64,000 nt of DNA from a virus. Positions 1-64,000 of this stretch are shown piece by piece; within the stretch, counting starts at the first letter, position 1, and every line of letters begins with the position of its first letter. A program made the position numbers and the translations under genes. Where the stretch lies: positions 32,001 through 96,000 of IMG/VR virus record IMGVR_UViG_3300027741_000022; one strand, given 5' to 3'. The notes beneath the pieces are model-generated. The model ran no database searches. It was not told the DNA's origin and was given only the letters and a program-made list of their open reading frames with translations.

Positions 1-644
1 AGCCAATATTTGAACACATAGTTTGCTTTTTTTGTATTTCTGTTTATATGCTCTTCTTTTATATCCCAGTCTTTTGTTGATTCTCTTTTAACTGGTATTA
101 ACTGCGCTATTGGCAATTCTTTTGTTATTGTTATTTGTTTGTCGTTAGCATCACAGATTAAATTTATCCATATATCATAATGCATCCAATCTGTTTCCAA
201 AATTGCTTCCATCACATGGTAATCTGTCCTTGGAAAATTTATCGGGCTTCTTATTTGTAAGCAATATCCTGGTGGTGTTTCAAAAATAAGACCTGTCCAT
301 ATTTGAACTACGTTTTGTTCGGCAGCTCCCCAGGTGAATTTTGTCCTACCTGTGTCCGGCATACACCACTTTTCCACAACAGATTTATCAGAAGGTTTAA
401 CCAAAGATTTAATTGTAGCGTAATCTTCGTTTGAATATTTTTCTGTATCATAAATAAATCTATTCCCATCGTATACAAAATGCATGTCCACAGGAGGATA
501 CAACCAAAAACCGAATTGATTTGCGGATGTGTATGGTCCACACCATTTAACCGCAGCTTCGTTTGCGGTTCCCAAACAAGTTTTCTCGGCTTGTTTTATT
601 TTGCAAGCTTGGGAATGAACTCTCCAAACATTGAGATTATTCAT
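1..644 (-). CDS. DUF6065-family protein (dUTPase-like fold), 3'-truncated by window edge
   Basis: Not in the ORF track because it has no stop in the window. Hand translation gives MNNLNVWRV...WCGPYTSANQFGFWLYPPVD...QIWTGLIFETPPGYCLQIRSPINFP...MEAILETDW. Alternative start at 668. Confidence 0.65.
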   Translation of the reverse strand, partial: MNNLNVWRVHSQACKIKQAEKTCLGTANEAAVKWCGPYTSANQFGFWLYPPVDMHFVYDGNRFIYDTEKYSNEDYATIKSLVKPSDKSVVEKWCMPDTGRTKFTWGAAEQNVVQIWTGLIFETPPGYCLQIRSPINFPRTDYHVMEAILETDWMHYDIWINLICDANDKQITITKELPIAQLIPVKRESTKDWDIKEEHINRNTKKANYVFKYW

Positions 645-715
645 GTAATTTCTCAGAGGGTTGATCATAGTTTACAGAGATTGTATAATTGAATCCAACT
701 AGGGAATTAAAAATT

Positions 716-1786
716 ATGATAATTGACCAAGAAACAAAGCTAGATTTCGATCATGTGAGAATTGTGCCACAGAGAACTACTCTCGAAAGCAGAAGCGAAG
801 TCTCACTTGAGAGAAATTTTAAGTTTTACCACAGTCCCAGAACTTGGAGTGGAATACCAATAATTTGTTCCAATATGGTTCCTTTGACATCAAAAAAAAT
901 GGCTGTCAAGCTTGCTGAGCATAAAATTGTGACCGCTCTGCATAAGTATTATAAGACTGATGAATTGACAAATATAATTAAAGCTGCTGGAGTCGATTAT
1001 GCTTGGGTTAGTATTGGTAAGTCTGATGAAGATATAAATAAATTAAAAGAAATTAAAGAAATAATTGGCACTTCTCCCAACATTGTGATAGATGTTCCCA
1101 ATGGCTATATGGAAAGTTTTGTTAAATTTTGTGAAAAGGTGAGAAATGAATTCCCGGAAAGCATAATTTGTGCTGGTAATGTCACCACTCCCGAAATTTG
1201 CGAAGAGCTTGTTATTCATGGTAAGGTTGATATTTGTAAGATTCAAATAGGACCAGGTTCTCAATGCGAAACCAGAAAAATGACTGGTGTTGGTTATGGA
1301 ACATTTTCATGTGTCTCAGAGTGTGCCCATGCCGCCCACGGGCTAAGAGCTGCTTCTGGTAGGTTGGGACTAATAATGAGCGATGGAGGCTGTAAAGACC
1401 CAGGAGACATTTGTAAAGCAATTTGTGGAGGAGCTGATTGGGTCATGATAGGTGGAATGTTTGCAGGAACTGATGAGTGTGAGGGCGAATGGGAGTATGA
1501 ATACGAACCCAACGCAGAATTTAATCTGAACAACTCATCTTGCACTAAAAAAACTTATCTTACTTTTTATGGAATGAGTAGTCATTATGCTCAAGAAAAA
1601 CACGGAGTTGGTAAGAAAAAATATAGAGCATCAGAAGGAAAGATTTCTAAAATTCCTTACAAGGGACCAGTAGAAGATGCTGTTCAAGAAATACTTGGTG
1701 GAATAAGAAGCTGCGGTGCGTACATTGGCGCAAAGCACCTAAAAGATTTCAGTAAATGTGCAAAGTTTGTCAAGATAGCCAGGTAA
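716..1786 (+). CDS. guaC: GMP reductase (IMPDH/GMPR family)
   Basis: Motifs IICSNM, IDVPNG, AGNVTT, catalytic loop QIGPGSQCETR, SDGG, VMIGGMFAG; no CBS domains. Start could be 689. Confidence 0.9.
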   Translation: MIIDQETKLDFDHVRIVPQRTTLESRSEVSLERNFKFYHSPRTWSGIPIICSNMVPLTSKKMAVKLAEHKIVTALHKYYKTDELTNIIKAAGVDYAWVSIGKSDEDINKLKEIKEIIGTSPNIVIDVPNGYMESFVKFCEKVRNEFPESIICAGNVTTPEICEELVIHGKVDICKIQIGPGSQCETRKMTGVGYGTFSCVSECAHAAHGLRAASGRLGLIMSDGGCKDPGDICKAICGGADWVMIGGMFAGTDECEGEWEYEYEPNAEFNLNNSSCTKKTYLTFYGMSSHYAQEKHGVGKKKYRASEGKISKIPYKGPVEDAVQEILGGIRSCGAYIGAKHLKDFSKCAKFVKIAR

Positions 1787-1788
1787 TT

Positions 1789-2499
1789 ATGAGTAATGCA
1801 GTTGTTTATTTATTAAACAATAATAATGTCTATTTAAAAATGGCTTCTAATAGCATTTCTATGCTTAGAAGTTTTAATGATAAAATCAAAATAGTTTGTT
1901 TGTGTACCTCAAAAATAAATCTACCAGAGTCTCTAGATGTAGAATTGATTGAGGTCAAGGACATAGATCCTGAATATATTCATGTCAACAGACAACATAT
2001 GGGCAGTCTTGAATTTGAAAATATCCTATACATTGATAGTGATACCTTTATTTTTGATGATGTTCAAAAAATATTTGATTACTATCAAAAAGATTTTGTT
2101 GGCTGTGAAAATAGTTGGGCATATAAACAGAACTTTAATTTGTTTAAGCCGACCAACGGTGGCGTTCTTTTATTTAAAAATTTTGCTCACAAAAAAATAT
2201 ACGAAGACTTTAGTTATAAGCTAAAGTATATGAATATTCTCTACAAAGATATTTGGGATTGGATGGTCTCTATCAATAACACATACGTCAGAGAAGAATT
2301 TTTAATAAGCAAGATAGTAGAAGAAGAAAAAATAAATAGATGTTTTTTTGAAAAACAACATGTTAAAATTCCTGAAGAACACAAGGATGTTAAAAACATC
2401 AACACAATAATATTTCATACATTTACAAGCAATTGGTCCATTGTAAATAGAGAAGTTTTTGGAATTAAAATCAAAAAAATAAAACCTAGATTAGTTTGA
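1789..2499 (+). CDS. GT-A glycosyltransferase (GT8-like)
   Basis: DxD motif YIDSDT, NGGVLLF and a C-terminal IFH motif. Confidence 0.65.
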   Translation: MSNAVVYLLNNNNVYLKMASNSISMLRSFNDKIKIVCLCTSKINLPESLDVELIEVKDIDPEYIHVNRQHMGSLEFENILYIDSDTFIFDDVQKIFDYYQKDFVGCENSWAYKQNFNLFKPTNGGVLLFKNFAHKKIYEDFSYKLKYMNILYKDIWDWMVSINNTYVREEFLISKIVEEEKINRCFFEKQHVKIPEEHKDVKNINTIIFHTFTSNWSIVNREVFGIKIKKIKPRLV

Positions 2500-2851
2500 T
2501 GCCAAGCTTTTCTCTCCAAATTTTTGCATCTTCTACTATGTTTGGATTGTGTTTTGTCCAATTTTTTAAATGCCCGAAAAATAAATGACAATTAAAGCTT
2601 CCTTCACATAATGTGATAAGATTGTCCCCGTCCAGTTCCTTTTCTGGGTCTGTGTGGAATGGCAATATATGGTGTGGAACTAAATCTTTAGTGTTTCCAC
2701 AAATCATACAAAAAGGCTGTTTTTTTAGATGCTCTTCTCTGGTTTTTTTCCATTTCGAGGATCTTGGCAGCCCCAAGATTTGTATTTCTTCGAAAGATAA
2801 ACTGCTTATTTTATTGTCAAAAATGAATAGTTTTTTTATAACACCCCACAT
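2486..2851 (-). CDS. HNH endonuclease
   Basis: RSSKW...CMICG...HHILPFH...NLITLC...CHLFFGH. Confidence 0.8.
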   Translation of the reverse strand: MWGVIKKLFIFDNKISSLSFEEIQILGLPRSSKWKKTREEHLKKQPFCMICGNTKDLVPHHILPFHTDPEKELDGDNLITLCEGSFNCHLFFGHLKNWTKHNPNIVEDAKIWREKLGIKLI

Positions 2852-2863
2852 AGATATATCTAT
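2850..2863. promoter_or_regulatory. Palindromic putative bidirectional late promoter
   Basis: 14-bp palindrome ATAGATATATCTAT between divergent ATGs at 2851(-) and 2865(+); gives TAGATA on both strands. Confidence 0.45.
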
Positions 2864-2864
2864 C

Positions 2865-3896
2865 ATGAATTTTAAACTATTTTTTGAAATATTCGGCGCA
2901 TTTAATTATTTTGTTCCACCGGATAAAGAAAAGCAAATGTATGACTTTTATATGCTTGCTAACCTTAGAGGTGTTGCAAATAAAAGAAGCGCGACTCAAT
3001 TTGGTGGAGTAGCTGGTGTTAAGCCGTTTTATGAACCTGGAGATTTTGAACCAGGAAATCTTGAAAGTGACGAAAAACAAGCAGATTATATGCTTGAAGA
3101 AGTTTCTGATAAACTTCTTCCTTATTTGAAAAAAGAGTTTTTATCTGTTTTACTTCAAAGTGTTGCGGGTGAAGTTAAAGACGCTCTTTATTTCAACGAG
3201 CTATATATCTTGCAGTTGTTAATGCAAAAAGAAAGCCCTCAGGAATCAGAAGCCTTCTCTGATTTTGTAGATGAGTTGGCGTCAACTATGCACCCTTCAA
3301 ACGATGATTCATTTGATTTTTATGGTGATAATAAAGATACCTACCGAAACAAAAAATGGTCAGATAGTGATATTAAAAGTATCTCAGACGAAGATGATTA
3401 TCAAAATTGGCATAAAAGAAGATTCGGTCATGAGCACCAGCATGTTAAATATCAAAGAGACATAGACAGCGCCTCTGTTTTAAAAATTGCTATGAAATAC
3501 TTCAGCAAACATTCATTCATGAGAATAGCAAAAATTTTATTTCTAAAAGCGGATTGGAATGAAAGTTATGGCGGTAAAAGCTGGGCTGATATAGCTGATG
3601 CTTATGGAAGGCTTGACTCTGCAACAAACAAAAATCAACTTATAGTCGCTATAGATCATGTTTATGACTTACAGCACAACAATGGCTCCGTATTTACAAA
3701 AAATTCTGATTATGCTAAAAAGACAACCGTCATATCTTCTATGGGTTATAAATCAGAAAAATTAGATTTTAGTTGGATACAAAAAGCCCTAGATTTTAAG
3801 AGAGATTTAAAGTCTATGACAGAGTTATTAGACAAAGTTTCTCCCCAAATGAAAAAACTAGCGGCAAGAGTTATAAAGATTAAAGGCATGTCGTAA
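2865..3896 (+). CDS. Hypothetical protein, putative virion-internal; paralog of 18096..18671
   Basis: Starts MNFKLFFE after TAGATA. The track's 84-aa extension is the antisense of the HNH gene. Shares W..[IL]AD....L.......L...ID......HN.G with 18096. Confidence 0.6.
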   Translation: MNFKLFFEIFGAFNYFVPPDKEKQMYDFYMLANLRGVANKRSATQFGGVAGVKPFYEPGDFEPGNLESDEKQADYMLEEVSDKLLPYLKKEFLSVLLQSVAGEVKDALYFNELYILQLLMQKESPQESEAFSDFVDELASTMHPSNDDSFDFYGDNKDTYRNKKWSDSDIKSISDEDDYQNWHKRRFGHEHQHVKYQRDIDSASVLKIAMKYFSKHSFMRIAKILFLKADWNESYGGKSWADIADAYGRLDSATNKNQLIVAIDHVYDLQHNNGSVFTKNSDYAKKTTVISSMGYKSEKLDFSWIQKALDFKRDLKSMTELLDKVSPQMKKLAARVIKIKGMS

Positions 3897-3904
3897 AAAA
3901 GAAG

Positions 3905-3927
3905 AAGCCCACCTAAAAGATGGGCTT
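3905..3927. terminator. Hairpin between convergent genes
   Basis: AAGCCCA-9nt-TGGGCTT between the stop at 3896(+) and the stop at 3942(-). Confidence 0.5.
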
Positions 3928-3941
3928 TACATTCTTCTTTT

Positions 3942-4142
3942 TCATTTTTTAATTGATACTACTTTGACATTATCGTCTCCTATTGATAATATCTTGTATT
4001 TTTTCATTACATTACCCTTCATGACGAAAGCAGCAATATTTCCATTTGCTGGCCAAGGTAATTTTTCATTTATTCTTGATATGTAATACACTTCATTTTC
4101 ATCGTCTTCGCTAAAATCAATAATTTCTAAATTTTTGTTCAT
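3942..4142 (-). CDS. Hypothetical protein
   Basis: ATG preceded by the SD AAGGAGGA. Confidence 0.6.
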   Translation of the reverse strand: MNKNLEIIDFSEDDENEVYYISRINEKLPWPANGNIAAFVMKGNVMKKYKILSIGDDNVKVVSIKK

Positions 4143-4273
4143 AGTTCTTCCTCCTTGAAAGTTTGAACACAAATATATTTATTATTCTCGCTAACATATT
4201 TAAAAAATAATAAAAACAATTATGTATTTTGAAATTTTTGTGGTATATATTATTGTCAAATTTGGAGTTAAAA

Positions 4274-4618
4274 ATGAAAAAAAATAAAGATATTTTGAAA
4301 CTAAGTGGCGTTACCGAAAAAGAAACTCTTAAGAGTTTTGCCAATAAAAGAAAATCTTCTGCCATGGCGATTGTTATGGCAGCAAAAGAAAAGGGAGGCA
4401 TAGCTGTATTAACCCAAAAGCATTTTGAGGTTAAATTGCCGATATACGACAAAGCTTTTAAGTCTTTTGATAAAGAAGAAGTCAAAAAACAATATAAAGC
4501 CTTGGTAGAAGAATTGAGCTCCAAAGATGTAGAAAATATGAAGCAAATTGATTTTCAAATGCTTGTTGGCAAAATAGAAGTTACTGGGGAGCTTTTAATT
4601 AAAAGCGAAGACGAGTAA
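4274..4618 (+). CDS. Hypothetical protein
   Basis: ATG after the SD GGAG; basic helical protein. Confidence 0.6.
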   Translation: MKKNKDILKLSGVTEKETLKSFANKRKSSAMAIVMAAKEKGGIAVLTQKHFEVKLPIYDKAFKSFDKEEVKKQYKALVEELSSKDVENMKQIDFQMLVGKIEVTGELLIKSEDE

Positions 4619-5011
4619 TCACTTTAAGTTTTTTAGTTTGTATAAAGTTCTATAAGTTAAAGCCACTACTTCATCTAATATATTTTTAAGATGACTGTCT
4701 GATTCTTTTAAAGAATCTCTTCCTGTTATAAATATTTTTGCTGCATCTTCAAGATATTCTACTATATCTTCGATTGGTGAAACTTGAATACCTTCATATC
4801 CAGTGAGTATTCCATATTCACCTTGCCATGTTTCTACAAAAGTGTCAATAAATTCAAGCAAATCATCATAATAAGAGTTTAAAGCTTTATGAGCACTGTA
4901 GCTCTTTGTTTGTAGATGAAAATTATGGCTTGTTTGACGAACTTCAAACATTTTCTCTACAAGCTTTTTTACGCTTTTTGCATCTTTATAATCTTTTAAA
5001 CTCATTACCAT
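4619..5011 (-). CDS. DUF5856-family ferritin/Dps-like protein
   Basis: RQTSHNFHLQTKSYSAHKAL..YYD.L...D.FVE..QG.YG pattern. Confidence 0.75.
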   Translation of the reverse strand: MVMSLKDYKDAKSVKKLVEKMFEVRQTSHNFHLQTKSYSAHKALNSYYDDLLEFIDTFVETWQGEYGILTGYEGIQVSPIEDIVEYLEDAAKIFITGRDSLKESDSHLKNILDEVVALTYRTLYKLKNLK

Positions 5012-5076
5012 AGTAGACCTTTCTTCAAAATATATAGATTAAAAGAGTTGATTTCGTTTAATTTTTGGATATAATT

Positions 5077-5427
5077 ATGTGCATGAAATGCCCTATATGT
5101 CATCAAAAATCCGATTTGTTTGTAACTTCTCATAAGAACAAGCCTTTTGTGGATAATAAACTTTATCCAAAAATATGCTTCACTTGTTTTTCTGCTCCAA
5201 AAACCACACTACAGAAATATAAAGAAGATGGATCTTTAAAAGAAGAAATAGAGTTAGAGTATTCTGTTGAGAACTTGCACTCTGCCAGAGAACTTTTTGA
5301 AGCTGGTTCTGCAGACAACCTAAATCAAGCTAAAAATTGCGTAAAAGCTATAAAAGAACTCCAGGTAGAATCAAATAAAAATATTTTAAAGAAAACTAAG
5401 CCTAAAATGGAATTATACTTGAATTGA
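5077..5427 (+). CDS. Hypothetical protein with CxxC...CxxC zinc motif
   Basis: CPIC and CFTC. Confidence 0.55.
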   Translation: MCMKCPICHQKSDLFVTSHKNKPFVDNKLYPKICFTCFSAPKTTLQKYKEDGSLKEEIELEYSVENLHSARELFEAGSADNLNQAKNCVKAIKELQVESNKNILKKTKPKMELYLN

Positions 5428-5445
5428 AAGTTTCTCGGTTTGTTT

Positions 5446-5463
5446 GTTTCTTCCCGGTACGCT
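5446..5463 (+). promoter_or_regulatory. Dispersed 18-bp promoter-like motif, copy 1
   Basis: GTTTCTTCCCGGTACGCT. Confidence 0.7.
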
Positions 5464-5485
5464 ACTGTTCTGGCAAGCTGGGTAG

Positions 5486-5514
5486 TTGACAAGTCTGGTT
5501 TGCTATGCTACGAT
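5486..5514 (+). promoter_or_regulatory. Sigma-70-type promoter
   Basis: TTGACA-N17-TACGAT with extended -10 TG. Confidence 0.7.
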
Positions 5515-5578
5515 TGGTGGATTGGTCGGATATTCTAAATATTATAATCGGATTTTACAGAAAAAGTTAACCCGAGAA

Positions 5579-5596
5579 GTTTCTTCTCGGTACGAT
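5579..5596 (+). promoter_or_regulatory. Dispersed 18-bp motif, copy 2
   Basis: GTTTCTTCTCGGTACGAT, 44 nt before the 5641 start. Confidence 0.7.
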
Positions 5597-5640
5597 GTGC
5601 TTCTGCGACAGCCCATAGACTGCTATAGAAGGAGAGATTC

Positions 5641-6735
5641 TTGATACCCCAGCAAGAGAGTATTTTTTTCCAAAAAGGAACAACACCAGACTCAGACAAG
5701 CTTAAAAAGTTCAAAAGACTTGTAGATCCTGAGTGCGAAGAGTCTCCATTTAATAAATTTGTAGGAAACAGAAAAGCTATCTCTAAACTTTCTGTAGTGG
5801 CTTTTAATGCCCTTCAAAGATACAACCATGTGTGCAGTGACATTTCTTTTGCTTTAACTGGACCTGCAAGTAGTGGAAAAACAACTCTTGTTAGACTGTT
5901 TGCCGAAATTTTAAAGCTACCACTTGCTGAGATTAGTCCGAAAAGCTTGGGTTCTCTTGATGATCTAATGCAACAGATTGCTGACGCGGCAGAAGAAAAG
6001 AATGTTCCTCTTGTTGAGTGTGGTGACGAGTTTTACGTTCTACCTCCATGTATCATTTTCATAGATGAGGTTCATGCTCTTAAAAACAGCATCGTTCAAG
6101 GACTGTTGAAAGCCACAGAGCCTAAAGATGCACAGCTTGTAACTGAATCTGGTTTGAAAGTAAATTGTTTTAATGCTTGTTGGATTATTGCCACAACAGA
6201 TATTGGCAAGGTCTTCGACGCATTCAGATCAAGATTCAGCACTATTGAATTAAAGTATTTGAGCAAAAAAGATATCTCCAAGATTGTTAAGAGTAACTTC
6301 CCTCAATTAGATGAGGAAGCCTGTGATTTAATTGCTCACTACAACCCTCAGATTCCGAGAAAAGCACTAGAGTTTGCAAGGTATGTTATTCTTTATGGAA
6401 ACATGGAGAAAGAAGGATCGTGGGAAGAAATTTGCGAAAAGGTTGCGGAAAACGAAGGAATTGACAAATATGGAATGCATGAGTCAAGTCTCGCTCTATT
6501 GAAGGTTTTGTCTAAACACAAAACTGTTCCGATGAAGAGAATTCCTTATTTTTTGAATAAAAAGATTGAAGAGATTGAAAATTATATCCTGCCGTGCCTG
6601 GTGAGCGATACTGATGAACAACCTTCTTTGGTTTCCGTAACACCAAGAGGTCTTTGTTTAACCGAAGCTGGTATGCAAGAATTAATTAAGAGAGATTTGA
6701 TTGAAGAGTCCGACATCATGGAGGAAATAGCTTGA
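5641..6735 (+). CDS. ruvB: RuvB-like AAA+ ATPase (Holliday junction branch-migration helicase family)
   Basis: GPASSGKT, IFIDEVH, IATT...FRSRF, PRKA and a C-terminal winged helix ending VTPRGLCLT, colinear with RuvB; TTG start with the SD AAGGAG. Confidence 0.7.
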   Translation: MIPQQESIFFQKGTTPDSDKLKKFKRLVDPECEESPFNKFVGNRKAISKLSVVAFNALQRYNHVCSDISFALTGPASSGKTTLVRLFAEILKLPLAEISPKSLGSLDDLMQQIADAAEEKNVPLVECGDEFYVLPPCIIFIDEVHALKNSIVQGLLKATEPKDAQLVTESGLKVNCFNACWIIATTDIGKVFDAFRSRFSTIELKYLSKKDISKIVKSNFPQLDEEACDLIAHYNPQIPRKALEFARYVILYGNMEKEGSWEEICEKVAENEGIDKYGMHESSLALLKVLSKHKTVPMKRIPYFLNKKIEEIENYILPCLVSDTDEQPSLVSVTPRGLCLTEAGMQELIKRDLIEESDIMEEIA

Positions 6736-6896
6736 AAAAATTCGACATTGGAGAAGTTGTGGTAGATTTAAAAACCGGTGAGATGGGCATCGTGTTTGAT
6801 TCAGAAATTGGATGCAATGCAGTTTTGGTAAATGTTGACGGTGAATTACAGGTATGGTTGCATAAAAACATTGACAAATATATTATTAATGCATAA
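6732..6896 (+). CDS. Small SH3/KOW-like protein
   Basis: Hand-found 54-aa ORF MKKFDIGEVVVDLKTGEMGIV..., overlapping the upstream stop (TTGA). Confidence 0.55.
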   Translation: MKKFDIGEVVVDLKTGEMGIVFDSEIGCNAVLVNVDGELQVWLHKNIDKYIINA

Positions 6897-6903
6897 ATAA
6901 TGT

Positions 6904-7080
6904 ATGCAGAACATTAGTTTTAAAAAATGGCTTGAAACAGCCGGTTCATTTGGAATTGTTTCTTGCAAAGATTTAAATAATCCAAATTTTCAAATTTGGG
7001 GCGCATTATCTGACCTTAATTGTAAAAGATCAAATAAAAAGCACAAACAACAAAGACGGTTGACTAGAAGTAAAAAATGA
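6904..7080 (+). CDS. Small basic protein with capsid-targeting-like N-terminus
   Basis: Hand-found 58-aa ORF MQNISFKKWLETAG..., with TAAATA 4 nt upstream. Confidence 0.55.
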   Translation: MQNISFKKWLETAGSFGIVSCKDLNNPNFQIWGALSDLNCKRSNKKHKQQRRLTRSKK

Positions 7081-7117
7081 TTATATTTCTCCTGTTAATT
7101 CCACAGGAGAAATTTCT

Positions 7118-7402
7118 ATGTCTTCCCCGATGATTGAAGGTGTCCTTCTTTGTAAAAAGAAAAAGTATAGACCAAACACAGCGCTTGCTGTTGTTGCTGT
7201 TATGATGTGTGGAAGAGATTTGTCCACAAACGAAGAGCTTTTGAGTTATTGTGATGGTTGGATTGAAGAATTTGGTGCTCCGACATATAAAAAGATTTTG
7301 ACTTTTGCGAAAAATCTAGGTTACATTAGAGAAATATCCGAGATATCTTTAAACTTAAATTGGAAAGAAAGACCCGATGGAATGCCAGACGGATTTGTCT
7401 GA
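7118..7402 (+). CDS. Hypothetical protein
   Basis: SD AGGAG; ORF tiles with its neighbours. Confidence 0.6.
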   Translation: MSSPMIEGVLLCKKKKYRPNTALAVVAVMMCGRDLSTNEELLSYCDGWIEEFGAPTYKKILTFAKNLGYIREISEISLNLNWKERPDGMPDGFV

Positions 7403-8621
7403 TAAGAATATTCACGTTTTTTATATTCAAAGATTGAATGGAAAAAACACAAATATATCTAAGATTGAAGAACAGGTAGACTTTATTGTAGAAAAATCTG
7501 TAAAGTCTTCTTCTGGTTTTTCCTTCTTGGAAAAAGTAAAAATACTTGATGGTAAAAAAACAAAAGAAGGGCTTTGGCTGTATAAGTATGAGATTTCTTT
7601 CAAATACAATAGAAAGCAATCAAGCCTTGAAGAGTTAAAGGCAGCCTTGTCTGAGAAAATTTCTTTTTATTGCAATTATTCTTCTTTTGGAAAGTTTCCT
7701 TGGTCAATCACAACTAAGGATAATAAAATTGAGTTTTCTGAAGAACCTGAAAAAGAAGAAGAATCATCCCATCATTTAAATATCGAAGATATCAAACACA
7801 TAGCTCCAGGCGAAGCTGATGTGCCTGATTGGGAAGATTTAAGTTTTCCAGAACAGTTATTGTATGATGATCGTCTTTTATCTAATCACGAATCCTTTAA
7901 AAACATTTATGGTTTAAACGCTCAAATAAGAACAATATTATCTAGTGTTAAATCTGCCATAGATACAAAAGGACACAGAAGAAATCACACTGTTTTATGG
8001 GGAAAGCCCGCTTGTGGCAAAACACAGGTTATGCTTGCTCTTGAGAACCTTTTGGGTCCGAATTCCGTACTGAGATTGGACGCTACCAGCACCACAAGAG
8101 CTGGGCTTGAAAAGCTTTTCTTTAAAGATCTTGTGAAGATACCACCAATTGTTGTTTGTGAAGAAATGGAAAAAGCCAAAGAAGAATGGCTTCAAATCTG
8201 GCTCGGAGCCTTGGACGATCGCGGCGAGATAAGAAAAATCAACTTCCGCACTTGCCTCGTTCGTGAAGTTCGTATATTATTCATTTGTACGGTTAACGAT
8301 AAGAATCTTTTCGACAAAATGATGGGTGGTGACGGTTCAAGTAAACCTGGAGCCCTAAGTTCCAGATGTGTTAATGATGTTTACTTTCCCAGACCAGATA
8401 TAAATATTTTGAAATCTATTTTGAAGAAAGATATTCTTTCAAAAGGCGGCAGATTAGAATACATCGAGCCTTGTATACAATTGTCTGAAAAACTCAATAT
8501 TAATGATCCAAGAAAGGTTTTAAGCTTTCTTTCTGGTGGTGAAAGACTTTTGACTGGTGAGTATCAAAAAGATTTGCTTGATATATTTGAATCTCAATCT
8601 ATAGGAGGAGACGAAGATTAA
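7377..8621 (+). CDS. AAA+ ATPase
   Basis: Walker A GKPACGKT, Walker B-like VVCEEMEK, arginine finger LSSR, PRKV. Confidence 0.75.
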   Translation: MECQTDLSDKNIHVFYIQRLNGKNTNISKIEEQVDFIVEKSVKSSSGFSFLEKVKILDGKKTKEGLWLYKYEISFKYNRKQSSLEELKAALSEKISFYCNYSSFGKFPWSITTKDNKIEFSEEPEKEEESSHHLNIEDIKHIAPGEADVPDWEDLSFPEQLLYDDRLLSNHESFKNIYGLNAQIRTILSSVKSAIDTKGHRRNHTVLWGKPACGKTQVMLALENLLGPNSVLRLDATSTTRAGLEKLFFKDLVKIPPIVVCEEMEKAKEEWLQIWLGALDDRGEIRKINFRTCLVREVRILFICTVNDKNLFDKMMGGDGSSKPGALSSRCVNDVYFPRPDINILKSILKKDILSKGGRLEYIEPCIQLSEKLNINDPRKVLSFLSGGERLLTGEYQKDLLDIFESQSIGGDED

Positions 8622-8717
8622 AACGTAAAAATTAAGGGTTCTTTTTCTCAACTTGTTTAACTAAAACGGAACTTTTAGTTATTTTAATTTAATGGATTCT
8701 TTGGAAAGGTTTGAAAT

Positions 8718-9056
8718 ATGATTAACAGAAATTACAAGGCTAAGGACGATTACAAGAGTCGGGATGATTACAAGAGTCGTGATGATTTTTATACTCGTGA
8801 AAAGATGCCAGCTTTTCAGCTTCATAAATTTCAGAGTGAATTTAATTTGAGTATGAATAAGGAAATGGCAAAAGTTCTTTCTTATGCTTTACAAAAGCAT
8901 GAGCAAATTACACAAGATCATGGAAAGAGTGTTCCTACTTGCTTATATGCTCTTTTAAGCAAACTTGAGGATGTTCAAAAGCCTCGAAATTATGATGAAT
9001 ATGATAATAAAGAGTCGCAAGATGATTATGAAGATTCTTGCGAATATAGAAGCTAA
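8718..9056 (+). CDS. Hypothetical protein with an N-terminal 18-bp tandem repeat (DDYKSR)
   Basis: SD GGAAAGG; about 3 repeat units at 8745-8798. Confidence 0.6.
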   Translation: MINRNYKAKDDYKSRDDYKSRDDFYTREKMPAFQLHKFQSEFNLSMNKEMAKVLSYALQKHEQITQDHGKSVPTCLYALLSKLEDVQKPRNYDEYDNKESQDDYEDSCEYRS

Positions 9057-9067
9057 TTCTAGCCGTC

Positions 9068-9107
9068 CCAGTCTCCGTCAAGCACTAAAAATCTTGACGG
9101 AGACTGG
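9068..9107. repeat. Perfect 15-bp inverted repeat
   Basis: CCAGTCTCCGTCAAG-10nt-CTTGACGGAGACTGG with no U-tract on either side. Confidence 0.8.
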
Positions 9108-9186
9108 AAAGCTGGATAACTTATGATGATTGGATAATCGTATTATTTATAGAAAAATTTATCCAAAAATTTTTTGAATTTTTTAG

Positions 9187-9214
9187 TTGACTTTTTCTTT
9201 GCGGCGGATATGAT
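9187..9214 (+). promoter_or_regulatory. Sigma-70-type promoter
   Basis: TTGACT-N16-TATGAT. Confidence 0.5.
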
Positions 9215-9243
9215 CGCCCATCGCACGGGGGAATAAGCCCCTT

Positions 9244-9261
9244 GTTTCTTCGTGGTACGCT
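9244..9261 (+). promoter_or_regulatory. Dispersed 18-bp motif, copy 3
   Basis: GTTTCTTCGTGGTACGCT, 47 nt before the ATG at 9309. Confidence 0.75.
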
Positions 9262-9308
9262 CATAAGGCGTAGTCATTTTCGTAGTCCAATAACAATAGG
9301 AGATTCTT

Positions 9309-10166
9309 ATGTCAAAGGACGGCAAGGACGGCAGAGGTAGAAAAGAACATCAGTTAAAAACTCTCCTCAGAGAAAACGCAGAAGCAAGAAAAGCTTTTGC
9401 CAGTCTAGTTGATAGTTTGGGGAAGATGCAGACGATAGCATCTCATTTAGTCAATGAAGGTTTGAAGTTTGGGAAAAATTCTGTTGCTATAGATAGCATC
9501 AGTGTGCCAACCCTGGCTTTGATTATCAAGGAGAATGGTCATTCTTTGAGAAAGGGCAGACCGACTGCAAGCGGCAGCACTGTTTGGAAAAATAAACCCC
9601 AAGCAATTCAAGCTGTTTGTGATGTTTTAAGAGATCATGGTCTTCACAAGGGAAGAGATTATCTTTTAAATAATGGTGTAACCTACACCAATGAAAATGG
9701 TGAAAAAGAGCATTTCACTTTTTCGGCAAATGGAAAGAAGTTGTTGTCAATCACAACTCTTTCAAAGGTAGCAAGAGAAAATGAAATCAAATTCATGGTT
9801 GGACCAAGAAAGGTTCGAACCAAGTCACTTATTACTTCTGACGAACAAAAAGAGATCAACAAAGCTTCAAAAGAAGATGAAGTTGTTGATGAGTCTGTAG
9901 ATGAAGTCGAAGAAGTTATTGAAGATGAAGATGAAGTTGTTGATCAAATAGTCGATGAGGATGAGGATGAGGATGAGGATGAGGATGAGGATGAGGATGA
10001 GGATGAGGATGAGGATGAGGATGAGGATGAGGATGAGGATGAGGATGAGGATGAGGATGAGGATGAGGATGAAGAAATAGAGGACGATGAAGATGAGGAT
10101 GAGGATGAAGATGAAGATTTTGATGACGAAATAGAAGACCTTGAGGAAGAGGATGACGAAGACTAA
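9309..10166 (+). CDS. Protein with a basic N-terminal domain and a long Asp/Glu tail
   Basis: SD AGGAG; roughly the last 90 residues are almost entirely D/E. Confidence 0.8.
   Translation: MSKDGKDGRGRKEHQLKTLLRENAEARKAFASLVDSLGKMQTIASHLVNEGLKFGKNSVAIDSISVPTLALIIKENGHSLRKGRPTASGSTVWKNKPQAIQAVCDVLRDHGLHKGRDYLLNNGVTYTNENGEKEHFTFSANGKKLLSITTLSKVARENEIKFMVGPRKVRTKSLITSDEQKEINKASKEDEVVDESVDEVEEVIEDEDEVVDQIVDEDEDEDEDEDEDEDEDEDEDEDEDEDEDEDEDEDEDEDEEIEDDEDEDEDEDEDFDDEIEDLEEEDDED
9954..10070 (+). repeat. Perfect (GATGAG)19.5 coding microsatellite
   Basis: 117 nt uninterrupted, encodes (DE)n. Confidence 0.9.
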
Positions 10167-10185
10167 ATCCTGCCCGTGCCGCCAT

Positions 10186-10203
10186 CTTTCTTTGTGGTAC
10201 GCT
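10186..10203 (+). promoter_or_regulatory. Dispersed 18-bp motif, copy 4
   Basis: CTTTCTTTGTGGTACGCT, followed 3 nt later by a hairpin. Confidence 0.7.
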
Positions 10204-10206
10204 CAC

Positions 10207-10241
10207 ACTCCAGAGGCGGGAGAACCGCCTCTGGAGTTTTT
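10207..10241 (+). terminator. Rho-independent terminator
   Basis: 13-bp stem ACTCCAGAGGCGG/CCGCCTCTGGAGT plus a T-tract. Confidence 0.75.
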
Positions 10242-10258
10242 ATTCCTAGGAACAAAAG

Positions 10259-10630
10259 ATGAAAAAAGTTTTGGTCATCAAAGATTATGATAAGTTTGTT
10301 AAAAAAATGAAAGAAAACACGGTAAACTTGTTGGAAAATTTCTCCGACAGTTTGAGCAACGATTTGTCAGGTTTGTTCTTAAGAGAGCTCAAGATTAGTT
10401 TGTCAAATCAAGATTTCTCCAAGATGATTTCAGACTCTGAGGTAAAGTCTATTATTTCTGGTTATACAAAAGAAATTGATGGCAACCTTGTAATCAGACA
10501 CAAAGATCTGGAGAAATGCAATGATTCTTTGAGAGAACGGTTTGCAAGCAATCTTGTTTCTTTTCTGGTAAAGAATAACTATGTAGAACAAGGGTACGAC
10601 GAAGAGCAAAACAATTTTTGCTTTTTCTGA
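10259..10630 (+). CDS. Hypothetical protein
   Basis: ORF track; tiles with downstream genes. Confidence 0.6.
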   Translation: MKKVLVIKDYDKFVKKMKENTVNLLENFSDSLSNDLSGLFLRELKISLSNQDFSKMISDSEVKSIISGYTKEIDGNLVIRHKDLEKCNDSLRERFASNLVSFLVKNNYVEQGYDEEQNNFCFF

Positions 10631-10632
10631 TA

Positions 10633-11043
10633 ATGCAAATATCTCTTTTACTGAAAACAGATGGTCTTACTCCAATTGATGATTCTTTAATTTTTAAAAT
10701 TAAGAAGCCTCATAAATATTGGCAATTGGAAGATCCTGTTTCTGTAATGGCGAGCTACAAAGATGTCTCTGATCCAACTTTTATCAAAGAAATTTTGAAA
10801 TTAGACTTCATAGAAAAAGAGATTGGTTTTCTTTCTGTTTGTAATAATTTTGAATACAGATCAAAAGTTTTAAAAGAATCTGGGGCATTTTCTCTTTATT
10901 CTTTTTGGGCTAGATCTTTGCATTATTGGAAATTGTACAAAACATATTCTTTTGATTCTGAGGATGATTGTTTTGACCAAATGTTGGCAGACTATAATTT
11001 CTTAGAAAAAAGAAGCCTTCTGGATGCATTTAAGAATGATTGA
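10633..11043 (+). CDS. Hypothetical protein
   Basis: ORF track; ATG 2 nt after the upstream stop. Confidence 0.6.
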   Translation: MQISLLLKTDGLTPIDDSLIFKIKKPHKYWQLEDPVSVMASYKDVSDPTFIKEILKLDFIEKEIGFLSVCNNFEYRSKVLKESGAFSLYSFWARSLHYWKLYKTYSFDSEDDCFDQMLADYNFLEKRSLLDAFKND

Positions 11044-11302
11044 AAAATTTGAATCTGAGGCTAATAAGTTTTTTATAGAACAGACTTTAGGAGATTGTTT
11101 CTTAATGTCTGACGAAGAAACTATAAATTTTATTGAAGCTTGTGAGTTCAATATAAATAAATTAAGAAATGTCTGCGATAATAAAGAAGATGCCAAGGTT
11201 ATTTATTGCGTTGAGGTTTTCATCAGGTCTATGTGTTGCCGTCTTTTGAATGTAAATAGAGCCGGCAGGTTAATGCAAGGCAAGTTATGCGATCAGTCCT
11301 AA
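11036..11302 (+). CDS. Hypothetical protein
   Basis: ORF track; overlapping start and stop. Confidence 0.55.
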   Translation: MIEKFESEANKFFIEQTLGDCFLMSDEETINFIEACEFNINKLRNVCDNKEDAKVIYCVEVFIRSMCCRLLNVNRAGRLMQGKLCDQS

Positions 11303-11778
11303 TTTTGTTATTTGTTTGTAACATCTCTTTTGCCGCAGACAGAATTTTAGTTGTACAAAATCCAAATTGTATTTACAACAACGTTCTGGACTCTATTGTA
11401 AAATCTATTAATGAAGAGAATTTAGAAGAATATTCAAAAAACTTCATGTCTTTTACAAAAAAAGACAGGTTGAATATGTCGTTGTTTTTTTTAAGACATG
11501 AGCCGACTGTACTTATTTTTGAAAAACACATCTTGCAAGAAACAGATTCAAAAGTTGAATTGGCAGTTTCCTATCAGATTACTTGCGATAATGACCAAAA
11601 GCATTACAAGTTTTCATCAATCATAACTATGAAAAAAGTTGGTGACATTTGGAAGTTTTCAAAAGAAAAAATAATATCTCTCAATTCTGTAGATAAAGAT
11701 TGTTCAAGTTGTTCTGTTGAACAAAATGAAAACGAAGATGGTCTTGTGTGCTTTGGAGGACAATGCAATCTCAAATAA
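11287..11778 (+). CDS. Secreted protein, NTF2-like
   Basis: Signal peptide MRSVLILLFVCNISFA; beta-rich body ending MKKVGDIWK; Cys-containing tail. Confidence 0.55.
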   Translation: MRSVLILLFVCNISFAADRILVVQNPNCIYNNVLDSIVKSINEENLEEYSKNFMSFTKKDRLNMSLFFLRHEPTVLIFEKHILQETDSKVELAVSYQITCDNDQKHYKFSSIITMKKVGDIWKFSKEKIISLNSVDKDCSSCSVEQNENEDGLVCFGGQCNLK

Positions 11779-12589
11779 TATTCTTTCCTTAAGAAATGTT
11801 TTGAAAATACCATCTTTCTCTACAAGAGAAGAATTGGTCGTAGACTACATAGAAAATTATTGTATAGACAACAGTTTGCTATATAGAAAAGATTCAAAAA
11901 ATAATATTTATGTTGTTAAGGGAAAATTGAACGAAGATGAATATTTTCCTTGTGCTGTGGCACACACCGACACTGTTCATAGAGACCAGATTGATTTGAT
12001 TGAATCTGGCACAAGTCTTGATATTTTTGAAGAAAAGCAAGACGGTAAGACAATCCTCACAGCCATAGATCCAATAAAAAACACAAGAACTGGTATTGGC
12101 GGCGATGACAAATGCGGTGTATACATATGCTTGAAACTTTTGGAGAAGATGGATAATATCAAGTGCGCATTCTTCGTAGAAGAAGAAATAGGTATGAAGG
12201 GCTCAACATTATGCGACCTTGAATTTTTTGATGACGTTGGATATGCTGTACAGTTCGATGCTCCTACTAATGATTGGTTCAGCGAAAGTTGCAGCGGTCA
12301 CAAGCTTTGGTCTGAAGAATATTTTGAATCAATACAAGATGTTCTTGCCAAGTATGGTGTGAAAAACATATCTACCGATCCGTTCACAGATGTTGTTCAG
12401 TTACGAAAGAAATTTGATTTTTGTTGTAGCGTTCTTCCCACAGGCTACTACAATCAGCACTCTAAGTATGAATATGTGATTGAAGAAGAAACAGAAGATT
12501 GTGTGAGATTAGCCATTGACTTCATAGAAAAACTTGGCTACAAAAAATACTATTTCAAAAAAGGTAGCTCAGCACAGAGCGTGTTTTAA
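11717..12589 (+). CDS. M20/M28-family zinc metallopeptidase
   Basis: AHTDTV, GGDDKCG, EEEIG, GYYNQH; true start uncertain. Confidence 0.8.
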   Translation: MNKMKTKMVLCALEDNAISNNILSLRNVLKIPSFSTREELVVDYIENYCIDNSLLYRKDSKNNIYVVKGKLNEDEYFPCAVAHTDTVHRDQIDLIESGTSLDIFEEKQDGKTILTAIDPIKNTRTGIGGDDKCGVYICLKLLEKMDNIKCAFFVEEEIGMKGSTLCDLEFFDDVGYAVQFDAPTNDWFSESCSGHKLWSEEYFESIQDVLAKYGVKNISTDPFTDVVQLRKKFDFCCSVLPTGYYNQHSKYEYVIEEETEDCVRLAIDFIEKLGYKKYYFKKGSSAQSVF

Positions 12590-12634
12590 TCTTAGAACAA
12601 ATTGTGCTATTTGTTCTGTTCAAGGAGGATTGTT

Positions 12635-13018
12635 ATGTATTCTAAGAATTTGATTCTTGCCGTCGTGGCTGTTTTGTTTGTTTCAAATTATTCTGATGCT
12701 GCCCCAAGGAAGAGATATAATTATTCAACCCCAACCTATTCTTCTGTTCCATCCGAAAAGGTTTATTCATACACCAATTCTGTTCCAAATTCTCAGGGAA
12801 ATAGTGATCAAGAAAGATGTCAGGCAGAAGCCAATCATATGGCTGCAAATAACATCACTGGTCACGTTTGGAGCTGTATTGGTAGTTTTGAGGGTGTTGG
12901 CTATGGATCTTCTCCAAATTGCAACACCTGCACGCCCAGCGGTAGAATGAGCTTAACAGGTGATGCCAGTGCTCAGGGTAGAAATGGCATGTGGTATCGT
13001 GTTCGCTCTTGGCGATAA
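12635..13018 (+). CDS. Secreted small Cys/Gly-rich protein (CAP/SCP-like)
   Basis: SD AAGGAGG; signal peptide; CQAEANHMA...GH...EGVG...C..C...GDASAQG.NG.WYRVR.WR. Confidence 0.6.
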   Translation: MYSKNLILAVVAVLFVSNYSDAAPRKRYNYSTPTYSSVPSEKVYSYTNSVPNSQGNSDQERCQAEANHMAANNITGHVWSCIGSFEGVGYGSSPNCNTCTPSGRMSLTGDASAQGRNGMWYRVRSWR

Positions 13019-13022
13019 GTTA

Positions 13023-13064
13023 AACACCCGGAGAGGATTTTATTCCTCTCCGGGTGTTCTTTTG
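13023..13064 (+). terminator. Rho-independent terminator
   Basis: 15-bp stem AACACCCGGAGAGGA/TCCTCTCCGGGTGTT plus a T-tract. Confidence 0.85.
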
Positions 13065-13086
13065 TTTGATTACACAGGTGAGGAAA

Positions 13087-13233
13087 ATGGAATACATTAT
13101 TCTTGCAGTGTTGGTTGTTGTTTTTTTAAACGCTTGGTATAATCCCGATACAAGCTCCACTTCTTATAGACTTGGAAGAGGAGTTGGGAATAAAACCAGA
13201 AAACTTGGTGAATGGTTGATGAAAGATGATTGA
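13087..13233 (+). CDS. Small membrane protein
   Basis: Hand-found 48-aa ORF MEYIILAVLVVVFLNAWYNP..., SD GAGGA. Confidence 0.55.
   Translation: MEYIILAVLVVVFLNAWYNPDTSSTSYRLGRGVGNKTRKLGEWLMKDD
13115..13143 (+). promoter_or_regulatory. Sigma-70-type promoter for 13275
   Basis: TTGTTG-N17-TATAAT with TGG before the -10. Confidence 0.5.
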
Positions 13234-13274
13234 AGTTTCACTCATTTTGTTTTGTTTAATTAAAGGAGTTGATT

Positions 13275-13598
13275 ATGTCTGAAGAAAAGAAAGTTTCAAA
13301 GACAAAGATGGTCAAGGAAATTCTTGAACAAAATCCATCTTTAAAGCCAATGGACATAGTTAAGATTATGTCCGAAAAAGGTATTGAAATTGATAATAAG
13401 TATGTGAGTATTATCAAGAGTAAAATTAAGACTGGTAACAAGAAGCCCATTTCTGTTGCTAAAAGAAGAATGAGTGGACACAAATCAAATGTGTCTGATT
13501 CTTTTGAAGATCTTATTGCTGTTAAGAACCTTTATGACACCATGGGTGCAGACAGAATTATTTCTGCTGTAAAGGCTATCGAAAAGATCACTAAGTAG
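13275..13598 (+). CDS. Small basic HTH-like DNA-binding protein
   Basis: SD AAGGAG; SKTKMVKEILEQNPSLKPMDIVKIMSEKGIEI...VS.IKS; followed by a terminator. Confidence 0.65.
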   Translation: MSEEKKVSKTKMVKEILEQNPSLKPMDIVKIMSEKGIEIDNKYVSIIKSKIKTGNKKPISVAKRRMSGHKSNVSDSFEDLIAVKNLYDTMGADRIISAVKAIEKITK

Positions 13599-13608
13599 TT
13601 TTTATTCT

Positions 13609-13648
13609 TACACGGGGGGATAGTTCAATATCCCCCCGTGTATTTTTT
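13609..13648 (+). terminator. Rho-independent terminator
   Basis: 14-bp stem TACACGGGGGGATA/TATCCCCCCGTGTA plus T6. Confidence 0.85.
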
Positions 13649-13665
13649 TAAAGAAATATATTATT

Positions 13666-14469
13666 ATGATTTTAAAACAAGTCAAACAGTTAGTAGATGA
13701 ATTAAAGGCAACCTCTAGTTCTCTTGAGAAAAAAGAGATTCTCAAAAAACACCTTGCCGACAATGAAAATTTAAAAAATATTGTTTATTATACATACAAT
13801 CCATTTTATCAATTTTATATAACAAGTGATGTTTGTGAAAAAAACATTCATCTCTCTGGCAAACAGTTTGAATGTATATTTGAATTACTAGATTCTTTGA
13901 GGTTAAGGAAATTAACTGGACACGACGCAGTTGGAGCAGTTAATGCATACATCAAAAAGAATGAAGAGTACAAAGAAATTATCTACACAATTATAGACAA
14001 AGATCTTAAAACAAGAACTGCAGAAAAGACAATCAATTCTGCAATTAGAAACTTAATACCTGAATTTGAAGTAGCTTTAGCCGATAAATATGATGAAAAG
14101 AATGTAAACTTTAAAGACACTTGGTATGCCAGCCAAAAAATGGACGGCTGCGTAGACTATAATACTGTTGTGGAATTCAAAGATGGTAAAAAACTTCCCA
14201 TAGGCTATGTGGTAGACAATAAAATTTTAGGAGAAGTTAAGTGTTATGATCACAAAAATAAAAAGATTGAGTATAAGCGTATTTTGAATTATATGAAAAA
14301 TACCGAAGATATTTCGGAAAATAAAAATGAAACTAATTGGTATGAAATAGAGTTGGAGAATGGGCATAAATTGAATATCACAGGAAATGATACAATCTAT
14401 CTCCCAGAGCTTAAATGCTATAGAAAAGTTGAAGAATTAAGAGGAGATGAAAAAGTTTTGTTTGATTAA
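13666..14469 (+). CDS. ATP-dependent DNA ligase N-part fused to an N-terminal split intein
   Basis: T4 gp30-like N-domain, then adenylation motif SQKMDG, then CVDYNTVV... intein block A; ORF ends at a stop with no C-intein. Confidence 0.88.
   Translation: MILKQVKQLVDELKATSSSLEKKEILKKHLADNENLKNIVYYTYNPFYQFYITSDVCEKNIHLSGKQFECIFELLDSLRLRKLTGHDAVGAVNAYIKKNEEYKEIIYTIIDKDLKTRTAEKTINSAIRNLIPEFEVALADKYDEKNVNFKDTWYASQKMDGCVDYNTVVEFKDGKKLPIGYVVDNKILGEVKCYDHKNKKIEYKRILNYMKNTEDISENKNETNWYEIELENGHKLNITGNDTIYLPELKCYRKVEELRGDEKVLFD
14149..14469 (+). mobile_element. Split intein N-fragment (106 aa)
   Basis: C1 immediately after KMDG; YEIELENGHKLNITGND resembles block B. Confidence 0.85.
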
Positions 14470-14484
14470 AATGTCCGTCTAATT

Positions 14485-14520
14485 TTTTGCTTCCTGTTCA
14501 TATATAAACAGGAGGCAAAA
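14485..14520 (+). promoter_or_regulatory. RBS-sequestering hairpin with a putative late promoter in the loop
   Basis: TTTTGCTTCCTGTT-CATATATA-AACAGGAGGCAAAA-ATG: 14 bp with one G-U, occluding AGGAGG. Confidence 0.75.
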
Positions 14521-15435
14521 ATGATTAAGTGTGAATTTTGTAAAAAAGCTAAGTTTTCAACAAATAATCAATTGCGTGGACACAAAGCCAAATGCCAGGA
14601 TTACATTAATTTTATTACAGAATATCGTAATAAAATTTTAACTAAAAAGTATTTAAAAAAACAACTGGTTGATTTAGGTCATTCTTGTTATCATTTGGAA
14701 TTGGAATTAAATGATCCAAGAATTAAAACATGTGATATAATAGCCAAAGCAAAAGAGTTAGGTTTGCCGACACAAACAATTAAAGAGGCTGCAAACAATC
14801 CGCTAACTAAACAAAAAAGAATACAATCGAATCTTAAAAAACATGGCTATAAAAATAATTTTCAATCAAAAAAAACAATCAAAACTTTAAAGAAAAAATA
14901 TGGCAAAAATATTACAAATGTTTTTCAGTTAGATTTTGTCAAAGAAAAAAGCAAAAAAACTATGGTGGAAAGATACGGGGTTGAAAACCCTGTGTTTCTT
15001 CCCAACTACAGAAGAAATGTCGGCAATATATCCTGGCAGCATAGATCAATAGAAAAAATCTTGGATAAATATGAAGTTGTTTACGATAGCGAAAATAAAC
15101 AGAGAATATCTTTTGGTAAGTATAACAAAAAATTAAAAAGAAACTACAATCCCAGACCAGATATTATTTTACATAAAGAGAAAATTATTTTTGAAATTTA
15201 TGGTGATTATTATCATGCTAATCCCAAAAAATATAAACCAAATGATTTGTTGGTAACATGGGCTGGAGAGCTTAAGGCTTTGGATATATGGGAAAAAGAC
15301 AAAAATAGAATGAATCATTTAAAAAGCTTTGGCTATAAAGTTTATGTTTTTTGGGGCTCTGACATTCGTTCCGATTCAAAAAAAGTAGAAAGAAGAATAT
15401 GCAGGCTATTAAAATTAAAAAAATCACCAGAATAG
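14521..15435 (+). CDS. Free-standing homing endonuclease, Vsr/DUF559-like
   Basis: N-terminal CxxC...H...C; repeats KKYG..N.F and ERYGVENP; C-terminal PDIIL...IFEIYGDYYHA...KD..R...L...GYKV..FW. Confidence 0.8.
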   Translation: MIKCEFCKKAKFSTNNQLRGHKAKCQDYINFITEYRNKILTKKYLKKQLVDLGHSCYHLELELNDPRIKTCDIIAKAKELGLPTQTIKEAANNPLTKQKRIQSNLKKHGYKNNFQSKKTIKTLKKKYGKNITNVFQLDFVKEKSKKTMVERYGVENPVFLPNYRRNVGNISWQHRSIEKILDKYEVVYDSENKQRISFGKYNKKLKRNYNPRPDIILHKEKIIFEIYGDYYHANPKKYKPNDLLVTWAGELKALDIWEKDKNRMNHLKSFGYKVYVFWGSDIRSDSKKVERRICRLLKLKKSPE

Positions 15436-15509
15436 AAAATAGAGATAAATACGAACTAGAAGTTGAAGATAATTCAAATTTTTTCACCAATGGTATTCTT
15501 AAACATAAT
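15399..15509 (+). mobile_element. Split intein C-fragment (37 aa)
   Basis: Blocks F and G ending in HN, followed by Cys+1. Confidence 0.85.
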
Positions 15510-16304
15510 TGTCGGTGTGCTTGTGTTGTTGATGAAAACGGTAAAGTTACAAGCTACAGCCGTCAAGGCAAGATATTTACAACCCTTGGTGTTGTTGAAA
15601 AAGAAATAGAAGCTCTAGGTTTAAAAAATGTTGTTTTTGATGGAGAGTTGTGTTCAATTAAAAACGGCATAGAAGATTTTCAATCAATAATGAAGTTGAT
15701 CAGGAAGAAGGACTACACAATACCTAATCCTGCTTATAAAATTTTTGATATGATTGATATCAATGATTTTTTTAATAAGAAGAGTAAGGATAAATTATCC
15801 ACAAGACTGCAGAAGCTAAAAGAAACAATACCAGAGAAAAACAAATACCTCCAGCTTTTAAAGCAAACCGTAGTTAAAGACAAGGATCACTTTGCCGAAC
15901 TATTGAAAGAAGCAAGTGATAAAAATTGGGAAGGGTTGATGCTTAGACGAGACTCTGCGTATGAAGGAAAAAGATCAAGAAGTCTTTTGAAAGTAAAAAC
16001 CTTCTTTGACGCAGAGTATAAAGTGGTTGATGTTGAGAATGGTCCCTTCCGCTTAGTAGTAGACGGCAAGGAAGTAGAGGAAACCATGCTTTCGTGCGTA
16101 ACAATCAAACACAAGGGATTTCCCGTTCGTGTTGGTTCAGGATGGACAATCGAAGACCGAAAGTTATATTATAAGAATCCAGAGAAAATTATTGGGAAAA
16201 TAATTTCTGTACAATATTTCTCTGAATCTTTTAATGAAAAAGGTGAAACTTCTCTAAGATTCCCCACTGTTAAATTTGTTCACGGAGAAAAAAGAGATAC
16301 ATAA
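15399..16304 (+). CDS. C-terminal split intein fused to ATP-dependent DNA ligase C-part
   Basis: YELEVEDNSNFFTNGILKHN|CRC, then FDGE, KIFD, EGLMLR, LLKVK and an OB fold ending LRFP. Confidence 0.88.
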   Translation: MQAIKIKKITRIENRDKYELEVEDNSNFFTNGILKHNCRCACVVDENGKVTSYSRQGKIFTTLGVVEKEIEALGLKNVVFDGELCSIKNGIEDFQSIMKLIRKKDYTIPNPAYKIFDMIDINDFFNKKSKDKLSTRLQKLKETIPEKNKYLQLLKQTVVKDKDHFAELLKEASDKNWEGLMLRRDSAYEGKRSRSLLKVKTFFDAEYKVVDVENGPFRLVVDGKEVEETMLSCVTIKHKGFPVRVGSGWTIEDRKLYYKNPEKIIGKIISVQYFSESFNEKGETSLRFPTVKFVHGEKRDT

Positions 16305-16315
16305 AAGGAGTATTT

Positions 16316-17251
16316 GTGGGCAAACTAGGGCTTTGCTGTATATCTTTGATTCTTCAAGAGCGTGACCCGCCTTTAAAGTTTCAGAAAATGACCAAGACAC
16401 GCTTTCTTGCTTTGCCAAAAGATGAAGCAAGAAAGATTCTTGGAGAGCGAATTCTGAATAATATGATGGTGACCAATGAGGCTATCAAATATTGTTATGA
16501 AAATGATTATTGCTATCGAGTTAGTAGCGATCTTTTTCCGCTGATTACCTGTGATGAAGTTGGAACAGAACTCAAGGACTTAGTTAATTATAATGAAATT
16601 GAAATGGCTTTTGATCAAATTAAAGAAACTATATCCAATACCAATGTACGTGTTTCTGCTCACCCTAGTGAATTTAATGTGTTGGCTTCAACCAATATTC
16701 CCGCTGTCGAAAAAACAATTAAAGAACTTAACTTCTACAGTGAATTTTTCGACCGGATCGGCTGTGAAGCAAGTCATGTTAATCCCATGAATTTGCATAT
16801 TAACAACAAATTGGGATCTGATGATGAAGTGATTGAACGGTTTTTAAATAGTTTTGAAAAACTGGATGCTAACTGCAAGGCTCGATTGGTAATTGAGAAT
16901 GATGATAAACTAAATTGTTGGAGTGTTCGACAATTAAAGTATTTTCACGAGAAAACCAGTTTGCCAATTACTTTTGATTATCTTCATCATGCTTGTCATC
17001 CCGACAATATGAGTGAAGAAGAAGCTATTCATGTTTGTTTTGATACTTGGGATACAAAACCATTGTTTCATTACAGCGAGAGCAGAGAGGGAAATAATCC
17101 TCGCGCTCACGCTGATTATGCAAGCAAAAAGTTCGATAACCATGAGCTAGATTTTGACTGCGACCTGGAACTAAAGCAAAAAGACAAAGCTATACAAGCT
17201 TTTAATGAACAATTTATAAACACAAACGAGCTTAATAAAGGTGCCGCTTGA
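16316..17251 (+). CDS. uvsE: UV-damage endonuclease (UVDE)
   Basis: LGLCCI, YRVSSDLFP, RVSAHP, NLH, IENDD, FDYLHH, PLFHYSE, HAD, LELKQKD. Confidence 0.9.
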   Translation: MGKLGLCCISLILQERDPPLKFQKMTKTRFLALPKDEARKILGERILNNMMVTNEAIKYCYENDYCYRVSSDLFPLITCDEVGTELKDLVNYNEIEMAFDQIKETISNTNVRVSAHPSEFNVLASTNIPAVEKTIKELNFYSEFFDRIGCEASHVNPMNLHINNKLGSDDEVIERFLNSFEKLDANCKARLVIENDDKLNCWSVRQLKYFHEKTSLPITFDYLHHACHPDNMSEEEAIHVCFDTWDTKPLFHYSESREGNNPRAHADYASKKFDNHELDFDCDLELKQKDKAIQAFNEQFINTNELNKGAA

Positions 17252-17553
17252 TCAGCCTTAATAAAGAATGCTTTGATATAAAAATCGAAGTTAGACATGG
17301 CAAAATAACAGCAGGCAATCCAGTTTTGTATTCTGGTGCTGTTATCGCTTTAAAGGTTGATTTGGATGCTGATGCGAAAATAGCAGCCGTATCTAATCTA
17401 ATAAAACCTTCAGTCATATTGTACGCAGGAGATATTGAGGATATTGATAATTATACGAGAATTATTTTTTCTGATTATGAAGGATTTGAAGTTTTTGCAT
17501 GTGAAGTATATAAAAAACAACTTAATGTATGCCTAGTTAAAAACGAGATCTGA
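17248..17553 (+). CDS. Hypothetical protein
   Basis: TTGA overlap with the uvsE stop. Confidence 0.55.
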   Translation: MISLNKECFDIKIEVRHGKITAGNPVLYSGAVIALKVDLDADAKIAAVSNLIKPSVILYAGDIEDIDNYTRIIFSDYEGFEVFACEVYKKQLNVCLVKNEI

Positions 17554-17561
17554 TCAGATAA

Positions 17562-17579
17562 GTTTCCTCCCGGTACGCT
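17562..17579 (+). promoter_or_regulatory. Dispersed 18-bp motif, copy 5
   Basis: GTTTCCTCCCGGTACGCT, 8 nt before the ATG at 17588. Confidence 0.8.
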
Positions 17580-17587
17580 ACCTTGTT

Positions 17588-18082
17588 ATGGTAAACAAAG
17601 CGAAAAAGGTTAGTCAAGATTATTTGGTGGAGAGTCGCTATGAACACGCAAAGCGTGTTGTGAACATTCTTTGCAAATATGAAAAGCCGTCTGATGTGGA
17701 AATAGTTGCTGCATATCTGCACGATATTTTCGAAGACACATATCTTTCCGAAGAATATATTCTCGAAGAATTTGGTCAAGAAGTGGTTAGTTTGGTGAAA
17801 GAATTAACAAATCCAATAGATCATTGCTTAGACAGATCTTTTGAGCATATGACTAAAGCTTCTAAAAAGGCTAAAAGAATAAAGCTATGCGATAGAATTG
17901 ACAATATGTCTAAAAGAATACACTCTATAAACGAATACAAGAAAAAGAAGATTCTTTCTTACATTGAAGAGTCAAAGAATTTATTTGAAATGTTAAAAAA
18001 TTCTGACGAAGAATTATCAAATCTATATCTTGAGACCCTCGGATCCCTAGAGGAAGCCTGTAGAAAAAATTGTTTTGAATAA
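17588..18082 (+). CDS. HD-domain hydrolase (SpoT/Mesh1-like)
   Basis: HAKRV, AAYLHDIFEDT, FG.EV..LV.ELT, IKLCDRIDN. Confidence 0.85.
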   Translation: MVNKAKKVSQDYLVESRYEHAKRVVNILCKYEKPSDVEIVAAYLHDIFEDTYLSEEYILEEFGQEVVSLVKELTNPIDHCLDRSFEHMTKASKKAKRIKLCDRIDNMSKRIHSINEYKKKKILSYIEESKNLFEMLKNSDEELSNLYLETLGSLEEACRKNCFE

Positions 18083-18095
18083 TAATATATATTCG

Positions 18096-18671
18096 GTGAA
18101 AACCTTTGCAGAATTTACACATAGTGCTTCTTCTTGGAATTTATCTCCAAGAGATGTTTACAATTTTTATTATATTTTTTCTGCTTATTCTTATGGTAAA
18201 TTATACGATGAGGATAAAAATAAAGCAGAATTTATTTTAAATGAAATAAAACAAAAATATCTTAAAAATTTTAAGTTATTACTAATTCAACAGTTAGAGA
18301 AATATGTTTCTCTAAATAGAGTTGATGACGACTTTAGTAATGAAGAATTATCCGAAGATATGAGTTTTCAAACAATTAAAGCATTGATGTCAAAAACATA
18401 TCGTAGCGATATGCAAAGAAGAAATGCTAATTGGAATTCTCTTGCGGATTATTGTGAAAGTTTAAACAAAACAAACAGCTTTGACAAGCTATGTTTTTTC
18501 ATCGATAGAATAAACAATACGATTCATAATACCGGCGGACCCATACTAGATAAACTACCAAACGGTATAGAATTACTTAATTCTTTTGAAACAGTGCATT
18601 TGGCACAAAGTCCAAAACAGTATGCTAAATATGTAGGGTCAGAAGTTAGAAAGATAGCAAGGTGGGTTTAA
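18096..18671 (+). CDS. Hypothetical protein, putative virion-internal; paralog of 2865..3896
   Basis: GTG start 4 nt after TATATA; begins MKTFAEF. Confidence 0.6.
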   Translation: MKTFAEFTHSASSWNLSPRDVYNFYYIFSAYSYGKLYDEDKNKAEFILNEIKQKYLKNFKLLLIQQLEKYVSLNRVDDDFSNEELSEDMSFQTIKALMSKTYRSDMQRRNANWNSLADYCESLNKTNSFDKLCFFIDRINNTIHNTGGPILDKLPNGIELLNSFETVHLAQSPKQYAKYVGSEVRKIARWV

Positions 18672-18938
18672 ATGGAAGAAAACAGAAAAACATTTGAAGT
18701 TAAAATGAGACCCGCCAAGGGCGGCGGAATTGAAAAAGCTATATTTATTGATGGAGAGCTTCTTGATTGGCAGGTTGATATTGAATCTCTTATGGAAGCC
18801 ATGAAAATGGGTCCTATGTATTACAAAGAAATCCAAAGAGATATTGAAAAACACTTTGTTGAAAGTGTATCAGACACTATAGGTAGAAAAGTCACTGCCG
18901 AAGAAATAAAAAATGCCATTAAAAATGGCTACATCTAG
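18672..18938 (+). CDS. Hypothetical protein
   Basis: ORF track; abuts the upstream stop. Confidence 0.65.
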   Translation: MEENRKTFEVKMRPAKGGGIEKAIFIDGELLDWQVDIESLMEAMKMGPMYYKEIQRDIEKHFVESVSDTIGRKVTAEEIKNAIKNGYI

Positions 18939-18954
18939 GAAATTGGTCGAAGAA

Positions 18955-18972
18955 GTTTCTTCTTGGTACGCT
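18955..18972 (+). promoter_or_regulatory. Dispersed 18-bp motif, copy 6
   Basis: GTTTCTTCTTGGTACGCT. Confidence 0.8.
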
Positions 18973-19031
18973 GTGCTGCTGTGGGGGCATCTACGCCCTT
19001 GTTTTCTTTACTTAAAAACGGAGTATATACC

Positions 19032-19223
19032 GTGAAGATTTTTACTATTGAGGATGTCGTTAGCAGTATTCTTAACGCAGATATCAATCCTGCTTATAAG
19101 GCTCATGCCACTCGCCGCCTCAATTCTTATGTTAAGAGGCGTTGCATTGAAATTAACGCCAAGCCTACTCAAGTTATGGCTGCTGTCAAGGCTGCTGTTA
19201 CCAAGCGTAAGTCTAAGTCTTGA
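19032..19223 (+). CDS. Small basic protein
   Basis: GTG start after the SD CGGAG; the track start at 18963 is the TTG inside the motif. Confidence 0.65.
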   Translation: MKIFTIEDVVSSILNADINPAYKAHATRRLNSYVKRRCIEINAKPTQVMAAVKAAVTKRKSKS

Positions 19224-19233
19224 TTATCAAATT

Positions 19234-19280
19234 TTACAATCGGCTAGGCGCGAAGCCTAGCCGATTGTAATTTCTTTTTT
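19234..19280 (+). terminator. Rho-independent terminator
   Basis: 15-bp stem TTACAATCGGCTAGG/CCTAGCCGATTGTAA plus a T-tract. Confidence 0.85.
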
Positions 19281-19287
19281 GTATAAT

Positions 19288-20028
19288 ATGCCAAGTAAAC
19301 AACCTCTTTATTGTAAGTCTACTACCAAATATATGGCAAGAGAGTTGCACATATCAACTCTATATCCATTGTTTACTGGTTTTTTCTCTATACCCGAGCC
19401 AAAGCAATATTGGTTTCTATGCAGTTTACAGGAAAATACAGACACAAGCGAAATACACCAATTAACAAAACAAAGATATTTTGGTTTGTTTGTGCCAATG
19501 GAAAGAATATATGGCGTAGATCGAGATAAGGATATAATCAAAGAAAATAAAAAACACTACGCAGAAGTAAAATGGCTTGCTGGCGATTGGGAAAAAACAA
19601 TACGTTTAGCAGCCGGTAAGCAAAACAAATACTTTGATCCCGCTCTTGTGTATTTAGATACAACTTCTTTTGGTATAAAAGAGCCTGCGGTAGATATTTT
19701 AAAAGAAACTCTAAATTTTTGCCAAAAGAACACTTTGGTAATTTGTAATGTTATGATGAATAATCCAAGAGCCGGTCTTGGAGAGGTTTATTATGACCCA
19801 GATATTGTTATAGACAATTTACTTGAAAGTGATAACGAAGAAGCCTTTAAAGATTGGAATATTTCCCCGGACGATAAAGATGAAAAAGTATTTCACAGTT
19901 ATCAATATCAAACAAGCTGCACTGTGATGCGGAGTTATATATTTTTCAAGGGAGTTTTTCCAAAAGATTCTGATTTGTTTAATGCTTTTGAAAAGCACAA
20001 AGAATGGTGTGATTTAACGTTTATTTGA
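19288..20028 (+). CDS. Putative Rossmann SAM-dependent methyltransferase-like protein
   Basis: IYGVDRD...WLAGDW...LVYLDT strand pattern; no canonical glycine-rich motif I; start could be 19333. Confidence 0.4.
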   Translation: MPSKQPLYCKSTTKYMARELHISTLYPLFTGFFSIPEPKQYWFLCSLQENTDTSEIHQLTKQRYFGLFVPMERIYGVDRDKDIIKENKKHYAEVKWLAGDWEKTIRLAAGKQNKYFDPALVYLDTTSFGIKEPAVDILKETLNFCQKNTLVICNVMMNNPRAGLGEVYYDPDIVIDNLLESDNEEAFKDWNISPDDKDEKVFHSYQYQTSCTVMRSYIFFKGVFPKDSDLFNAFEKHKEWCDLTFI

Positions 20029-20041
20029 TAGAAAGAGCAAT

Positions 20042-22231
20042 ATGGACGCAAAAGATTTTAATACATCATACGTTTTTAATAAAAGCAAAAGGCACAACCC
20101 AAAGTCTCCTCACGATTGGCTTGTCAAAAAGATCAAACCCAAGGGTGTTGCTAACTATATTAGTCTCAAGCTTTGGCAAAATGAAGCCTATCTTATTCTT
20201 AAAGACGCCCGTAGAGGCTTTATTAAGGCTTTCTGCGGCTCTGGTAAAACTATTGCGGCACGAAGCATTGGTGCTTATAAAGCTCAAAAATATGGACTGA
20301 CTCAAGTTTATTGTGTCCCGAGAACAGACATTGGACTTGATGGATTCGGTAGTTTTTGCAATATCCAAGTTCCAACCGAAAATGGCTATGAAATCATTAA
20401 GTGTAACACACCGCTTAATTTTTGCAAGTCTACAAAAGAAAAAATTCAAGGTTTTATTGACATAATGACTAATGAGCCCGATCACGATAGCGGAGATAAC
20501 GTATCTGCTTATAGACAGATTGTTGTCACGCATCAGTGTATGTCTTTGGCTATCAAGAAGCTTAGGAAAAAGAAAAACCCAGAACTTCTTCGTAAATTTT
20601 TTGACAATAAGACTTTTTGGATTGATGAAGGTCATCACATTAAGGGATCCAAGGCAGAACAACAAAAAATTATCAGAAATCATCTTGGTGATTTCATTGG
20701 ATATATTTTTGATAATGCTGATGATCTAACGTCAGAAGTTTTTATTATGACTGCCACTCCCTATAGAGCAGATCATGGTTGTATTGTTTCCGAGGAACAA
20801 GCTGCTGATTTTGTAACATATTCGCTTGATTTTCTTAGGCATTTTAATACTCTTGGGATTGAGCGAGTTGATATGAATCTTGAAGAGTATAAGAACACAA
20901 AAGATTTGTTTAAGAGACTTGGGGAGAATTTACGCAAAGAAATCAAAACTAATAAGCACTTTGTTTTTGTTCCTCCTACTCGTAAAAAGTGGCGAATAAA
21001 AAATGAAGATGTGTACAAGCTGTTTGATGTTATTTATACAGTTATAATGGAAGAATATAACGTAAGCCTTGAAGTTGCTAAAAGCATGGTCAATGATTTG
21101 GTCACAAAAAAAACTCAGCACCATAATGATAAACTGTTGAGGCAAGAGCCAAAAAGCGGGCAATCTCATGCAAGTAAATATGTTGTAGTAGTGGCTTGTA
21201 TGAAGTGCCGTGAAGGTAGTGATTGGTGTCCTGGTGATAGGCTTCACAACACTTCAATGGAAAACAGTCCCCCACTAAGTTTCCAGACAAATGGAAGATT
21301 GTTTCGCCAATTTCCAGGCAAAGATAATGTTAAGATTTGCTATTATGTCAAGGAATTTCTGACAAAAAATAAGACTAAGAGAGAGTTTGTTTCAGACACA
21401 GTGAATTCTATGCTTCACTACATGCTGATGGACGATCTTTTTAATCCCATTATGGTAGATATTCCATATTTTGCTCCAAAAAATAAAAATGAAAATAAAA
21501 ATGAAAAAATTGAAAACAAGAAAACTAAAACAACCCTTGCAGATCACTTTGGTTTGAATTATTTTGATGCCAAAAAGGTTCTATTGAATTATTTCGAAGA
21601 CTGCAGTTTGAATGATCAAAATGCAGATATACTCATATCCAGGGTTATAAACAAGTACTTGCCCAATAAAGAGAGATACGACAAGAAGCATATCACAGAA
21701 ATTAAAAATGCTTGGAAAGTATTTTTAATTAGAGTTGCTTCTAAGAATATGCGAGACAAGGGCGTTGACATTTCTTATATTCGAAAGAATGGCTTTGATA
21801 CCATTGTTGAAAAAGAAGGAATTTCTGGAAACATTTTCGCATCTCATTTGACACCAGCAGAGATGAAGAGATTTCGTCAAGTCTGCAGGCTAAAGAATTG
21901 GGATGATGAAACACAGAATAAAAAGAAAGCTTATCTTTTGAAGTTTGCAGAAAAGAAACTAGGCAGGAAAATCAATAAGTCTAAAATTGCTGATGACTAT
22001 GAGGCAATGCACTTGATGGATGCTGAGCTGAAAAAGTTTAAAAAGTTTAACGATAAGATCAATCAACTTGCAAAAAAGAAAAGAAATAATTTTTCTATCA
22101 AGGAAATTGCGGCTTCTTTGAATTTTTCAGAATTTGAATTAAAGAAACAGGTGGAAATCTGGAGTAGTAATTTTCTTCCAAACAATTGGAAGGATGATCT
22201 TAGCCATCCAAGTTGGAATTTCATAGCATGA
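20042..22231 (+). CDS. SF2 DExH helicase-like protein
   Basis: AFCGSGKT (I), IDEGHH (II), MTATP (III), EGSDW (V), FQTNGRLFR (VI). Confidence 0.8.
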   Translation: MDAKDFNTSYVFNKSKRHNPKSPHDWLVKKIKPKGVANYISLKLWQNEAYLILKDARRGFIKAFCGSGKTIAARSIGAYKAQKYGLTQVYCVPRTDIGLDGFGSFCNIQVPTENGYEIIKCNTPLNFCKSTKEKIQGFIDIMTNEPDHDSGDNVSAYRQIVVTHQCMSLAIKKLRKKKNPELLRKFFDNKTFWIDEGHHIKGSKAEQQKIIRNHLGDFIGYIFDNADDLTSEVFIMTATPYRADHGCIVSEEQAADFVTYSLDFLRHFNTLGIERVDMNLEEYKNTKDLFKRLGENLRKEIKTNKHFVFVPPTRKKWRIKNEDVYKLFDVIYTVIMEEYNVSLEVAKSMVNDLVTKKTQHHNDKLLRQEPKSGQSHASKYVVVVACMKCREGSDWCPGDRLHNTSMENSPPLSFQTNGRLFRQFPGKDNVKICYYVKEFLTKNKTKREFVSDTVNSMLHYMLMDDLFNPIMVDIPYFAPKNKNENKNEKIENKKTKTTLADHFGLNYFDAKKVLLNYFEDCSLNDQNADILISRVINKYLPNKERYDKKHITEIKNAWKVFLIRVASKNMRDKGVDISYIRKNGFDTIVEKEGISGNIFASHLTPAEMKRFRQVCRLKNWDDETQNKKKAYLLKFAEKKLGRKINKSKIADDYEAMHLMDAELKKFKKFNDKINQLAKKKRNNFSIKEIAASLNFSEFELKKQVEIWSSNFLPNNWKDDLSHPSWNFIA

Positions 22232-22674
22232 TTACTAAAACAAAAACTAGAAAATCTGATATGGTTGATTTTTTTGGCGTAGGTAAAATCCCTCGATCTA
22301 GCGATCTTAATAAGCACGAATTGATTAAGATTGCAAATAGTAACGGGAAAAGACCATCTCAAAAAACAAAATTGGGTAGACGTTTAAGCGACTATACAAA
22401 AAAATCAAGCAGCAATTTTGATGCTAAGTTTTATGAAACAATCAGTAGGCTCAGACCTGATTGGTTTTTGTCTCAAAAAGAGGGCGCTTCTCAAAAGAAG
22501 AAAAAGCTAATAGAAATGGCAAAGAATGGTGAGAATAGACCCAGCGAGGGGCATTACAGCAGAACAGGAATAGGTCAAGCATTAAGCAACTACACTAGAA
22601 AATCTTCATGTGTGTATGATGCTGAGTTTGATAAGTTAATCAGGGAATTAAGACCGGATTGGTTTATAAAATGA
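22228..22674 (+). CDS. Repeat protein (2 x ~60-aa units)
   Basis: ATGA overlap with the helicase stop; unit K..LI..A..G..RP...T.LG..LS.YT.KSS..YD..FDK.IR.LRPDWF. Confidence 0.75.
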   Translation: MITKTKTRKSDMVDFFGVGKIPRSSDLNKHELIKIANSNGKRPSQKTKLGRRLSDYTKKSSSNFDAKFYETISRLRPDWFLSQKEGASQKKKKLIEMAKNGENRPSEGHYSRTGIGQALSNYTRKSSCVYDAEFDKLIRELRPDWFIK

Positions 22675-23288
22675 TTACCAAAACAATGACTAGTCGCTAT
22701 GATCTATCTAATTTTTTTGGAGTAGCTCGACTGCCTAGATCGAGTATTCGTAATAAGCGAGAACTCATTCAGATAGCAAATAAAGGTGGAGATAGACCTA
22801 GCCGTAAAACAAAATTGGGAAGAGTTTTAAGCAACTATACATGCAAACTTTCCGGTTCATACTGCCCAAAGTTTGATAAAACCATCAGAGAGCTAGCACC
22901 ACATTGGTTTTTATCTCGAATGAAAATCGCCAATCAAAAAAGACAAAAACTGATTAAGATGGCGAAGAATGGCAAAGATAAGCCGCACTGGAAGTCGAAA
23001 CTCTTTCAATATTTTAAAAGCTATATAACCAAATCATCAGGCAGTTATTGCCCAAAATTTTATAGAACTATCAAAAAATTTGCACCAAGTTGGTTATTAT
23101 CTCGCAAACAAGTTTCTAATCAAAAGAAACAAGAATTGATACGAATGGCAAATAGCGGTGAAAATAGACCAAAGCAAAAAACAAAAATTGGGTGTGCTTT
23201 GAGTAGTTATACAAAAAAATCCTCACTAGCGTATGACCCAGTATTCGATAAACTAATCAGAAAGCTTAGACCTGATTGGTTCGAGTAA
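22671..23288 (+). CDS. Repeat protein (3 x ~60-aa units), tandem paralog of 22228
   Basis: ATGA overlap; same MITKT.T N-terminus and same repeat unit. Confidence 0.75.
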   Translation: MITKTMTSRYDLSNFFGVARLPRSSIRNKRELIQIANKGGDRPSRKTKLGRVLSNYTCKLSGSYCPKFDKTIRELAPHWFLSRMKIANQKRQKLIKMAKNGKDKPHWKSKLFQYFKSYITKSSGSYCPKFYRTIKKFAPSWLLSRKQVSNQKKQELIRMANSGENRPKQKTKIGCALSSYTKKSSLAYDPVFDKLIRKLRPDWFE

Positions 23289-23300
23289 TAGTTTTTGAAA

Positions 23301-23318
23301 GTTTCCTCCCGGTACGCT
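23301..23318 (+). promoter_or_regulatory. Dispersed 18-bp motif, copy 7
   Basis: GTTTCCTCCCGGTACGCT. Confidence 0.8.
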
Positions 23319-23356
23319 CTTTGTGTGGTCGCACCCAAGGCTCTTGAGGTTTTACG

Positions 23357-23590
23357 ATGATTTCTGATGTTCTTTCCGATGCTGTTTCTGATATAGAAGA
23401 ATACTTGCAAGATCCAAGGGATTATTCTAAGGAAAGAGATTGGATTAAAAATCTCGTTGCACGAATGACAGCGTTGCGTGTTTATCTTGATTGTCCCCCC
23501 AATACAGATCCCCAATTTCTGGAGGATTTGAAAAGAGTCGAAAGCCAACATATGCTTGATCAAGTTTTAAATCAACGTATTCAACGATAA
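23357..23590 (+). CDS. Hypothetical protein
   Basis: SD GAGG; 38 nt after the motif. Confidence 0.65.
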   Translation: MISDVLSDAVSDIEEYLQDPRDYSKERDWIKNLVARMTALRVYLDCPPNTDPQFLEDLKRVESQHMLDQVLNQRIQR

Positions 23591-23605
23591 TAAAGGAACT
23601 ATATA

Positions 23606-24691
23606 ATGTCTGTAATTGAATCTGCTAATCTTTACTACAAAGAAGGCGCCAGCGATAAAGTTTATCACGCCACTATTGAAGATATTGGCGGCAACTATGT
23701 TGTCAATTTTGCTTATGGTCGAAGGGGAAGTGCTTTAAAGACCGGAAGCAAGACAAATTCGCCCACTTCACTAAATGAAGCAAAATCTATTTTCAATAGT
23801 CTTATCAAGGAAAAGACGGGAAAGGGCTACCAATATATTGACAAGGCTTCTAATGAAGCAATCAATGTTGTGAGCGATGATTTGCCCGACACTCCCACAG
23901 AAATTCAATGTGTGTTGCTCAATCCTATTGAACAGGATGAAGCAGAGCAGCTTATCGATAATGATGATTGGGCTTTGCAGCATAAACTTGATGGAGTTAG
24001 GTTTATGCTTGGTAAAAAAGAAAAAGAATCTCTCAATGCGTTTAATCGCAAGGGCAAAAGAACCAACATCCCCACTGTTATCTGGAATTCCATAAACAGT
24101 TTACAACACAGCTTTTTTATTGATGGGGAATTAATCGGAGAAACTTTCCATGTATTTGATATTCTTGAATATCAAGGAGAGTGTTTGCGTAAAAAGAGCT
24201 TTATTGAAAGAATGAAGCATCTTAAGACTTTGTTTAAGCATATTTCTTCTGAGCATATTGTCTTAACTCCTTTTTATACTGATAAAAAGGAAAAGCGTAA
24301 AATCTACGAAAATCTATTGGCAGGCAATCAAGAGGGTGTTGTATTCAAACATATTGATGCACACTATTATGTTGGTCGCCCTGCAAGTGGTGGTAAGTAT
24401 CTTAAGTATAAATTCTACAGCACATGTAGCTGCGTTGTAACAGCCATTAACAAAAAGCGTAGTGCCGCATTGGGTCTTTACAAGGGCAAGAAGCTTGTAA
24501 AGGCTGGCAACGTCACCATCTCTGTAAATTTCGATATTCCAGAAGTTGGTGATGTGGTTGAAGTAAAGTATCTTTATGCAAGAAAGCAATCTGGTGCTTT
24601 ATATCAGCCCATCTATCTTGGAAAAAGAACAGACGTAAATACCGAAGAGTGTCAGCAAAATCAACTTAAGTTTAAGGCAGAAGAAGAGTGA
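23606..24691 (+). CDS. WGR-domain ATP-dependent DNA ligase
   Basis: N-terminal LYYKEGASDKVY...YGRRG...K..KGY (WGR), then HKLDGVR, DGE, FD, EGVVFK, KYKF and an OB fold. Confidence 0.85.
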   Translation: MSVIESANLYYKEGASDKVYHATIEDIGGNYVVNFAYGRRGSALKTGSKTNSPTSLNEAKSIFNSLIKEKTGKGYQYIDKASNEAINVVSDDLPDTPTEIQCVLLNPIEQDEAEQLIDNDDWALQHKLDGVRFMLGKKEKESLNAFNRKGKRTNIPTVIWNSINSLQHSFFIDGELIGETFHVFDILEYQGECLRKKSFIERMKHLKTLFKHISSEHIVLTPFYTDKKEKRKIYENLLAGNQEGVVFKHIDAHYYVGRPASGGKYLKYKFYSTCSCVVTAINKKRSAALGLYKGKKLVKAGNVTISVNFDIPEVGDVVEVKYLYARKQSGALYQPIYLGKRTDVNTEECQQNQLKFKAEEE

Positions 24692-25194
24692 TGCGTTTAA
24701 ACGCTGACTATATTCGTCTTAATTTGTCGAATGTTTGTGATTTTCCGCAAATGTTTATCGATAAATCAAAAGAATTTTATGACACAGACATTTTAAATCT
24801 AACAATAGATGTTAAGTATTACGATCATGTTTCAAACAGTCATGGCTGCCCAATAAATGGTGTGATTAATTGGGGCGGCAGAATAGAAGGCGCTCCAAGA
24901 AATTATCCCGGCTGGCAGGGTCATATTTCTTTTTTTGCACAAAACAATAAGAATACACATGTAGATTGTGCATCAAATATGCTTTTCAATTCGTATGGAT
25001 ATGGATTTAGAGGATTTCACACAAGTGGTGGATGCCCAGGCAGAATTAATGAATATCCAGTCAGTATTGGCTTTTATTTCTTTTTGGAAGACTTTCCAAA
25101 TTTAGTTAAGAGTAAAGAAAAGTGGAATTTGCTTAAAACCTTTAATAACAAACAGGAATCTTGGGATTCTTTTTCAGCCTTGAAATATTCCTGA
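24688..25194 (+). CDS. Hypothetical protein
   Basis: Overlapping start and stop with the ligase. Confidence 0.6.
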   Translation: MMRLNADYIRLNLSNVCDFPQMFIDKSKEFYDTDILNLTIDVKYYDHVSNSHGCPINGVINWGGRIEGAPRNYPGWQGHISFFAQNNKNTHVDCASNMLFNSYGYGFRGFHTSGGCPGRINEYPVSIGFYFFLEDFPNLVKSKEKWNLLKTFNNKQESWDSFSALKYS

Positions 25195-25214
25195 TATTCT
25201 GACTAAATACAGTC

Positions 25215-26147
25215 ATGTTAAAGTTTTTTATTATTTTTGTTGTCTTGATTTTTTCAAGCCCTATTTTCGCCCAAGATAAAACAGGGTTTGCGATAGATGT
25301 TAATGCAAACAATATAGCCGGTCTGTTCACAATGACAGATGAAGGTGGCAGATTAAGAAATTTGGATTTGATGGAAGGCGTGTTTAAAGACGGATCTCTT
25401 GGTTTTAAATCAGAGAGATATCACAACGTTCCATCTAATTTCATATATTCAAAAATGGCTGATATGGCTTCAAAACTTGATGATAATGGAACACTACTTC
25501 TTTATCTGAATAGCCATGGAGGAGGAAGTGGAAATAGATTTATAATGACTTCTTCTGATGGCAATTTTAGATTTAGTAAAGCAATTGCAGCAATAGCTAA
25601 GGTTAAAACTGTTAGAAGATTGGTGTTTTTAGTTGATACTTGTCATGCCGCCGGAAGTATTCAAGAAAGCTTAAAAGAAGACGGACAGCTTTTAAGAGAT
25701 ATTCAAATAGCCACACCCACAGATTATCTGCCCGAAATGCCCAATAGATTTTCATTTAAAATTAAGCCTTTTGCTGGAATATTCAGCTTGAAGAATGATG
25801 AAATAGATTTTTGTGAAGACAGTGGTGCTTATGAAGAAATTCTTATTATTAGCTCTTCAAGTGTTGAAGATCTTTCAACAAGAGGAGTTTTTGCCTCAAG
25901 GTTATCTGCTACATTCAATGCTGTTAAAGAAAACAAAGAAATAACCTTAGCCCAATTCTTAAAGAAGTTTGCAGATAGTCATGGAAATAGCGGGCAGCAA
26001 CCATATTATAAGGTTTTACCAAATAGATCCATGTTGAGTGAGTTTTTATTTGGTCCATTGCCGGCACAGCAAATACCAGTTAAAAATTACTCTTCAGATG
26101 GCTTAAAAGATTTTTCTCCAAATTACATTCTCTATCCAGCAAAATAG
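25215..26147 (+). CDS. Secreted caspase-like (clan CD) peptidase
   Basis: Signal peptide; LLLYLNSHGG (His) and FLVDTCHAAG (Cys) dyad; IISSSS and Q.PY typical of the caspase/legumain fold. Confidence 0.65.
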   Translation: MLKFFIIFVVLIFSSPIFAQDKTGFAIDVNANNIAGLFTMTDEGGRLRNLDLMEGVFKDGSLGFKSERYHNVPSNFIYSKMADMASKLDDNGTLLLYLNSHGGGSGNRFIMTSSDGNFRFSKAIAAIAKVKTVRRLVFLVDTCHAAGSIQESLKEDGQLLRDIQIATPTDYLPEMPNRFSFKIKPFAGIFSLKNDEIDFCEDSGAYEEILIISSSSVEDLSTRGVFASRLSATFNAVKENKEITLAQFLKKFADSHGNSGQQPYYKVLPNRSMLSEFLFGPLPAQQIPVKNYSSDGLKDFSPNYILYPAK

Positions 26148-26174
26148 CAAATATATCTTCGAAAATATATTATC

Positions 26175-26381
26175 ATGATGATTGGCGAAATCAAAAAGTG
26201 GGCTAAATCTTTGGAATATGATGTCAAAAATTCTAAAGAAGGCGGATATAGCTGGAAATATATTGGCGATGAAGAATATTCGCGTTCAGAAGATGTGGAC
26301 TCTTTAGCCAAAGATATTTTTAACCATCTAACAAAAGGCAAGTGGAAAGACTACCAAGAAAAGTTCCAGAAACTTGCTTGA
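26175..26381 (+). CDS. Hypothetical protein
   Basis: ORF track. Confidence 0.6.
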   Translation: MMIGEIKKWAKSLEYDVKNSKEGGYSWKYIGDEEYSRSEDVDSLAKDIFNHLTKGKWKDYQEKFQKLA

Positions 26382-26452
26382 CAACTACTTGCCTACTACC
26401 TTAGTATGTGCGTTTGTGTTCTTTTGTTTTGTTCTAACCCGAGGAGACGATT

Positions 26453-26752
26453 GTGAAGACTAAGCTTTCCAAAACCGATATGACAGCTAGAAACAAGCAG
26501 ATTTTTGAGATGCGTAAGAATGGTGCTACTCAAAACGAGATAGCAGAAAAGTTCGGAGTATCAGCCCCCAGAATCGGGCAAATACTTTCTGATTACAAAA
26601 AGCCTTATAAAAGCATGAAGAAAAAGGCTTTGTCGGTTATTGATGAGGTTACATCTAAGAAGAAGCAGAACAATGTAGATCTTGTTTCTGCTATTATTAA
26701 GTGTGATATGGATGCTAATGCTAAACTGGAACTTTTGAAGAATTTCTTCTAA
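26453..26752 (+). CDS. HTH (sigma region 4-like) protein
   Basis: RNKQIFEMRKNGATQNEIAEKFGVSAPRIGQIL; SD GAGGAG. Confidence 0.75.
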   Translation: MKTKLSKTDMTARNKQIFEMRKNGATQNEIAEKFGVSAPRIGQILSDYKKPYKSMKKKALSVIDEVTSKKKQNNVDLVSAIIKCDMDANAKLELLKNFF

Positions 26753-26772
26753 ATTTTAGGAAAGGATTTCCT

Positions 26773-27357
26773 GTGAAAGATAAAAGAACTTTATCAGACT
26801 TGGGTAAATCCCTATCCATAGATTGTAGTGATGTTGTTTTAGAAAGCGAACAAGATTTAAATGATTTGCTTTCTGAAAAGGATTTGATTTTTGTGAAACA
26901 ATATCTGCTCCAAAAAGGAGCTAAAGATATTAAAGAAACTCCAAACGAGGATGAAGATATGAATGCTTTGAAGATTTGCAAACGAGGAATTACTGGTGCT
27001 CAGAATAGAAAAGAAGTTTATAATCTGGTTGAGTCCATGATTAGAGACAATCCTTTAAAACCCGGCTTTAAAACTGGATATAAGGAAGCAGCTTCTTATA
27101 TCAACAAGCAGGGATATAGGGATTCGAATGGTTTTAAGTGGAAGGTAAAAACTTTGGTTGATTTTTATCATCATTACAATGAAAGAAGCACGGCAACTAA
27201 AACTAAGGTTGCTTCAACCAAGATTAGTGCTGCTGTCAAGTCGGTTGTTGAAACAAAGTCTGCACACAATATTCGGGATCTTGTTAAGTGTATAATTGAC
27301 TGCAATCTGGACAGTGATTTGAAGTTAAAGCTTATTCCACTTGTTTTGAAAGGATGA
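26773..27357 (+). CDS. Putative DNA-binding protein (recombinase-like winged helix)
   Basis: GYKEAASYINKQGYRDSNGFKWKVKTL; C-terminus similar to that of 26453. Confidence 0.5.
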   Translation: MKDKRTLSDLGKSLSIDCSDVVLESEQDLNDLLSEKDLIFVKQYLLQKGAKDIKETPNEDEDMNALKICKRGITGAQNRKEVYNLVESMIRDNPLKPGFKTGYKEAASYINKQGYRDSNGFKWKVKTLVDFYHHYNERSTATKTKVASTKISAAVKSVVETKSAHNIRDLVKCIIDCNLDSDLKLKLIPLVLKG

Positions 27358-27375
27358 AGTATAGAGTAGATTAAA

Positions 27376-27663
27376 ATGTCAAAAGAAGAAGTCGATCACA
27401 TTGTTGAAAATGTGTTCGAAGATAATATCAAAAATGAAGCCATGGAAATTATAGAGGCAGTTTTTAAAACAAAGAAATATGAAAATCACTTTAAGTTTAT
27501 TCAAAACCACTATAGTCTTGGTGGAGAAAATTCTCTTCAACAGATTAGAATCAGAATTGATTACATTAAATCATTATTGATCAAAGAAGGTTTGATGCAG
27601 AGTGACAGCAAAGCTTATTTTGGAAAAATGGAAATATTAAACTCTGACTCAGCAGACCTATAG
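27376..27663 (+). CDS. Hypothetical protein
   Basis: ORF track. Confidence 0.55.
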   Translation: MSKEEVDHIVENVFEDNIKNEAMEIIEAVFKTKKYENHFKFIQNHYSLGGENSLQQIRIRIDYIKSLLIKEGLMQSDSKAYFGKMEILNSDSADL

Positions 27664-27812
27664 TTTGTCTGAGAAACAAAAAATTATTCCATGTTGCAAA
27701 AAATATTTCTACCAGTCTCTTGCCTTTTGTTTTTGAGCGTATATGTTTGAAACAGAAGACAAGATCAAATGTTGGTCTTGCGGGAAAGAAACCGACACTG
27801 TGAGAAACCAAG

Positions 27813-28073
27813 ATGGCAACTGTCAAAAAAGCCGGTTCTGAAAAAAGGTCATATGTTTCGATAGAAGATTTCGTTCGTGCGTATGAAGATACTCGAAACG
27901 AGACTATATCGGACGTTGCAGAGCAGTTAGGAATCAAGCCGCCAGCAGTTAGCCTTCGTGCAAGCAAGCTGCGTAAAGAAGGTGTTGAGTTGAGAAAATT
28001 TGCCCGAGGCGGTCGTCCAAGTGTCGTTGAAAAAGCCAAGGAAATTCTTGCTCAAATTCGCCGGGGCAAGTGA
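27813..28073 (+). CDS. Small HTH protein, paralog of 54184
   Basis: TISDVAEQLGIKPPAVSLRASKLRKEGV. Confidence 0.7.
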   Translation: MATVKKAGSEKRSYVSIEDFVRAYEDTRNETISDVAEQLGIKPPAVSLRASKLRKEGVELRKFARGGRPSVVEKAKEILAQIRRGK

Positions 28074-28094
28074 TTCTTTCGGTATCATGCTTTC

Positions 28095-28138
28095 AAAACC
28101 CCTGCTGGAGCCTAAAGTGTCCAGCAGGGGTTTTTTAT
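28095..28138 (+). terminator. Rho-independent terminator
   Basis: 15-bp stem AAAACCCCTGCTGGA/TCCAGCAGGGGTTTT, just upstream of motif copy 8. Confidence 0.85.
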
Positions 28139-28144
28139 TGCCAT

Positions 28145-28162
28145 GTTTCTTTGTGGTACGCT
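28145..28162 (+). promoter_or_regulatory. Dispersed 18-bp motif, copy 8
   Basis: GTTTCTTTGTGGTACGCT, 17 nt before the ATG at 28180. Confidence 0.8.
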
Positions 28163-28179
28163 CGGTGTCTGGAGGATTT

Positions 28180-28359
28180 ATGAAAAAGGAAGAGTTGAAA
28201 GAATCAAAGACAACACAAGAAGATATTGAAAAAGCAAAGATTCAAATTGAAGAAAATGAATATCTAAATCATATTTGTGAACAACATGAATCTTGTGTGC
28301 TGTACGATGAATACAGTAATGATGAAGAAGGATATGTTCAAAAGTTTAGCAAAAAGTAA
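28180..28359 (+). CDS. Small hypothetical protein
   Basis: ATG after the SD GGAGG; the track's upstream extension crosses a terminator. Confidence 0.6.
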   Translation: MKKEELKESKTTQEDIEKAKIQIEENEYLNHICEQHESCVLYDEYSNDEEGYVQKFSKK

Positions 28360-28363
28360 ACAT

Positions 28364-28392
28364 TTGACAAATTTTTGAAAAAACGGTATAAT
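28364..28392 (+). promoter_or_regulatory. Consensus sigma-70 promoter
   Basis: TTGACA-N17-TATAAT, with CGG before the -10 as in the dispersed motif. Confidence 0.85.
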
Positions 28393-28412
28393 ATTTTGCA
28401 AGGAGTGCTAAA

Positions 28413-28745
28413 ATGCCATATATCGATAAAAAAAGACGAGAAAAACTTGATGGGGCTATTTTATTTTTAAGATCTGCTCTTGAGAACCAATCAAGTAGTG
28501 AATCAAATAAAAATATTTCCTGTGGTCTATCACCAGAACAGATTTTGGAAATATCTGGTGATTTGAATTATTGCATAAGCAGGATTTGTGCTGGATTAAT
28601 TGGTTCGCCTTCTTATAAGAAGATTGCAGTAGTCACAGGCGTTCTTGAGAACGTTAATCAAGAACTGTATAGAAGACTCGCCAGCACTTATGAAGATGAA
28701 AAAATAGAATCAAACGGCGATATTCCGGAATATAAAAATTACTGA
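28413..28745 (+). CDS. Conserved phage protein (DUF6899-like)
   Basis: MPYI...GDLNYCISRI...Y......GVLE.V..ELYRR....YED.KI..NGD. Confidence 0.65.
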   Translation: MPYIDKKRREKLDGAILFLRSALENQSSSESNKNISCGLSPEQILEISGDLNYCISRICAGLIGSPSYKKIAVVTGVLENVNQELYRRLASTYEDEKIESNGDIPEYKNY

Positions 28746-28750
28746 TGGAA

Positions 28751-28768
28751 GTTTCTTTGTGGTACGCT
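28751..28768 (+). promoter_or_regulatory. Dispersed 18-bp motif, copy 9
   Basis: GTTTCTTTGTGGTACGCT. Confidence 0.8.
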
Positions 28769-28808
28769 GTTCGGTTGTACGAGAGAGCCGATAATAACAG
28801 GAAATAAG

Positions 28809-28919
28809 ATGCCAGCAACCGCCCCCCCGCCGGTAAAAACCCCGGCAAAGACGCCACAGACGCCCACAAGCCCCTTTAAGGCACCCCGCCCTGCGGTCAT
28901 GCCGGAGCCTAAGAACTGA
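28809..28919 (+). CDS. 36-aa Pro-rich peptide
   Basis: Hand-found MPATAPPPVKTPAKTPQTPTSPFKAPRPAVMPEPKN; SD AGGA; TGATG coupling to the next gene; locally GC-rich. Confidence 0.6.
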   Translation: MPATAPPPVKTPAKTPQTPTSPFKAPRPAVMPEPKN

Positions 28920-29974
28920 TGTATAGCAACAGCCTGCACGTTAATCCGAAGATTAGAAATTTTTGGAGAGATTTGAAGAAGAACGAAGGCGAGTTTCATG
29001 TTTTTAAGAAAAACAGGAATCTTGTTTACTTTGGTGATGATCTTTCCAAGAAGAGCTATGAGTTTGTTGATGATCGAATCAAGAATCTTGGGATCAATTT
29101 TGATTTTAATTCTTTGACAAACAAGTTTATTGCTGCTCTTCAAGAAGAAAGCGGAAATGAAGATGTTCTCAAGGAACTTGCAATAAAGGCTGTGAGCGAG
29201 GCTTTTGAAATTCCAGAAGATATTTTGGAAGCTCATCTCAACAAAGAAGACATTGATGTTAATTCGACTGATGAGTCGTTTCCAGAAGAAGACTATGATT
29301 ATGATTCGCTTTCGCAATCTTTGAAGGACAGCATCAACAAAAGAATTCTTTTGAATTGCATTACTCAAGGCGCGAGCATTCACGCCTTTTATACAATGCA
29401 CCACCTTGTCAGAAATGACCTGGAAAAGATTTCAGAAGATATAATCGGGATTTATGATGAGGTGAGTGTTGGAACTGTTTACACATATTGGAAGATTGAT
29501 TATTCTTCTATGCTTGAAAGTTCTGCCAATTTGGATATGCTGGTTCAGGGCAGTTCAAAAGTAGAGTATGGTGAGAATGAAAATGATAATCCAAAAGTAG
29601 TGGCAAAAGCAAGGACGTTTGTTGTTCTTTGTCAAGAGCTTGTTAAAGGTGCCATCGAACTGATTAACCTTAATGGTTTGAAAGATTTGGATGAGGAAGA
29701 ACTCAGAACGATATATGCCTTTGCAGACAAGCGTGTAGACGAACCCAGGTATATTCAAATCTCAAGTGAAATTTGGCGTAAAGTTCTTGCTTTCATCAAG
29801 GTTTATAAGGATGAGGTTGGAAAGATTTCAATCCCCGATCTTCTTATGAAGATCAGTTTGTTGAATCCGAAAGATATTGAAGATTTCTTTGAACATATGA
29901 TTTCTGGCGATAATACTCAGGCAATTAATTTTCTCAATACTAACGAAGGAGTTATTTCTAATGAAGATTTCTAA
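28919..29974 (+). CDS. Conserved large-phage hypothetical protein
   Basis: NKRILLNCITQGAS.H...H.V...L, YW, A.TFVVL.QELVKG motifs. Confidence 0.7.
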   Translation: MYSNSLHVNPKIRNFWRDLKKNEGEFHVFKKNRNLVYFGDDLSKKSYEFVDDRIKNLGINFDFNSLTNKFIAALQEESGNEDVLKELAIKAVSEAFEIPEDILEAHLNKEDIDVNSTDESFPEEDYDYDSLSQSLKDSINKRILLNCITQGASIHAFYTMHHLVRNDLEKISEDIIGIYDEVSVGTVYTYWKIDYSSMLESSANLDMLVQGSSKVEYGENENDNPKVVAKARTFVVLCQELVKGAIELINLNGLKDLDEEELRTIYAFADKRVDEPRYIQISSEIWRKVLAFIKVYKDEVGKISIPDLLMKISLLNPKDIEDFFEHMISGDNTQAINFLNTNEGVISNEDF

Positions 29975-32132
29975 TAACGGTTCTGTTCTCGATACCAATA
30001 ACAATAACGCAGATAGCCTTGAATTCGGTATCGGTGATGTTAGCACCATCATTGATATTCTTCGAAACAGGCTTTATTCAAATCCAATTCGCACTTTGAC
30101 TCAAGAATATCTTTGCAATGGCAGAGATAGTCATCGTGATGCAGGCAGCGCCAATACTCCTTTGAGGGTCACTCTCCCAACAAAGCTTGATAGTGTTCTT
30201 AAAATCAGAGATTTTGGAACGGGTTTGTCGCCAGATCGTGTTAAGGATGTTTTCGTTCTTTACGGAAGCAGCACAAAGCGTAAGGATAATGTTCAAACTG
30301 GTGGTTTCGGTATTGGTGCAAAAAGTGCGTGGGCTTACACCGATAGCTTTGTTGTTGTGAGCTACCATGACGGTAAGTGTCGAACTTATATTGCTCATAC
30401 TGGTAAGAATAGCAACGGCACTCTTGAACTTATCAATGAAGTTGATTCGACCGAACCCAACGGTGTTGAAATTCAGGTTCCAGTAAAGGAGTGTGATATC
30501 GAGCAGTTTGTTTCTGCCGTTTATCGTTGCACTTATTTTTGGGATGTTAAGCCTGAGTTGAAGGGAATTACAAACATTGAAATTCCTGCTTCTTGGACTG
30601 CAGGAAGCGATAAGATTCTTTACAAGAAGGATAATTGGTTTCTCCTTGAAAAGGATGATCTTGTTAAGCGTCTTTTCGACTCATACAACCAGGACATTTA
30701 TGTTCTGATTGACAAGATCCCATATAGCATCAATAAGTTTTCTCGGGAATGTCCTGAGGTTGAAAAGCTTAAGTCTGCTTCATATGCCGCTCACATGAGC
30801 TTTATTGAAGTTGGCAACGGTGTTCTTGAAGTCTCTGCCACTAGGGAAAGCATTTCCGATAAGGAAGGCAGCAAGCACAAGGTTAATGAAATTTGTGAAG
30901 AGGCAAGAAAGTCTCTTTATTCTTGTGTGGAAGAGCAGTTTGAAAAAGATTTCAAGGACATTCCATCTTATATTAACTTCTACTTTAAGCTTAAGGCTAC
31001 ATTCAATCTTGCGAATTTTCCTAAGACTTTGGATGTTGCTTTCAAGAAGAATGGATGTGCTTACAAGCTTCTTCCCAATGGAAAGATTGAATCAACTAGC
31101 TTTAATGGTTGTGCTGTTGAGCGATACAATATCAAGCGCCAAAAGTCTAGGCGAATTCTTAATCGTGTTGGAAATGCGGAAATTCATTTTGGTGAAGAAA
31201 AGGTTAAATTTGTTCTTGTCAATGAAGATAAGAATGGAAGGCATGTTCCTGAATATGTTTTCAAGGAAAAGATCAAGAAGCTTTTCTATGATGATGAAAC
31301 CTTGTCCTATGTCTATGTGATCAATCACTACACAGAGGAGCAAAGGAATAATCTCAAGGATCATCTTGAAGCTATCTACATCACAGATATTCAGCTCGAT
31401 AAGCCTGCGTATAAAGCCAAGAAGGAAAGCGGCACGGTCAGCATCAGGTACATTAAGCCTGCCGATCATCGATATGGATATAGGCATGGCAAGCTTGAGT
31501 CTGATAGCAAGGAAGATGTAACCCTGGAATCAATCGAGTCCAGTGCTCATAATTATATTTCTGTACCTTTTTCAGGCTCAGAAGAATATGATTTCGATAA
31601 CCCTATCTTTGTTGAAAACATCAAGTTTCTTATTGAGCATGGTGATTACAAAATTATCAAGCTAAGTAAGCGAGATTATGATGCCGTGAATACTCTTGAT
31701 AATGTCATGGAATATTCTGAGGTTGCTGAATCTATCAGTGATCATGTTGAAATTGATGATAAGATTATTGAGGACTTTGTTTTCAAGCAGGCAAGCAACA
31801 CCTTTGAGCCATTGAGGAAGTCTCTCGACAAGATCAAGTGTGATAAGATTGCAGAATATTTCCGAATCAAGGGTCAGGCTCCTGCTGAGAATAGAAGGAA
31901 TGCAACCACTATTCCGGATAGGATTCTTGCAATGTATCCCTACTATTCTAAGGTCAACGATAACGTAAAGAAGATTGCAAAGCTTGAAGAGGAAATCACT
32001 CAGAAGTATCCGCTTATGAAGCAACTTAGCTATATCATCGGTGGATATTATGGTAACCATGCAGATCGTAATAAAGAGCTTAACGAGTTTGTGTTTTATC
32101 TCAATGCCAAGCATAGCAAGGTGGCGTCGTGA
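29961..32132 (+). CDS. rIIA: rIIA-like protein (GHKL ATPase N-terminus)
   Basis: LYSNPIRTLTQEYLCNGRDSH, IRDFGTGLS, YGSSTK, GGFGIGAKS...YTDSF, SATRE.IS. Confidence 0.85.
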   Translation: MKISNNGSVLDTNNNNADSLEFGIGDVSTIIDILRNRLYSNPIRTLTQEYLCNGRDSHRDAGSANTPLRVTLPTKLDSVLKIRDFGTGLSPDRVKDVFVLYGSSTKRKDNVQTGGFGIGAKSAWAYTDSFVVVSYHDGKCRTYIAHTGKNSNGTLELINEVDSTEPNGVEIQVPVKECDIEQFVSAVYRCTYFWDVKPELKGITNIEIPASWTAGSDKILYKKDNWFLLEKDDLVKRLFDSYNQDIYVLIDKIPYSINKFSRECPEVEKLKSASYAAHMSFIEVGNGVLEVSATRESISDKEGSKHKVNEICEEARKSLYSCVEEQFEKDFKDIPSYINFYFKLKATFNLANFPKTLDVAFKKNGCAYKLLPNGKIESTSFNGCAVERYNIKRQKSRRILNRVGNAEIHFGEEKVKFVLVNEDKNGRHVPEYVFKEKIKKLFYDDETLSYVYVINHYTEEQRNNLKDHLEAIYITDIQLDKPAYKAKKESGTVSIRYIKPADHRYGYRHGKLESDSKEDVTLESIESSAHNYISVPFSGSEEYDFDNPIFVENIKFLIEHGDYKIIKLSKRDYDAVNTLDNVMEYSEVAESISDHVEIDDKIIEDFVFKQASNTFEPLRKSLDKIKCDKIAEYFRIKGQAPAENRRNATTIPDRILAMYPYYSKVNDNVKKIAKLEEEITQKYPLMKQLSYIIGGYYGNHADRNKELNEFVFYLNAKHSKVAS

Positions 32133-32416
32133 TGAATAACAAAAAGTGGGAGGTCAATTACAGAGGATCTCTTGGTAAATGGGCGGAGCGTTTAAAGGAA
32201 AGTGATGAAAAAAAGATTACAAGTGGTTTGTTTAAAAGATATCTTGAAGCAAAGAAGCTGTTAAATTCTTTGGTTGATGAGATAAATAAACTTGAAACAG
32301 ACGCAGAATCAACGTATCTTTTGTTAAACGCTGTCCCCCACAGCATGTCTGAAAATGAAAATGCTGTTTTTCTTAAAGAATTAATTGTTTATATCAACTC
32401 GAAGGAAGTAAAATGA
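32129..32416 (+). CDS. Hypothetical protein
   Basis: ORF track; overlapping start and stop. Confidence 0.55.
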   Translation: MMNNKKWEVNYRGSLGKWAERLKESDEKKITSGLFKRYLEAKKLLNSLVDEINKLETDAESTYLLLNAVPHSMSENENAVFLKELIVYINSKEVK

Positions 32417-32694
32417 AGACTATGGCAAAAGAACCAAAAAACACTGCTGCTGATATTGTTGAAGAAAAGAAAATCAATGAGAGCGATATTATTGATTTGC
32501 TTTTTAAGCAAGTTGAAAAGCCTAAAAATTGTATCAAGATTAAGGCTGTGAATGTTTATGGAAATCGTTATCGTATAAACATTTGGACTATTGTTCATGA
32601 AGATAGTTTTGATAAAAATAAGATTACACAAAGCTACTTCTGTATTGTAGATGAAAATAAAGTTAAGATCATAATGGGTAATAACACCCCGTAG
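32413..32694 (+). CDS. Hypothetical protein
   Basis: SD AAGGA; NVYGNRYRINIW motif. Confidence 0.65.
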   Translation: MKTMAKEPKNTAADIVEEKKINESDIIDLLFKQVEKPKNCIKIKAVNVYGNRYRINIWTIVHEDSFDKNKITQSYFCIVDENKVKIIMGNNTP

Positions 32695-32711
32695 TTTCTT
32701 CTTGGTACGCT
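32694..32711 (+). promoter_or_regulatory. Dispersed 18-bp motif, copy 10
   Basis: GTTTCTTCTTGGTACGCT; its first G is the last base of the upstream TAG stop. Confidence 0.8.
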
Positions 32712-32749
32712 TTCTTCTTAGATGGATACTCTACAATAAGCGAGCGAAA

Positions 32750-34081
32750 ATGAAATACTATAACCTCAACAATTCGATAGTTCTTTCTTTTGATGGTATC
32801 GTCCAAACTATTAGCAAGGATGATTACCGTTACTCAAGGATCAAGGAAGCCCTTTCCAATCAAGATTTTGATTCTGTAAGGGTTGCCGTAGACCCGACCA
32901 AGAATCTTGACAAGGAAGGGTTTGTTGTTGAAAACGGCTTGGTGTGTTTCAAGGGAGAGCCAATCCCCAGCATCCTTGGTAATCAATTTTTGAAATACAA
33001 GGAGAGTAGCTGGGTATTCAAGAGTCTTCTCAATTTCTGGTTCAATCTCAAAACTAGGGTGGACAATGAGACTGCAAGCCAGATGATCAATGCTCTTGTT
33101 GAGAATGGGGCATATCCGATTACAGAGGATGGCTTTTATCTTGTTTATAGAAATGCTAATGCAGATCAAACCAAGAGCATTCTCAATAAAAGAAATCAAG
33201 AAGTTGGTTCTATCAACTTTTATAACATTGCTTCTGTTCCTCAGGAGTATAGCAATTTCTTTTATGAGAGAAAGAATCTTGATGATATCTTAACTTCTGT
33301 TTTTGGTTTTTCTGCCAAAAAGTTGAAGAAGATTGCAATTCAAGAAATGTTCAAGCCTGCAATCAATTTTATTGATCATACCTTTTTGCTTTTTGGAGAT
33401 GCTTTCAAGGACGTTCTACATCCCGATAACCTCTATGAAGTTCTTGATAAAAAGCTTTTCAAGATTACTCACGGAGACGCTCAGAGTTATAAAAATTTCA
33501 ACGCTTTTCTCAAAGAATACAGCATAGAGAAAAACGGAACATATAGCCAGAAGAAGATACTTAATCTTTTGTCGAGCGCAAAAGAACAGGTGCGTCTTGT
33601 TGAAATTGGAAGTTATTTTGTTGAGCTCAAAGAAAAGATTAATCTGGATGTTCAGAGGATTCAGTTCACCAATGACTGCCAGACAATTTTTGAATATCTC
33701 AGGTCTGAGCATAGAAAGCTTAGCGATCCTGAAGTCAAGCTTAATATCGAAGAGAATTTCCCAGAATTTTGGGAGCTTAACGATATTGAGGTTGGTAAGC
33801 TTAGATTTCTTTTCCCCAAGACAAACTATGACTTGAAGGAATGGACTAATCTTATGCAAAATTGTATTGGAACACACGGGTATGACAAAAGAGTTATTCA
33901 AAAGGCATGTGTTGTTTTTGCATTAATGTCAACAGATACCAATGAAATGATTTACAATATTGAGATTTCAAACAAGAACGTTGTTCAATTCAACGCAAGA
34001 GGCAATCGTCCTGCAACGCCTTCCGAAAGAAAAGAAGTTTGCTCTCTGTTGAAGGAAAAAGGATTGATTTTTAAGGAATAA
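32750..34081 (+). CDS. rIIB-like N-terminus fused to a PcfJ-like C-terminal domain
   Basis: rIIB-type VENGLVCFKGE.IP..L...FW.NL...YPITEDGFYLVY; PcfJ-type P.T..DL..W...M.NCIG..Y...Y.IEI......Q....N. Confidence 0.6.
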   Translation: MKYYNLNNSIVLSFDGIVQTISKDDYRYSRIKEALSNQDFDSVRVAVDPTKNLDKEGFVVENGLVCFKGEPIPSILGNQFLKYKESSWVFKSLLNFWFNLKTRVDNETASQMINALVENGAYPITEDGFYLVYRNANADQTKSILNKRNQEVGSINFYNIASVPQEYSNFFYERKNLDDILTSVFGFSAKKLKKIAIQEMFKPAINFIDHTFLLFGDAFKDVLHPDNLYEVLDKKLFKITHGDAQSYKNFNAFLKEYSIEKNGTYSQKKILNLLSSAKEQVRLVEIGSYFVELKEKINLDVQRIQFTNDCQTIFEYLRSEHRKLSDPEVKLNIEENFPEFWELNDIEVGKLRFLFPKTNYDLKEWTNLMQNCIGTHGYDKRVIQKACVVFALMSTDTNEMIYNIEISNKNVVQFNARGNRPATPSERKEVCSLLKEKGLIFKE

Positions 34082-34088
34082 TTGATAG

Positions 34089-34117
34089 TTGAAAAACAAA
34101 CATCCATAGTGTATATT
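34089..34117 (+). promoter_or_regulatory. Sigma-70-type promoter of the glycan cluster
   Basis: TTGAAA-N17-TATATT. Confidence 0.55.
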
Positions 34118-34127
34118 GTTTTACACT

Positions 34128-35393
34128 ATGGATGTTTGCATATTAACTTGTTATTATAATCCCACCAATTCTGAGAATAGAACTCAGAATTTCTATAAAT
34201 TCTTGGATTCCGCTAAATCAAGCGGAATGGAAGATCATCTTTTTGTTTGTGAAATAGCAAAAAACGATCAGCCAAGATTGACTCCAACAAAAAATCATTT
34301 TTTGTTGTTGAGTGAAGATGATCTATGGCACAAAGAATGTGCTATAAATTTTTTAATTAAAAAAACACCAGAAAGCTATAAAAAAATTATAGTTTCTGAT
34401 TGTGATCTTATTTTTAATGATCTTGGGTGGGTTGAAAAGACCAGCGACTTGTTAAACGAGTATGTGTTTGTCCAACCATATGACAAGATAAAGTATCTTG
34501 GACCCGTAGAAGGCTCCTACGACAGTTTTTACGCCGGTATTGTGTCGTATATGCAAAACAGTAGGGTTGTGGATTTTGGCAATCCTGGGGCTCTTGTAGC
34601 GTATAGGAGAGACTATCTGAGGGCTGTTGATGGTCTTTTCGATAAATGCGTTGTGGGTGGAGGGGATACTATAAATATTATCCCTTTCTTTATTAATAGT
34701 TTCATGAAGTTAGATTTCCTAAATAGAGTTTGCCCAGACACCAGAGTTGAAGCTTTAGACTACATAAATAATTGTGTTGATTTCATTAAAAATAGTGGAT
34801 TGGGTTATGCGGCATATTTAAAAGACGTTGTTTTGACTCATTTGTTCCACGGAATGATAAAACACAGGCAATATGATTCGAGATACAACATAATTAACAA
34901 AATAACATTCAAAAAGAATTTTAAGAAAAAAAATGAATTATATCAGATAACATCAAACGAAAAACTGAAAAATGATTTAAAAGAATATTTGATTGAAAGA
35001 AAAGAAGATTTTAAGCTAAAAGATACAGCCTCTGTATGCATCAATAGCGCTAAATATCCTGTCGAATACGACATATTGTGGTTATGTGAACACAATAGCT
35101 TTATATTTAACAATATATCAAGAGTTAAGTTTCATTTGAAGAAAGTTAAACAATTAAAGAATTTTAAAGTAATATCAAATGATAAAGAAATATTCTCTAT
35201 ATTTGTTGAAAACAAAGCAGTTGTTGAAATTGAAAATCCAAATGTATTATTGATTAGCTCTGACTATTTTATCCCAGCTGATCTTGGCGAAAGTAAAGAC
35301 ACAAGAAGGCTATCTGTTGTTCTTGAGAAAATAGAGATAATTGCTAAAGACGCAACAGAATATACCAACTATCCGCTAGAGGATATATCTTGA
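34128..35393 (+). CDS. GT-A glycosyltransferase-like protein
   Basis: WHKECAIN, VSDCDLIF (DxD), VQPY, GGGD, HLFHG....R.Y..R. Confidence 0.65.
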   Translation: MDVCILTCYYNPTNSENRTQNFYKFLDSAKSSGMEDHLFVCEIAKNDQPRLTPTKNHFLLLSEDDLWHKECAINFLIKKTPESYKKIIVSDCDLIFNDLGWVEKTSDLLNEYVFVQPYDKIKYLGPVEGSYDSFYAGIVSYMQNSRVVDFGNPGALVAYRRDYLRAVDGLFDKCVVGGGDTINIIPFFINSFMKLDFLNRVCPDTRVEALDYINNCVDFIKNSGLGYAAYLKDVVLTHLFHGMIKHRQYDSRYNIINKITFKKNFKKKNELYQITSNEKLKNDLKEYLIERKEDFKLKDTASVCINSAKYPVEYDILWLCEHNSFIFNNISRVKFHLKKVKQLKNFKVISNDKEIFSIFVENKAVVEIENPNVLLISSDYFIPADLGESKDTRRLSVVLEKIEIIAKDATEYTNYPLEDIS

Positions 35394-36598
35394 TTGAACA
35401 ATTTTTAAACACTGAATTAGATCCTATTCAAACAATAGAAGTTTACTCTAAATTTGCTTCTAAACTGATGTTTTTAGAAGAGGGTATTGTTAGAAATGTA
35501 ATAGAAAAATTAAAGAAAAACATAGAGGATTGGGCTGTAAACAAAAGCTTGGTTTATAAAAATCACGATTATATTAAAACATACAACAGAAAAGATTTGT
35601 TAAACAAAGAAGATTGGTATGTTGATGAATTAAAAGAACAATCACAAAATTTTTCAACAAGTGGTAGCACAACCGGCGATCCTTTCTCATACAGTATTTG
35701 GAGCAAATACATAGATTACATAGAGGATGAACATCAATACGGTATGATATTAGATGAGTTTGATATTGATAGAAAAGATGTCAATATATTGGTTTTGATT
35801 AAACTTCCGTATAATCCCAAAACAGAAGAGTTTACCACAGAACAGATTTGCGACTCTGGTTATACAATGCATACTCATAAATCTATAAGTAGCAAAAGAT
35901 ACTTTGTGAATTTCGATGGCTACATTGAAAATGCAGACGATTGGCACAAAAAGCTATTTGAATTCATAGCAAGCAAATCGCTTGATGTGATCATATCAAC
36001 AGGACCGTCCATAAACACTCTTTGTTTTTATTTGAAAAAATTTAATTATACAAACAAACTCTGTAAACTACTGAGTCACACTGGTGAGTTTTTGATAAAG
36101 CAAGATGCTCATTATTTAAAAGAAAATAAATATATCGATAATTTTTGTGATCACATGCGGTGTTGGGATGGAGGTGCAACATTTTTTACATGTAAATTTG
36201 GAACTTATCATTTGATGGATAATTTGAGTTGGGTTGAAGAAGATGAAAACAATAAAATGATAAGCACAGATTACTTTTCTTTGCCTGCTCCCTTTATTCG
36301 TTATTGGAATGGAGATCTTTGTAAAATATCCAATGATTATCAAAGATGTGATTGCGGCAGATTATATCGTTCTTTCAAGATGCTTGAGAATAGACCTTTT
36401 GGTTTAAAAGGAACAACAAAATTAACATCCATAAAACAACAAGTTTCTAAATTGAATTTTAAAAATGACATTATCCAGGTAAAATTTGACAATCTAAAGG
36501 TTGATATTATCACAAAAAGAGAACTGCTTGATTTTGAAAAACAACAGTTAAATAATATTTTTAATGAATATAAAATAAATTATAGCAATTATGGCTAA
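35390..36598 (+). CDS. Adenylate-forming enzyme (phenylacetate-CoA ligase/CapK-like)
   Basis: P-loop STSGSTTGDPF, TGE, PFIRYWNGD...C.CGR. Confidence 0.75.
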   Translation: MIEQFLNTELDPIQTIEVYSKFASKLMFLEEGIVRNVIEKLKKNIEDWAVNKSLVYKNHDYIKTYNRKDLLNKEDWYVDELKEQSQNFSTSGSTTGDPFSYSIWSKYIDYIEDEHQYGMILDEFDIDRKDVNILVLIKLPYNPKTEEFTTEQICDSGYTMHTHKSISSKRYFVNFDGYIENADDWHKKLFEFIASKSLDVIISTGPSINTLCFYLKKFNYTNKLCKLLSHTGEFLIKQDAHYLKENKYIDNFCDHMRCWDGGATFFTCKFGTYHLMDNLSWVEEDENNKMISTDYFSLPAPFIRYWNGDLCKISNDYQRCDCGRLYRSFKMLENRPFGLKGTTKLTSIKQQVSKLNFKNDIIQVKFDNLKVDIITKRELLDFEKQQLNNIFNEYKINYSNYG

Positions 36599-36785
36599 AT
36601 ATTTCATGAGAACATTTTTTTTAATTTTACTTTTATCATTATTTTGCATTGGATGTAAAGAAGTTTCTTGTAAATGTGGAAACGAAAAATGCGGTCCTGA
36701 ATGCAAAAATCAATGCGACGGACTTAGATGTATTCCTGGCGAGCCTTGCTGTGATAAATGTATTTGCAAAAAAATCAGCCACTAG
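36591..36785 (+). CDS. Small secreted Cys-rich (lipo)protein
   Basis: Hydrophobic leader, LFCIGC lipobox-like site and 10 Cys in the last ~40 aa. Confidence 0.55.
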   Translation: MAKYFMRTFFLILLLSLFCIGCKEVSCKCGNEKCGPECKNQCDGLRCIPGEPCCDKCICKKISH

Positions 36786-36817
36786 AAGCTGTGTAATTTT
36801 TTTGATATATTTGTTGC

Positions 36818-38959
36818 ATGAGAAAAGCACTAATTACGGGAATCACGGGTCAAGATGGTTCCTACCTATCAGAACTTCTATTAAATAAAGGGTATGAAGT
36901 TCACGGAGTAATAAGAAGAAGCTCACTAATAAACACCAGTAGAATCAATCACGTATACGATCAATTGAATCTTCATTACGGAGATCTTACTGATTCTACA
37001 AATATCGTAAGGATTATACAAAAAGTTCAGCCAGATGAAATTTATAATCTGGCGGCACAAAGTCATGTGAAAGTATCTTTTGAATTGCCTGAATACACAG
37101 GCGATGTTGATGCTCTTGGAACTTTAAGGGTTTTAGAGGCTGTTAGATTATTGGGACTTGAGAAAAACACAAGAATTTATCAAGCATCTACTTCTGAGCT
37201 TTATGGTCTTGTACAAGAATCTCCTCAAAAAGAAACAACTGCATTTTATCCAAGATCTCCTTATGGTGTTGCAAAATTATATGGTTTTTGGATTGTGAAA
37301 AATTATAGAGAATCTTATGGAATGCACGCCAGTTCTGGTATTTTATATAACCACGAATGTTTTGACTCTAACACTCCATTGATTATTAAAAAAAATAATT
37401 TTATAGATATTGTTTATATAAGAAGTTTAACGCCAGAGAGAAAAAATATTCAAAAAGAAAATAATGTATTAACAAAAGAAATTAATAATTTGCAAGTTTG
37501 GAACGGAGAAAAATTTGTCAAAATTAATTTAGTGACAAGAAGAAAAATTAGCACGTTAGATAAAGAAAATCAAGAAAAAATAAATTTCAACACAAGGTCC
37601 GGAGTGGTTAAAGTTACACCTAATCATAAATTATTATTAAATAATTTTGACAAAATAACCGCCAGAGACGTCCCTTTAAACACAGAGCTTAAACATGGAG
37701 AATTTCCTCCTACTGATTGTTTGACTAATCTTACAATTGAGGAGTCGCAATTATATGGAATGCTTGTTGGTGATGGTAATATTTCTCAAAATAGAATTAG
37801 ATTTACAAATAACGATGAATTGATTCGAGATAAATTTATAAGTTTGTGCAGAAGTGTTTTCGGCAATATTACCCACAAGACACACTCCCACGCACTAGGC
37901 TATGGTGTCACGACACAAGTTGATATTTCTGGGTTGTCTAAAAATAAAGTTGCGTCAATAGCAGAAGAAATTTATGAGAAAAAAACAAAACACAAGAAAG
38001 TTCCTCAAAGAATATTGAATTCATCTATAGAAGTCAAAGAATCATTTTTTGAGGGATATTATGCTTGTGATGGACTAAAGAAAGATAGATGTACCTATAA
38101 ATATAAGTCGCTAAAAAGCAATTCTCCAATTTTATGTCAAGGTTTATTACTAATTGTCTCGCAAATAACAGGACAAAAATATAATATAAATGTTTTTGAG
38201 CAAAACAACAAAGAGTATTATCAAATAAATTTAAGGAATTCAAATAAAATTAATAATAAGGGTAGTCATTTTTTAAAAAATGACTCAGAGCTGAAGAAAA
38301 AATCTTCTTTAAAAAATGAAAATAAAGATTGTTTTGTGTATGATATAGAAACAGAATGTGGTTATTTGAATGCCGGGGTAGGAAAATTGGTTGTGGGTAA
38401 CTCTCCAAGAAGAGGTCAAACATTTGTTACTAAAAAAATAACAGATGCTTTTTACAAGATATCCACCAATCAACAAGATTGTCTTTATCTTGGCAATTTA
38501 AATGCTAAACGTGATTGGGGTCACGCAAAAGATTTTGTGGAGGCTATGTGGCTTATTCTTCAACAATATGAGCCTGATGATTACATAATAGCTACTGGCG
38601 AACAACACTCAGTCAGAGAATTTGTCGAGAAATCTGCTGCTTATTTTAATATGAAAATAGAGTGGCAAGGTGAAGAGTTAAATGAAATTGGAATTGACGT
38701 AAACTCTGGAAGAACTGTTGTTAAAGTTGACGCCAGATACTTTAGACCAGCAGAGGTTGAGTCTTTGCTTGGTGATGCAACAAAAGCAAGAGAAAAATTA
38801 GGATGGGTTCCTAAAACTTCTTTTGAACAACTTGTTGAAGATATGTGCGTGAATCAATTGGAGCAAAAAAATGAACAAAACAAGCAGAATATTTGTGACC
38901 GGACACAAGGGATTGGTTGGCTCGGCAATATTAAGAAATTTACAAAAAAATGGATATAG
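36818..38959 (+). CDS. gmd: GDP-mannose 4,6-dehydratase containing an intein
   Basis: GITGQDGSYL, NLAAQSHVKVSF, QASTSELYG, PRSPYGVAK, GILYNHE|intein|SPRRGQTFVT, RDWGHAKD, FRPAEVESLLGD. Confidence 0.95.
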   Translation: MRKALITGITGQDGSYLSELLLNKGYEVHGVIRRSSLINTSRINHVYDQLNLHYGDLTDSTNIVRIIQKVQPDEIYNLAAQSHVKVSFELPEYTGDVDALGTLRVLEAVRLLGLEKNTRIYQASTSELYGLVQESPQKETTAFYPRSPYGVAKLYGFWIVKNYRESYGMHASSGILYNHECFDSNTPLIIKKNNFIDIVYIRSLTPERKNIQKENNVLTKEINNLQVWNGEKFVKINLVTRRKISTLDKENQEKINFNTRSGVVKVTPNHKLLLNNFDKITARDVPLNTELKHGEFPPTDCLTNLTIEESQLYGMLVGDGNISQNRIRFTNNDELIRDKFISLCRSVFGNITHKTHSHALGYGVTTQVDISGLSKNKVASIAEEIYEKKTKHKKVPQRILNSSIEVKESFFEGYYACDGLKKDRCTYKYKSLKSNSPILCQGLLLIVSQITGQKYNINVFEQNNKEYYQINLRNSNKINNKGSHFLKNDSELKKKSSLKNENKDCFVYDIETECGYLNAGVGKLVVGNSPRRGQTFVTKKITDAFYKISTNQQDCLYLGNLNAKRDWGHAKDFVEAMWLILQQYEPDDYIIATGEQHSVREFVEKSAAYFNMKIEWQGEELNEIGIDVNSGRTVVKVDARYFRPAEVESLLGDATKAREKLGWVPKTSFEQLVEDMCVNQLEQKNEQNKQNICDRTQGIGWLGNIKKFTKKWI
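37358..38401 (+). mobile_element. Intein with LAGLIDADG endonuclease (348 aa)
   Basis: C1 CFDSNTP; block B VTPNHKL; LAGLIDADG motifs YGMLVGDG and FEGYYACDG; end VYDIETE...VVGN|S. Confidence 0.9.
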
Positions 38960-39797
38960 CAATATACTTACAGTTGATAAAAAAGATCTTGATTTAACTG
39001 ACTCATCTGCAGTAGATAAATACTTTTCAGATAATTACATTGAGTATGTTTTTAATGCCGCTGCTAAAGTTGGTGGCATAAAAGCCAATAATACACAACC
39101 TGCAGATTTTATAACACAAAACATAAGAATACAAACTAATCTTATTGAATCTTCAAATAGACACGGTGTTAAAAAATTCTTGTTTCTCGGCAGCTCTTGC
39201 ATATACCCAAAATTTGCAAAACAACCAATAACAGAAGATCAATTGTTAGCTGGGTGTCTTGAGCCTACAAACGAAGCTTATGCTATCGCAAAAATCTGTG
39301 GAATTAAAATGTGTCAGGCATACAGTCAGCAATATGGATTCAATGCTATTTCCTTAATGCCAACAAACCTGTACGGTCCAGGAGATAATTATGATCCTAA
39401 AAACAGTCATGTATTGCCTGCTATGATCAGAAGGTTTCATGAAGCCAAAATTAATAATGTTTCTGAAGTGGTTTGTTGGGGTGATGGCTCACCAAAAAGA
39501 GAGTTTTTATATGTAGATGATCTGGCGTATGCTTGTTTGTTGTGTATGTTGAATTACGAAAGCGATGAAATTATAAATGTGGGAACAGGCACTGATATAA
39601 CCATAAAAGAGCTCGCTGGGATTGTTGCAAATGTTGTTGGTTATGAAGGAAGTATTGTTTGGGATGATGTTGCTGCAATCAACGGCACACCCAGAAAAGT
39701 TTTAAATATCGATAAGATAAAATCTCTTGGATGGGAAGCTAAAGTGGATTTACCCACGGGCATATCCGAGGCATACTCAAGTTTCTTGGCAAAGTAG
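38871..39797 (+). CDS. fcl: GDP-L-fucose synthase
   Basis: GHKGLVGSA, AAAKVGGI, FLGSSCIYPK, LEPTNEAYAIAK, MPTNLYG, SHVLPA, REFLYVDD, GTPRK. Confidence 0.95.
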   Translation: MNKTSRIFVTGHKGLVGSAILRNLQKNGYSNILTVDKKDLDLTDSSAVDKYFSDNYIEYVFNAAAKVGGIKANNTQPADFITQNIRIQTNLIESSNRHGVKKFLFLGSSCIYPKFAKQPITEDQLLAGCLEPTNEAYAIAKICGIKMCQAYSQQYGFNAISLMPTNLYGPGDNYDPKNSHVLPAMIRRFHEAKINNVSEVVCWGDGSPKREFLYVDDLAYACLLCMLNYESDEIINVGTGTDITIKELAGIVANVVGYEGSIVWDDVAAINGTPRKVLNIDKIKSLGWEAKVDLPTGISEAYSSFLAK

Positions 39798-39814
39798 TTT
39801 CCTCCCGGTACGCT
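39797..39814 (+). promoter_or_regulatory. Dispersed 18-bp motif, copy 11
   Basis: GTTTCCTCCCGGTACGCT overlapping the fcl TAG; followed by an 11-bp hairpin at 39814-39843. Confidence 0.8.
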
Positions 39815-39848
39815 CTCTTGTTGGCAGAAACACCAACAAGAGAAATAT

Positions 39849-40478
39849 ATGTACGATTCTTTTAAGTATCTTTATCCCCCGCGACCGGAAAACGCTTTAA
39901 CTCCCGATAGAATTTCATACTATGAAAAGCATGGATTTGTCGGTCAATACAAAAAGAACGGGACTTGTAGCATTTTTGCAATAAATCATCCTGCTGATTT
40001 TATTGCAATGACAAGACATAACGATAATCATAAGCAATGGGCATTTTCAGAGTATTTCCACGGTTGTTTTACCAAGTATCTTCCCGCGAATAAGTGGCAC
40101 GTTCTTGTTGGTGAAGTTCTTCATTCAAAGACAGTAAACATCAAAGACACAGTTTATATTTTCGATATTCTTGTGTATAATTCCGAAGAGCTTTATGGCT
40201 CAAAGTTTATGGATCGCCAAAATCTTCTTAAAGAGATATTCCAGGCAGATCATAAGCAGCAGATGTATTCTCATTATGAGGTCGAGCCAAGGTTTCTATT
40301 AGCTAGAAATTTTGAAGGTGGTATGTATGATATGTTTAAGAATATCGAGGACAAAACAGTAGACGAGGGTTTTGTTCTTAAAAAGAAGGACGCAATTCTT
40401 AAGGACTGCTACTCCCCCAGCAATAACAGTTCATGGCAGATTAAGTTTCGACACCCTTCTAAGAAATATCAGTTTTAA
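39849..40478 (+). CDS. Stand-alone ATP-dependent ligase/nucleotidyltransferase domain
   Basis: Motif I QYKKNG, VGE, IFDIL, R..LL, DEGFVLK, W.IK.R; no OB domain. Confidence 0.65.
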   Translation: MYDSFKYLYPPRPENALTPDRISYYEKHGFVGQYKKNGTCSIFAINHPADFIAMTRHNDNHKQWAFSEYFHGCFTKYLPANKWHVLVGEVLHSKTVNIKDTVYIFDILVYNSEELYGSKFMDRQNLLKEIFQADHKQQMYSHYEVEPRFLLARNFEGGMYDMFKNIEDKTVDEGFVLKKKDAILKDCYSPSNNSSWQIKFRHPSKKYQF

Positions 40479-40858
40479 TGGATAATCTTGATAAACTTAT
40501 AGATGACCTAAGAGATCTCTTGTCCAGGAAATATATCGAACAATATTATTTAATTACGTCGAATTTGTCAGTTCGAGTAAAAGATCTTGATGTTTTGCAA
40601 AATTGGATTTGTTTTCTTAAAAAAAATAATATAGATTCACTTCAGCCGCCAGAAATTTGGAGTAAATGTTTGACTACTGAGGAAGTCTTGGTGAATTTAA
40701 TCAATAAAGATCAACACAAGATTAAAAATAAAATAATTTTCAAGATGCAAGATGCAAACCTTCAACAGTTTTTTCGATCAGTTCATAATAACAAATATTT
40801 TTTAACCACAAGAGAAAATGCTCAAAAATTAGTTGTTCTTGGATCTTTTGAAAATTAA
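40478..40858 (+). CDS. Hypothetical protein
   Basis: TAATG coupling. Confidence 0.6.
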   Translation: MDNLDKLIDDLRDLLSRKYIEQYYLITSNLSVRVKDLDVLQNWICFLKKNNIDSLQPPEIWSKCLTTEEVLVNLINKDQHKIKNKIIFKMQDANLQQFFRSVHNNKYFLTTRENAQKLVVLGSFEN

Positions 40859-40866
40859 GGGATTTA

Positions 40867-41445
40867 ATGTTATATACTAAGTTTAAAATTAGCGATCATG
40901 CTGCCGAGAGGTTTCGTGAAAGATTTGATCATATTAAGTTGTCGATAGACACTCTGCTGCAAAATTCTATTTATTTTGGTGGACAAAAAGGATCCGACTA
41001 CCTACTTATTAACAAAGAGCATGAAATCGTTTTTCCTGTATCCTGTGACCACATAATCAAATCGGTTCTCACGCTCCAGCAAGCTAAATCAAATCTTTCA
41101 CTTATTAACAAAACAATACTATTCGAATTAGAGAAGAGTAAGTGTGAAGAACTACGAAAAAACGCCGAAGATGAAATTGTCAGTAAATTAAAAATTTTGG
41201 CAAGAGAATATCTTTCTCTTAGACCAGAAGAGCACAGAAATTGTCCTGGAGTTCAAGAGACAAAGTGTTTGATAAAGAAAATTAAAAAGACATTATCTTT
41301 GCCCTCTGCACAGATCGACAAAATTTTTATAGGTGAAATAATAAGAATCGTGCAAGAGTCAGATTGGTCTTGTTTGAATCCTGATAGTAACTGGTCTAGC
41401 ACCGAGGAATTGTTATCTAATTTTAAGTTAGATCCAAAAGCTTAA
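40867..41445 (+). CDS. Hypothetical protein
   Basis: N-terminal ISDHAAERFRERF motif. Confidence 0.55.
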   Translation: MLYTKFKISDHAAERFRERFDHIKLSIDTLLQNSIYFGGQKGSDYLLINKEHEIVFPVSCDHIIKSVLTLQQAKSNLSLINKTILFELEKSKCEELRKNAEDEIVSKLKILAREYLSLRPEEHRNCPGVQETKCLIKKIKKTLSLPSAQIDKIFIGEIIRIVQESDWSCLNPDSNWSSTEELLSNFKLDPKA

Positions 41446-42027
41446 TGGACACCAAATTCTATTTGATAAACCGCATTTTCTCAATCCAATATTCACCCAG
41501 TTATTGCAGTTTGTTACACAGCTATATTTTAGATTTGACTCGTAAAAGTCCCCAATCTGATAGTGCCAATCTTCTTTTTTTATTTTTTGTTTATTGTATG
41601 AATTTGTTATATGTTTCTTTAATGCGTTGAATTGTTTTTTGTTTGCAGTGAATTTTTTCAATCTTTTTTCTTTGGGAATTTCATCTAAAAAGTCTACTCT
41701 CAATACGGTTTTGTTTAATCCAAAGAAAGCTTTTACAAAATTTTCAATTTTTAGATCTGCCCACTTTTGTGTCTCTAAGAATATTGATCTGTCGCCCCAA
41801 CCTATTGAAACATATTTCTTATCAGTCTTAAATATATTTGTCCAATCTTTTGATTCAAAAACATAGTCAGAATGAATAGCATCTTTTATCACAAAAATCT
41901 TTTTTCTGCCTTTCAATTTCTCAATTTTTCCACTTTTAAATAGCGGCAAAAGCAAGCAACAAATCAAATAAATTAAGAATATTGGGAAAAAAACTAAAAA
42001 TACGGTAAAATAAAACAATTTCTTCAT
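41428..42027 (-). CDS. DUF2459 (TIGR02117-like) protein
   Basis: HSD, SIGWGDR.IFL.T..W.DL, Y.C...CNNWVN..L. Confidence 0.75.
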   Translation of the reverse strand: MKKLFYFTVFLVFFPIFLIYLICCLLLPLFKSGKIEKLKGRKKIFVIKDAIHSDYVFESKDWTNIFKTDKKYVSIGWGDRSIFLETQKWADLKIENFVKAFFGLNKTVLRVDFLDEIPKEKRLKKFTANKKQFNALKKHITNSYNKQKIKKEDWHYQIGDFYESNLKYSCVTNCNNWVNIGLRKCGLSNRIWCPLSFWI

Positions 42028-42128
42028 GCATTAGCTATCCATTTTATTTTAATTTTTAAATAAAAGAATTATATATACTTATAGAAGAAATTGTTTCTTC
42101 TATTGTCTTAATTTTTAAGGAGAAAAAT

Positions 42129-42347
42129 ATGGCTAGCTATGCAGTTAAATTAACTCCCGATGTTGTAAACCTCGGGACAGAAGGTTCTTTAGACGTTACC
42201 GTCAATGGCGTAAGCATCCAAAGAACAATGGACATGGTTCTTGTTAAGAACAGCGGTTACAAAATGGTCAGCAGACTAAAAGATGGCGATACATTTGATG
42301 ACGTTGTTTCTGATCTTGGCATGTACGCAAACGTTGTTGAACTCTGA
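42129..42347 (+). CDS. Small hypothetical protein
   Basis: SD AAGGAG; followed by a terminator. Confidence 0.65.
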   Translation: MASYAVKLTPDVVNLGTEGSLDVTVNGVSIQRTMDMVLVKNSGYKMVSRLKDGDTFDDVVSDLGMYANVVEL

Positions 42348-42375
42348 TCTATTTTTTCATAAAATGGTCTAAATT

Positions 42376-42412
42376 GGACGCTCTGGTTGAAAAACTTGGG
42401 CGTCTTTTTATT
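42376..42412 (+). terminator. Rho-independent terminator
   Basis: GGACGCTC/GGGCGTCT stem plus a T-tract. Confidence 0.55.
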
Positions 42413-42426
42413 TTTTAGGTGAGAAA

Positions 42427-43179
42427 GTGATTTACAAAAACCGATCCCAGGCAGTCAAAGAAACTGGAATTTCTTATTTAGGATCTGTGAATCTTACTGC
42501 AAAGCACATAAAAGCCTATAAGTATAACGAGCTTACATATTCGCTTTATTTAGCTCCAGCAGACATATCTGGATATGAAGTTTGTCCTCTCAGAACAAAA
42601 GATTGCACAAGAGCTTGTTTGCATGAATCTGGGTTAAACAAAATAGATGTTAAGGCAAACAAGATAAATAAATCCAGGATTGCCAAGACTAAATTGTTTT
42701 TCGAAAACAGAGATTTCTTTATGCGTTGGATGATTGATGAAATCCAATCCGCAAGAGAAAAAGCCACTAGACAGAACCAAAGGTTTTCGGTTAGACTCAA
42801 CAACACTAGCGATATATCGCCGGAGCAGTTTGCCTTGGGTGGCAAAAATATATTAGAAATTTTTAATGAAAATCAATTTTATGACTACACGAAGCTATAC
42901 AGAAGAATAGATCTTGCTAAAAAGTATCCCAATTACGATATAACCTTTAGTTATAGCGGTGAAAATAAAGAAGATTGTTTAAATGCCTTGAATATAGATG
43001 ATACTCGGGTTGCAGTTGTTTTTAAGGATGTTTTGCCCGAAAAATTTTGGGATTTTGATGTTGTGAATGGCGATGAATATGACATGAGATATTATGATCC
43101 CAAGAATGTTGTGATTGGATTAAAGTTTAAAGACGTAAGAAACGAAATAGATTTCGAAAACACTTCTTTCATAAACTAA
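42427..43179 (+). CDS. GP88-family protein
   Basis: LYLAPAD..G..VCP.....C...CL...G, RLNNTSDI, FYDYTK, TFSYS, GD..D.R..DP...V.GLK.K. Confidence 0.8.
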   Translation: MIYKNRSQAVKETGISYLGSVNLTAKHIKAYKYNELTYSLYLAPADISGYEVCPLRTKDCTRACLHESGLNKIDVKANKINKSRIAKTKLFFENRDFFMRWMIDEIQSAREKATRQNQRFSVRLNNTSDISPEQFALGGKNILEIFNENQFYDYTKLYRRIDLAKKYPNYDITFSYSGENKEDCLNALNIDDTRVAVVFKDVLPEKFWDFDVVNGDEYDMRYYDPKNVVIGLKFKDVRNEIDFENTSFIN

Positions 43180-43180
43180 T

Positions 43181-43741
43181 ATGCCAAAAACAGATCTGGT
43201 TCGTGGAAAGTCTGCAAAACAGTGGGCAGAGGAATTGAATCTTTCTGTCCCTCGTATATACCAGCTCAAAAGAAAAAATCAGCTTGAAGCTAAAATAGAT
43301 GGCTTTTGGCAACCTACGATTAAACAGTATCCAAAATATTTTGGGCATTCTTCAAAAGAATGGGCTAAGAAGCTCAATACTTCAAGATCGAAGATAATGG
43401 AGCTGATTCGTAGTGGCGAATTTGAAAAAGTAATTAAAACTGGTGTTTTTCCAAAGAAAAAAGTTGGGCGGTTAATTGACGGTAAAAATCTTAGCCAATG
43501 GGCTAAAGAACTTGGCATAACAAGAGAAAGAGCCAGACAACTCGCAAACAAAAACAAACTTGTTGGAAGAAAAACAAATGTGAATCAATATGAAGAATAT
43601 AGAAAAAGGAAGCAACAAGAAATAAGCCAAGAAAATAAATTAATTCTCGAAGTCTATAAAAGCCTCAAATTATCAAAAGAAGAATTAGCAATAAAATTAA
43701 ATACAACAATATACAAAATTGATAGAGCGCTAGAGTCCTAG
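43181..43741 (+). CDS. Multi-HTH DNA-binding protein
   Basis: Three repeats: GKSAKQWAEELNLS, GHSSKEWAKKLNTS, GKNLSQWAKELGIT. Confidence 0.65.
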   Translation: MPKTDLVRGKSAKQWAEELNLSVPRIYQLKRKNQLEAKIDGFWQPTIKQYPKYFGHSSKEWAKKLNTSRSKIMELIRSGEFEKVIKTGVFPKKKVGRLIDGKNLSQWAKELGITRERARQLANKNKLVGRKTNVNQYEEYRKRKQQEISQENKLILEVYKSLKLSKEELAIKLNTTIYKIDRALES

Positions 43742-43759
43742 GTTTCCTCCCGGTACGCT
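43742..43759 (+). promoter_or_regulatory. Dispersed 18-bp motif, copy 12
   Basis: GTTTCCTCCCGGTACGCT directly after a TAG stop. Confidence 0.8.
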
Positions 43760-43811
43760 TTGCTGTTGTAGGAGTCGGGAACCACAATACACTTTTTTAG
43801 GAGTCGATAAT

Positions 43812-44870
43812 ATGTCCGAAAGCCTCATGATTGACCGGAATCTTATTACTGGAAGTCTTGCCGACACGATCAGGCGTAACCGTAAGGATGAACGCCCAGC
43901 CCTTATTTTTGGTCCTCCAGGTGTAGGTAAGAGCGAGCAAGTTAGGCAGGCTGGCGAAGAAGCGGACACTGTAATTGATCTTAGGCTTAACAGCTTGGAT
44001 TCAATTGATCTTCGTGGTCTGCCAACAATTCAAAAAGATGAGAATGGCAATCCAACTAAGGTTGTGTGGATTCGTCCTGAGTTTATTCCTTGGGATGGTA
44101 GGGGCATTCTTTTCCTCGATGAAATCAATACTGCTGCTCCAAGTGTTCAAAATCCGGCTTTACAGTTGGTTTTGGATCGCCGTATTGGATCGCATGAGTT
44201 GGGTAAGGATTGGTATATTTGTGCCGCCGGCAATCGTGCAGAAGATAAGGCGCACGTTTACCCTCTTAGCGGAGCTTTGATCGACAGGTTTGCTGTTTAT
44301 GATTATTTGCCCGATTATATGACTTGGAGTGATTGGGCGATGAAGAGTGGCATTCACGATACCGTGATCGGTTTTATTTCCTTTAGGAAAGAGCTTTTGC
44401 TCCAGCCAAGAGTTGATGAATATACTCCAAGCACCAATCCAAGAAGCTGGTCTTATGTGAGCAAGAAGCTTCACAATAAACACACAAGCCTGCAGGATAT
44501 TAGAGCTTGTGTTGGAGCGGCTGCAAGTGAGTTTCTCGCATATCTAGATGTTTATAAGAATCTTCCAGATATGGATAAGCTGATTAGCGGTAAGTCTAAG
44601 TGGAAGGAAGACAAGTCTAAGATCAGTGTTAGTTATGCAATTAGCACAAGTCTTGCAACCCATCTTCTTGGCAACAAGACTCCAGAAAAGATTCTCGATA
44701 ATTGTATGAATGTTGTTCTTGAGATGAGTCCAGAACCCGCAGCACTTTTTGTTAGACGGGCAATGAATTCTACGTCTAAGATTAAGTCTCTCATGTATTC
44801 AAGCAATGTTGTTGAAAAGTGGCTTGAGAAAAACCGAGAGCTTATTTCTGCATCTGTTGATCTTGTCTAA
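43812..44870 (+). CDS. MoxR-like AAA+ ATPase
   Basis: GPPGVGKS, D.RGLP, LFLDEIN.A, AAGN, ALIDRF, PRSW. Confidence 0.85.
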   Translation: MSESLMIDRNLITGSLADTIRRNRKDERPALIFGPPGVGKSEQVRQAGEEADTVIDLRLNSLDSIDLRGLPTIQKDENGNPTKVVWIRPEFIPWDGRGILFLDEINTAAPSVQNPALQLVLDRRIGSHELGKDWYICAAGNRAEDKAHVYPLSGALIDRFAVYDYLPDYMTWSDWAMKSGIHDTVIGFISFRKELLLQPRVDEYTPSTNPRSWSYVSKKLHNKHTSLQDIRACVGAAASEFLAYLDVYKNLPDMDKLISGKSKWKEDKSKISVSYAISTSLATHLLGNKTPEKILDNCMNVVLEMSPEPAALFVRRAMNSTSKIKSLMYSSNVVEKWLEKNRELISASVDLV

Positions 44871-44889
44871 TAGAAAGAGAACGTGATAT

Positions 44890-46218
44890 ATGCCCACAAA
44901 GACAAAAGTTAAACAAAATCTTGAAATTTCTCAAGAAGAAGAAAATGGATTTCGTAATAGACTAGATGTTGTGTTGTTTGGTTTTGCTCATTGGTTTCCT
45001 TTTTGGGGAATCTTGAGTGAAAGGTGCCGGTATAGTTTGACAAAGAACAACCTTCTTTGTCCAACTGCTTGTGTTGATAAAAATGGTCATATCATTTTCA
45101 ACCTTGAGTTTGTTGCCACATTGAGCAACGAGCAATTTCTTTTCTTGGTTGCTCATGAAATTTGTCATTTTGTTTTTGAACACGCACCCAGAATGGGAGG
45201 TAGAGATTCTTTATTGTGGAATATAGCGGCAGATTATGCTATTAATCTGATGCTTCACTATCAATTCAACAACATGAAATATATCATCAAGGATATTATT
45301 TTTGATGATTCTTGGAAAAGTGGGGGAGAATGTAAATATGATGGATTGACCGTAGAAGCTATTTATGAAGATCTCAAGAAGGATAAAGACAATAAGTATG
45401 TCAAGGCTATGGGGTCTGGCAATTCTCCCAAGGATATTATTGTTTATGTTTTCGATGAGAACGAAAATGAGCCTGGAGACGGCAAGCCTTCTGAAGGTGA
45501 TATAAAGTATGTCAATATTAGAGATCGGCGTGTTCCACTTCCAAACAAAAAGGGTAAATCTCCCGAGCAAATTTCTCAGGAAATGAAGGATCATGTTCGC
45601 AAAGCAATTACCGAGGCTTTTACTATTTCAAAAAGTCAAGGAAATATGCCTGCTAATTTTGAGCGAGCTATCCATAAACTCTTAAAGCCAAAGATTGATT
45701 GGATTTCTGCCTTAAGGCAGCGATTGAGGCATGGCGTAAGCAGAATGGAAAAAAGAGACACTACTTGGATGATTCCTAATCGTAGGTTTCTTGGCGGAGA
45801 TTTTGTTTTTCCAAGTAATGTTGGTCCCGAAAGCCCAAAGATTTGCTATGCTATTGACACAAGCGGCAGCATGAGTCAAGAAGATATTACCAAAGCTATT
45901 TCTGAGCTTGAGGAAATTCGAAAGAGGTTTAACGCAAAGGTTTATTTTCTTGATTGTGACGCAAATGTTTATTCAAGCAAGTGGATTGGTCCGAATGAGC
46001 CACTGCCTAAATTAGCTGGTGGTGGTGGAACTGACTTTAGACCTGTGTTTGAACACTTAAACGACAAGAAAATCAATCCAGATTACTGTATATTCTTCAC
46101 TGATGGATATGGTGAATTTGGAGAAAACCAAAAGCATCTAAATGTTCTTTGGATAATGACAAGCGATGTTGTTCCTCCGTTTGGAGACGTTATTCGTTAT
46201 AATGTAATGCAGGAGTAG
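44890..46218 (+). CDS. Metallopeptidase-like plus VWA domain protein (DUF2201-type)
   Basis: AHEICH (HExxH), WNIAADYAIN, MIDAS IDTSGSMS, GGGGTDFRPVF, FTDGY. Confidence 0.85.
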   Translation: MPTKTKVKQNLEISQEEENGFRNRLDVVLFGFAHWFPFWGILSERCRYSLTKNNLLCPTACVDKNGHIIFNLEFVATLSNEQFLFLVAHEICHFVFEHAPRMGGRDSLLWNIAADYAINLMLHYQFNNMKYIIKDIIFDDSWKSGGECKYDGLTVEAIYEDLKKDKDNKYVKAMGSGNSPKDIIVYVFDENENEPGDGKPSEGDIKYVNIRDRRVPLPNKKGKSPEQISQEMKDHVRKAITEAFTISKSQGNMPANFERAIHKLLKPKIDWISALRQRLRHGVSRMEKRDTTWMIPNRRFLGGDFVFPSNVGPESPKICYAIDTSGSMSQEDITKAISELEEIRKRFNAKVYFLDCDANVYSSKWIGPNEPLPKLAGGGGTDFRPVFEHLNDKKINPDYCIFFTDGYGEFGENQKHLNVLWIMTSDVVPPFGDVIRYNVMQE

Positions 46219-46222
46219 TGTT

Positions 46223-46888
46223 TTGAAGGATTATTTCTACAAACCAGTCAAGGAAGATACAAAAGAACAAAACGTTCTTTTTTGGGGCTGCTTGCATTAT
46301 GGGCACGATCCAGATTGGAATATCCCTCTTTGGAAAAATAGGGGATACAATAGCTGTGTCGAACACGATTTAGGGATCGTGAATAATTGGAATTCAAAGG
46401 CAAGCCAAAATACAATTGGTTTCCTTTTGGGTGACAATATATTTGGACATAATGCCGAGGAACGACTTAAAAAGTTTTTCCAAGACATAATGTTCAAAAA
46501 GCTTTATGTCATGCCTGGAAATCATCAGGCTGGATGGAAACAGATATTTGAAAGTGTCGATGAAAACGTTTATACTGAACATGGAAGAGAAGTAATTTTT
46601 GTTCCAAATTATCTTGAAGCCGTAATTGGTGGTCAAGAAATTGTAATGTCTCATTATCCTTTGGCGAGTTGGAACCGTCAAAGCAAAGGATCTTTTATGA
46701 TTCATAGTCACACTCACGCCAATCTTTACAAAAGTGAAGTCGGTAAAATTCTCTATAAAGCCAAGATTATAGATGTGGGCGTGGAAAATTGTCCATTTCC
46801 AATGAGTCTTTCTGAGATAAAACAAAAATTTAGGAACATGAACAACACTTCTTTTGACCACCATACTTCTGATACACTAATGCCTTGA
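46223..46888 (+). CDS. Calcineurin-like metallophosphoesterase
   Basis: CLHYGH, LGD, PGNH, SHYP..SW, HSHTH, DVGV. Confidence 0.8.
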   Translation: MKDYFYKPVKEDTKEQNVLFWGCLHYGHDPDWNIPLWKNRGYNSCVEHDLGIVNNWNSKASQNTIGFLLGDNIFGHNAEERLKKFFQDIMFKKLYVMPGNHQAGWKQIFESVDENVYTEHGREVIFVPNYLEAVIGGQEIVMSHYPLASWNRQSKGSFMIHSHTHANLYKSEVGKILYKAKIIDVGVENCPFPMSLSEIKQKFRNMNNTSFDHHTSDTLMP

Positions 46889-46899
46889 CAGGTTAAAAA

Positions 46900-47658
46900 A
46901 TGCTCAGACAAAGAATTCATTATTGGAGTTGCAGCAAGTTTGCAAACCTTATTAGAGGTTGTGAAAAACCACCTTATTTAACTATGGAGGATTGGGAAAA
47001 GTGGAGAAGCGAGGTAAAAGCCAAGTCCCCAATCAGATACTTTATTGCAGAAAAACTGCTGAATAAAATTCAGGATTTCATTAACTTTCCAAAAGACACC
47101 TACAACAGCATCAGATATTACATAAGAAATAGATTTATCACTAAGACTCATTATCTTAAAACCGGTCTGGAGCCTGGGGTTTATCATGAGCTTGATGAAA
47201 GAATTTTATACGGATTATTTAATGAGCTTGTTGATTTTGTAGAAGTTGAACAAGCATGGATCAATTATATTTCTAATGACAAGAAATATAATTTCAAAAA
47301 TGGAAGATGTATAGAATCTGGTCTTGATCACCTTAAATGGGCTTCTGGATTGAAGTATGATGAAGATTGCGGAATAGCAGAGGGAGAAGAACTTTATGGC
47401 AAGCCCACACCACAATCAGAATCAGCATTAAAGATTTTAGAGCTATACAATTGGTGGAAAGATAGAAAATACCGCCTCGATCCAACCGAGGCTAGTGGTT
47501 GGTCTGATTATTGTCAAAAAAAGAAAATTGAAGGCAAAAATGATGAAGAAAGTAGAATCGCACTAGAAAAATTGACTAATTTAGAAGAAAAATATGAAAA
47601 AGAAGATGAAGATATGCTGATAGAATTAATAAAAATTCGCAAACATTTGTGGACTTAA
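46900..47658 (+). CDS. Conserved phage hypothetical protein
   Basis: ORF track; phage-like L...GLF..LVDFVE.E motif. Confidence 0.65.
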   Translation: MLRQRIHYWSCSKFANLIRGCEKPPYLTMEDWEKWRSEVKAKSPIRYFIAEKLLNKIQDFINFPKDTYNSIRYYIRNRFITKTHYLKTGLEPGVYHELDERILYGLFNELVDFVEVEQAWINYISNDKKYNFKNGRCIESGLDHLKWASGLKYDEDCGIAEGEELYGKPTPQSESALKILELYNWWKDRKYRLDPTEASGWSDYCQKKKIEGKNDEESRIALEKLTNLEEKYEKEDEDMLIELIKIRKHLWT

Positions 47659-47661
47659 AAC

Positions 47662-47669
47662 TATAAATA
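47662..47669 (+). promoter_or_regulatory. T4-type late promoter
   Basis: Exact TATAAATA, 4 nt before the ATG at 47674. Confidence 0.55.
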
Positions 47670-47673
47670 ACTC

Positions 47674-47835
47674 ATGAGAGTTATTTGCGTAAACAATGAA
47701 AATTATCCGGTTTCTCTTTCTTTAAATAAAGAATATGAAGTTGTAAGAATAGAAGAATTTTTTTATGTTATTTTGGATGAAACTCTAGAAGAATACTTAT
47801 ACCCAATAGAGCTTTTTGAAATTTCAAAGGATTGA
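47674..47835 (+). CDS. Small hypothetical protein
   Basis: Hand-found 53-aa ORF MRVICVNNENYPVSLSLNKEYEV... Confidence 0.6.
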   Translation: MRVICVNNENYPVSLSLNKEYEVVRIEEFFYVILDETLEEYLYPIELFEISKD

Positions 47836-47860
47836 AAAAGCATCTAACATATTGTATAAT
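47832..47860 (+). promoter_or_regulatory. Sigma-70-type promoter (leaderless transcript likely)
   Basis: TTGAAA-N17-TATAAT, with an ATG 7 nt after the -10. Confidence 0.65.
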
Positions 47861-47867
47861 GAAGGCT

Positions 47868-48284
47868 ATGAATCTCGAAAGGATTATTGAGACAAGCTTT
47901 GCTCTTGCTGGCAAATATCCCTATAAAAATAGGTGCAAGCACTTTAGCTTTATTCTTGAAAGAAATAGATTAATTTCCATTGGAATAAACAGCCCTAAAA
48001 CTCATCCGCTAAACTTAAAGTTCAATTATGTCAACAAGCAAAAGCTTAAGATAAACGATATAGTTGGAACACATTCTGAATTGAGTGCTGTGATAAAACT
48101 TGGTAATGAAAATTGCAAAGGTCTAACTATCATCAATACAAGAGTCAATAGAAACAACGAAATAGATAATAGTTGTCCTTGTAATGGCTGTAAGGATATG
48201 ATTAAGAAGCTTGGTTTTAAGAAGTTAGTTTATACCACAAAACAACAAAAATTTGAAATCATAGATGTGGAAAAAATCTCCTGA
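47868..48284 (+). CDS. Zn-dependent deaminase (CMP/dCMP family)
   Basis: HSE ... SCPCNGC. Confidence 0.75.
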   Translation: MNLERIIETSFALAGKYPYKNRCKHFSFILERNRLISIGINSPKTHPLNLKFNYVNKQKLKINDIVGTHSELSAVIKLGNENCKGLTIINTRVNRNNEIDNSCPCNGCKDMIKKLGFKKLVYTTKQQKFEIIDVEKIS

Positions 48285-48480
48285 AGACAGTGGTTTCTAT
48301 TGGTATTGTTATAGTAAAGATAAAACCTTACATAAAGTTGTTTGTCAGTACGAACGTGTGTCTAAATCTGTTATCTTTCCGGGCGGTGGATATTCAGCCC
48401 CCTACACCCCTTTAGAGCATCTTAGCGATCTTGATGGTTTTTGGTTCGGTCCTATAGTGCCTCCTGATGATCCCGTATAA
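48265..48480 (+). CDS. Hypothetical protein
   Basis: ORF track. Confidence 0.5.
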   Translation: MWKKSPEDSGFYWYCYSKDKTLHKVVCQYERVSKSVIFPGGGYSAPYTPLEHLSDLDGFWFGPIVPPDDPV

Positions 48481-48490
48481 AGGTTTTGAG

Positions 48491-49333
48491 ATGGATTTCA
48501 AAGATAGAATCGAAAAAATAAAAAGTATACTTCCTTTAAAGTTTTTTTACGAAAAAAGCTTTGATACAAATTCAAGAACTAAAATATTATCTGATTTGAA
48601 GTTGGATGGTCTCGATAAAGAATCATCTATTTTAAGATGCGGAGTTCTTTTAACTAGGGAGCAAGAACTTCACCTGTTCAGAAGATATAACTATATCAAA
48701 TATAGGATTTCCAAACTAACTGTCAATCTTGAAAAATTAAGAGATAGTGGATTAACTGAGATAGAAAAAAATATCAATAAGATGCACGAGACCAGAAATG
48801 TTATCATGAAGTGTAATATGCGTCTTATTGTTAAACCTTCTATCAAACATTTTGGCGTAGATACCTTTAATACAGAAGAGTTTTTCTCTAATGGTTATAT
48901 TCACATGATGAGAGCTATAGACTTTTTTGATCATACAAGAGGGTTTAAGTTTTCAACATACTTTGTTAATGTTTTGTATAGAAATTTTCAAAGAGATAGA
49001 GCTAAGCTTTTTGATAGCAGGTGTGATTTTCTTGAACATGATCCTCAAGACCAAAGAGATGTCAATTACCGAGAAATAAATCACAACTATAACAGACGGT
49101 TTATCAAAGATATGTTAGCCACTTTGGGCGAAAGCTTAAAGGGTTCAAGAAAAGATCCTGTTGTTAGAGCGGCTGTTATTGAAAAATATTTCGGCATAGA
49201 CAACGGCGAAGAAAAAACACTACATGAAGTTGGTCTTCAATTTGGTGTTTCAAGAGAGCGTATTCGACAATTGGTTGATGATACAATCAATGTTCTTAAA
49301 AAATCAAACATCTCTTACGATCCCCTTGATTGA
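48491..49333 (+). CDS. Sigma-70-family RNA polymerase sigma factor
   Basis: Region 1.2 LLTREQELHLFRR; region 2 NMRLIV...RAIDFFD.TRGFKFSTY; region 4 TLHEVG..FGVSRERIRQL. Confidence 0.9.
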   Translation: MDFKDRIEKIKSILPLKFFYEKSFDTNSRTKILSDLKLDGLDKESSILRCGVLLTREQELHLFRRYNYIKYRISKLTVNLEKLRDSGLTEIEKNINKMHETRNVIMKCNMRLIVKPSIKHFGVDTFNTEEFFSNGYIHMMRAIDFFDHTRGFKFSTYFVNVLYRNFQRDRAKLFDSRCDFLEHDPQDQRDVNYREINHNYNRRFIKDMLATLGESLKGSRKDPVVRAAVIEKYFGIDNGEEKTLHEVGLQFGVSRERIRQLVDDTINVLKKSNISYDPLD

Positions 49334-49341
49334 AGTGGTCT

Positions 49342-49449
49342 ATGCGTAGAAATTTAGAAGAATTTTTTCTTTATTTTTGGCAACTATCTGGTGTTGTCTT
49401 TATATTTTTAATGATTATGATCACAATAATCAGAATATTATCGATTTGA
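49342..49449 (+). CDS. Small membrane protein
   Basis: Hand-found 35-aa hydrophobic ORF. Confidence 0.4.
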   Translation: MRRNLEEFFLYFWQLSGVVFIFLMIMITIIRILSI

Positions 49450-49473
49450 CAACTTCTTCAAAGATTATACACT
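49446..49473 (+). promoter_or_regulatory. Sigma-70-type promoter
   Basis: TTGACA-N16-TACACT. Confidence 0.5.
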
Positions 49474-49542
49474 CAGCACTTCTTGCGGGGGGTCTGAGAA
49501 TCACTGGTGGAACGTGATTTAAATTTAGCTTATAGTTAGATT

Positions 49543-50181
49543 ATGGAGAATCTAATGATAGAAGAATATGTTGATGTTGATTGTGAAGAATCACCTATTG
49601 ATTTAAGTTTTTGGGAAGAGTCTTATGGATATGATCACTATGAAACTTATTTTAAGACCGTTAATCAAAAATTAAAATCTGACGCTAAATTTGCTTTTCA
49701 ATATGCACAAAAAAATGGTAGACTAACAAAAGAATATGAACGTGTTTTTCTAACTGATCCTGAACAAGCTTTTTTATATTCTTTTTGGGTTATTCGTTGT
49801 AAGCTTCCCGTAGGAATAGAAAAAGTTTTTATAAAGAGTGCAAAGTGGGCTTTTTCTTATGCAAAAAATGTTTACAAAGGAAGATTGCCAAAAAATTTAG
49901 AAAAGGCTTTTGAGAATGACCCAGAATCAGCTTACAACTATGCTATTTTTATAAATCAAAAGCTTGAAGAGAAAACTGAGAATGTTTTTTTAAGAGATAC
50001 AATTGAAGAGCGAGGCGATGTTCTTCATGAAGATTTTTTTTGGGCTTGTCTTTATGCTAAAAATGTATTAAAAGGCAGGTTCTCAGAAAAAACCCATAAA
50101 TCGCTTTTCTTGAGGTACAGTTTTGATGAAGGATGCTCTAAGAAGTTTCTTAAGGAATATTTTAATGAAAACAAAGCCTGA
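49543..50181 (+). CDS. Helical ~27-aa repeat protein
   Basis: Units such as SAKWAFSYAKNVYKGRLPKNLEKAFEN. Confidence 0.7.
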   Translation: MENLMIEEYVDVDCEESPIDLSFWEESYGYDHYETYFKTVNQKLKSDAKFAFQYAQKNGRLTKEYERVFLTDPEQAFLYSFWVIRCKLPVGIEKVFIKSAKWAFSYAKNVYKGRLPKNLEKAFENDPESAYNYAIFINQKLEEKTENVFLRDTIEERGDVLHEDFFWACLYAKNVLKGRFSEKTHKSLFLRYSFDEGCSKKFLKEYFNENKA

Positions 50182-50365
50182 GCCGACAAGAGTCAGAGTG
50201 ATAGATGAAATAAAAATTGGCGACTCTGTTCGCTTAAAATACGCCTCAGAAGAAGATATTAGGCTTACAGCTTATTATCTTTGGGAGCAAAATGGAAAAA
50301 TCGGAGATAGCAATCATTGGTGGGCTAAAGCAGAAGAGCATATCAGAGAAAAAATGAAGGCTTAG
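50165..50365 (+). CDS. DUF2934-domain protein
   Basis: EEDIRLTAYYLWEQNG......HWW.KAEE. Confidence 0.75.
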   Translation: MKTKPEPTRVRVIDEIKIGDSVRLKYASEEDIRLTAYYLWEQNGKIGDSNHWWAKAEEHIREKMKA

Positions 50366-50553
50366 CTCTTCTTTCGTTTCTTTTTCTTTCGTTTTTTCTT
50401 ACCAACTAGCTTTTCAACTTGCCAAGGTAAAGCTGTAGAATGACTATGAATAGATGCAGCGGGTATAGGTGGTTTTAAACCTAATGCTGCGTCCCAACGC
50501 AATCTTGTTGCTGGGCTTGATTCCTTAGCCAACCATTCTTTAAAGCTTATCAT
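50362..50553 (-). CDS. Small basic protein with capsid-targeting-like N-terminus
   Basis: MISFKEWLAKE...; TATATA 5 nt upstream; Lys/Arg tail. Confidence 0.6.
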   Translation of the reverse strand: MISFKEWLAKESSPATRLRWDAALGLKPPIPAASIHSHSTALPWQVEKLVGKKKRKKKKRKKS

Positions 50554-50578
50554 AATAATATATATGCTTGCGTGACAA

Positions 50579-50596
50579 GTTTCTTCCTGGTACGCT
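50579..50596 (+). promoter_or_regulatory. Dispersed 18-bp motif, copy 13
   Basis: GTTTCTTCCTGGTACGCT, with TTGCGT 17 nt before the hexamer. Confidence 0.8.
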
Positions 50597-50617
50597 ACTT
50601 GGTTGCGACGAATAACA

Positions 50618-50635
50618 AACTGTTCGTGGTACGCT
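50618..50635 (+). promoter_or_regulatory. Dispersed motif, degenerate copy 14
   Basis: AACTGTTCGTGGTACGCT. Confidence 0.55.
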
Positions 50636-50668
50636 GAGAAATCTGGCGTAAGCCGGATAGATAAGTTC

Positions 50669-50980
50669 ATGGAGTTTAAGTGCTTTTTAGAAATGGCAAG
50701 TTTCACTTTGCCACACCCCATTAAAATAGATGGTGAATATGTAACTGCTGTAGATATGCAGTTTGAAAAATATCCACGTACAATAAATGATTCTGGCAAG
50801 GTTATGAACCAAGGATCAAAGTTTATTGCAAAGATACCAGATAGCTCCGACTATATTGTTTATGATGGAGCCGGAAGTTCTAATTTTGTAAGTAAAAACG
50901 ATATAATTGGATATATCACAAGAGGTTTCAGTAAAATTGGCGTCGATTGGTGGAAAAAAGCCTTCTTTGTAAAAGATTGA
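50669..50980 (+). CDS. Hypothetical protein with capsid-targeting-like N-terminus
   Basis: MEFKCFLE..., TAGATA 5 nt upstream. Confidence 0.6.
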   Translation: MEFKCFLEMASFTLPHPIKIDGEYVTAVDMQFEKYPRTINDSGKVMNQGSKFIAKIPDSSDYIVYDGAGSSNFVSKNDIIGYITRGFSKIGVDWWKKAFFVKD

Positions 50981-50987
50981 GTTAACT

Positions 50988-51203
50988 GTGAATTGTTCAA
51001 ATTGCGGCGAAGTTGTAAATTTTGAAAGAGCTGAATTTCTTCTTTCTACACACAGACAAATTACTTGTTTGATTTGTTCTAAAGAGCCAAGAAAGACTGG
51101 CTTGATGGACTATTCTCATAAAACCGCCCCACAACTTGTCCTTCTGCCAGAAGATCCAGAAGTAAAAAGAATCGCAATGAGGGCTTTTTGCAGAGCTAGG
51201 TAA
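50988..51203 (+). CDS. DksA/TraR-type C4 zinc-finger protein
   Basis: CSNCGE.V..ER...L......CLIC. Confidence 0.65.
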   Translation: MNCSNCGEVVNFERAEFLLSTHRQITCLICSKEPRKTGLMDYSHKTAPQLVLLPEDPEVKRIAMRAFCRAR

Positions 51204-51479
51204 ATGAGCATAGATAATCAAATTTCAATTATCGCAAAAAAGAATAAAGATTTGGCAAACTGTATTGATAATCAATATGGTTGTTTGACGATGGAAAATA
51301 TTAAAGAGCTTGCCAAAGACTTTCCGACTCATATGCTTTTGGTAAGGTGTGGCAATGGAAGGTTCGTTACAGCCGCCGACAGTGTAGAGCATTTTTGTGA
51401 GGTTGTTGGAAAGAGCAATAAAGATTATGTTCGTGATGTATCCTTAGTTGTTGATGATTGGATTCCCAATAGGTTTTAA
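51204..51479 (+). CDS. Hypothetical protein
   Basis: ORF track. Confidence 0.6.
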   Translation: MSIDNQISIIAKKNKDLANCIDNQYGCLTMENIKELAKDFPTHMLLVRCGNGRFVTAADSVEHFCEVVGKSNKDYVRDVSLVVDDWIPNRF

Positions 51480-51504
51480 TTTTTTAATATAGGAGATTAT
51501 AAAA

Positions 51505-51786
51505 ATGGGTTCTTTAACAGTTGTTAAGCCTGCAGGCAGTGTTGCACTTCCCGATAATGATCAGTGGTCAAATCGCTTTGAAATTAGAAGCGAAAGCAGC
51601 AATAGAGTGTATATTGTTGCTCAAAATAAGAAAACTGGTAATTGGGGTTGTAGCTGCCCTGGATATTTGAGTAAGAGAAAGTGCAAGCATCTTATTGATG
51701 GTTGTGGTCTTGACGAGCAGCAGATTCATGGTAACAAGAATGCTATTGAAAATCATTCTCCTTCAACTTACAAAAGGATTGGTTGA
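51505..51786 (+). CDS. SWIM zinc-finger protein
   Basis: CSCP.......CKH; SD AGGAG. Confidence 0.75.
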   Translation: MGSLTVVKPAGSVALPDNDQWSNRFEIRSESSNRVYIVAQNKKTGNWGCSCPGYLSKRKCKHLIDGCGLDEQQIHGNKNAIENHSPSTYKRIG

Positions 51787-52151
51787 TGGGCGCCAGTTTT
51801 AACTACGTTATTGTTCCTAAGAAAATTCAGTCGAGAAAAGACTTGAAAAAGTTTTATGAAGACACCAAGCAGAAATTATTTGATGAATACGGCGAAGATT
51901 TTGAGGGATACAGTGGCGACATGGCGGTAGATAATGGAGAGCTTGAGATTAAAGAAGATCTTAAGCTTGATTTAACGCGACTTGGTCTTCCTAAATACAA
52001 AAAGGTTTTGACCAAGAATAGCTTTAGTGAAGATTATAGTGTTGTAGAAAAGATGATGGACTTGGTAACTGAACACGTTGAAAAATGGGGTCCAAGCATC
52101 GCAATTAGAGTTAATGATCAATGGGTTATTTGTGGCTCCTATAGTGATTGA
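51783..52151 (+). CDS. Hypothetical protein
   Basis: ORF track; coupled to neighbours. Confidence 0.6.
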   Translation: MMGASFNYVIVPKKIQSRKDLKKFYEDTKQKLFDEYGEDFEGYSGDMAVDNGELEIKEDLKLDLTRLGLPKYKKVLTKNSFSEDYSVVEKMMDLVTEHVEKWGPSIAIRVNDQWVICGSYSD

Positions 52152-52585
52152 GGAAACAAATGCAAGTTGTAATCACAGACGGTGGAAGAAAAGAAGCTGG
52201 ATATAAAGCCCGTAATTCTGGTGATTGTGTCTGCAGGGCAATATCAATTGCCACTAAACAGGATTACCAAAAGGTCTACGACGATCTAAACGAAGTTGCA
52301 GAAAGAGAACGCCCAAGAGGAAAAAAGAAAAGAAGTAATTCCAACACAGGTGTTCATAAAGTTACCATTAAGAGGTATATGGAAAATTTAGGTTGGACTT
52401 GGGTGCCGACCATGAAAATCGGAACTGGTTGTAAAGTTCATTTAAAAAAGGAAGAATTGCCTTCAGGAAGGCTCGTAGTCAGTGTCAGCAAACACTTAGT
52501 TGCTGTTATCGATGGAGTTATTCACGATAACCACAACCCAGCCAGAAATGGCACTCGTTGTGTTTATGGATATTGGACCAAATGA
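52148..52585 (+). CDS. Conserved phage protein, possible papain-like Cys-His fold
   Basis: GDCVCRAISIAT...KHLVAVIDGVIHD. Confidence 0.55.
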   Translation: MRKQMQVVITDGGRKEAGYKARNSGDCVCRAISIATKQDYQKVYDDLNEVAERERPRGKKKRSNSNTGVHKVTIKRYMENLGWTWVPTMKIGTGCKVHLKKEELPSGRLVVSVSKHLVAVIDGVIHDNHNPARNGTRCVYGYWTK

Positions 52586-53412
52586 AATTAGGCATCGTTG
52601 TTGGTACACACGGAACACCAGCTTTTATTCATTTACACCTTGAAATTTCCAAAAGATTATACCCAGAAAAGATTCTCATAGTAGATGATAATTCTTGTGA
52701 ATCAGATAAAATAAAGAATCTTTGCGAAGAATATAGTGTAGATTTCTTACCAGAAACTGGTTCGACAAAAGGTTTCTATGATAGTATCTATAAAGTTTGT
52801 ATAAACTGCAAGCAAGAAAAATTAACAATAAACGATATTTGCGAAAAATGTAATAAGCATTTTCTTGGTGACATTAGTTTAACTGCAAGCGGTCTTAGAT
52901 GGGCAAAAACCAATAATGTTGAATTATTGGTAAAATTCTCCAGAAGATTTATTCCTTTATATGATTGGCGTCAAGAGCTTGTTAGAATAGCTTTGACCAC
53001 TAATTATCCAGCATATACATCTTGGGACGAAGATAGCAAATTTGGCTTTAAAACTGAGGCTGTTGCTTTTACAGTTGATGATTGGATCAAATATGGTGCC
53101 GTTGACATAATGGAAAATTGCAAGCCCGCCTTGGCTGAATCTTTTATGTGGGCTAATTGCTTAAGATTATTTGAAATAAAAAAAATTAATGAGCAGAAGT
53201 TTTCATTTGATCAATTTAGACCAGTAGATCCATATTGGCACCTAATAAAGAACTATCAACTCGGATATGGACAGTGGTTTATAGCTGGTACTGCAAGATC
53301 TCAAAGATTAAGTTGGCGTTTATGGCATCACGTTAATTCACCAGCTGATTATCTATATCTGGCAAATAGTCTTGGAATTAATTATTATACAGAGAAAGAT
53401 TTCATAGTATGA
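52582..53412 (+). CDS. GT2-like glycosyltransferase
   Basis: N-terminal IVVGTHG...ILIVDDNS. Confidence 0.5.
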   Translation: MKLGIVVGTHGTPAFIHLHLEISKRLYPEKILIVDDNSCESDKIKNLCEEYSVDFLPETGSTKGFYDSIYKVCINCKQEKLTINDICEKCNKHFLGDISLTASGLRWAKTNNVELLVKFSRRFIPLYDWRQELVRIALTTNYPAYTSWDEDSKFGFKTEAVAFTVDDWIKYGAVDIMENCKPALAESFMWANCLRLFEIKKINEQKFSFDQFRPVDPYWHLIKNYQLGYGQWFIAGTARSQRLSWRLWHHVNSPADYLYLANSLGINYYTEKDFIV

Positions 53413-53720
53413 AAAAAAAGCGTAATTTTGGCGATGTGTTTGCAAAATATAAAACATATGATGATAGTTGTGGCAGAGGTTGTGTAGATGAATGGAGTCA
53501 TTCATTTAATCAAAAATACTCTCAGCAAGAAGCAAAGAATATTGTAAAAGAAATCGATCCATATACTCTTATGGAATTGGATCGAGATTGCACTTTAGCG
53601 GATCTTAAGCTAAGATATAGAAAGCTTATGATGCAACACCATCCAGATCGCGGTGGTGATCCAATTAAATGCAAGATGATAATTGCAGCATACTCAATCT
53701 TAGAAATGAGACTATCTTGA
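53409..53720 (+). CDS. DnaJ-domain protein
   Basis: LKLRYRKLMMQHHPDRGGD...I..AY..L (HPD). Confidence 0.85.
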   Translation: MKKKRNFGDVFAKYKTYDDSCGRGCVDEWSHSFNQKYSQQEAKNIVKEIDPYTLMELDRDCTLADLKLRYRKLMMQHHPDRGGDPIKCKMIIAAYSILEMRLS

Positions 53721-54010
53721 AAGTTGAACATTTTGAATGTATTTGTTACAGCGATGAACACAGGCTTACATTCCAAATAGACGACGATATTAAGAATGGA
53801 TGGAAGCCAGAATTTTACACAAGTGTATTTCTAGCCGAACATAGCGATATTTTTAAAAGAATTTGGACTGCAATCAAATATATTTTTGGATATAAATGCA
53901 GATACGGTCATTGGGAAAATTTCATCATGAATGAAAAAGATATTGATAGGATGCTAACTGTCCTGCAAAACTACAAAAAAGTTCTAGAAGAGTCTAAAAA
54001 TGCTGGTTAA
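53717..54010 (+). CDS. Hypothetical protein
   Basis: TTGA overlap. Confidence 0.6.
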   Translation: MKVEHFECICYSDEHRLTFQIDDDIKNGWKPEFYTSVFLAEHSDIFKRIWTAIKYIFGYKCRYGHWENFIMNEKDIDRMLTVLQNYKKVLEESKNAG

Positions 54011-54110
54011 TAGTACAGAATATGCTTGCGCCTTACTATCGATGCTTTTTGCTGGATTTGCATTAGGTGCTGGTATTTCCTCCTTTTTTCTGGCAAATGA
54101 AAAAAAATAA
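54000..54110 (+). CDS. Small membrane protein
   Basis: Hand-found 36-aa hydrophobic ORF. Confidence 0.4.
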   Translation: MLVNSTEYACALLSMLFAGFALGAGISSFFLANEKK

Positions 54111-54116
54111 CTTGAT

Positions 54117-54134
54117 CTTTCTTCCTGGTACGCT
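54117..54134 (+). promoter_or_regulatory. Dispersed 18-bp motif, copy 15
   Basis: CTTTCTTCCTGGTACGCT. Confidence 0.75.
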
Positions 54135-54183
54135 AGGATTGTGTCGTGATTGGTTTCGTTCATCTTTTATAGGAGAGCATTAA

Positions 54184-54462
54184 ATGGCTCGTAAGAAGCA
54201 GGTTGGTCGGACGGTTGGCAAGAAGTCGGTTGATGTTAAGACGTTCGTTAGCACCGTTATGGCTGCAAGCAAGAAGGGGCTTTCGCAGACTTGGGTTGCA
54301 AGTGAGCTTAATATCACCCCGGCTGCTGTTAGCCTTCGTTGCAAGTACCTCCGTGACAACGGGGTTAAGGGCTTGCCCGAATTTCCGCGTGGCAATCCCA
54401 CTACCGGAGGTCGGATTGATGTTAAGGCTTTGAACGATCTTGTTCGTTCTTGCCGTTCTTGA
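54184..54462 (+). CDS. Small HTH protein, paralog of 27813
   Basis: SQTWVASELNITPAAVSLRCKYLRDNGV; SD AGGAG. Confidence 0.7.
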   Translation: MARKKQVGRTVGKKSVDVKTFVSTVMAASKKGLSQTWVASELNITPAAVSLRCKYLRDNGVKGLPEFPRGNPTTGGRIDVKALNDLVRSCRS

Positions 54463-54497
54463 TTCGATCTGGTAAAACAGATTGTGTTGTGAAGATC

Positions 54498-54537
54498 TTA
54501 AGCCGTTTGACTAATAATCAAGCGGCTTAATTTCTTT
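54498..54537 (+). terminator. Rho-independent terminator
   Basis: 13-bp stem TTAAGCCGTTTGA/TCAAGCGGCTTAA plus a T-rich tail. Confidence 0.65.
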
Positions 54538-54572
54538 ATATTAATCAAACATCCCAAGAAAGGAGTCTTGTT

Positions 54573-54950
54573 ATGAATGGGTGGAATTCTGAAATAACCA
54601 CACTCAGATTCAATAAATTCTTATTGGATAATTGGAGGGGTAAAACCCCAGGCGAATTAGCCTCTATTTGGAATAAAGAGAATTCAAGATACAGAACAAA
54701 TTCTGTATGTGTTGTTCATTCTTTGAATAGACTTAAAATTAAAATACCTACTGATGAAATTCAAGGTATTAAAAGATTGAGAGAAAAAGAATCTGCCATC
54801 AAAAAGGGCAAAAGATACACAAGCTCTAAAGATTTATTTGAACAAATAAAAGCTGAAAGAATAAAGCTTATGATGGTCAGGGTTGAAAAGAATAGAGATT
54901 TATGGACAGGAATGGAAGCAGAAGAATCTGTTTATCACAATGAACAATAA
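54573..54950 (+). CDS. Hypothetical protein
   Basis: SD AAGGAG. Confidence 0.6.
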   Translation: MNGWNSEITTLRFNKFLLDNWRGKTPGELASIWNKENSRYRTNSVCVVHSLNRLKIKIPTDEIQGIKRLREKESAIKKGKRYTSSKDLFEQIKAERIKLMMVRVEKNRDLWTGMEAEESVYHNEQ

Positions 54951-55155
54951 AGCGTTGCTTCAATCGTTTGAAAAAACTGTTTATTATGTCGCGGAAGATA
55001 AAGATGGTCCGTACATAACAAAAAATGAAGAGCCAAGTAAAAATGATACTTTGCTCTTTACATCTGAAAATTTATTTGTTGCCGAGTGTTTTCTTTGCAA
55101 GTGTTGTGAAAATTGGTTTGATGGAGAAGAAGATAGTGATAATGATGATGAATGA
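54940..55155 (+). CDS. Hypothetical protein
   Basis: ORF track, internal ATG. Confidence 0.55.
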   Translation: MNNKALLQSFEKTVYYVAEDKDGPYITKNEEPSKNDTLLFTSENLFVAECFLCKCCENWFDGEEDSDNDDE

Positions 55156-55783
55156 TTCAAACATCACTTTTGATATCAATAGCTTTAGCAGAGACAAAAT
55201 AAGTTTGTTGAAGTTCTTGTATTCACTTAAATACAAGGGTTTATTTAAAAGAACCAGAGAGCTAGATATTTTCTTTTCTCAACAGCCATCTTTGGCATAT
55301 AAGTACACTAGAAATATAATTGTTGAAAAAGAGTGGTCACCAGCCGGATTAAACCCTGGCAGATGGACATATATTAATGTTGACAAAAATAGACTTGATC
55401 CCGATCAAGAAAAAGTATTTTTAAAGAACATTAAGTTTGGAATAGCATATCTTGAAATAACTCAGCAAAAAAAGTTTAGAGACGAAAAATTACATAAAAA
55501 ATTTGAGAAAAAAGTTTATAAAGACTCTGGGGCTTCTTTTGATTACGCAACAAGAGTTTTATATGAAAGAATCCCCGAAGAAAAAGAAATTATTTTTCTT
55601 GACAATTATTATGTAATGTATCATTATGCCATGATTGTTATTAAAGGAAAGTTCCCGGACAAAATTCACAATCAAATTCATCTAAGAAGTTTTGAAAAAA
55701 ATGTTTGGAGATTTGATTGCTTGCAGGCTTACTTAAAGCAAGATTCGTCACTCCTAGATAAAAATTATAGTTATTACAGATAA
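55148..55783 (+). CDS. Helical ~27-aa repeat protein
   Basis: DSGASFDYATRVLYERIPEEKE / YHYAMIVIKGKFPDKI units. Confidence 0.6.
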   Translation: MNDSNITFDINSFSRDKISLLKFLYSLKYKGLFKRTRELDIFFSQQPSLAYKYTRNIIVEKEWSPAGLNPGRWTYINVDKNRLDPDQEKVFLKNIKFGIAYLEITQQKKFRDEKLHKKFEKKVYKDSGASFDYATRVLYERIPEEKEIIFLDNYYVMYHYAMIVIKGKFPDKIHNQIHLRSFEKNVWRFDCLQAYLKQDSSLLDKNYSYYR

Positions 55784-56241
55784 TGTTTGAAATAATTAGA
55801 CTGGAAGATAAAACAAAACAGTCTATACACCATAAAATCTTATCCGGAATTCCAGTTCGCAGGGGATTTCGTAAAAAAACATTTTGTGAAAAAGAATATG
55901 CTTCTGACCCAGGTGATTTTGGAAGAGGAATATACTACGATACTAACTACTATAGGGCAAAAACCTATGGAGAGGTCATTAAAAGTATTCTTAAATTGAC
56001 TAATCCAATTGTTCTATCGAGTGGTGAAGCATATGAAATTGCCGAAAAATTTCAAACTGTCAGACTAAATGATGATTGGTATACACAAAATAATTCTCAA
56101 GACTCCATGCGAGCAAGATTGAATAATGCTCAAAAAATGACAGAATTCTTTCTTAATCAAGGATATGATGGTCTTGCGTCTGTAAACACCAGAATGGGTT
56201 CAATAGAAATAGTTGATTATAGACCTTATATCGAAGGTTAG
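55783..56241 (+). CDS. Possible ADP-ribosyltransferase-fold (PolyVal-like) protein
   Basis: FGRGIYY...A..YG......L.L.NP....GYDG...EIV. Confidence 0.45.
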   Translation: MFEIIRLEDKTKQSIHHKILSGIPVRRGFRKKTFCEKEYASDPGDFGRGIYYDTNYYRAKTYGEVIKSILKLTNPIVLSSGEAYEIAEKFQTVRLNDDWYTQNNSQDSMRARLNNAQKMTEFFLNQGYDGLASVNTRMGSIEIVDYRPYIEG

Positions 56242-56243
56242 AA

Positions 56244-56261
56244 GTTTCCTCCCGGTACGCT
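56244..56261 (+). promoter_or_regulatory. Dispersed 18-bp motif, copy 16
   Basis: GTTTCCTCCCGGTACGCT. Confidence 0.8.
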
Positions 56262-56301
56262 TCTTGTGCGAGAGGATTTCTCATTATCTCAGGAGTATAA
56301 A

Positions 56302-56985
56302 ATGATTAAAATCAACGATACATTCAGATCAGCTTACGCCGATAGCAACGCTCTTTGGAAGGTAATTAAGAAGAAGAGTAGCGACGTTTATCTTTGCGAA
56401 ATTGTAAACGAACCTGTTGAGTATGATGGTAAGGTTTTTGATGGTGATTATGCTGGTACTCAGAAGGTTTTTCTGGCTCAAGAAGTTGAGAGATCAATCA
56501 ATTTTGAAAGAGTTTTCGATAAGATTCGTCAAAATCATGATGAATATTATGATTCTTTAGTTGAGGGTCAAATTGTCCATTATCACAATGGATTTGGCGA
56601 GTATGTAAGGTGTAGGATTAATCAAGATAAAAAATTGGTTGCTTTTGCTTTGGTGGGCAATTGGAGAATCCATGACTTGCCAAAGCGTCTGGCTGATGGT
56701 AAAATTCATTTGTCTTATTACTGCAAGATGATAATGAATCAAGAGCCATTTAAGCCCAATGCTTCTAATATATTTGAATTCCCTGGATTCTCAGATAAAA
56801 ATAATTTCAGTCCAATCAATGCCTCAGAAGTAGACATTAGTATTCCCGAGCAAACCAAGGAAGAAAAGCACACAAGCAGTCTTTGGGTTACTTTAAACGA
56901 AATTCAAAAGGAAATCTCGGATAACATTAGTCAAGATCCGAATGTTATTTTGGGGAAAATCAAGAAAATTATTTCAAGGAGTTGA
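56302..56985 (+). CDS. Hypothetical protein
   Basis: ATG after the SD AGGAG. Confidence 0.65.
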   Translation: MIKINDTFRSAYADSNALWKVIKKKSSDVYLCEIVNEPVEYDGKVFDGDYAGTQKVFLAQEVERSINFERVFDKIRQNHDEYYDSLVEGQIVHYHNGFGEYVRCRINQDKKLVAFALVGNWRIHDLPKRLADGKIHLSYYCKMIMNQEPFKPNASNIFEFPGFSDKNNFSPINASEVDISIPEQTKEEKHTSSLWVTLNEIQKEISDNISQDPNVILGKIKKIISRS

Positions 56986-57725
56986 AAATGATTGAATGTA
57001 TCAAAAGTGCAGAAATTAGAGACGCACTCAATAGTGAGTCCCACAGCAAGAATACAAACTTGCTAAGAGATTTATTTACAGAAATTCCAACTCTGAAAAG
57101 TGTTGGCTTTTGCAAATACAATGAATATAATGATAATAATTATTCTGATTATTTCAAAATTACTTCAATAAATGGAGTAATTTTTGATCGTGATGACTGT
57201 TATGTCGATGAAGAAGGCAATGAAACAAAAGATTTGCCCAAAGAGATGCCAGATAGGAACTATGAAGTTCCATTCATCATCAAAACGCTAGAAAGCTTAT
57301 CAGAAGAATATGGTTATGACGATTATCTGGAAACAAGAGAATCTGTTTTAAGCAAACCCAGGAAAAAAGAAAATAAAGATAAAGCTTTCAATGCTTATTA
57401 TATCTCTTTAAAGACTGGTGAAAAAGTAAATGATTTATCTGTATTTAAAAACAATCCCAATTGGGCTCTTTATTATTCTATGGATGTTTTAAAAGACAGG
57501 CTTCCAAGGGAGATAGAGAGTGTTTTTAAGAAAGATATTAGATTTGCTTATTATTACGCAAAAAATGTCATAAAGGGTAGCCTTCCCGAAATGATTGAAA
57601 AGTATTTTCTTCAAAAAGCAAAAAATATTTTGCTTGAGACCTTTGATAAAGATGGTTATGTGAATCCCGAGGACAAATATTACCTTCGAAAATACGTAGA
57701 GTTTACTAACGGGAGCAAAAAGTAA
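56982..57725 (+). CDS. Two-domain protein with C-terminal ~27-aa helical repeats
   Basis: NPNWALYYSMDVLKDRLPREIE / DIRFAYYYAKNVIKGSLPEMIE. Confidence 0.65.
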   Translation: MKMIECIKSAEIRDALNSESHSKNTNLLRDLFTEIPTLKSVGFCKYNEYNDNNYSDYFKITSINGVIFDRDDCYVDEEGNETKDLPKEMPDRNYEVPFIIKTLESLSEEYGYDDYLETRESVLSKPRKKENKDKAFNAYYISLKTGEKVNDLSVFKNNPNWALYYSMDVLKDRLPREIESVFKKDIRFAYYYAKNVIKGSLPEMIEKYFLQKAKNILLETFDKDGYVNPEDKYYLRKYVEFTNGSKK

Positions 57726-57892
57726 TGAAGAATTTTTTGATTTTTTCTGTTGTAGTTCTTGCAATTGTGTCTATGGGCTTTTCTAAAAAGACATACAAGT
57801 ACGTTTGTCCTAAGTGCAAGCTAGTTCAAGAGTATGAAAACATTGGAACAAAAAAGTGTCCCAATGATGGAAGAACCATGATTAGGAAGTAA
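57725..57892 (+). CDS. Small secreted zinc-ribbon-like protein
   Basis: Hand-found 55-aa ORF: signal peptide, then CPKC...CPND. Confidence 0.55.
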   Translation: MKNFLIFSVVVLAIVSMGFSKKTYKYVCPKCKLVQEYENIGTKKCPNDGRTMIRK

Positions 57893-57893
57893 G

Positions 57894-58415
57894 ATGGAAA
57901 TTCGACATAAATATTTATCTAAAACAAGATTCCCAGAAATTGTAGTTAGGGAATACGATTTTGATAAATTCTGTGCTAAGTATAGAATTTTCAGCAATAT
58001 TGTTTCTGAGATGAAGAATATAATTAGCTCTGGTTTTAAGAACTATCTTGTTAATATTGTGTCTGCCAATTATAAGGCTGGCGAAAGAACCTGTTCGGAC
58101 ACTCGATACCATGTAGATGGAGAGTTTAATAGCGGCAATGAGTATTGCATATGGTGCAGTGGCGTAAACAGAACAATTTTTCCAAGTGAAACAATTGAAC
58201 TTCAGGACTTTCCAGCCGACAGAAATTCCCAGAATGTTTTTCTTGAAAGAGCTTTGAAAGGTAAAAAGTCTTCTGAAATCCCTAATCAAACTTTTGTTCA
58301 TTATTCAAGCAAAGATCCACACAAGGGCGTAAATTGTAAAAAGTCAGGCAGGCGTGTTTTTATTCGTTTGATGGGAACAAATTACATTGGTGCAAAAAAT
58401 TATGCAAAAATCTAA
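57894..58415 (+). CDS. 2OG-Fe(II) dioxygenase-like protein
   Basis: YHVDG (HxD), distal H.G and RVFIR. Confidence 0.55.
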   Translation: MEIRHKYLSKTRFPEIVVREYDFDKFCAKYRIFSNIVSEMKNIISSGFKNYLVNIVSANYKAGERTCSDTRYHVDGEFNSGNEYCIWCSGVNRTIFPSETIELQDFPADRNSQNVFLERALKGKKSSEIPNQTFVHYSSKDPHKGVNCKKSGRRVFIRLMGTNYIGAKNYAKI

Positions 58416-59025
58416 ACCTATGTCTGTTTATTCTTATAAACAACACACAATAAACATATACTACGATAAAAACCCAGAAAATAACCCAAGGTCAAATGAT
58501 AATCTTGGAACTATTCTCTACGGAGATAATGAAGAATATCATGAACTTTGTAACTGGGGTGATGCAGTTGCAGATTGGGATGAGATAGAAGAAATAGAAA
58601 AAAATGACAGTTGCATATACACCCCAGTTTATGGTGCTGTAACAATGAATGGAATTGTTTTAAGTGCAAATCCTATTGGTGGTTTTGGCAAAAGTGGAAA
58701 ATGCGGAATAATTCACAACACAAAACGCAACCTTGATTTGATGAAGAGTTCTTACCACTCTTTCCAGAAAGATAGCAAATCTTTGCTCAGTAGTTTTTCT
58801 GATTATGATTGGGCTATCTCTGTTTTCAAAAAAGAAATACGAGTGTTTAGCGACTTCCTTGAAGGAAGAGTTTATGGCTATGAAACAGAAAATACTGCTG
58901 GGGAAGTTTTGGACAGTTGCTGGGGTTATATTGGAGTGGATATAAAAGAAATATACGAGGAAGCAAAAGAGATAATCGACAAGTGCTACTCTGAAAACGA
59001 AGAGCCTATTGAACAGCTTTATTGA
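58402..59025 (+). CDS. Conserved phage hypothetical protein
   Basis: D..PENPR..DNLG...L.GRVYGY...DSCWGYIG. Confidence 0.65.
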   Translation: MQKSKPMSVYSYKQHTINIYYDKNPENNPRSNDNLGTILYGDNEEYHELCNWGDAVADWDEIEEIEKNDSCIYTPVYGAVTMNGIVLSANPIGGFGKSGKCGIIHNTKRNLDLMKSSYHSFQKDSKSLLSSFSDYDWAISVFKKEIRVFSDFLEGRVYGYETENTAGEVLDSCWGYIGVDIKEIYEEAKEIIDKCYSENEEPIEQLY

Positions 59026-59029
59026 CGGA

Positions 59030-59057
59030 TTGACAAGAAGTTTCCTCGCGGTACGCT
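59030..59057 (+). promoter_or_regulatory. Dispersed 18-bp motif, copy 17, with a consensus -35
   Basis: TTGACA-N16-TACGCT; motif GTTTCCTCGCGGTACGCT at 59040-59057. Confidence 0.8.
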
Positions 59058-59110
59058 GTGGTGTTGTAGGACGGACGGATAGACAAAAATACTTATACAG
59101 GAGATATAAA

Positions 59111-59779
59111 ATGGGTTTTGCTGATGAAATTCCTTCGGACGATGCTGGCGATTCTAAGAAGAAGAGCAAGCCGAAGGAGCAGGTTTACTTTAGTGATACC
59201 GACGCTGGTGGTATGAATCTTTTTGATAAGGTTTCCGCTTTTAAGCACGCTATCAAGATTATTGAGGGCGAGCTGGATATTGCGGAAACTGATCTCAAGG
59301 CTGCACTTCGGCAGCGTTTTGCTCAAGAAGGCGTGAGGACTCATACCAAGCCCGAAAGCATTGAGGCTCAAGGTGATGTTGCCTCCTCCACAATTAGCTT
59401 CAAGAAGGGCATCAGCGTTCTTGATAAGAAGACTCAGACCGATTTTAAGAACCTTGGCGTCAACTTCAGTGTTGTTGAAAAGGTTGAAATCAAGAAGGCT
59501 GTTCTTCAAGATCAGTCTAAGGTCGATCAGCTCATTGATCTGATTAAGTCAGCTGGTCTAAAGGTCAGCGATTACTTTGATCGAACCGAGAAGATTGTTC
59601 CGAGTGATCGGACTACCTCCGATATTCTTGATAATGTCAAGGATGTCAGTAAGGTTGTAGAGTATTTCGAGAAGGTTAGCACTATTGCTATCGGAACTCC
59701 GCATTTCGACGGAGATAGCATTAAGGCTAAGAAGAAGATTGTGAGCATTCTTAATGCCACTGGAATCTTCCAGGTCTAA
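59111..59779 (+). CDS. Hypothetical protein, probably highly expressed
   Basis: SD AGGAG; strong AAG/GCT/CTT codon use; own terminator. Confidence 0.7.
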   Translation: MGFADEIPSDDAGDSKKKSKPKEQVYFSDTDAGGMNLFDKVSAFKHAIKIIEGELDIAETDLKAALRQRFAQEGVRTHTKPESIEAQGDVASSTISFKKGISVLDKKTQTDFKNLGVNFSVVEKVEIKKAVLQDQSKVDQLIDLIKSAGLKVSDYFDRTEKIVPSDRTTSDILDNVKDVSKVVEYFEKVSTIAIGTPHFDGDSIKAKKKIVSILNATGIFQV

Positions 59780-59800
59780 GTCGCCCTCTTAAGTGTTTTT

Positions 59801-59836
59801 ACAGGGAGGGTGGAATTTCCACCCTCCCTGTTTTTG
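59801..59836 (+). terminator. Rho-independent terminator
   Basis: 14-bp stem ACAGGGAGGGTGGA/TCCACCCTCCCTGT plus a T-tract. Confidence 0.85.
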
Positions 59837-59930
59837 TTTAGGGATATGTTATGAACGAGAATGAATATTATGATTGGCTTGCAGAATTAGCCGGAACACA
59901 AGAAACACCAGAGGATTATAAGGTTTAACA

Positions 59931-60203
59931 ATGGATGATATCGACATAATTAATCTCCAGTATTTTGATCCGCAGGGAAGAATTTCTTCTGCTTATGTAG
60001 TTAGAACTTGGTTCTCAATGTATCCTAATAACAGCTATTCTGAAGAAGATTTTGTGGATGGTCTTTATTGTGCAAGAAATAAGGAAGATGCTTTCAAGCA
60101 AATGTTTGAAGATTTTGCTAAGAGTTGCCCCGAAAGGAAGATTGAAAAGTTTGAACTATTGAGAATTAATGGTGGAATTGAAAATCGAAAGCCAATGGTG
60201 TAA
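59931..60203 (+). CDS. Hypothetical protein
   Basis: ORF track. Confidence 0.55.
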   Translation: MDDIDIINLQYFDPQGRISSAYVVRTWFSMYPNNSYSEEDFVDGLYCARNKEDAFKQMFEDFAKSCPERKIEKFELLRINGGIENRKPMV

Positions 60204-60789
60204 TATGAAAAATATTCCTGTAGGATCTGTTGTTAAAGGCTTTACAAAGCTCGGAAGTCAAACAAAAGAAAAATGGACAAGGGGAACTTATATTGGCAAC
60301 AATAAGGTGGAGTTTTGGACAGGTGTTGTAGTAACTCTGCCGGACGACAAGATCAAAGAGTATAAAAGGTTTGAGCGAATTGGTAAGGAATATCCAGAGC
60401 AAAGTGATTTTGTAAATAAAAATTGGAATAAACTCAAAGAAGATGTAAAAGAAAGCGTAAGTAAATTTTTTCCTCAAGTTAAACTTGAAATAGACGAAGA
60501 AGATTATGTTATTTATGCTCTTGAAAATTCAGTTAGTATTTGTCCTGCTATTATTGAGCGGGAAAGTATTTTTGCTTTTACAGAAACTTCCACTTGGCAG
60601 GTTTGCGTAGAGATAAATTATCCGTCTACACGTTGGGAGCCAAGCACAAGTGAGTTATCAGAAATCAGCGAGTCTCCAAACACTATAACAGCATCTAGAA
60701 TGTTCCTAGATGCTGTTTGGAAATACTCTACAGAAGATTATTGGCAGAACAAATATGATGATGAATTGGCAAAGGAGTTTGTTGATTAA
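60169..60789 (+). CDS. Hypothetical protein
   Basis: ORF track. Confidence 0.6.
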   Translation: MVELKIESQWCNMKNIPVGSVVKGFTKLGSQTKEKWTRGTYIGNNKVEFWTGVVVTLPDDKIKEYKRFERIGKEYPEQSDFVNKNWNKLKEDVKESVSKFFPQVKLEIDEEDYVIYALENSVSICPAIIERESIFAFTETSTWQVCVEINYPSTRWEPSTSELSEISESPNTITASRMFLDAVWKYSTEDYWQNKYDDELAKEFVD

Positions 60790-60839
60790 TAATACCTAAA
60801 AAGAAGTAGAAGAATGGCAAGCAATATAATATATATTGT

Positions 60840-61073
60840 ATGCCTAAATTTTATGTAAAACACAAAGATTTAACACTTCTCACAGATGAAATTAATTCAG
60901 AAAACGCAGCAGCTAGAATGATGCTTTTGCTTGAAGAGTTGAATACAAAAAGCTTAATTTATGTAGATGAACGAGGATACAGGACAAAAACTGCTGCATA
61001 CAAGTATAGTATTGTTAAAACAATTAGCAGGCACTCAAACAAGCCTGTTTGGTATTTGAAAATCAAAAAATAA
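60840..61073 (+). CDS. Hypothetical protein
   Basis: ATG 4 nt after TATATA. Confidence 0.55.
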   Translation: MPKFYVKHKDLTLLTDEINSENAAARMMLLLEELNTKSLIYVDERGYRTKTAAYKYSIVKTISRHSNKPVWYLKIKK

Positions 61074-61157
61074 TGCTGTTTCTTTTGAGGCTCTATACAA
61101 AGAGGTCAGCAGCAGATACAATACGTCGGTATTTTTCCGATCCTTCAAGGAAGAAGA

Positions 61158-61619
61158 TTGTTTATGAAAGAAATGAATCCAGAGCTAGTTGAATCACTGG
61201 CTTATCTGGAAGAAAAACAACAACGATCTAAATCTTTGGTTGTTTGGGATACACCAACACCAATTATTGATTTTGGATCTTTTGAGTGGGAAGTTCCTTT
61301 TCTCACTGTTTGGCTTGACGATGTAAGACCAATGCCAAAAGATTTTGATGTTCATGTGACAAACGCACATGATGCAATAGAAATACTTAAAAAAAATAGA
61401 GTTAGACTTATCAGTCTTGATCATGATTTGGGTGAAGATACTCAAACAGGATATGATGTCGCAAAGTTTATTGAAAAACAGGCTTACGAATACTCAATAG
61501 ACAATAAAAATGGTTTGAAGCCCATCGAAATTAGGGTTCATTCCTCAAATCCTGCTGGTGTTAAAAATATTTTGATGTGCATTGAAAACGCATATGATTT
61601 TTGGGATACGGAGGCTTAA
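61158..61619 (+). CDS. Cyclic-phosphate-processing receiver-domain protein
   Basis: WLDDVRPMP...ISLDHDLG...GYDVAKFIE...HSSNPAG. Confidence 0.75.
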   Translation: MFMKEMNPELVESLAYLEEKQQRSKSLVVWDTPTPIIDFGSFEWEVPFLTVWLDDVRPMPKDFDVHVTNAHDAIEILKKNRVRLISLDHDLGEDTQTGYDVAKFIEKQAYEYSIDNKNGLKPIEIRVHSSNPAGVKNILMCIENAYDFWDTEA

Positions 61620-61796
61620 ATGATTATTTCTCTTAACAAGGACATTAATTGTGAGCTGGTCTGTAGAATTGTTAAAGAATTAATTCAAAAGAATGTTAAA
61701 TCAAAAGAACAAGCTAGTAATATGGCTTTGTCTATTACAATTGTTGAAATAAAAGATGCAGAAGAAAATGCTACTCTTGCTATAGAGCAAAAATAA
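61620..61796 (+). CDS. Small hypothetical protein
   Basis: Hand-found 58-aa ORF abutting the upstream stop; SD GGAGG. Confidence 0.55.
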   Translation: MIISLNKDINCELVCRIVKELIQKNVKSKEQASNMALSITIVEIKDAEENATLAIEQK

Positions 61797-61828
61797 TTAA
61801 ATAGTCTATCATTCAAACGAGGGATCGT

Positions 61829-63016
61829 ATGAACAAGATTTCGAAGAAAAGGAAGACTCTTCTTGAAAAGACAATCAAACTAACAGAGATAGAAGATCAA
61901 TATAAGCTTCTTCCTGCAAAAGCTAAAGAGATTGTAAGCGCCTTTAGTTGGCCACAAATATCAATCAATATTGATCAAGCCAAAAACTTTTCAGAAATAA
62001 AGATTGTTGAACAAAATATAAAAAATGCTCTATCGAACAAAAAAATAGTTATTAAGAATGGTGAAATGCCATTGTCTGAGGTTTATTGGATTTTTGGTCT
62101 TAACAACATATTTAAATCATTAAAGGCAGAATCTTCAATCAATATTGGCATTCTGAAAAGAGAGAAGATAACAAAGAATTTAGATTTTTATACAAATCTA
62201 TATGATGTTTCGAGTAATCTTTCTGATGCCATAAGTGATACTCTTGCCGAAATACACATTGAATATTTTCAAGAAGTATTTGAAGTAATCTTGCAAGAAG
62301 TATTTAAGCACTTCCACTTTGATAGAGATGGTATCTATCCTTGTTTTGAATTCTGTGAAACTGCAGGGCGTAAAAGATATCCTCAAGTAACTATCAAGAA
62401 GCTTTCACCTACCAAAAGAGTTTTCTCAATAGATGGCAAATCCAGGGCTGCATATTGTTGCCATCATTTTAATCATTACGATTCTTTTCCCATAACAATA
62501 AAAGAAAATACAGTAAATAATATCAAGCCTGCTGCTGTTTACATCCAAGACCATGCAATAAACAGGATGATTGAAAGGCTTAAAATAACGCCCTCTGGAT
62601 ATATGTTTGAAGGCGTAGCCAGATCTTTAATTGATCCTGTTGTTTCGGGCAGAGATGGCGAATCTTACTTGATTGACTATTATTATGCAAATAAGAAAAT
62701 GGGTTATTTGGTAGTACGCCCAGTCGAAGACATTCTTTTGATAAGAAGCTTTAAGTTTATTACAATGAGTGGAACCCCTGAGTTCTATAGACTAAAGCGT
62801 GAATTGGGGGGAGATAGGCACGATTTTGAATACCTTGGGTTGGACACTGTAGACGGTCTAATAAATTCAGATCTTCACAAAGATTCAAAACTAAGGCGAA
62901 TATTCAAAAATTGTGGTCTTTCACACTTGTTTGAGTTTTCCAAAAATGTAAAATTTGATAATCCAAGATCTTTGATTGCGGAAGAAATCAAAAAATATTT
63001 CCAAATTGATAAATAG
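61829..63016 (+). CDS. Hypothetical protein
   Basis: Long ORF, SD GAGGG; contains DHAINRMIERL. Confidence 0.65.
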   Translation: MNKISKKRKTLLEKTIKLTEIEDQYKLLPAKAKEIVSAFSWPQISINIDQAKNFSEIKIVEQNIKNALSNKKIVIKNGEMPLSEVYWIFGLNNIFKSLKAESSINIGILKREKITKNLDFYTNLYDVSSNLSDAISDTLAEIHIEYFQEVFEVILQEVFKHFHFDRDGIYPCFEFCETAGRKRYPQVTIKKLSPTKRVFSIDGKSRAAYCCHHFNHYDSFPITIKENTVNNIKPAAVYIQDHAINRMIERLKITPSGYMFEGVARSLIDPVVSGRDGESYLIDYYYANKKMGYLVVRPVEDILLIRSFKFITMSGTPEFYRLKRELGGDRHDFEYLGLDTVDGLINSDLHKDSKLRRIFKNCGLSHLFEFSKNVKFDNPRSLIAEEIKKYFQIDK

Positions 63017-63167
63017 TAACGTGAACGCCAATCCTTACACCGACAATAAAGTTATACAAGGCATGATTAAAGATCACAAAGAGCTAGAGCGTAAATGTAA
63101 GTTTTGCAAAGTAAAAACTAACAAAGAAGTTTGCAAAGACTGTAGTAGAATCAATCCAAAAGCATAG
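62976..63167 (+). CDS. Small CxxC...CxxC protein
   Basis: CKFC...CKDC; start uncertain. Confidence 0.4.
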   Translation: MRKKSKNISKLINSNVNANPYTDNKVIQGMIKDHKELERKCKFCKVKTNKEVCKDCSRINPKA

Positions 63168-63172
63168 CACTT

Positions 63173-63535
63173 ATGATCAAAGTCAGATTCAATTTAGGTC
63201 GCGGGGGATACTATCGACATTGGCAGGTAACAAAGTTTCCCAATGTAGATTATTTTGACCCAAGCAAGTACAGCTTGATACTAACTAGTTGCCGGCTTAA
63301 AAATGTTCGCAACGTTGCCGACAAAATCTTTAACGGACAAAACAAAGATGTTTGTAGCTGGGTGATTTGTTACGAAGCTATAGTTACTCAAGCAACACCA
63401 GAAGTAAATCCAGAAAACGAGATAGCCTATAATCCAAAGGTTAATCCCTTTTGGACAGACCACCTTGGCAACAACATTGATGGATCAAGCTATGAAAAAA
63501 TAGTCAGTGTGGGAAAAAGGCTTTACCGCATCTGA
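63173..63535 (+). CDS. Conserved phage hypothetical protein
   Basis: KVRFNLGRG..Y.HWQV...YNP...PFW. Confidence 0.65.
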   Translation: MIKVRFNLGRGGYYRHWQVTKFPNVDYFDPSKYSLILTSCRLKNVRNVADKIFNGQNKDVCSWVICYEAIVTQATPEVNPENEIAYNPKVNPFWTDHLGNNIDGSSYEKIVSVGKRLYRI

Positions 63536-63732
63536 CCGTTTGCCACCATATCTTCCATGATATAAAATGCTTTTTCACATCTTAAATCGTTAAGCTTTTT
63601 GATGCCCAAAAGAGTATCGGCAATTTCATCAGGACTCATTCCGGAATTTAAAATCTTTTCACATAAAATATCAATGTCTTCTGATGTTTGAAAACACTGA
63701 GTTATCGCTTGCTCTAAATCAAATCTATTCAT
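63523..63732 (-). CDS. Conserved phage hypothetical protein
   Basis: MNRFDLEQAI..C.....DI... after the SD AAGGAGA. Confidence 0.7.
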   Translation of the reverse strand: MNRFDLEQAITQCFQTSEDIDILCEKILNSGMSPDEIADTLLGIKKLNDLRCEKAFYIMEDMVANGQMR

Positions 63733-63779
63733 GGCTTTCTCCTTAAGAATCATTTTAATACAAACAAGAAGCAAAATCA

Positions 63780-64000
63780 ATGCGAATTTTAGCTCACAGC
63801 GGTAAAGCACATCAAGATGACTTCTTGGCAGCTTGTGTTTGCTGTTATAAACTTAATACAAAAGAAGTGTTTAGAGATGCTTATAAAGAAGAAGATTTAA
63901 TTGATCCGGATTGTTGGGTATTAGATCAAGGTAGAAAGTTTGAGCCAGAGCTGCACAACTTTGATCACCACCAAATAGAAGAAGAAATTTGCGCTTTTAC
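63780..64000 (+). CDS. MYG1-family (DHH-like) exonuclease, truncated by window edge
   Basis: Hand translation MRILAHSGKAHQDDFLA...LDQG..FEPELHNFDHHQ. Confidence 0.7.
   Translation, partial: MRILAHSGKAHQDDFLAACVCCYKLNTKEVFRDAYKEEDLIDPDCWVLDQGRKFEPELHNFDHHQIEEEICAF

What the first reader, a model, noticed from the sequence alone, without database searches (positions are those of the whole stretch)
5446..59057. Dispersed 18-bp element (A)GTTTCYTYBYGG-TACGCT, 17 copies: a candidate new phage promoter class or regulon
Seen: copies start at 5446, 5579, 9244, 10186, 17562, 18955, 23301, 28145, 28751, 32694, 39797, 43742, 50579, 50618 (degenerate), 54117, 56244 and 59040. Five are the identical 18-mer GTTTCCTCCCGGTACGCT. 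All are on the + strand and intergenic (two share one base with an upstream TAG). Sixteen lie 8-72 nt upstream of a start codon; the first is a tandem copy 177 nt upstream. Four abut an upstream TAG. Support for TACG(C/A)T being a -10 hexamer: it fits TAnnnT with a YGG extended -10; an ordinary TTGACA-N17-TACGAT promoter sits at 5486; TTGACA-N16 precedes copy 17; the consensus promoter at 28364 has the same CGG before TATAAT; a TATAAT variant ATTTCTTTTTTG-TATAAT sits at 19270. Most copies lack a -35 and instead conserve a pyrimidine box at about -24 to -13, a region that sigma-70 promoters normally leave free. Inference: a dedicated factor (the phage sigma at 48491, a host alternative sigma, or a MotA-like activator acting in the spacer) reads this box and controls about 15 transcription units.
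Basis: partly seen in the sequence, partly recalled or inferred. Interest (0 to 1): 0.85.

Follow-up and report, generated by a model that had tools for sequence, protein, structure and literature searches.

The report
Phage-specific promoter repeated forty times
A GC-rich 18-base signal that sits in front of about 40 blocks of non-structural genes in an uncultured freshwater jumbo phage is most likely a phage-specific promoter read by the phage's own unusual sigma factor; this type of system is known, but the sequence, the sigma lineage and the promoter layout are new.

Summary
All 17 copies are at the stated coordinates, all on the + strand (chance expectation 0.01). The window lies in a 188-kb jumbo-phage contig. 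There the core octamer GGTACGCT occurs 38 times forward and never in reverse, and all 30 copies with the pyrimidine box lie between + strand genes.

The full element is about 35 bp: AA, box, TACGCT, 7 nt, TG. It does not fold as RNA. Three copies head + strand blocks after a strand switch. Four copies have a perfect TTGACA exactly 16 bp upstream (P about 1e-9). It therefore sits where a sigma-70-family -10 element sits.

Relatives carrying a sigma of the same lineage (41-47% identical) have their own versions (GGGG-TACG-N-Y; AATTG-TACCCT), in the same register and before orthologous genes. A 30% relative, whose sigma keeps a tryptophan, has a different motif.

The phage sigma is modelled with two domains and no sigma-3, and it lacks the W433/W434 pair. 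It lies behind a host-type promoter.

Best reading: a middle-type promoter class read by the phage sigma. This is inferred; no transcript data were available. The role of the box is unknown.

The scan had already noted this element in overlapping windows of the same genome, but not on other DNA.

The parts
5446..5463 (+). motif copy 1 (box type); first of a tandem pair, 177 nt before the next called start
5579..5596 (+). motif copy 2 (hexamer TACGAT); 44 nt before an AAA/RuvB-like ATPase gene
9244..9261 (+). motif copy 3
10186..10203 (+). motif copy 4; followed 6 nt later by a strong terminator-like hairpin (-28 kcal/mol, z -7.5)
17562..17579 (+). motif copy 5 (identical 18-mer); before an HD-domain gene
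18955..18972 (+). motif copy 6
23301..23318 (+). motif copy 7 (identical 18-mer); identity to two relatives jumps exactly here
28145..28162 (+). motif copy 8; follows an intrinsic-terminator-like hairpin and a minus-strand gene
28751..28768 (+). motif copy 9
32694..32711 (+). motif copy 10; shares one base with the upstream stop codon
39797..39814 (+). motif copy 11 (identical 18-mer); about 3 kb upstream of it (the intein-bearing Gmd gene and a 308-aa ORF) has no close counterpart at this place in relative G003
43742..43759 (+). motif copy 12 (identical 18-mer); before a MoxR-like AAA gene whose orthologues in G006 and G007 follow those phages' motif versions
50579..50596 (+). motif copy 13; first of a tandem pair
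50618..50635 (+). motif copy 14; second flank type, same core octamer
54117..54134 (+). motif copy 15
56244..56261 (+). motif copy 16 (identical 18-mer)
59030..59057 (+). motif copy 17 together with a perfect TTGACA 16 bp upstream of the hexamer
48491..49333 (+). phage sigma-70-family factor, the candidate reader. It has regions 1.2-2.4 and 4.2, no sigma-3 domain in the model, and N/V in place of W433/W434.
47832..47860 (+). near-consensus host-type promoter (11 of 12, N17). It is followed by an ATG at 47868 (probably leaderless) and heads the 138-aa, 71-aa and sigma genes.
28364..28392 (+). perfect TTGACA-N17-TATAAT host-type promoter, intergenic
5486..5514 (+). TTGACA-N17-TACGAT promoter-like site between copies 1 and 2
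19270..19287 (+). variant with a T-rich box and TATAAT, after a hairpin and directly before an ATG

Best explanation
The 18-mer is the core of a phage-specific promoter of about 35 bp. Its layout is AA, a 12-bp pyrimidine box ending in GG, the hexamer TACGCT, 7 free bases, then TG. It drives some 35-40 transcription units of non-structural genes. These include ATPases, ligases, a helicase, an HD protein and many small ORFs. They lie across about 120 kb of one strand of an uncultured freshwater jumbo phage.

The hexamer occupies the -10 position of a sigma-70-family holoenzyme. Transcription probably starts 6-9 nt after it, at the conserved G/T-rich patch.

The most likely reader is host core RNA polymerase carrying the phage's own sigma (window 48491-49333). 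This sigma is modelled with two domains (sigma-2 and sigma-4), and the tryptophan pair that normally opens the -10 element is replaced. It would be made first from a host-type promoter at 47832. After that it would also be made from the motif promoter upstream of its operon, giving positive feedback. Four copies that also carry a perfect -35 could fire with the host sigma as well.

Shown:
- The anatomy, strand bias and placement of the element.
- The -35 coincidence.
- Conservation in relatives.
- The features of the sigma.

Inferred:
- That it initiates transcription.
- The timing.

Unknown:
- What the pyrimidine box contacts.
For: 1. Statistics and placement. The core octamer occurs 38 times forward and 0 in reverse. 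All 30 box-bearing copies lie outside + ORFs in a genome that is 86% coding. Information content is about 33 bits, with sharp edges at -14 and +5 relative to the hexamer T, plus T13/G14.

2. Promoter rather than RNA element.
- Copies at genome 60145, 99852 and 156992 head + strand blocks directly after minus-strand genes.
- One copy follows a strong terminator.
- The sequence does not fold better than shuffles.
- There is no Rfam match.

3. The -10 position. Four of 40 copies have a perfect TTGACA at exactly 16 bp, none at other spacings, P = 1.4e-9.

4. Relatives.
- G003 keeps all five shared copies 18/18 identical, while the aligned flanks are about 64% (upstream) and 77% (downstream) identical.
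- G006 (sigma 42%) has 49 forward and 3 reverse copies of a T-rich box + GGGG + TACG-N-Y.
- G007 (sigma 41%) has 74 forward and 9 reverse copies of an A-rich stretch + TTG + TACCCT.
- All three keep TG at hexamer +8/+9.
- Orthologous genes (the MoxR-like AAA and the RuvB-like AAA) follow the respective motif version in each phage.
- L031 and L032 (sigma 47%) have the box + GGTACGGT before their sigma gene.

5. The sigma.
- It is the only sigma found in 188 kb.
- Region 4.2 has the RERIRQ helix of primary sigmas. Region 2.3 has N/V for W433/W434.
- The model shows sigma-2, a short linker and sigma-4.
- G010, whose sigma keeps a W at that place, has a different motif, TGCGATAA.

6. Order of expression.
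- A host-type promoter precedes the sigma operon here and the sigma gene in G007.
- A sigma gene served by both a host-type and a phage-specific promoter was inferred computationally for phage 7-11 (PMC4331800).

7. No gp55, AsiA, MotA C-domain, T7-like RNAP or beta-prime domain was found in the contig.
Against: - There are no transcript data of any kind, so start sites and timing are inferred.
- The sigma gene itself lies inside a motif-headed unit here and directly behind the motif in L031 and L032. This also fits a motif that fires without the phage sigma.
- A second candidate phage-specific class (TATATA before late-region genes) also needs a reader, and only one sigma was found. The sigma could serve that class instead.
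- The link between sigma and motif is a co-occurrence among related phages that share many other genes (72 and 33 shared proteins), so it is not independent evidence.
- The sigma keeps a canonical -35-reading helix, yet 36 of 40 copies have no -35.
- The contig is only about 75% complete, so an RNA polymerase or another factor could be encoded in the missing part.
Confidence: 0.58

Rival explanations
1. The motif is the phage's early promoter. It is read by host RNA polymerase with the host primary sigma, perhaps helped by a modification or an injected factor as with T4 Alt. In this reading the phage sigma serves the later TATATA class before structural genes.
For: - The hexamer fits TAnnnT in this phage. 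G at -14 is invariant and T at -15 occurs in half of the copies, as in an extended -10.
- Four copies have a consensus -35.
- The sigma gene lies inside a motif-headed unit, and in L031 and L032 it lies directly behind the motif.
- About 40 copies before small ORFs resembles the roughly 40 T4 early promoters (own knowledge).
- TATATA is enriched before late-region genes, and no gp55 was found to read it.
Against: - The motif differs sharply between related phages (GGTACGCT, GGGGTACGNY, TTGTACCCT), whereas primary-sigma specificity is nearly universal.
- In G006 the last hexamer base is often C, which breaks the T-7 rule.
- 36 of 40 copies lack a -35, and the -10 is GC-rich.
- True consensus host-type promoters exist in the same genome, and one precedes the sigma operon.
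Confidence: 0.2
2. The host sigma-70 holoenzyme reads the hexamer, and a separate phage DNA-binding activator bound to the pyrimidine box replaces the missing -35 contact. This would be a functional analogue of T4 MotA/AsiA sigma appropriation.
For: - The box is the most phage-specific part. It is conserved where sigma-70 promoters are free, and 36 of 40 copies lack a -35.
- The hexamer is TAnnnT here.
Against: - No AsiA or MotA C-terminal domain was found in 188 kb.
- The box lies at -26 to -13, not centred at -30.
- The box is not a dyad.
- G007 has no pyrimidine box but keeps the rest of the layout.
- This reading leaves the phage sigma without a known promoter class, unless the TATATA class is its own.
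Confidence: 0.12
3. The element acts in RNA. It would be a processing site, or an anti-Shine-Dalgarno stretch (CCUCC in the box) that masks the next ribosome-binding site on read-through transcripts.
For: - The box contains CCTCC in 18 copies.
- In folds from the motif to the start codon, the box pairs with the Shine-Dalgarno region (at least 6 pairs) in about half of the cases.
- Many copies follow a stop codon directly, so read-through RNA would contain them.
Against: - A pyrimidine tract pairs with any nearby purine-rich site, so one search has no control value.
- There is no stable or conserved structure.
- Copies head blocks after strand switches and after a terminator, where little read-through RNA is expected.
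- The invariant part is the hexamer with its GG, not the CCTCC.
- G007 has no pyrimidine box.
- The perfect -35 at a fixed 16 bp has no meaning in RNA.
Confidence: 0.05
4. The element is mainly a recombination or cassette-boundary site, used for shuffling gene modules as with PeSLs, and has no promoter role of its own.
For: - Identity to G003 and to the L175 contig changes abruptly at copy 23301.
- About 3 kb directly upstream of copy 39797 has no close counterpart at that place in G003.
- Some copy pairs share 28-33 bp.
Against: - Strict strand polarity, a fixed distance to start codons, the -35 coincidence and the conserved TG downstream are not needed for recombination.
- Three of the five copies shared with G003 show no break.
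- Boundary behaviour is expected as a by-product of any repeated 18-35 bp identity.
Confidence: 0.05

Closest known systems
Promoter classes read by phage-encoded sigma-70-family factors (SPO1 gp28 middle promoters; phiEco32 / 7-11 phage-sigma promoters, PMC4331800)
   Same: - The phage carries its own sigma.
- The motif is unlike the host consensus, strand-specific and repeated before non-early genes.
- The sigma gene is served by both a host-type and a phage-type promoter.
- As in the 7-11 motifs, the emphasis is on the -10 region, with no fixed -35.
   Different: - The consensus is different and GC-rich, in a 34% GC genome.
- A conserved 12-bp box fills the spacer region.
- There is a conserved TG at about +2/+3.
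- The sigma belongs to an uncharacterised lineage. It resembles primary sigmas in regions 2 and 4.2 but has no sigma-3 and no W433/W434.
- Sigma dependence is not shown here.
T4 middle promoters (MotA box plus sigma-70 -10, with AsiA)
   Same: A phage-specific upstream element stands in for the -35, next to a TAnnnT hexamer, and drives delayed-early and replication genes.
   Different: - The box lies at -26 to -13, not centred at -30.
- No MotA or AsiA homologue was found.
- The phage has its own sigma.
PeSL cassettes of T4-like phages (PMC2839356, PMC4122927)
   Same: - A repeated promoter-bearing motif lies between small accessory genes on one strand.
- It coincides with indel and identity breakpoints between close relatives.
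- The portal of this phage is a distant T4-type gp20.
   Different: - PeSLs carry the host sigma-70 consensus plus an adjoining stem-loop.
- Here the promoter is non-canonical.
- A strong hairpin adjoins only 5 of 40 copies on either side.
Extended -10 promoters (TGn-TATAAT)
   Same: - G at -14 is invariant and T at -15 occurs in half of the copies.
- The -35 is dispensable.
   Different: - The hexamer is GC-rich.
- Conservation runs 10 bp further upstream.
- The extended -10 is read by sigma region 3.0, which the phage sigma appears to lack.
Promoters of single-subunit phage RNA polymerases (T7-like, about 23 bp)
   Same: - Information content is very high.
- Conservation is contiguous and reaches the start region.
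- There are dozens of co-oriented copies.
   Different: - No such polymerase gene was found in 188 kb, though the control for that search did not ring.
- Four copies carry a sigma-type -35 at a fixed spacing.

Membership tests
Host sigma-70 -35/-10 promoter | -10 hexamer fitting TAnnnT | tested here: met
   40 of 40 copies are TACGCT or TACGAT. In relative G006 the last base is C or T.
Host sigma-70 -35/-10 promoter | TTGACA-like -35 element 16-18 bp upstream | tested here: not met
   Only 4 of 40 copies have one (all perfect, all N16). The other 36 have more than 2 mismatches.
Host sigma-70 -35/-10 promoter | Transcription start 6-8 nt after the hexamer | not testable with these tools
   No RNA run was listed.
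Extended -10 promoter | T at -15 and G at -14 | tested here: inconclusive
   G at -14 in 39 of 39 copies, T at -15 in 19 of 39 and C in 19 of 39.
Phage-sigma-dependent promoter class | The phage encodes a sigma-70-family factor | tested here: met
   Pfam Sigma70_r2 and r4 match. It is the only sigma in the contig. The best solved matches are primary sigmas.
Phage-sigma-dependent promoter class | A recurrent motif unlike the host consensus, co-oriented with and upstream of genes | tested here: met
Phage-sigma-dependent promoter class | The sigma gene can be expressed by host RNAP first | tested here: met
   An 11-of-12 host-type promoter at 47832 heads the sigma operon. G007 has TTGTCA-N16-TATAAT 66 nt before its sigma gene.
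Phage-sigma-dependent promoter class | The motif changes together with the sigma among relatives | tested here: inconclusive
   The GTAC-type motifs go with N at the W433 place. G010, which has W there, has TGCGATAA. The lineages are few and share ancestry.
Phage-sigma-dependent promoter class | Initiation depends on the phage sigma | not testable with these tools
   This needs in vitro transcription or infection time-course data.
T4 middle promoter (MotA/AsiA) | MotA box centred near -30 | tested here: not met
   The conserved box spans -26 to -13, and nothing is conserved at -30.
T4 middle promoter (MotA/AsiA) | MotA and AsiA proteins are encoded | tested here: not met
   PF09158 and PF09010 give no match in 188 kb. 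The contig is about 75% complete.
T4-type late promoter | TATAAATA element and a gp55 sigma | tested here: not met
   The motif is unrelated. phrog_234 and phrog_12791 give no match.
PeSL cassette | Host sigma-70 consensus promoter | tested here: not met
PeSL cassette | Adjoining stable stem-loop | tested here: not met
   z below -2 in 5 of 40 copies downstream and 5 of 40 upstream. The mean z is about -0.5.
PeSL cassette | Lies at indel or identity breakpoints between close relatives | tested here: met
   Breaks occur at copies 23301 and 39797 against G003, and at 23301 against L175. There are none at the other three shared copies.
Single-subunit RNAP promoter | A cognate T7-like RNA polymerase gene | tested here: inconclusive
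   PF00940 gives no match, but the control rang nowhere and the contig is incomplete.

The most novel reading that the evidence does not exclude
A clade of uncultured freshwater jumbo phages uses two-domain sigma factors that lack sigma-3 and the W433/W434 melting pair. These sigmas would recognise promoters whose specificity lies in a contiguous stretch from about -26 to -7 plus a +2/+3 TG, with no -35. The spacer box would be contacted by the sigma's conserved N-terminal extension or by core polymerase. Sigma and promoter have co-diversified among lineages (GGTACGCT, GGGGTACGNY, TTGTACCCT, TGCGATAA), giving a natural set of mutually orthogonal sigma/promoter pairs.
Probability: 0.3. Interest if true: 0.65.

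Novelty: new variant of a known kind. Interest (0 to 1): 0.45.

Why it matters
If the reading is right, it gives a transcription map for the non-structural two-thirds of an uncultured jumbo phage. About 40 units can be annotated from sequence alone.

It also defines a new sigma lineage with its cognate promoter. The related phages offer several diverged sigma/promoter pairs in the same architecture. That is useful material for asking how -10 recognition can be rebuilt without the canonical tryptophan pair and without sigma-3. It is also a possible source of orthogonal sigma/promoter parts.

The motif also marks mosaic junctions between close relatives. This extends the idea of promoter-mediated module shuffling, known from T4-like phages, to a non-canonical promoter.

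It does not reveal a new principle of gene regulation.

Tried and rejected
- RNA evidence: the look-up of sequencing runs on window 23001-33000 listed no RNA holder.
The contigs of the closest sigma homologues (60-86% identical, P0002-P0011) could therefore not be read.
- Megablast of 7 kb against the phage collection gave no match.
- An exact 17-mer scan of IMG/VR found only G003 plus four chance singletons in high-GC contigs.
- An exact 18-mer scan of 596 Gb of prokaryote genomes gave 8 singletons, about chance level. One of them (L175) is a mis-binned fragment of a related phage. There was no host clue.
- LR756511.1, the closest portal at 51%, has no excess of the octamer and only distant sigmas.
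- G009 and G011 (sigma about 30%) showed no dominant strand-specific motif. Both contigs are only 33-39% complete.
- Sigma-54 reading: I compared by eye against the sigma-54 consensus as I recall it. GG to the downstream TG is about 3 bp too long for the fixed -24/-12 spacing, and the phage factor is sigma-70 family. Rejected.
- ECF-type reading, with the box as -35 and the downstream GTTG as -10 at 17 bp: rejected. It would place the most conserved bases in the spacer, and the box has the wrong polarity for GGAAC.
- A structured RNA or known RNA family: rejected.
- Stem-loops as part of the element: found at a minority of copies only.
- Conserved partner genes next to the sigma: none. The 138-aa gene upstream looks like a deaminase by eye (not checked against a family library), and its G006 homologue lies 9 kb from that phage's sigma gene.
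- Literature search for the motif strings returned only primer coincidences.

Full report
**Observation**

All are on the + strand, against 0.01 expected. The 17th site (50618) has the same core octamer behind a different flank.

The window is bases 32001-96000 of a 187,644-bp IMG/VR virus record with 34% GC, rated about 75% complete. In the whole record:
- The core octamer GGTACGCT occurs 38 times forward and never in reverse, with about one expected per strand.
- It is the most over-represented 8-mer.
- Thirty copies carry the full pyrimidine box.
- Five or six carry a second flank type, ACTGTTCGTGG. A few lone octamers inside ORFs may be chance.

**Setting**

The copies run from 37 to 159 kb of the contig, with a few out to 186 kb. 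This region is almost wholly + strand. It is filled with small ORFs and nucleic-acid enzymes:
- an AAA/RuvB-like ATPase, an HD protein, ATP-dependent ligases, a ResIII helicase and a GHKL ATPase;
- a MoxR-like AAA with a VWA partner, a GDP-mannose dehydratase with an intein, and the sigma factor.

The flanks of the contig hold the portal (a distant T4-type gp20), tail proteins and other large genes on both strands, and no motif.

All 30 box-bearing copies lie outside + strand ORFs, although 86% of the genome is called coding. Fourteen begin within 15 nt of the upstream stop. The next start codon follows at a median of about 50 nt.

**Anatomy**

I aligned the copies on the T of the hexamer. Conservation starts abruptly two bases before the box (AA) and runs through the box, the invariant GG and the hexamer. 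It then stops, and returns weakly at T13/G14 and in a G-rich patch at 17-19. In all this is about 33 bits.

Within the box, T at -9, T at -6 and C at -5 are shared by both flank types. Other positions vary mostly C to T.

**Why a promoter and not an RNA signal**

- Three copies (genome 60145, 99852, 156992) follow minus-strand genes and so open + strand blocks. One of these also follows a strong terminator-like hairpin.
- Fifty-base RNA folds around six copies are no more stable than shuffles.
- Strong hairpins adjoin only 5 of 40 copies on either side.
- Rfam finds nothing.
- Most telling, four copies have a perfect TTGACA exactly 16 bp before the hexamer. No copy has one at any other spacing, and no other copy comes within two mismatches at that spacing (P = 1.4e-9). 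This places TACGCT at the -10 position of a holoenzyme whose sigma-4 reads TTGACA.

**Relatives**

G003 shares 21 kb at 77-98% protein identity. It keeps all five motif copies in that stretch letter for letter, while the aligned flanks are about 64% (upstream) and 77% (downstream) identical.

A profile of the sigma's homologues located more distant phages:

| Relative | Sigma identity | Motif version | Forward / reverse |
|---|---|---|---|
| G006 | 42% | T-rich box, GGGG, TACG, any base, pyrimidine | 49 / 3 |
| G007 | 41% | A-rich stretch, TTG, TACCCT | 74 / 9 |
| L031, L032 | 47% | box plus GGTACGGT, directly before the sigma gene | one copy each |
| G010 | about 30% | TGCGATAA, a different motif | 17 / 3 |

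- G000, G006 and G007 all keep TG at hexamer +8/+9.
- Orthologous genes sit behind the respective version. The MoxR-like AAA does so in all three phages, and the RuvB-like AAA in two.
- The versions are therefore equivalent elements that have drifted.
- The portal's closest relative, a 595-kb phage, has neither the octamer nor a close sigma.

**The candidate reader**

The contig encodes one sigma-70-family protein. It shows no T7-like polymerase, beta-prime domain, gp55, AsiA or MotA C-domain.
- The sigma matches primary sigmas over regions 1.2-2.4 and 4.2. This includes the RERIRQ recognition helix.
- In region 2.3 the FSTY motif is followed by N and V where sigma-70 has W433 and W434. This holds in all GTAC-type phages, whereas G010 keeps one W.
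- An AlphaFold model (pLDDT 80) shows sigma-2, a roughly 16-residue disordered linker and sigma-4, with no sigma-3 domain.

An 11-of-12 host-type promoter at 47832 sits 7 nt before an ATG. It heads a three-gene unit that ends in the sigma gene. In G007 a similar promoter lies 66 nt before the sigma gene. A sigma gene served by both host-type and phage-type promoters was inferred computationally for phage 7-11 (PMC4331800).

**Weighing**

That the element is a promoter seems likely (about 0.8). That the phage sigma reads it is the best single hypothesis (about 0.55-0.6), but it rests on co-occurrence in related genomes and on the sigma's odd -10 region.

The main rival is that host holoenzyme reads the motif early, and the phage sigma serves the TATATA class. 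That class is enriched before late-region genes (15 of 71 against 2.1 expected).

Points against this rival:
- The motif diverges fast among relatives.
- The last hexamer base is C or T in G006.
- Genuine consensus promoters are present in the same genomes.

Points for it:
- The sigma gene lies behind the motif in L031 and L032.
- Only one sigma was found for two phage-specific classes.

**The box**

Its role is open.
- It lies where sigma-70 promoters are free, and where sigma region 3.0 and the beta-prime zipper touch DNA. The phage sigma seems to lack region 3.
- G006 has a T-rich box and G007 an A-rich one, so the requirement is lineage-specific.
- It could be contacted by the sigma's conserved N-terminal 50 residues, by core polymerase or by an unknown protein.
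- The CCTCC inside it can pair with downstream Shine-Dalgarno sites in folds. That is expected of any pyrimidine tract, and G007 does not share the feature.

**Boundaries**

- At copy 23301, identity to G003 and to a 1.8-kb lake contig (L175) changes from about 50-70% upstream to over 90% downstream, exactly at the motif.
- At copy 39797, about 3 kb directly upstream has no close counterpart at that place in G003.
- The motif thus also marks mosaic junctions, as PeSLs do in T4-like phages (PMC2839356, PMC4122927). It fails two PeSL criteria: a host-consensus promoter and an adjoining stem-loop.

**Novelty and limits**

Promoter classes read by phage sigmas are well known. What is new here:
- the sequence;
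- the sigma lineage;
- the contiguous -26 to -7 layout with a downstream TG;
- its co-divergence across an uncultured clade.

The motif strings do not occur in the held literature except as primers.

Limits:
- No transcript data were available.
- The host is unknown.

Noticed in passing
genome 1-37000 and 159500-187644 (outside the window), also window 4619-5011 and 41428-42027: TATATA is enriched in the 80 nt before late-region genes (15 of 71 against 2.1 expected). It often lies 4-8 nt before the ATG or at divergent junctions. This is a second candidate phage-specific (late) promoter class, and no gp55 was found to read it.
   Followed up: partly
window 47832-47870: A near-consensus host-type promoter has its -10 ending 7 nt before an ATG. 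The 138-aa gene, which looks like a deaminase by eye, is therefore probably on a leaderless mRNA. The same unit carries the sigma gene.
   Followed up: partly
G007 (L130-L137), about 38-89 kb: There are 74 copies of an A-rich stretch + TTG + TACCCT, about one per 700 bp. Many have a near-identical 5' leader ending in CCCCAACGGAG before the start codon. Almost every small gene has its own promoter-leader cassette.
   Followed up: partly
G010 (L143-L150), 141-154 kb: A different strand-specific motif (G/C)C-TGCGATAAAA is followed about 17 nt later by CTAGTG, 17 forward against 3 reverse. This phage's sigma homologue keeps a tryptophan in region 2.3.
   Followed up: no
window 10204-10240: Copy 4 is followed 6 nt later by a 13-bp GC-rich hairpin and a T run, a terminator placed after the promoter's -10. 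Depending on the true start site, it could stop read-through transcripts but not promoter-initiated ones.
   Followed up: no
window 36818-39797 against G003 about 5956-6177: The GDP-mannose dehydratase gene, which carries an intein with a LAGLIDADG-like insert, and the following 308-aa ORF have no close counterpart at this place in G003. G003 goes straight from the 64-aa gene to the motif. The only G003 match to the dehydratase is a weak 29% hit far away, at about 43 kb.
   Followed up: partly
G003 (L016-L022): Only the first 21 kb of this 125-kb IMG/VR contig is related to the window's genome. The rest shares almost nothing, so the contig is either a deep mosaic or a chimeric assembly.
   Followed up: no
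L175 (CAIQHW010000413.1): A 1.8-kb contig binned into a 'bacterial' lake MAG is a fragment of a close relative of this phage (91.5% identity from the motif onward).
   Followed up: yes
L032 about 60-270: By eye, the gene just upstream of the motif and sigma gene in this relative looks CsrA-like (VRIGIDAP...V.V.R.E). This was not checked against a family library.
   Followed up: no
window 5446/5579 and 50579/50618: Two tandem pairs of motif copies lie 133 and 39 bp apart. The first pair brackets a TTGACA-N17-TACGAT site.
   Followed up: no
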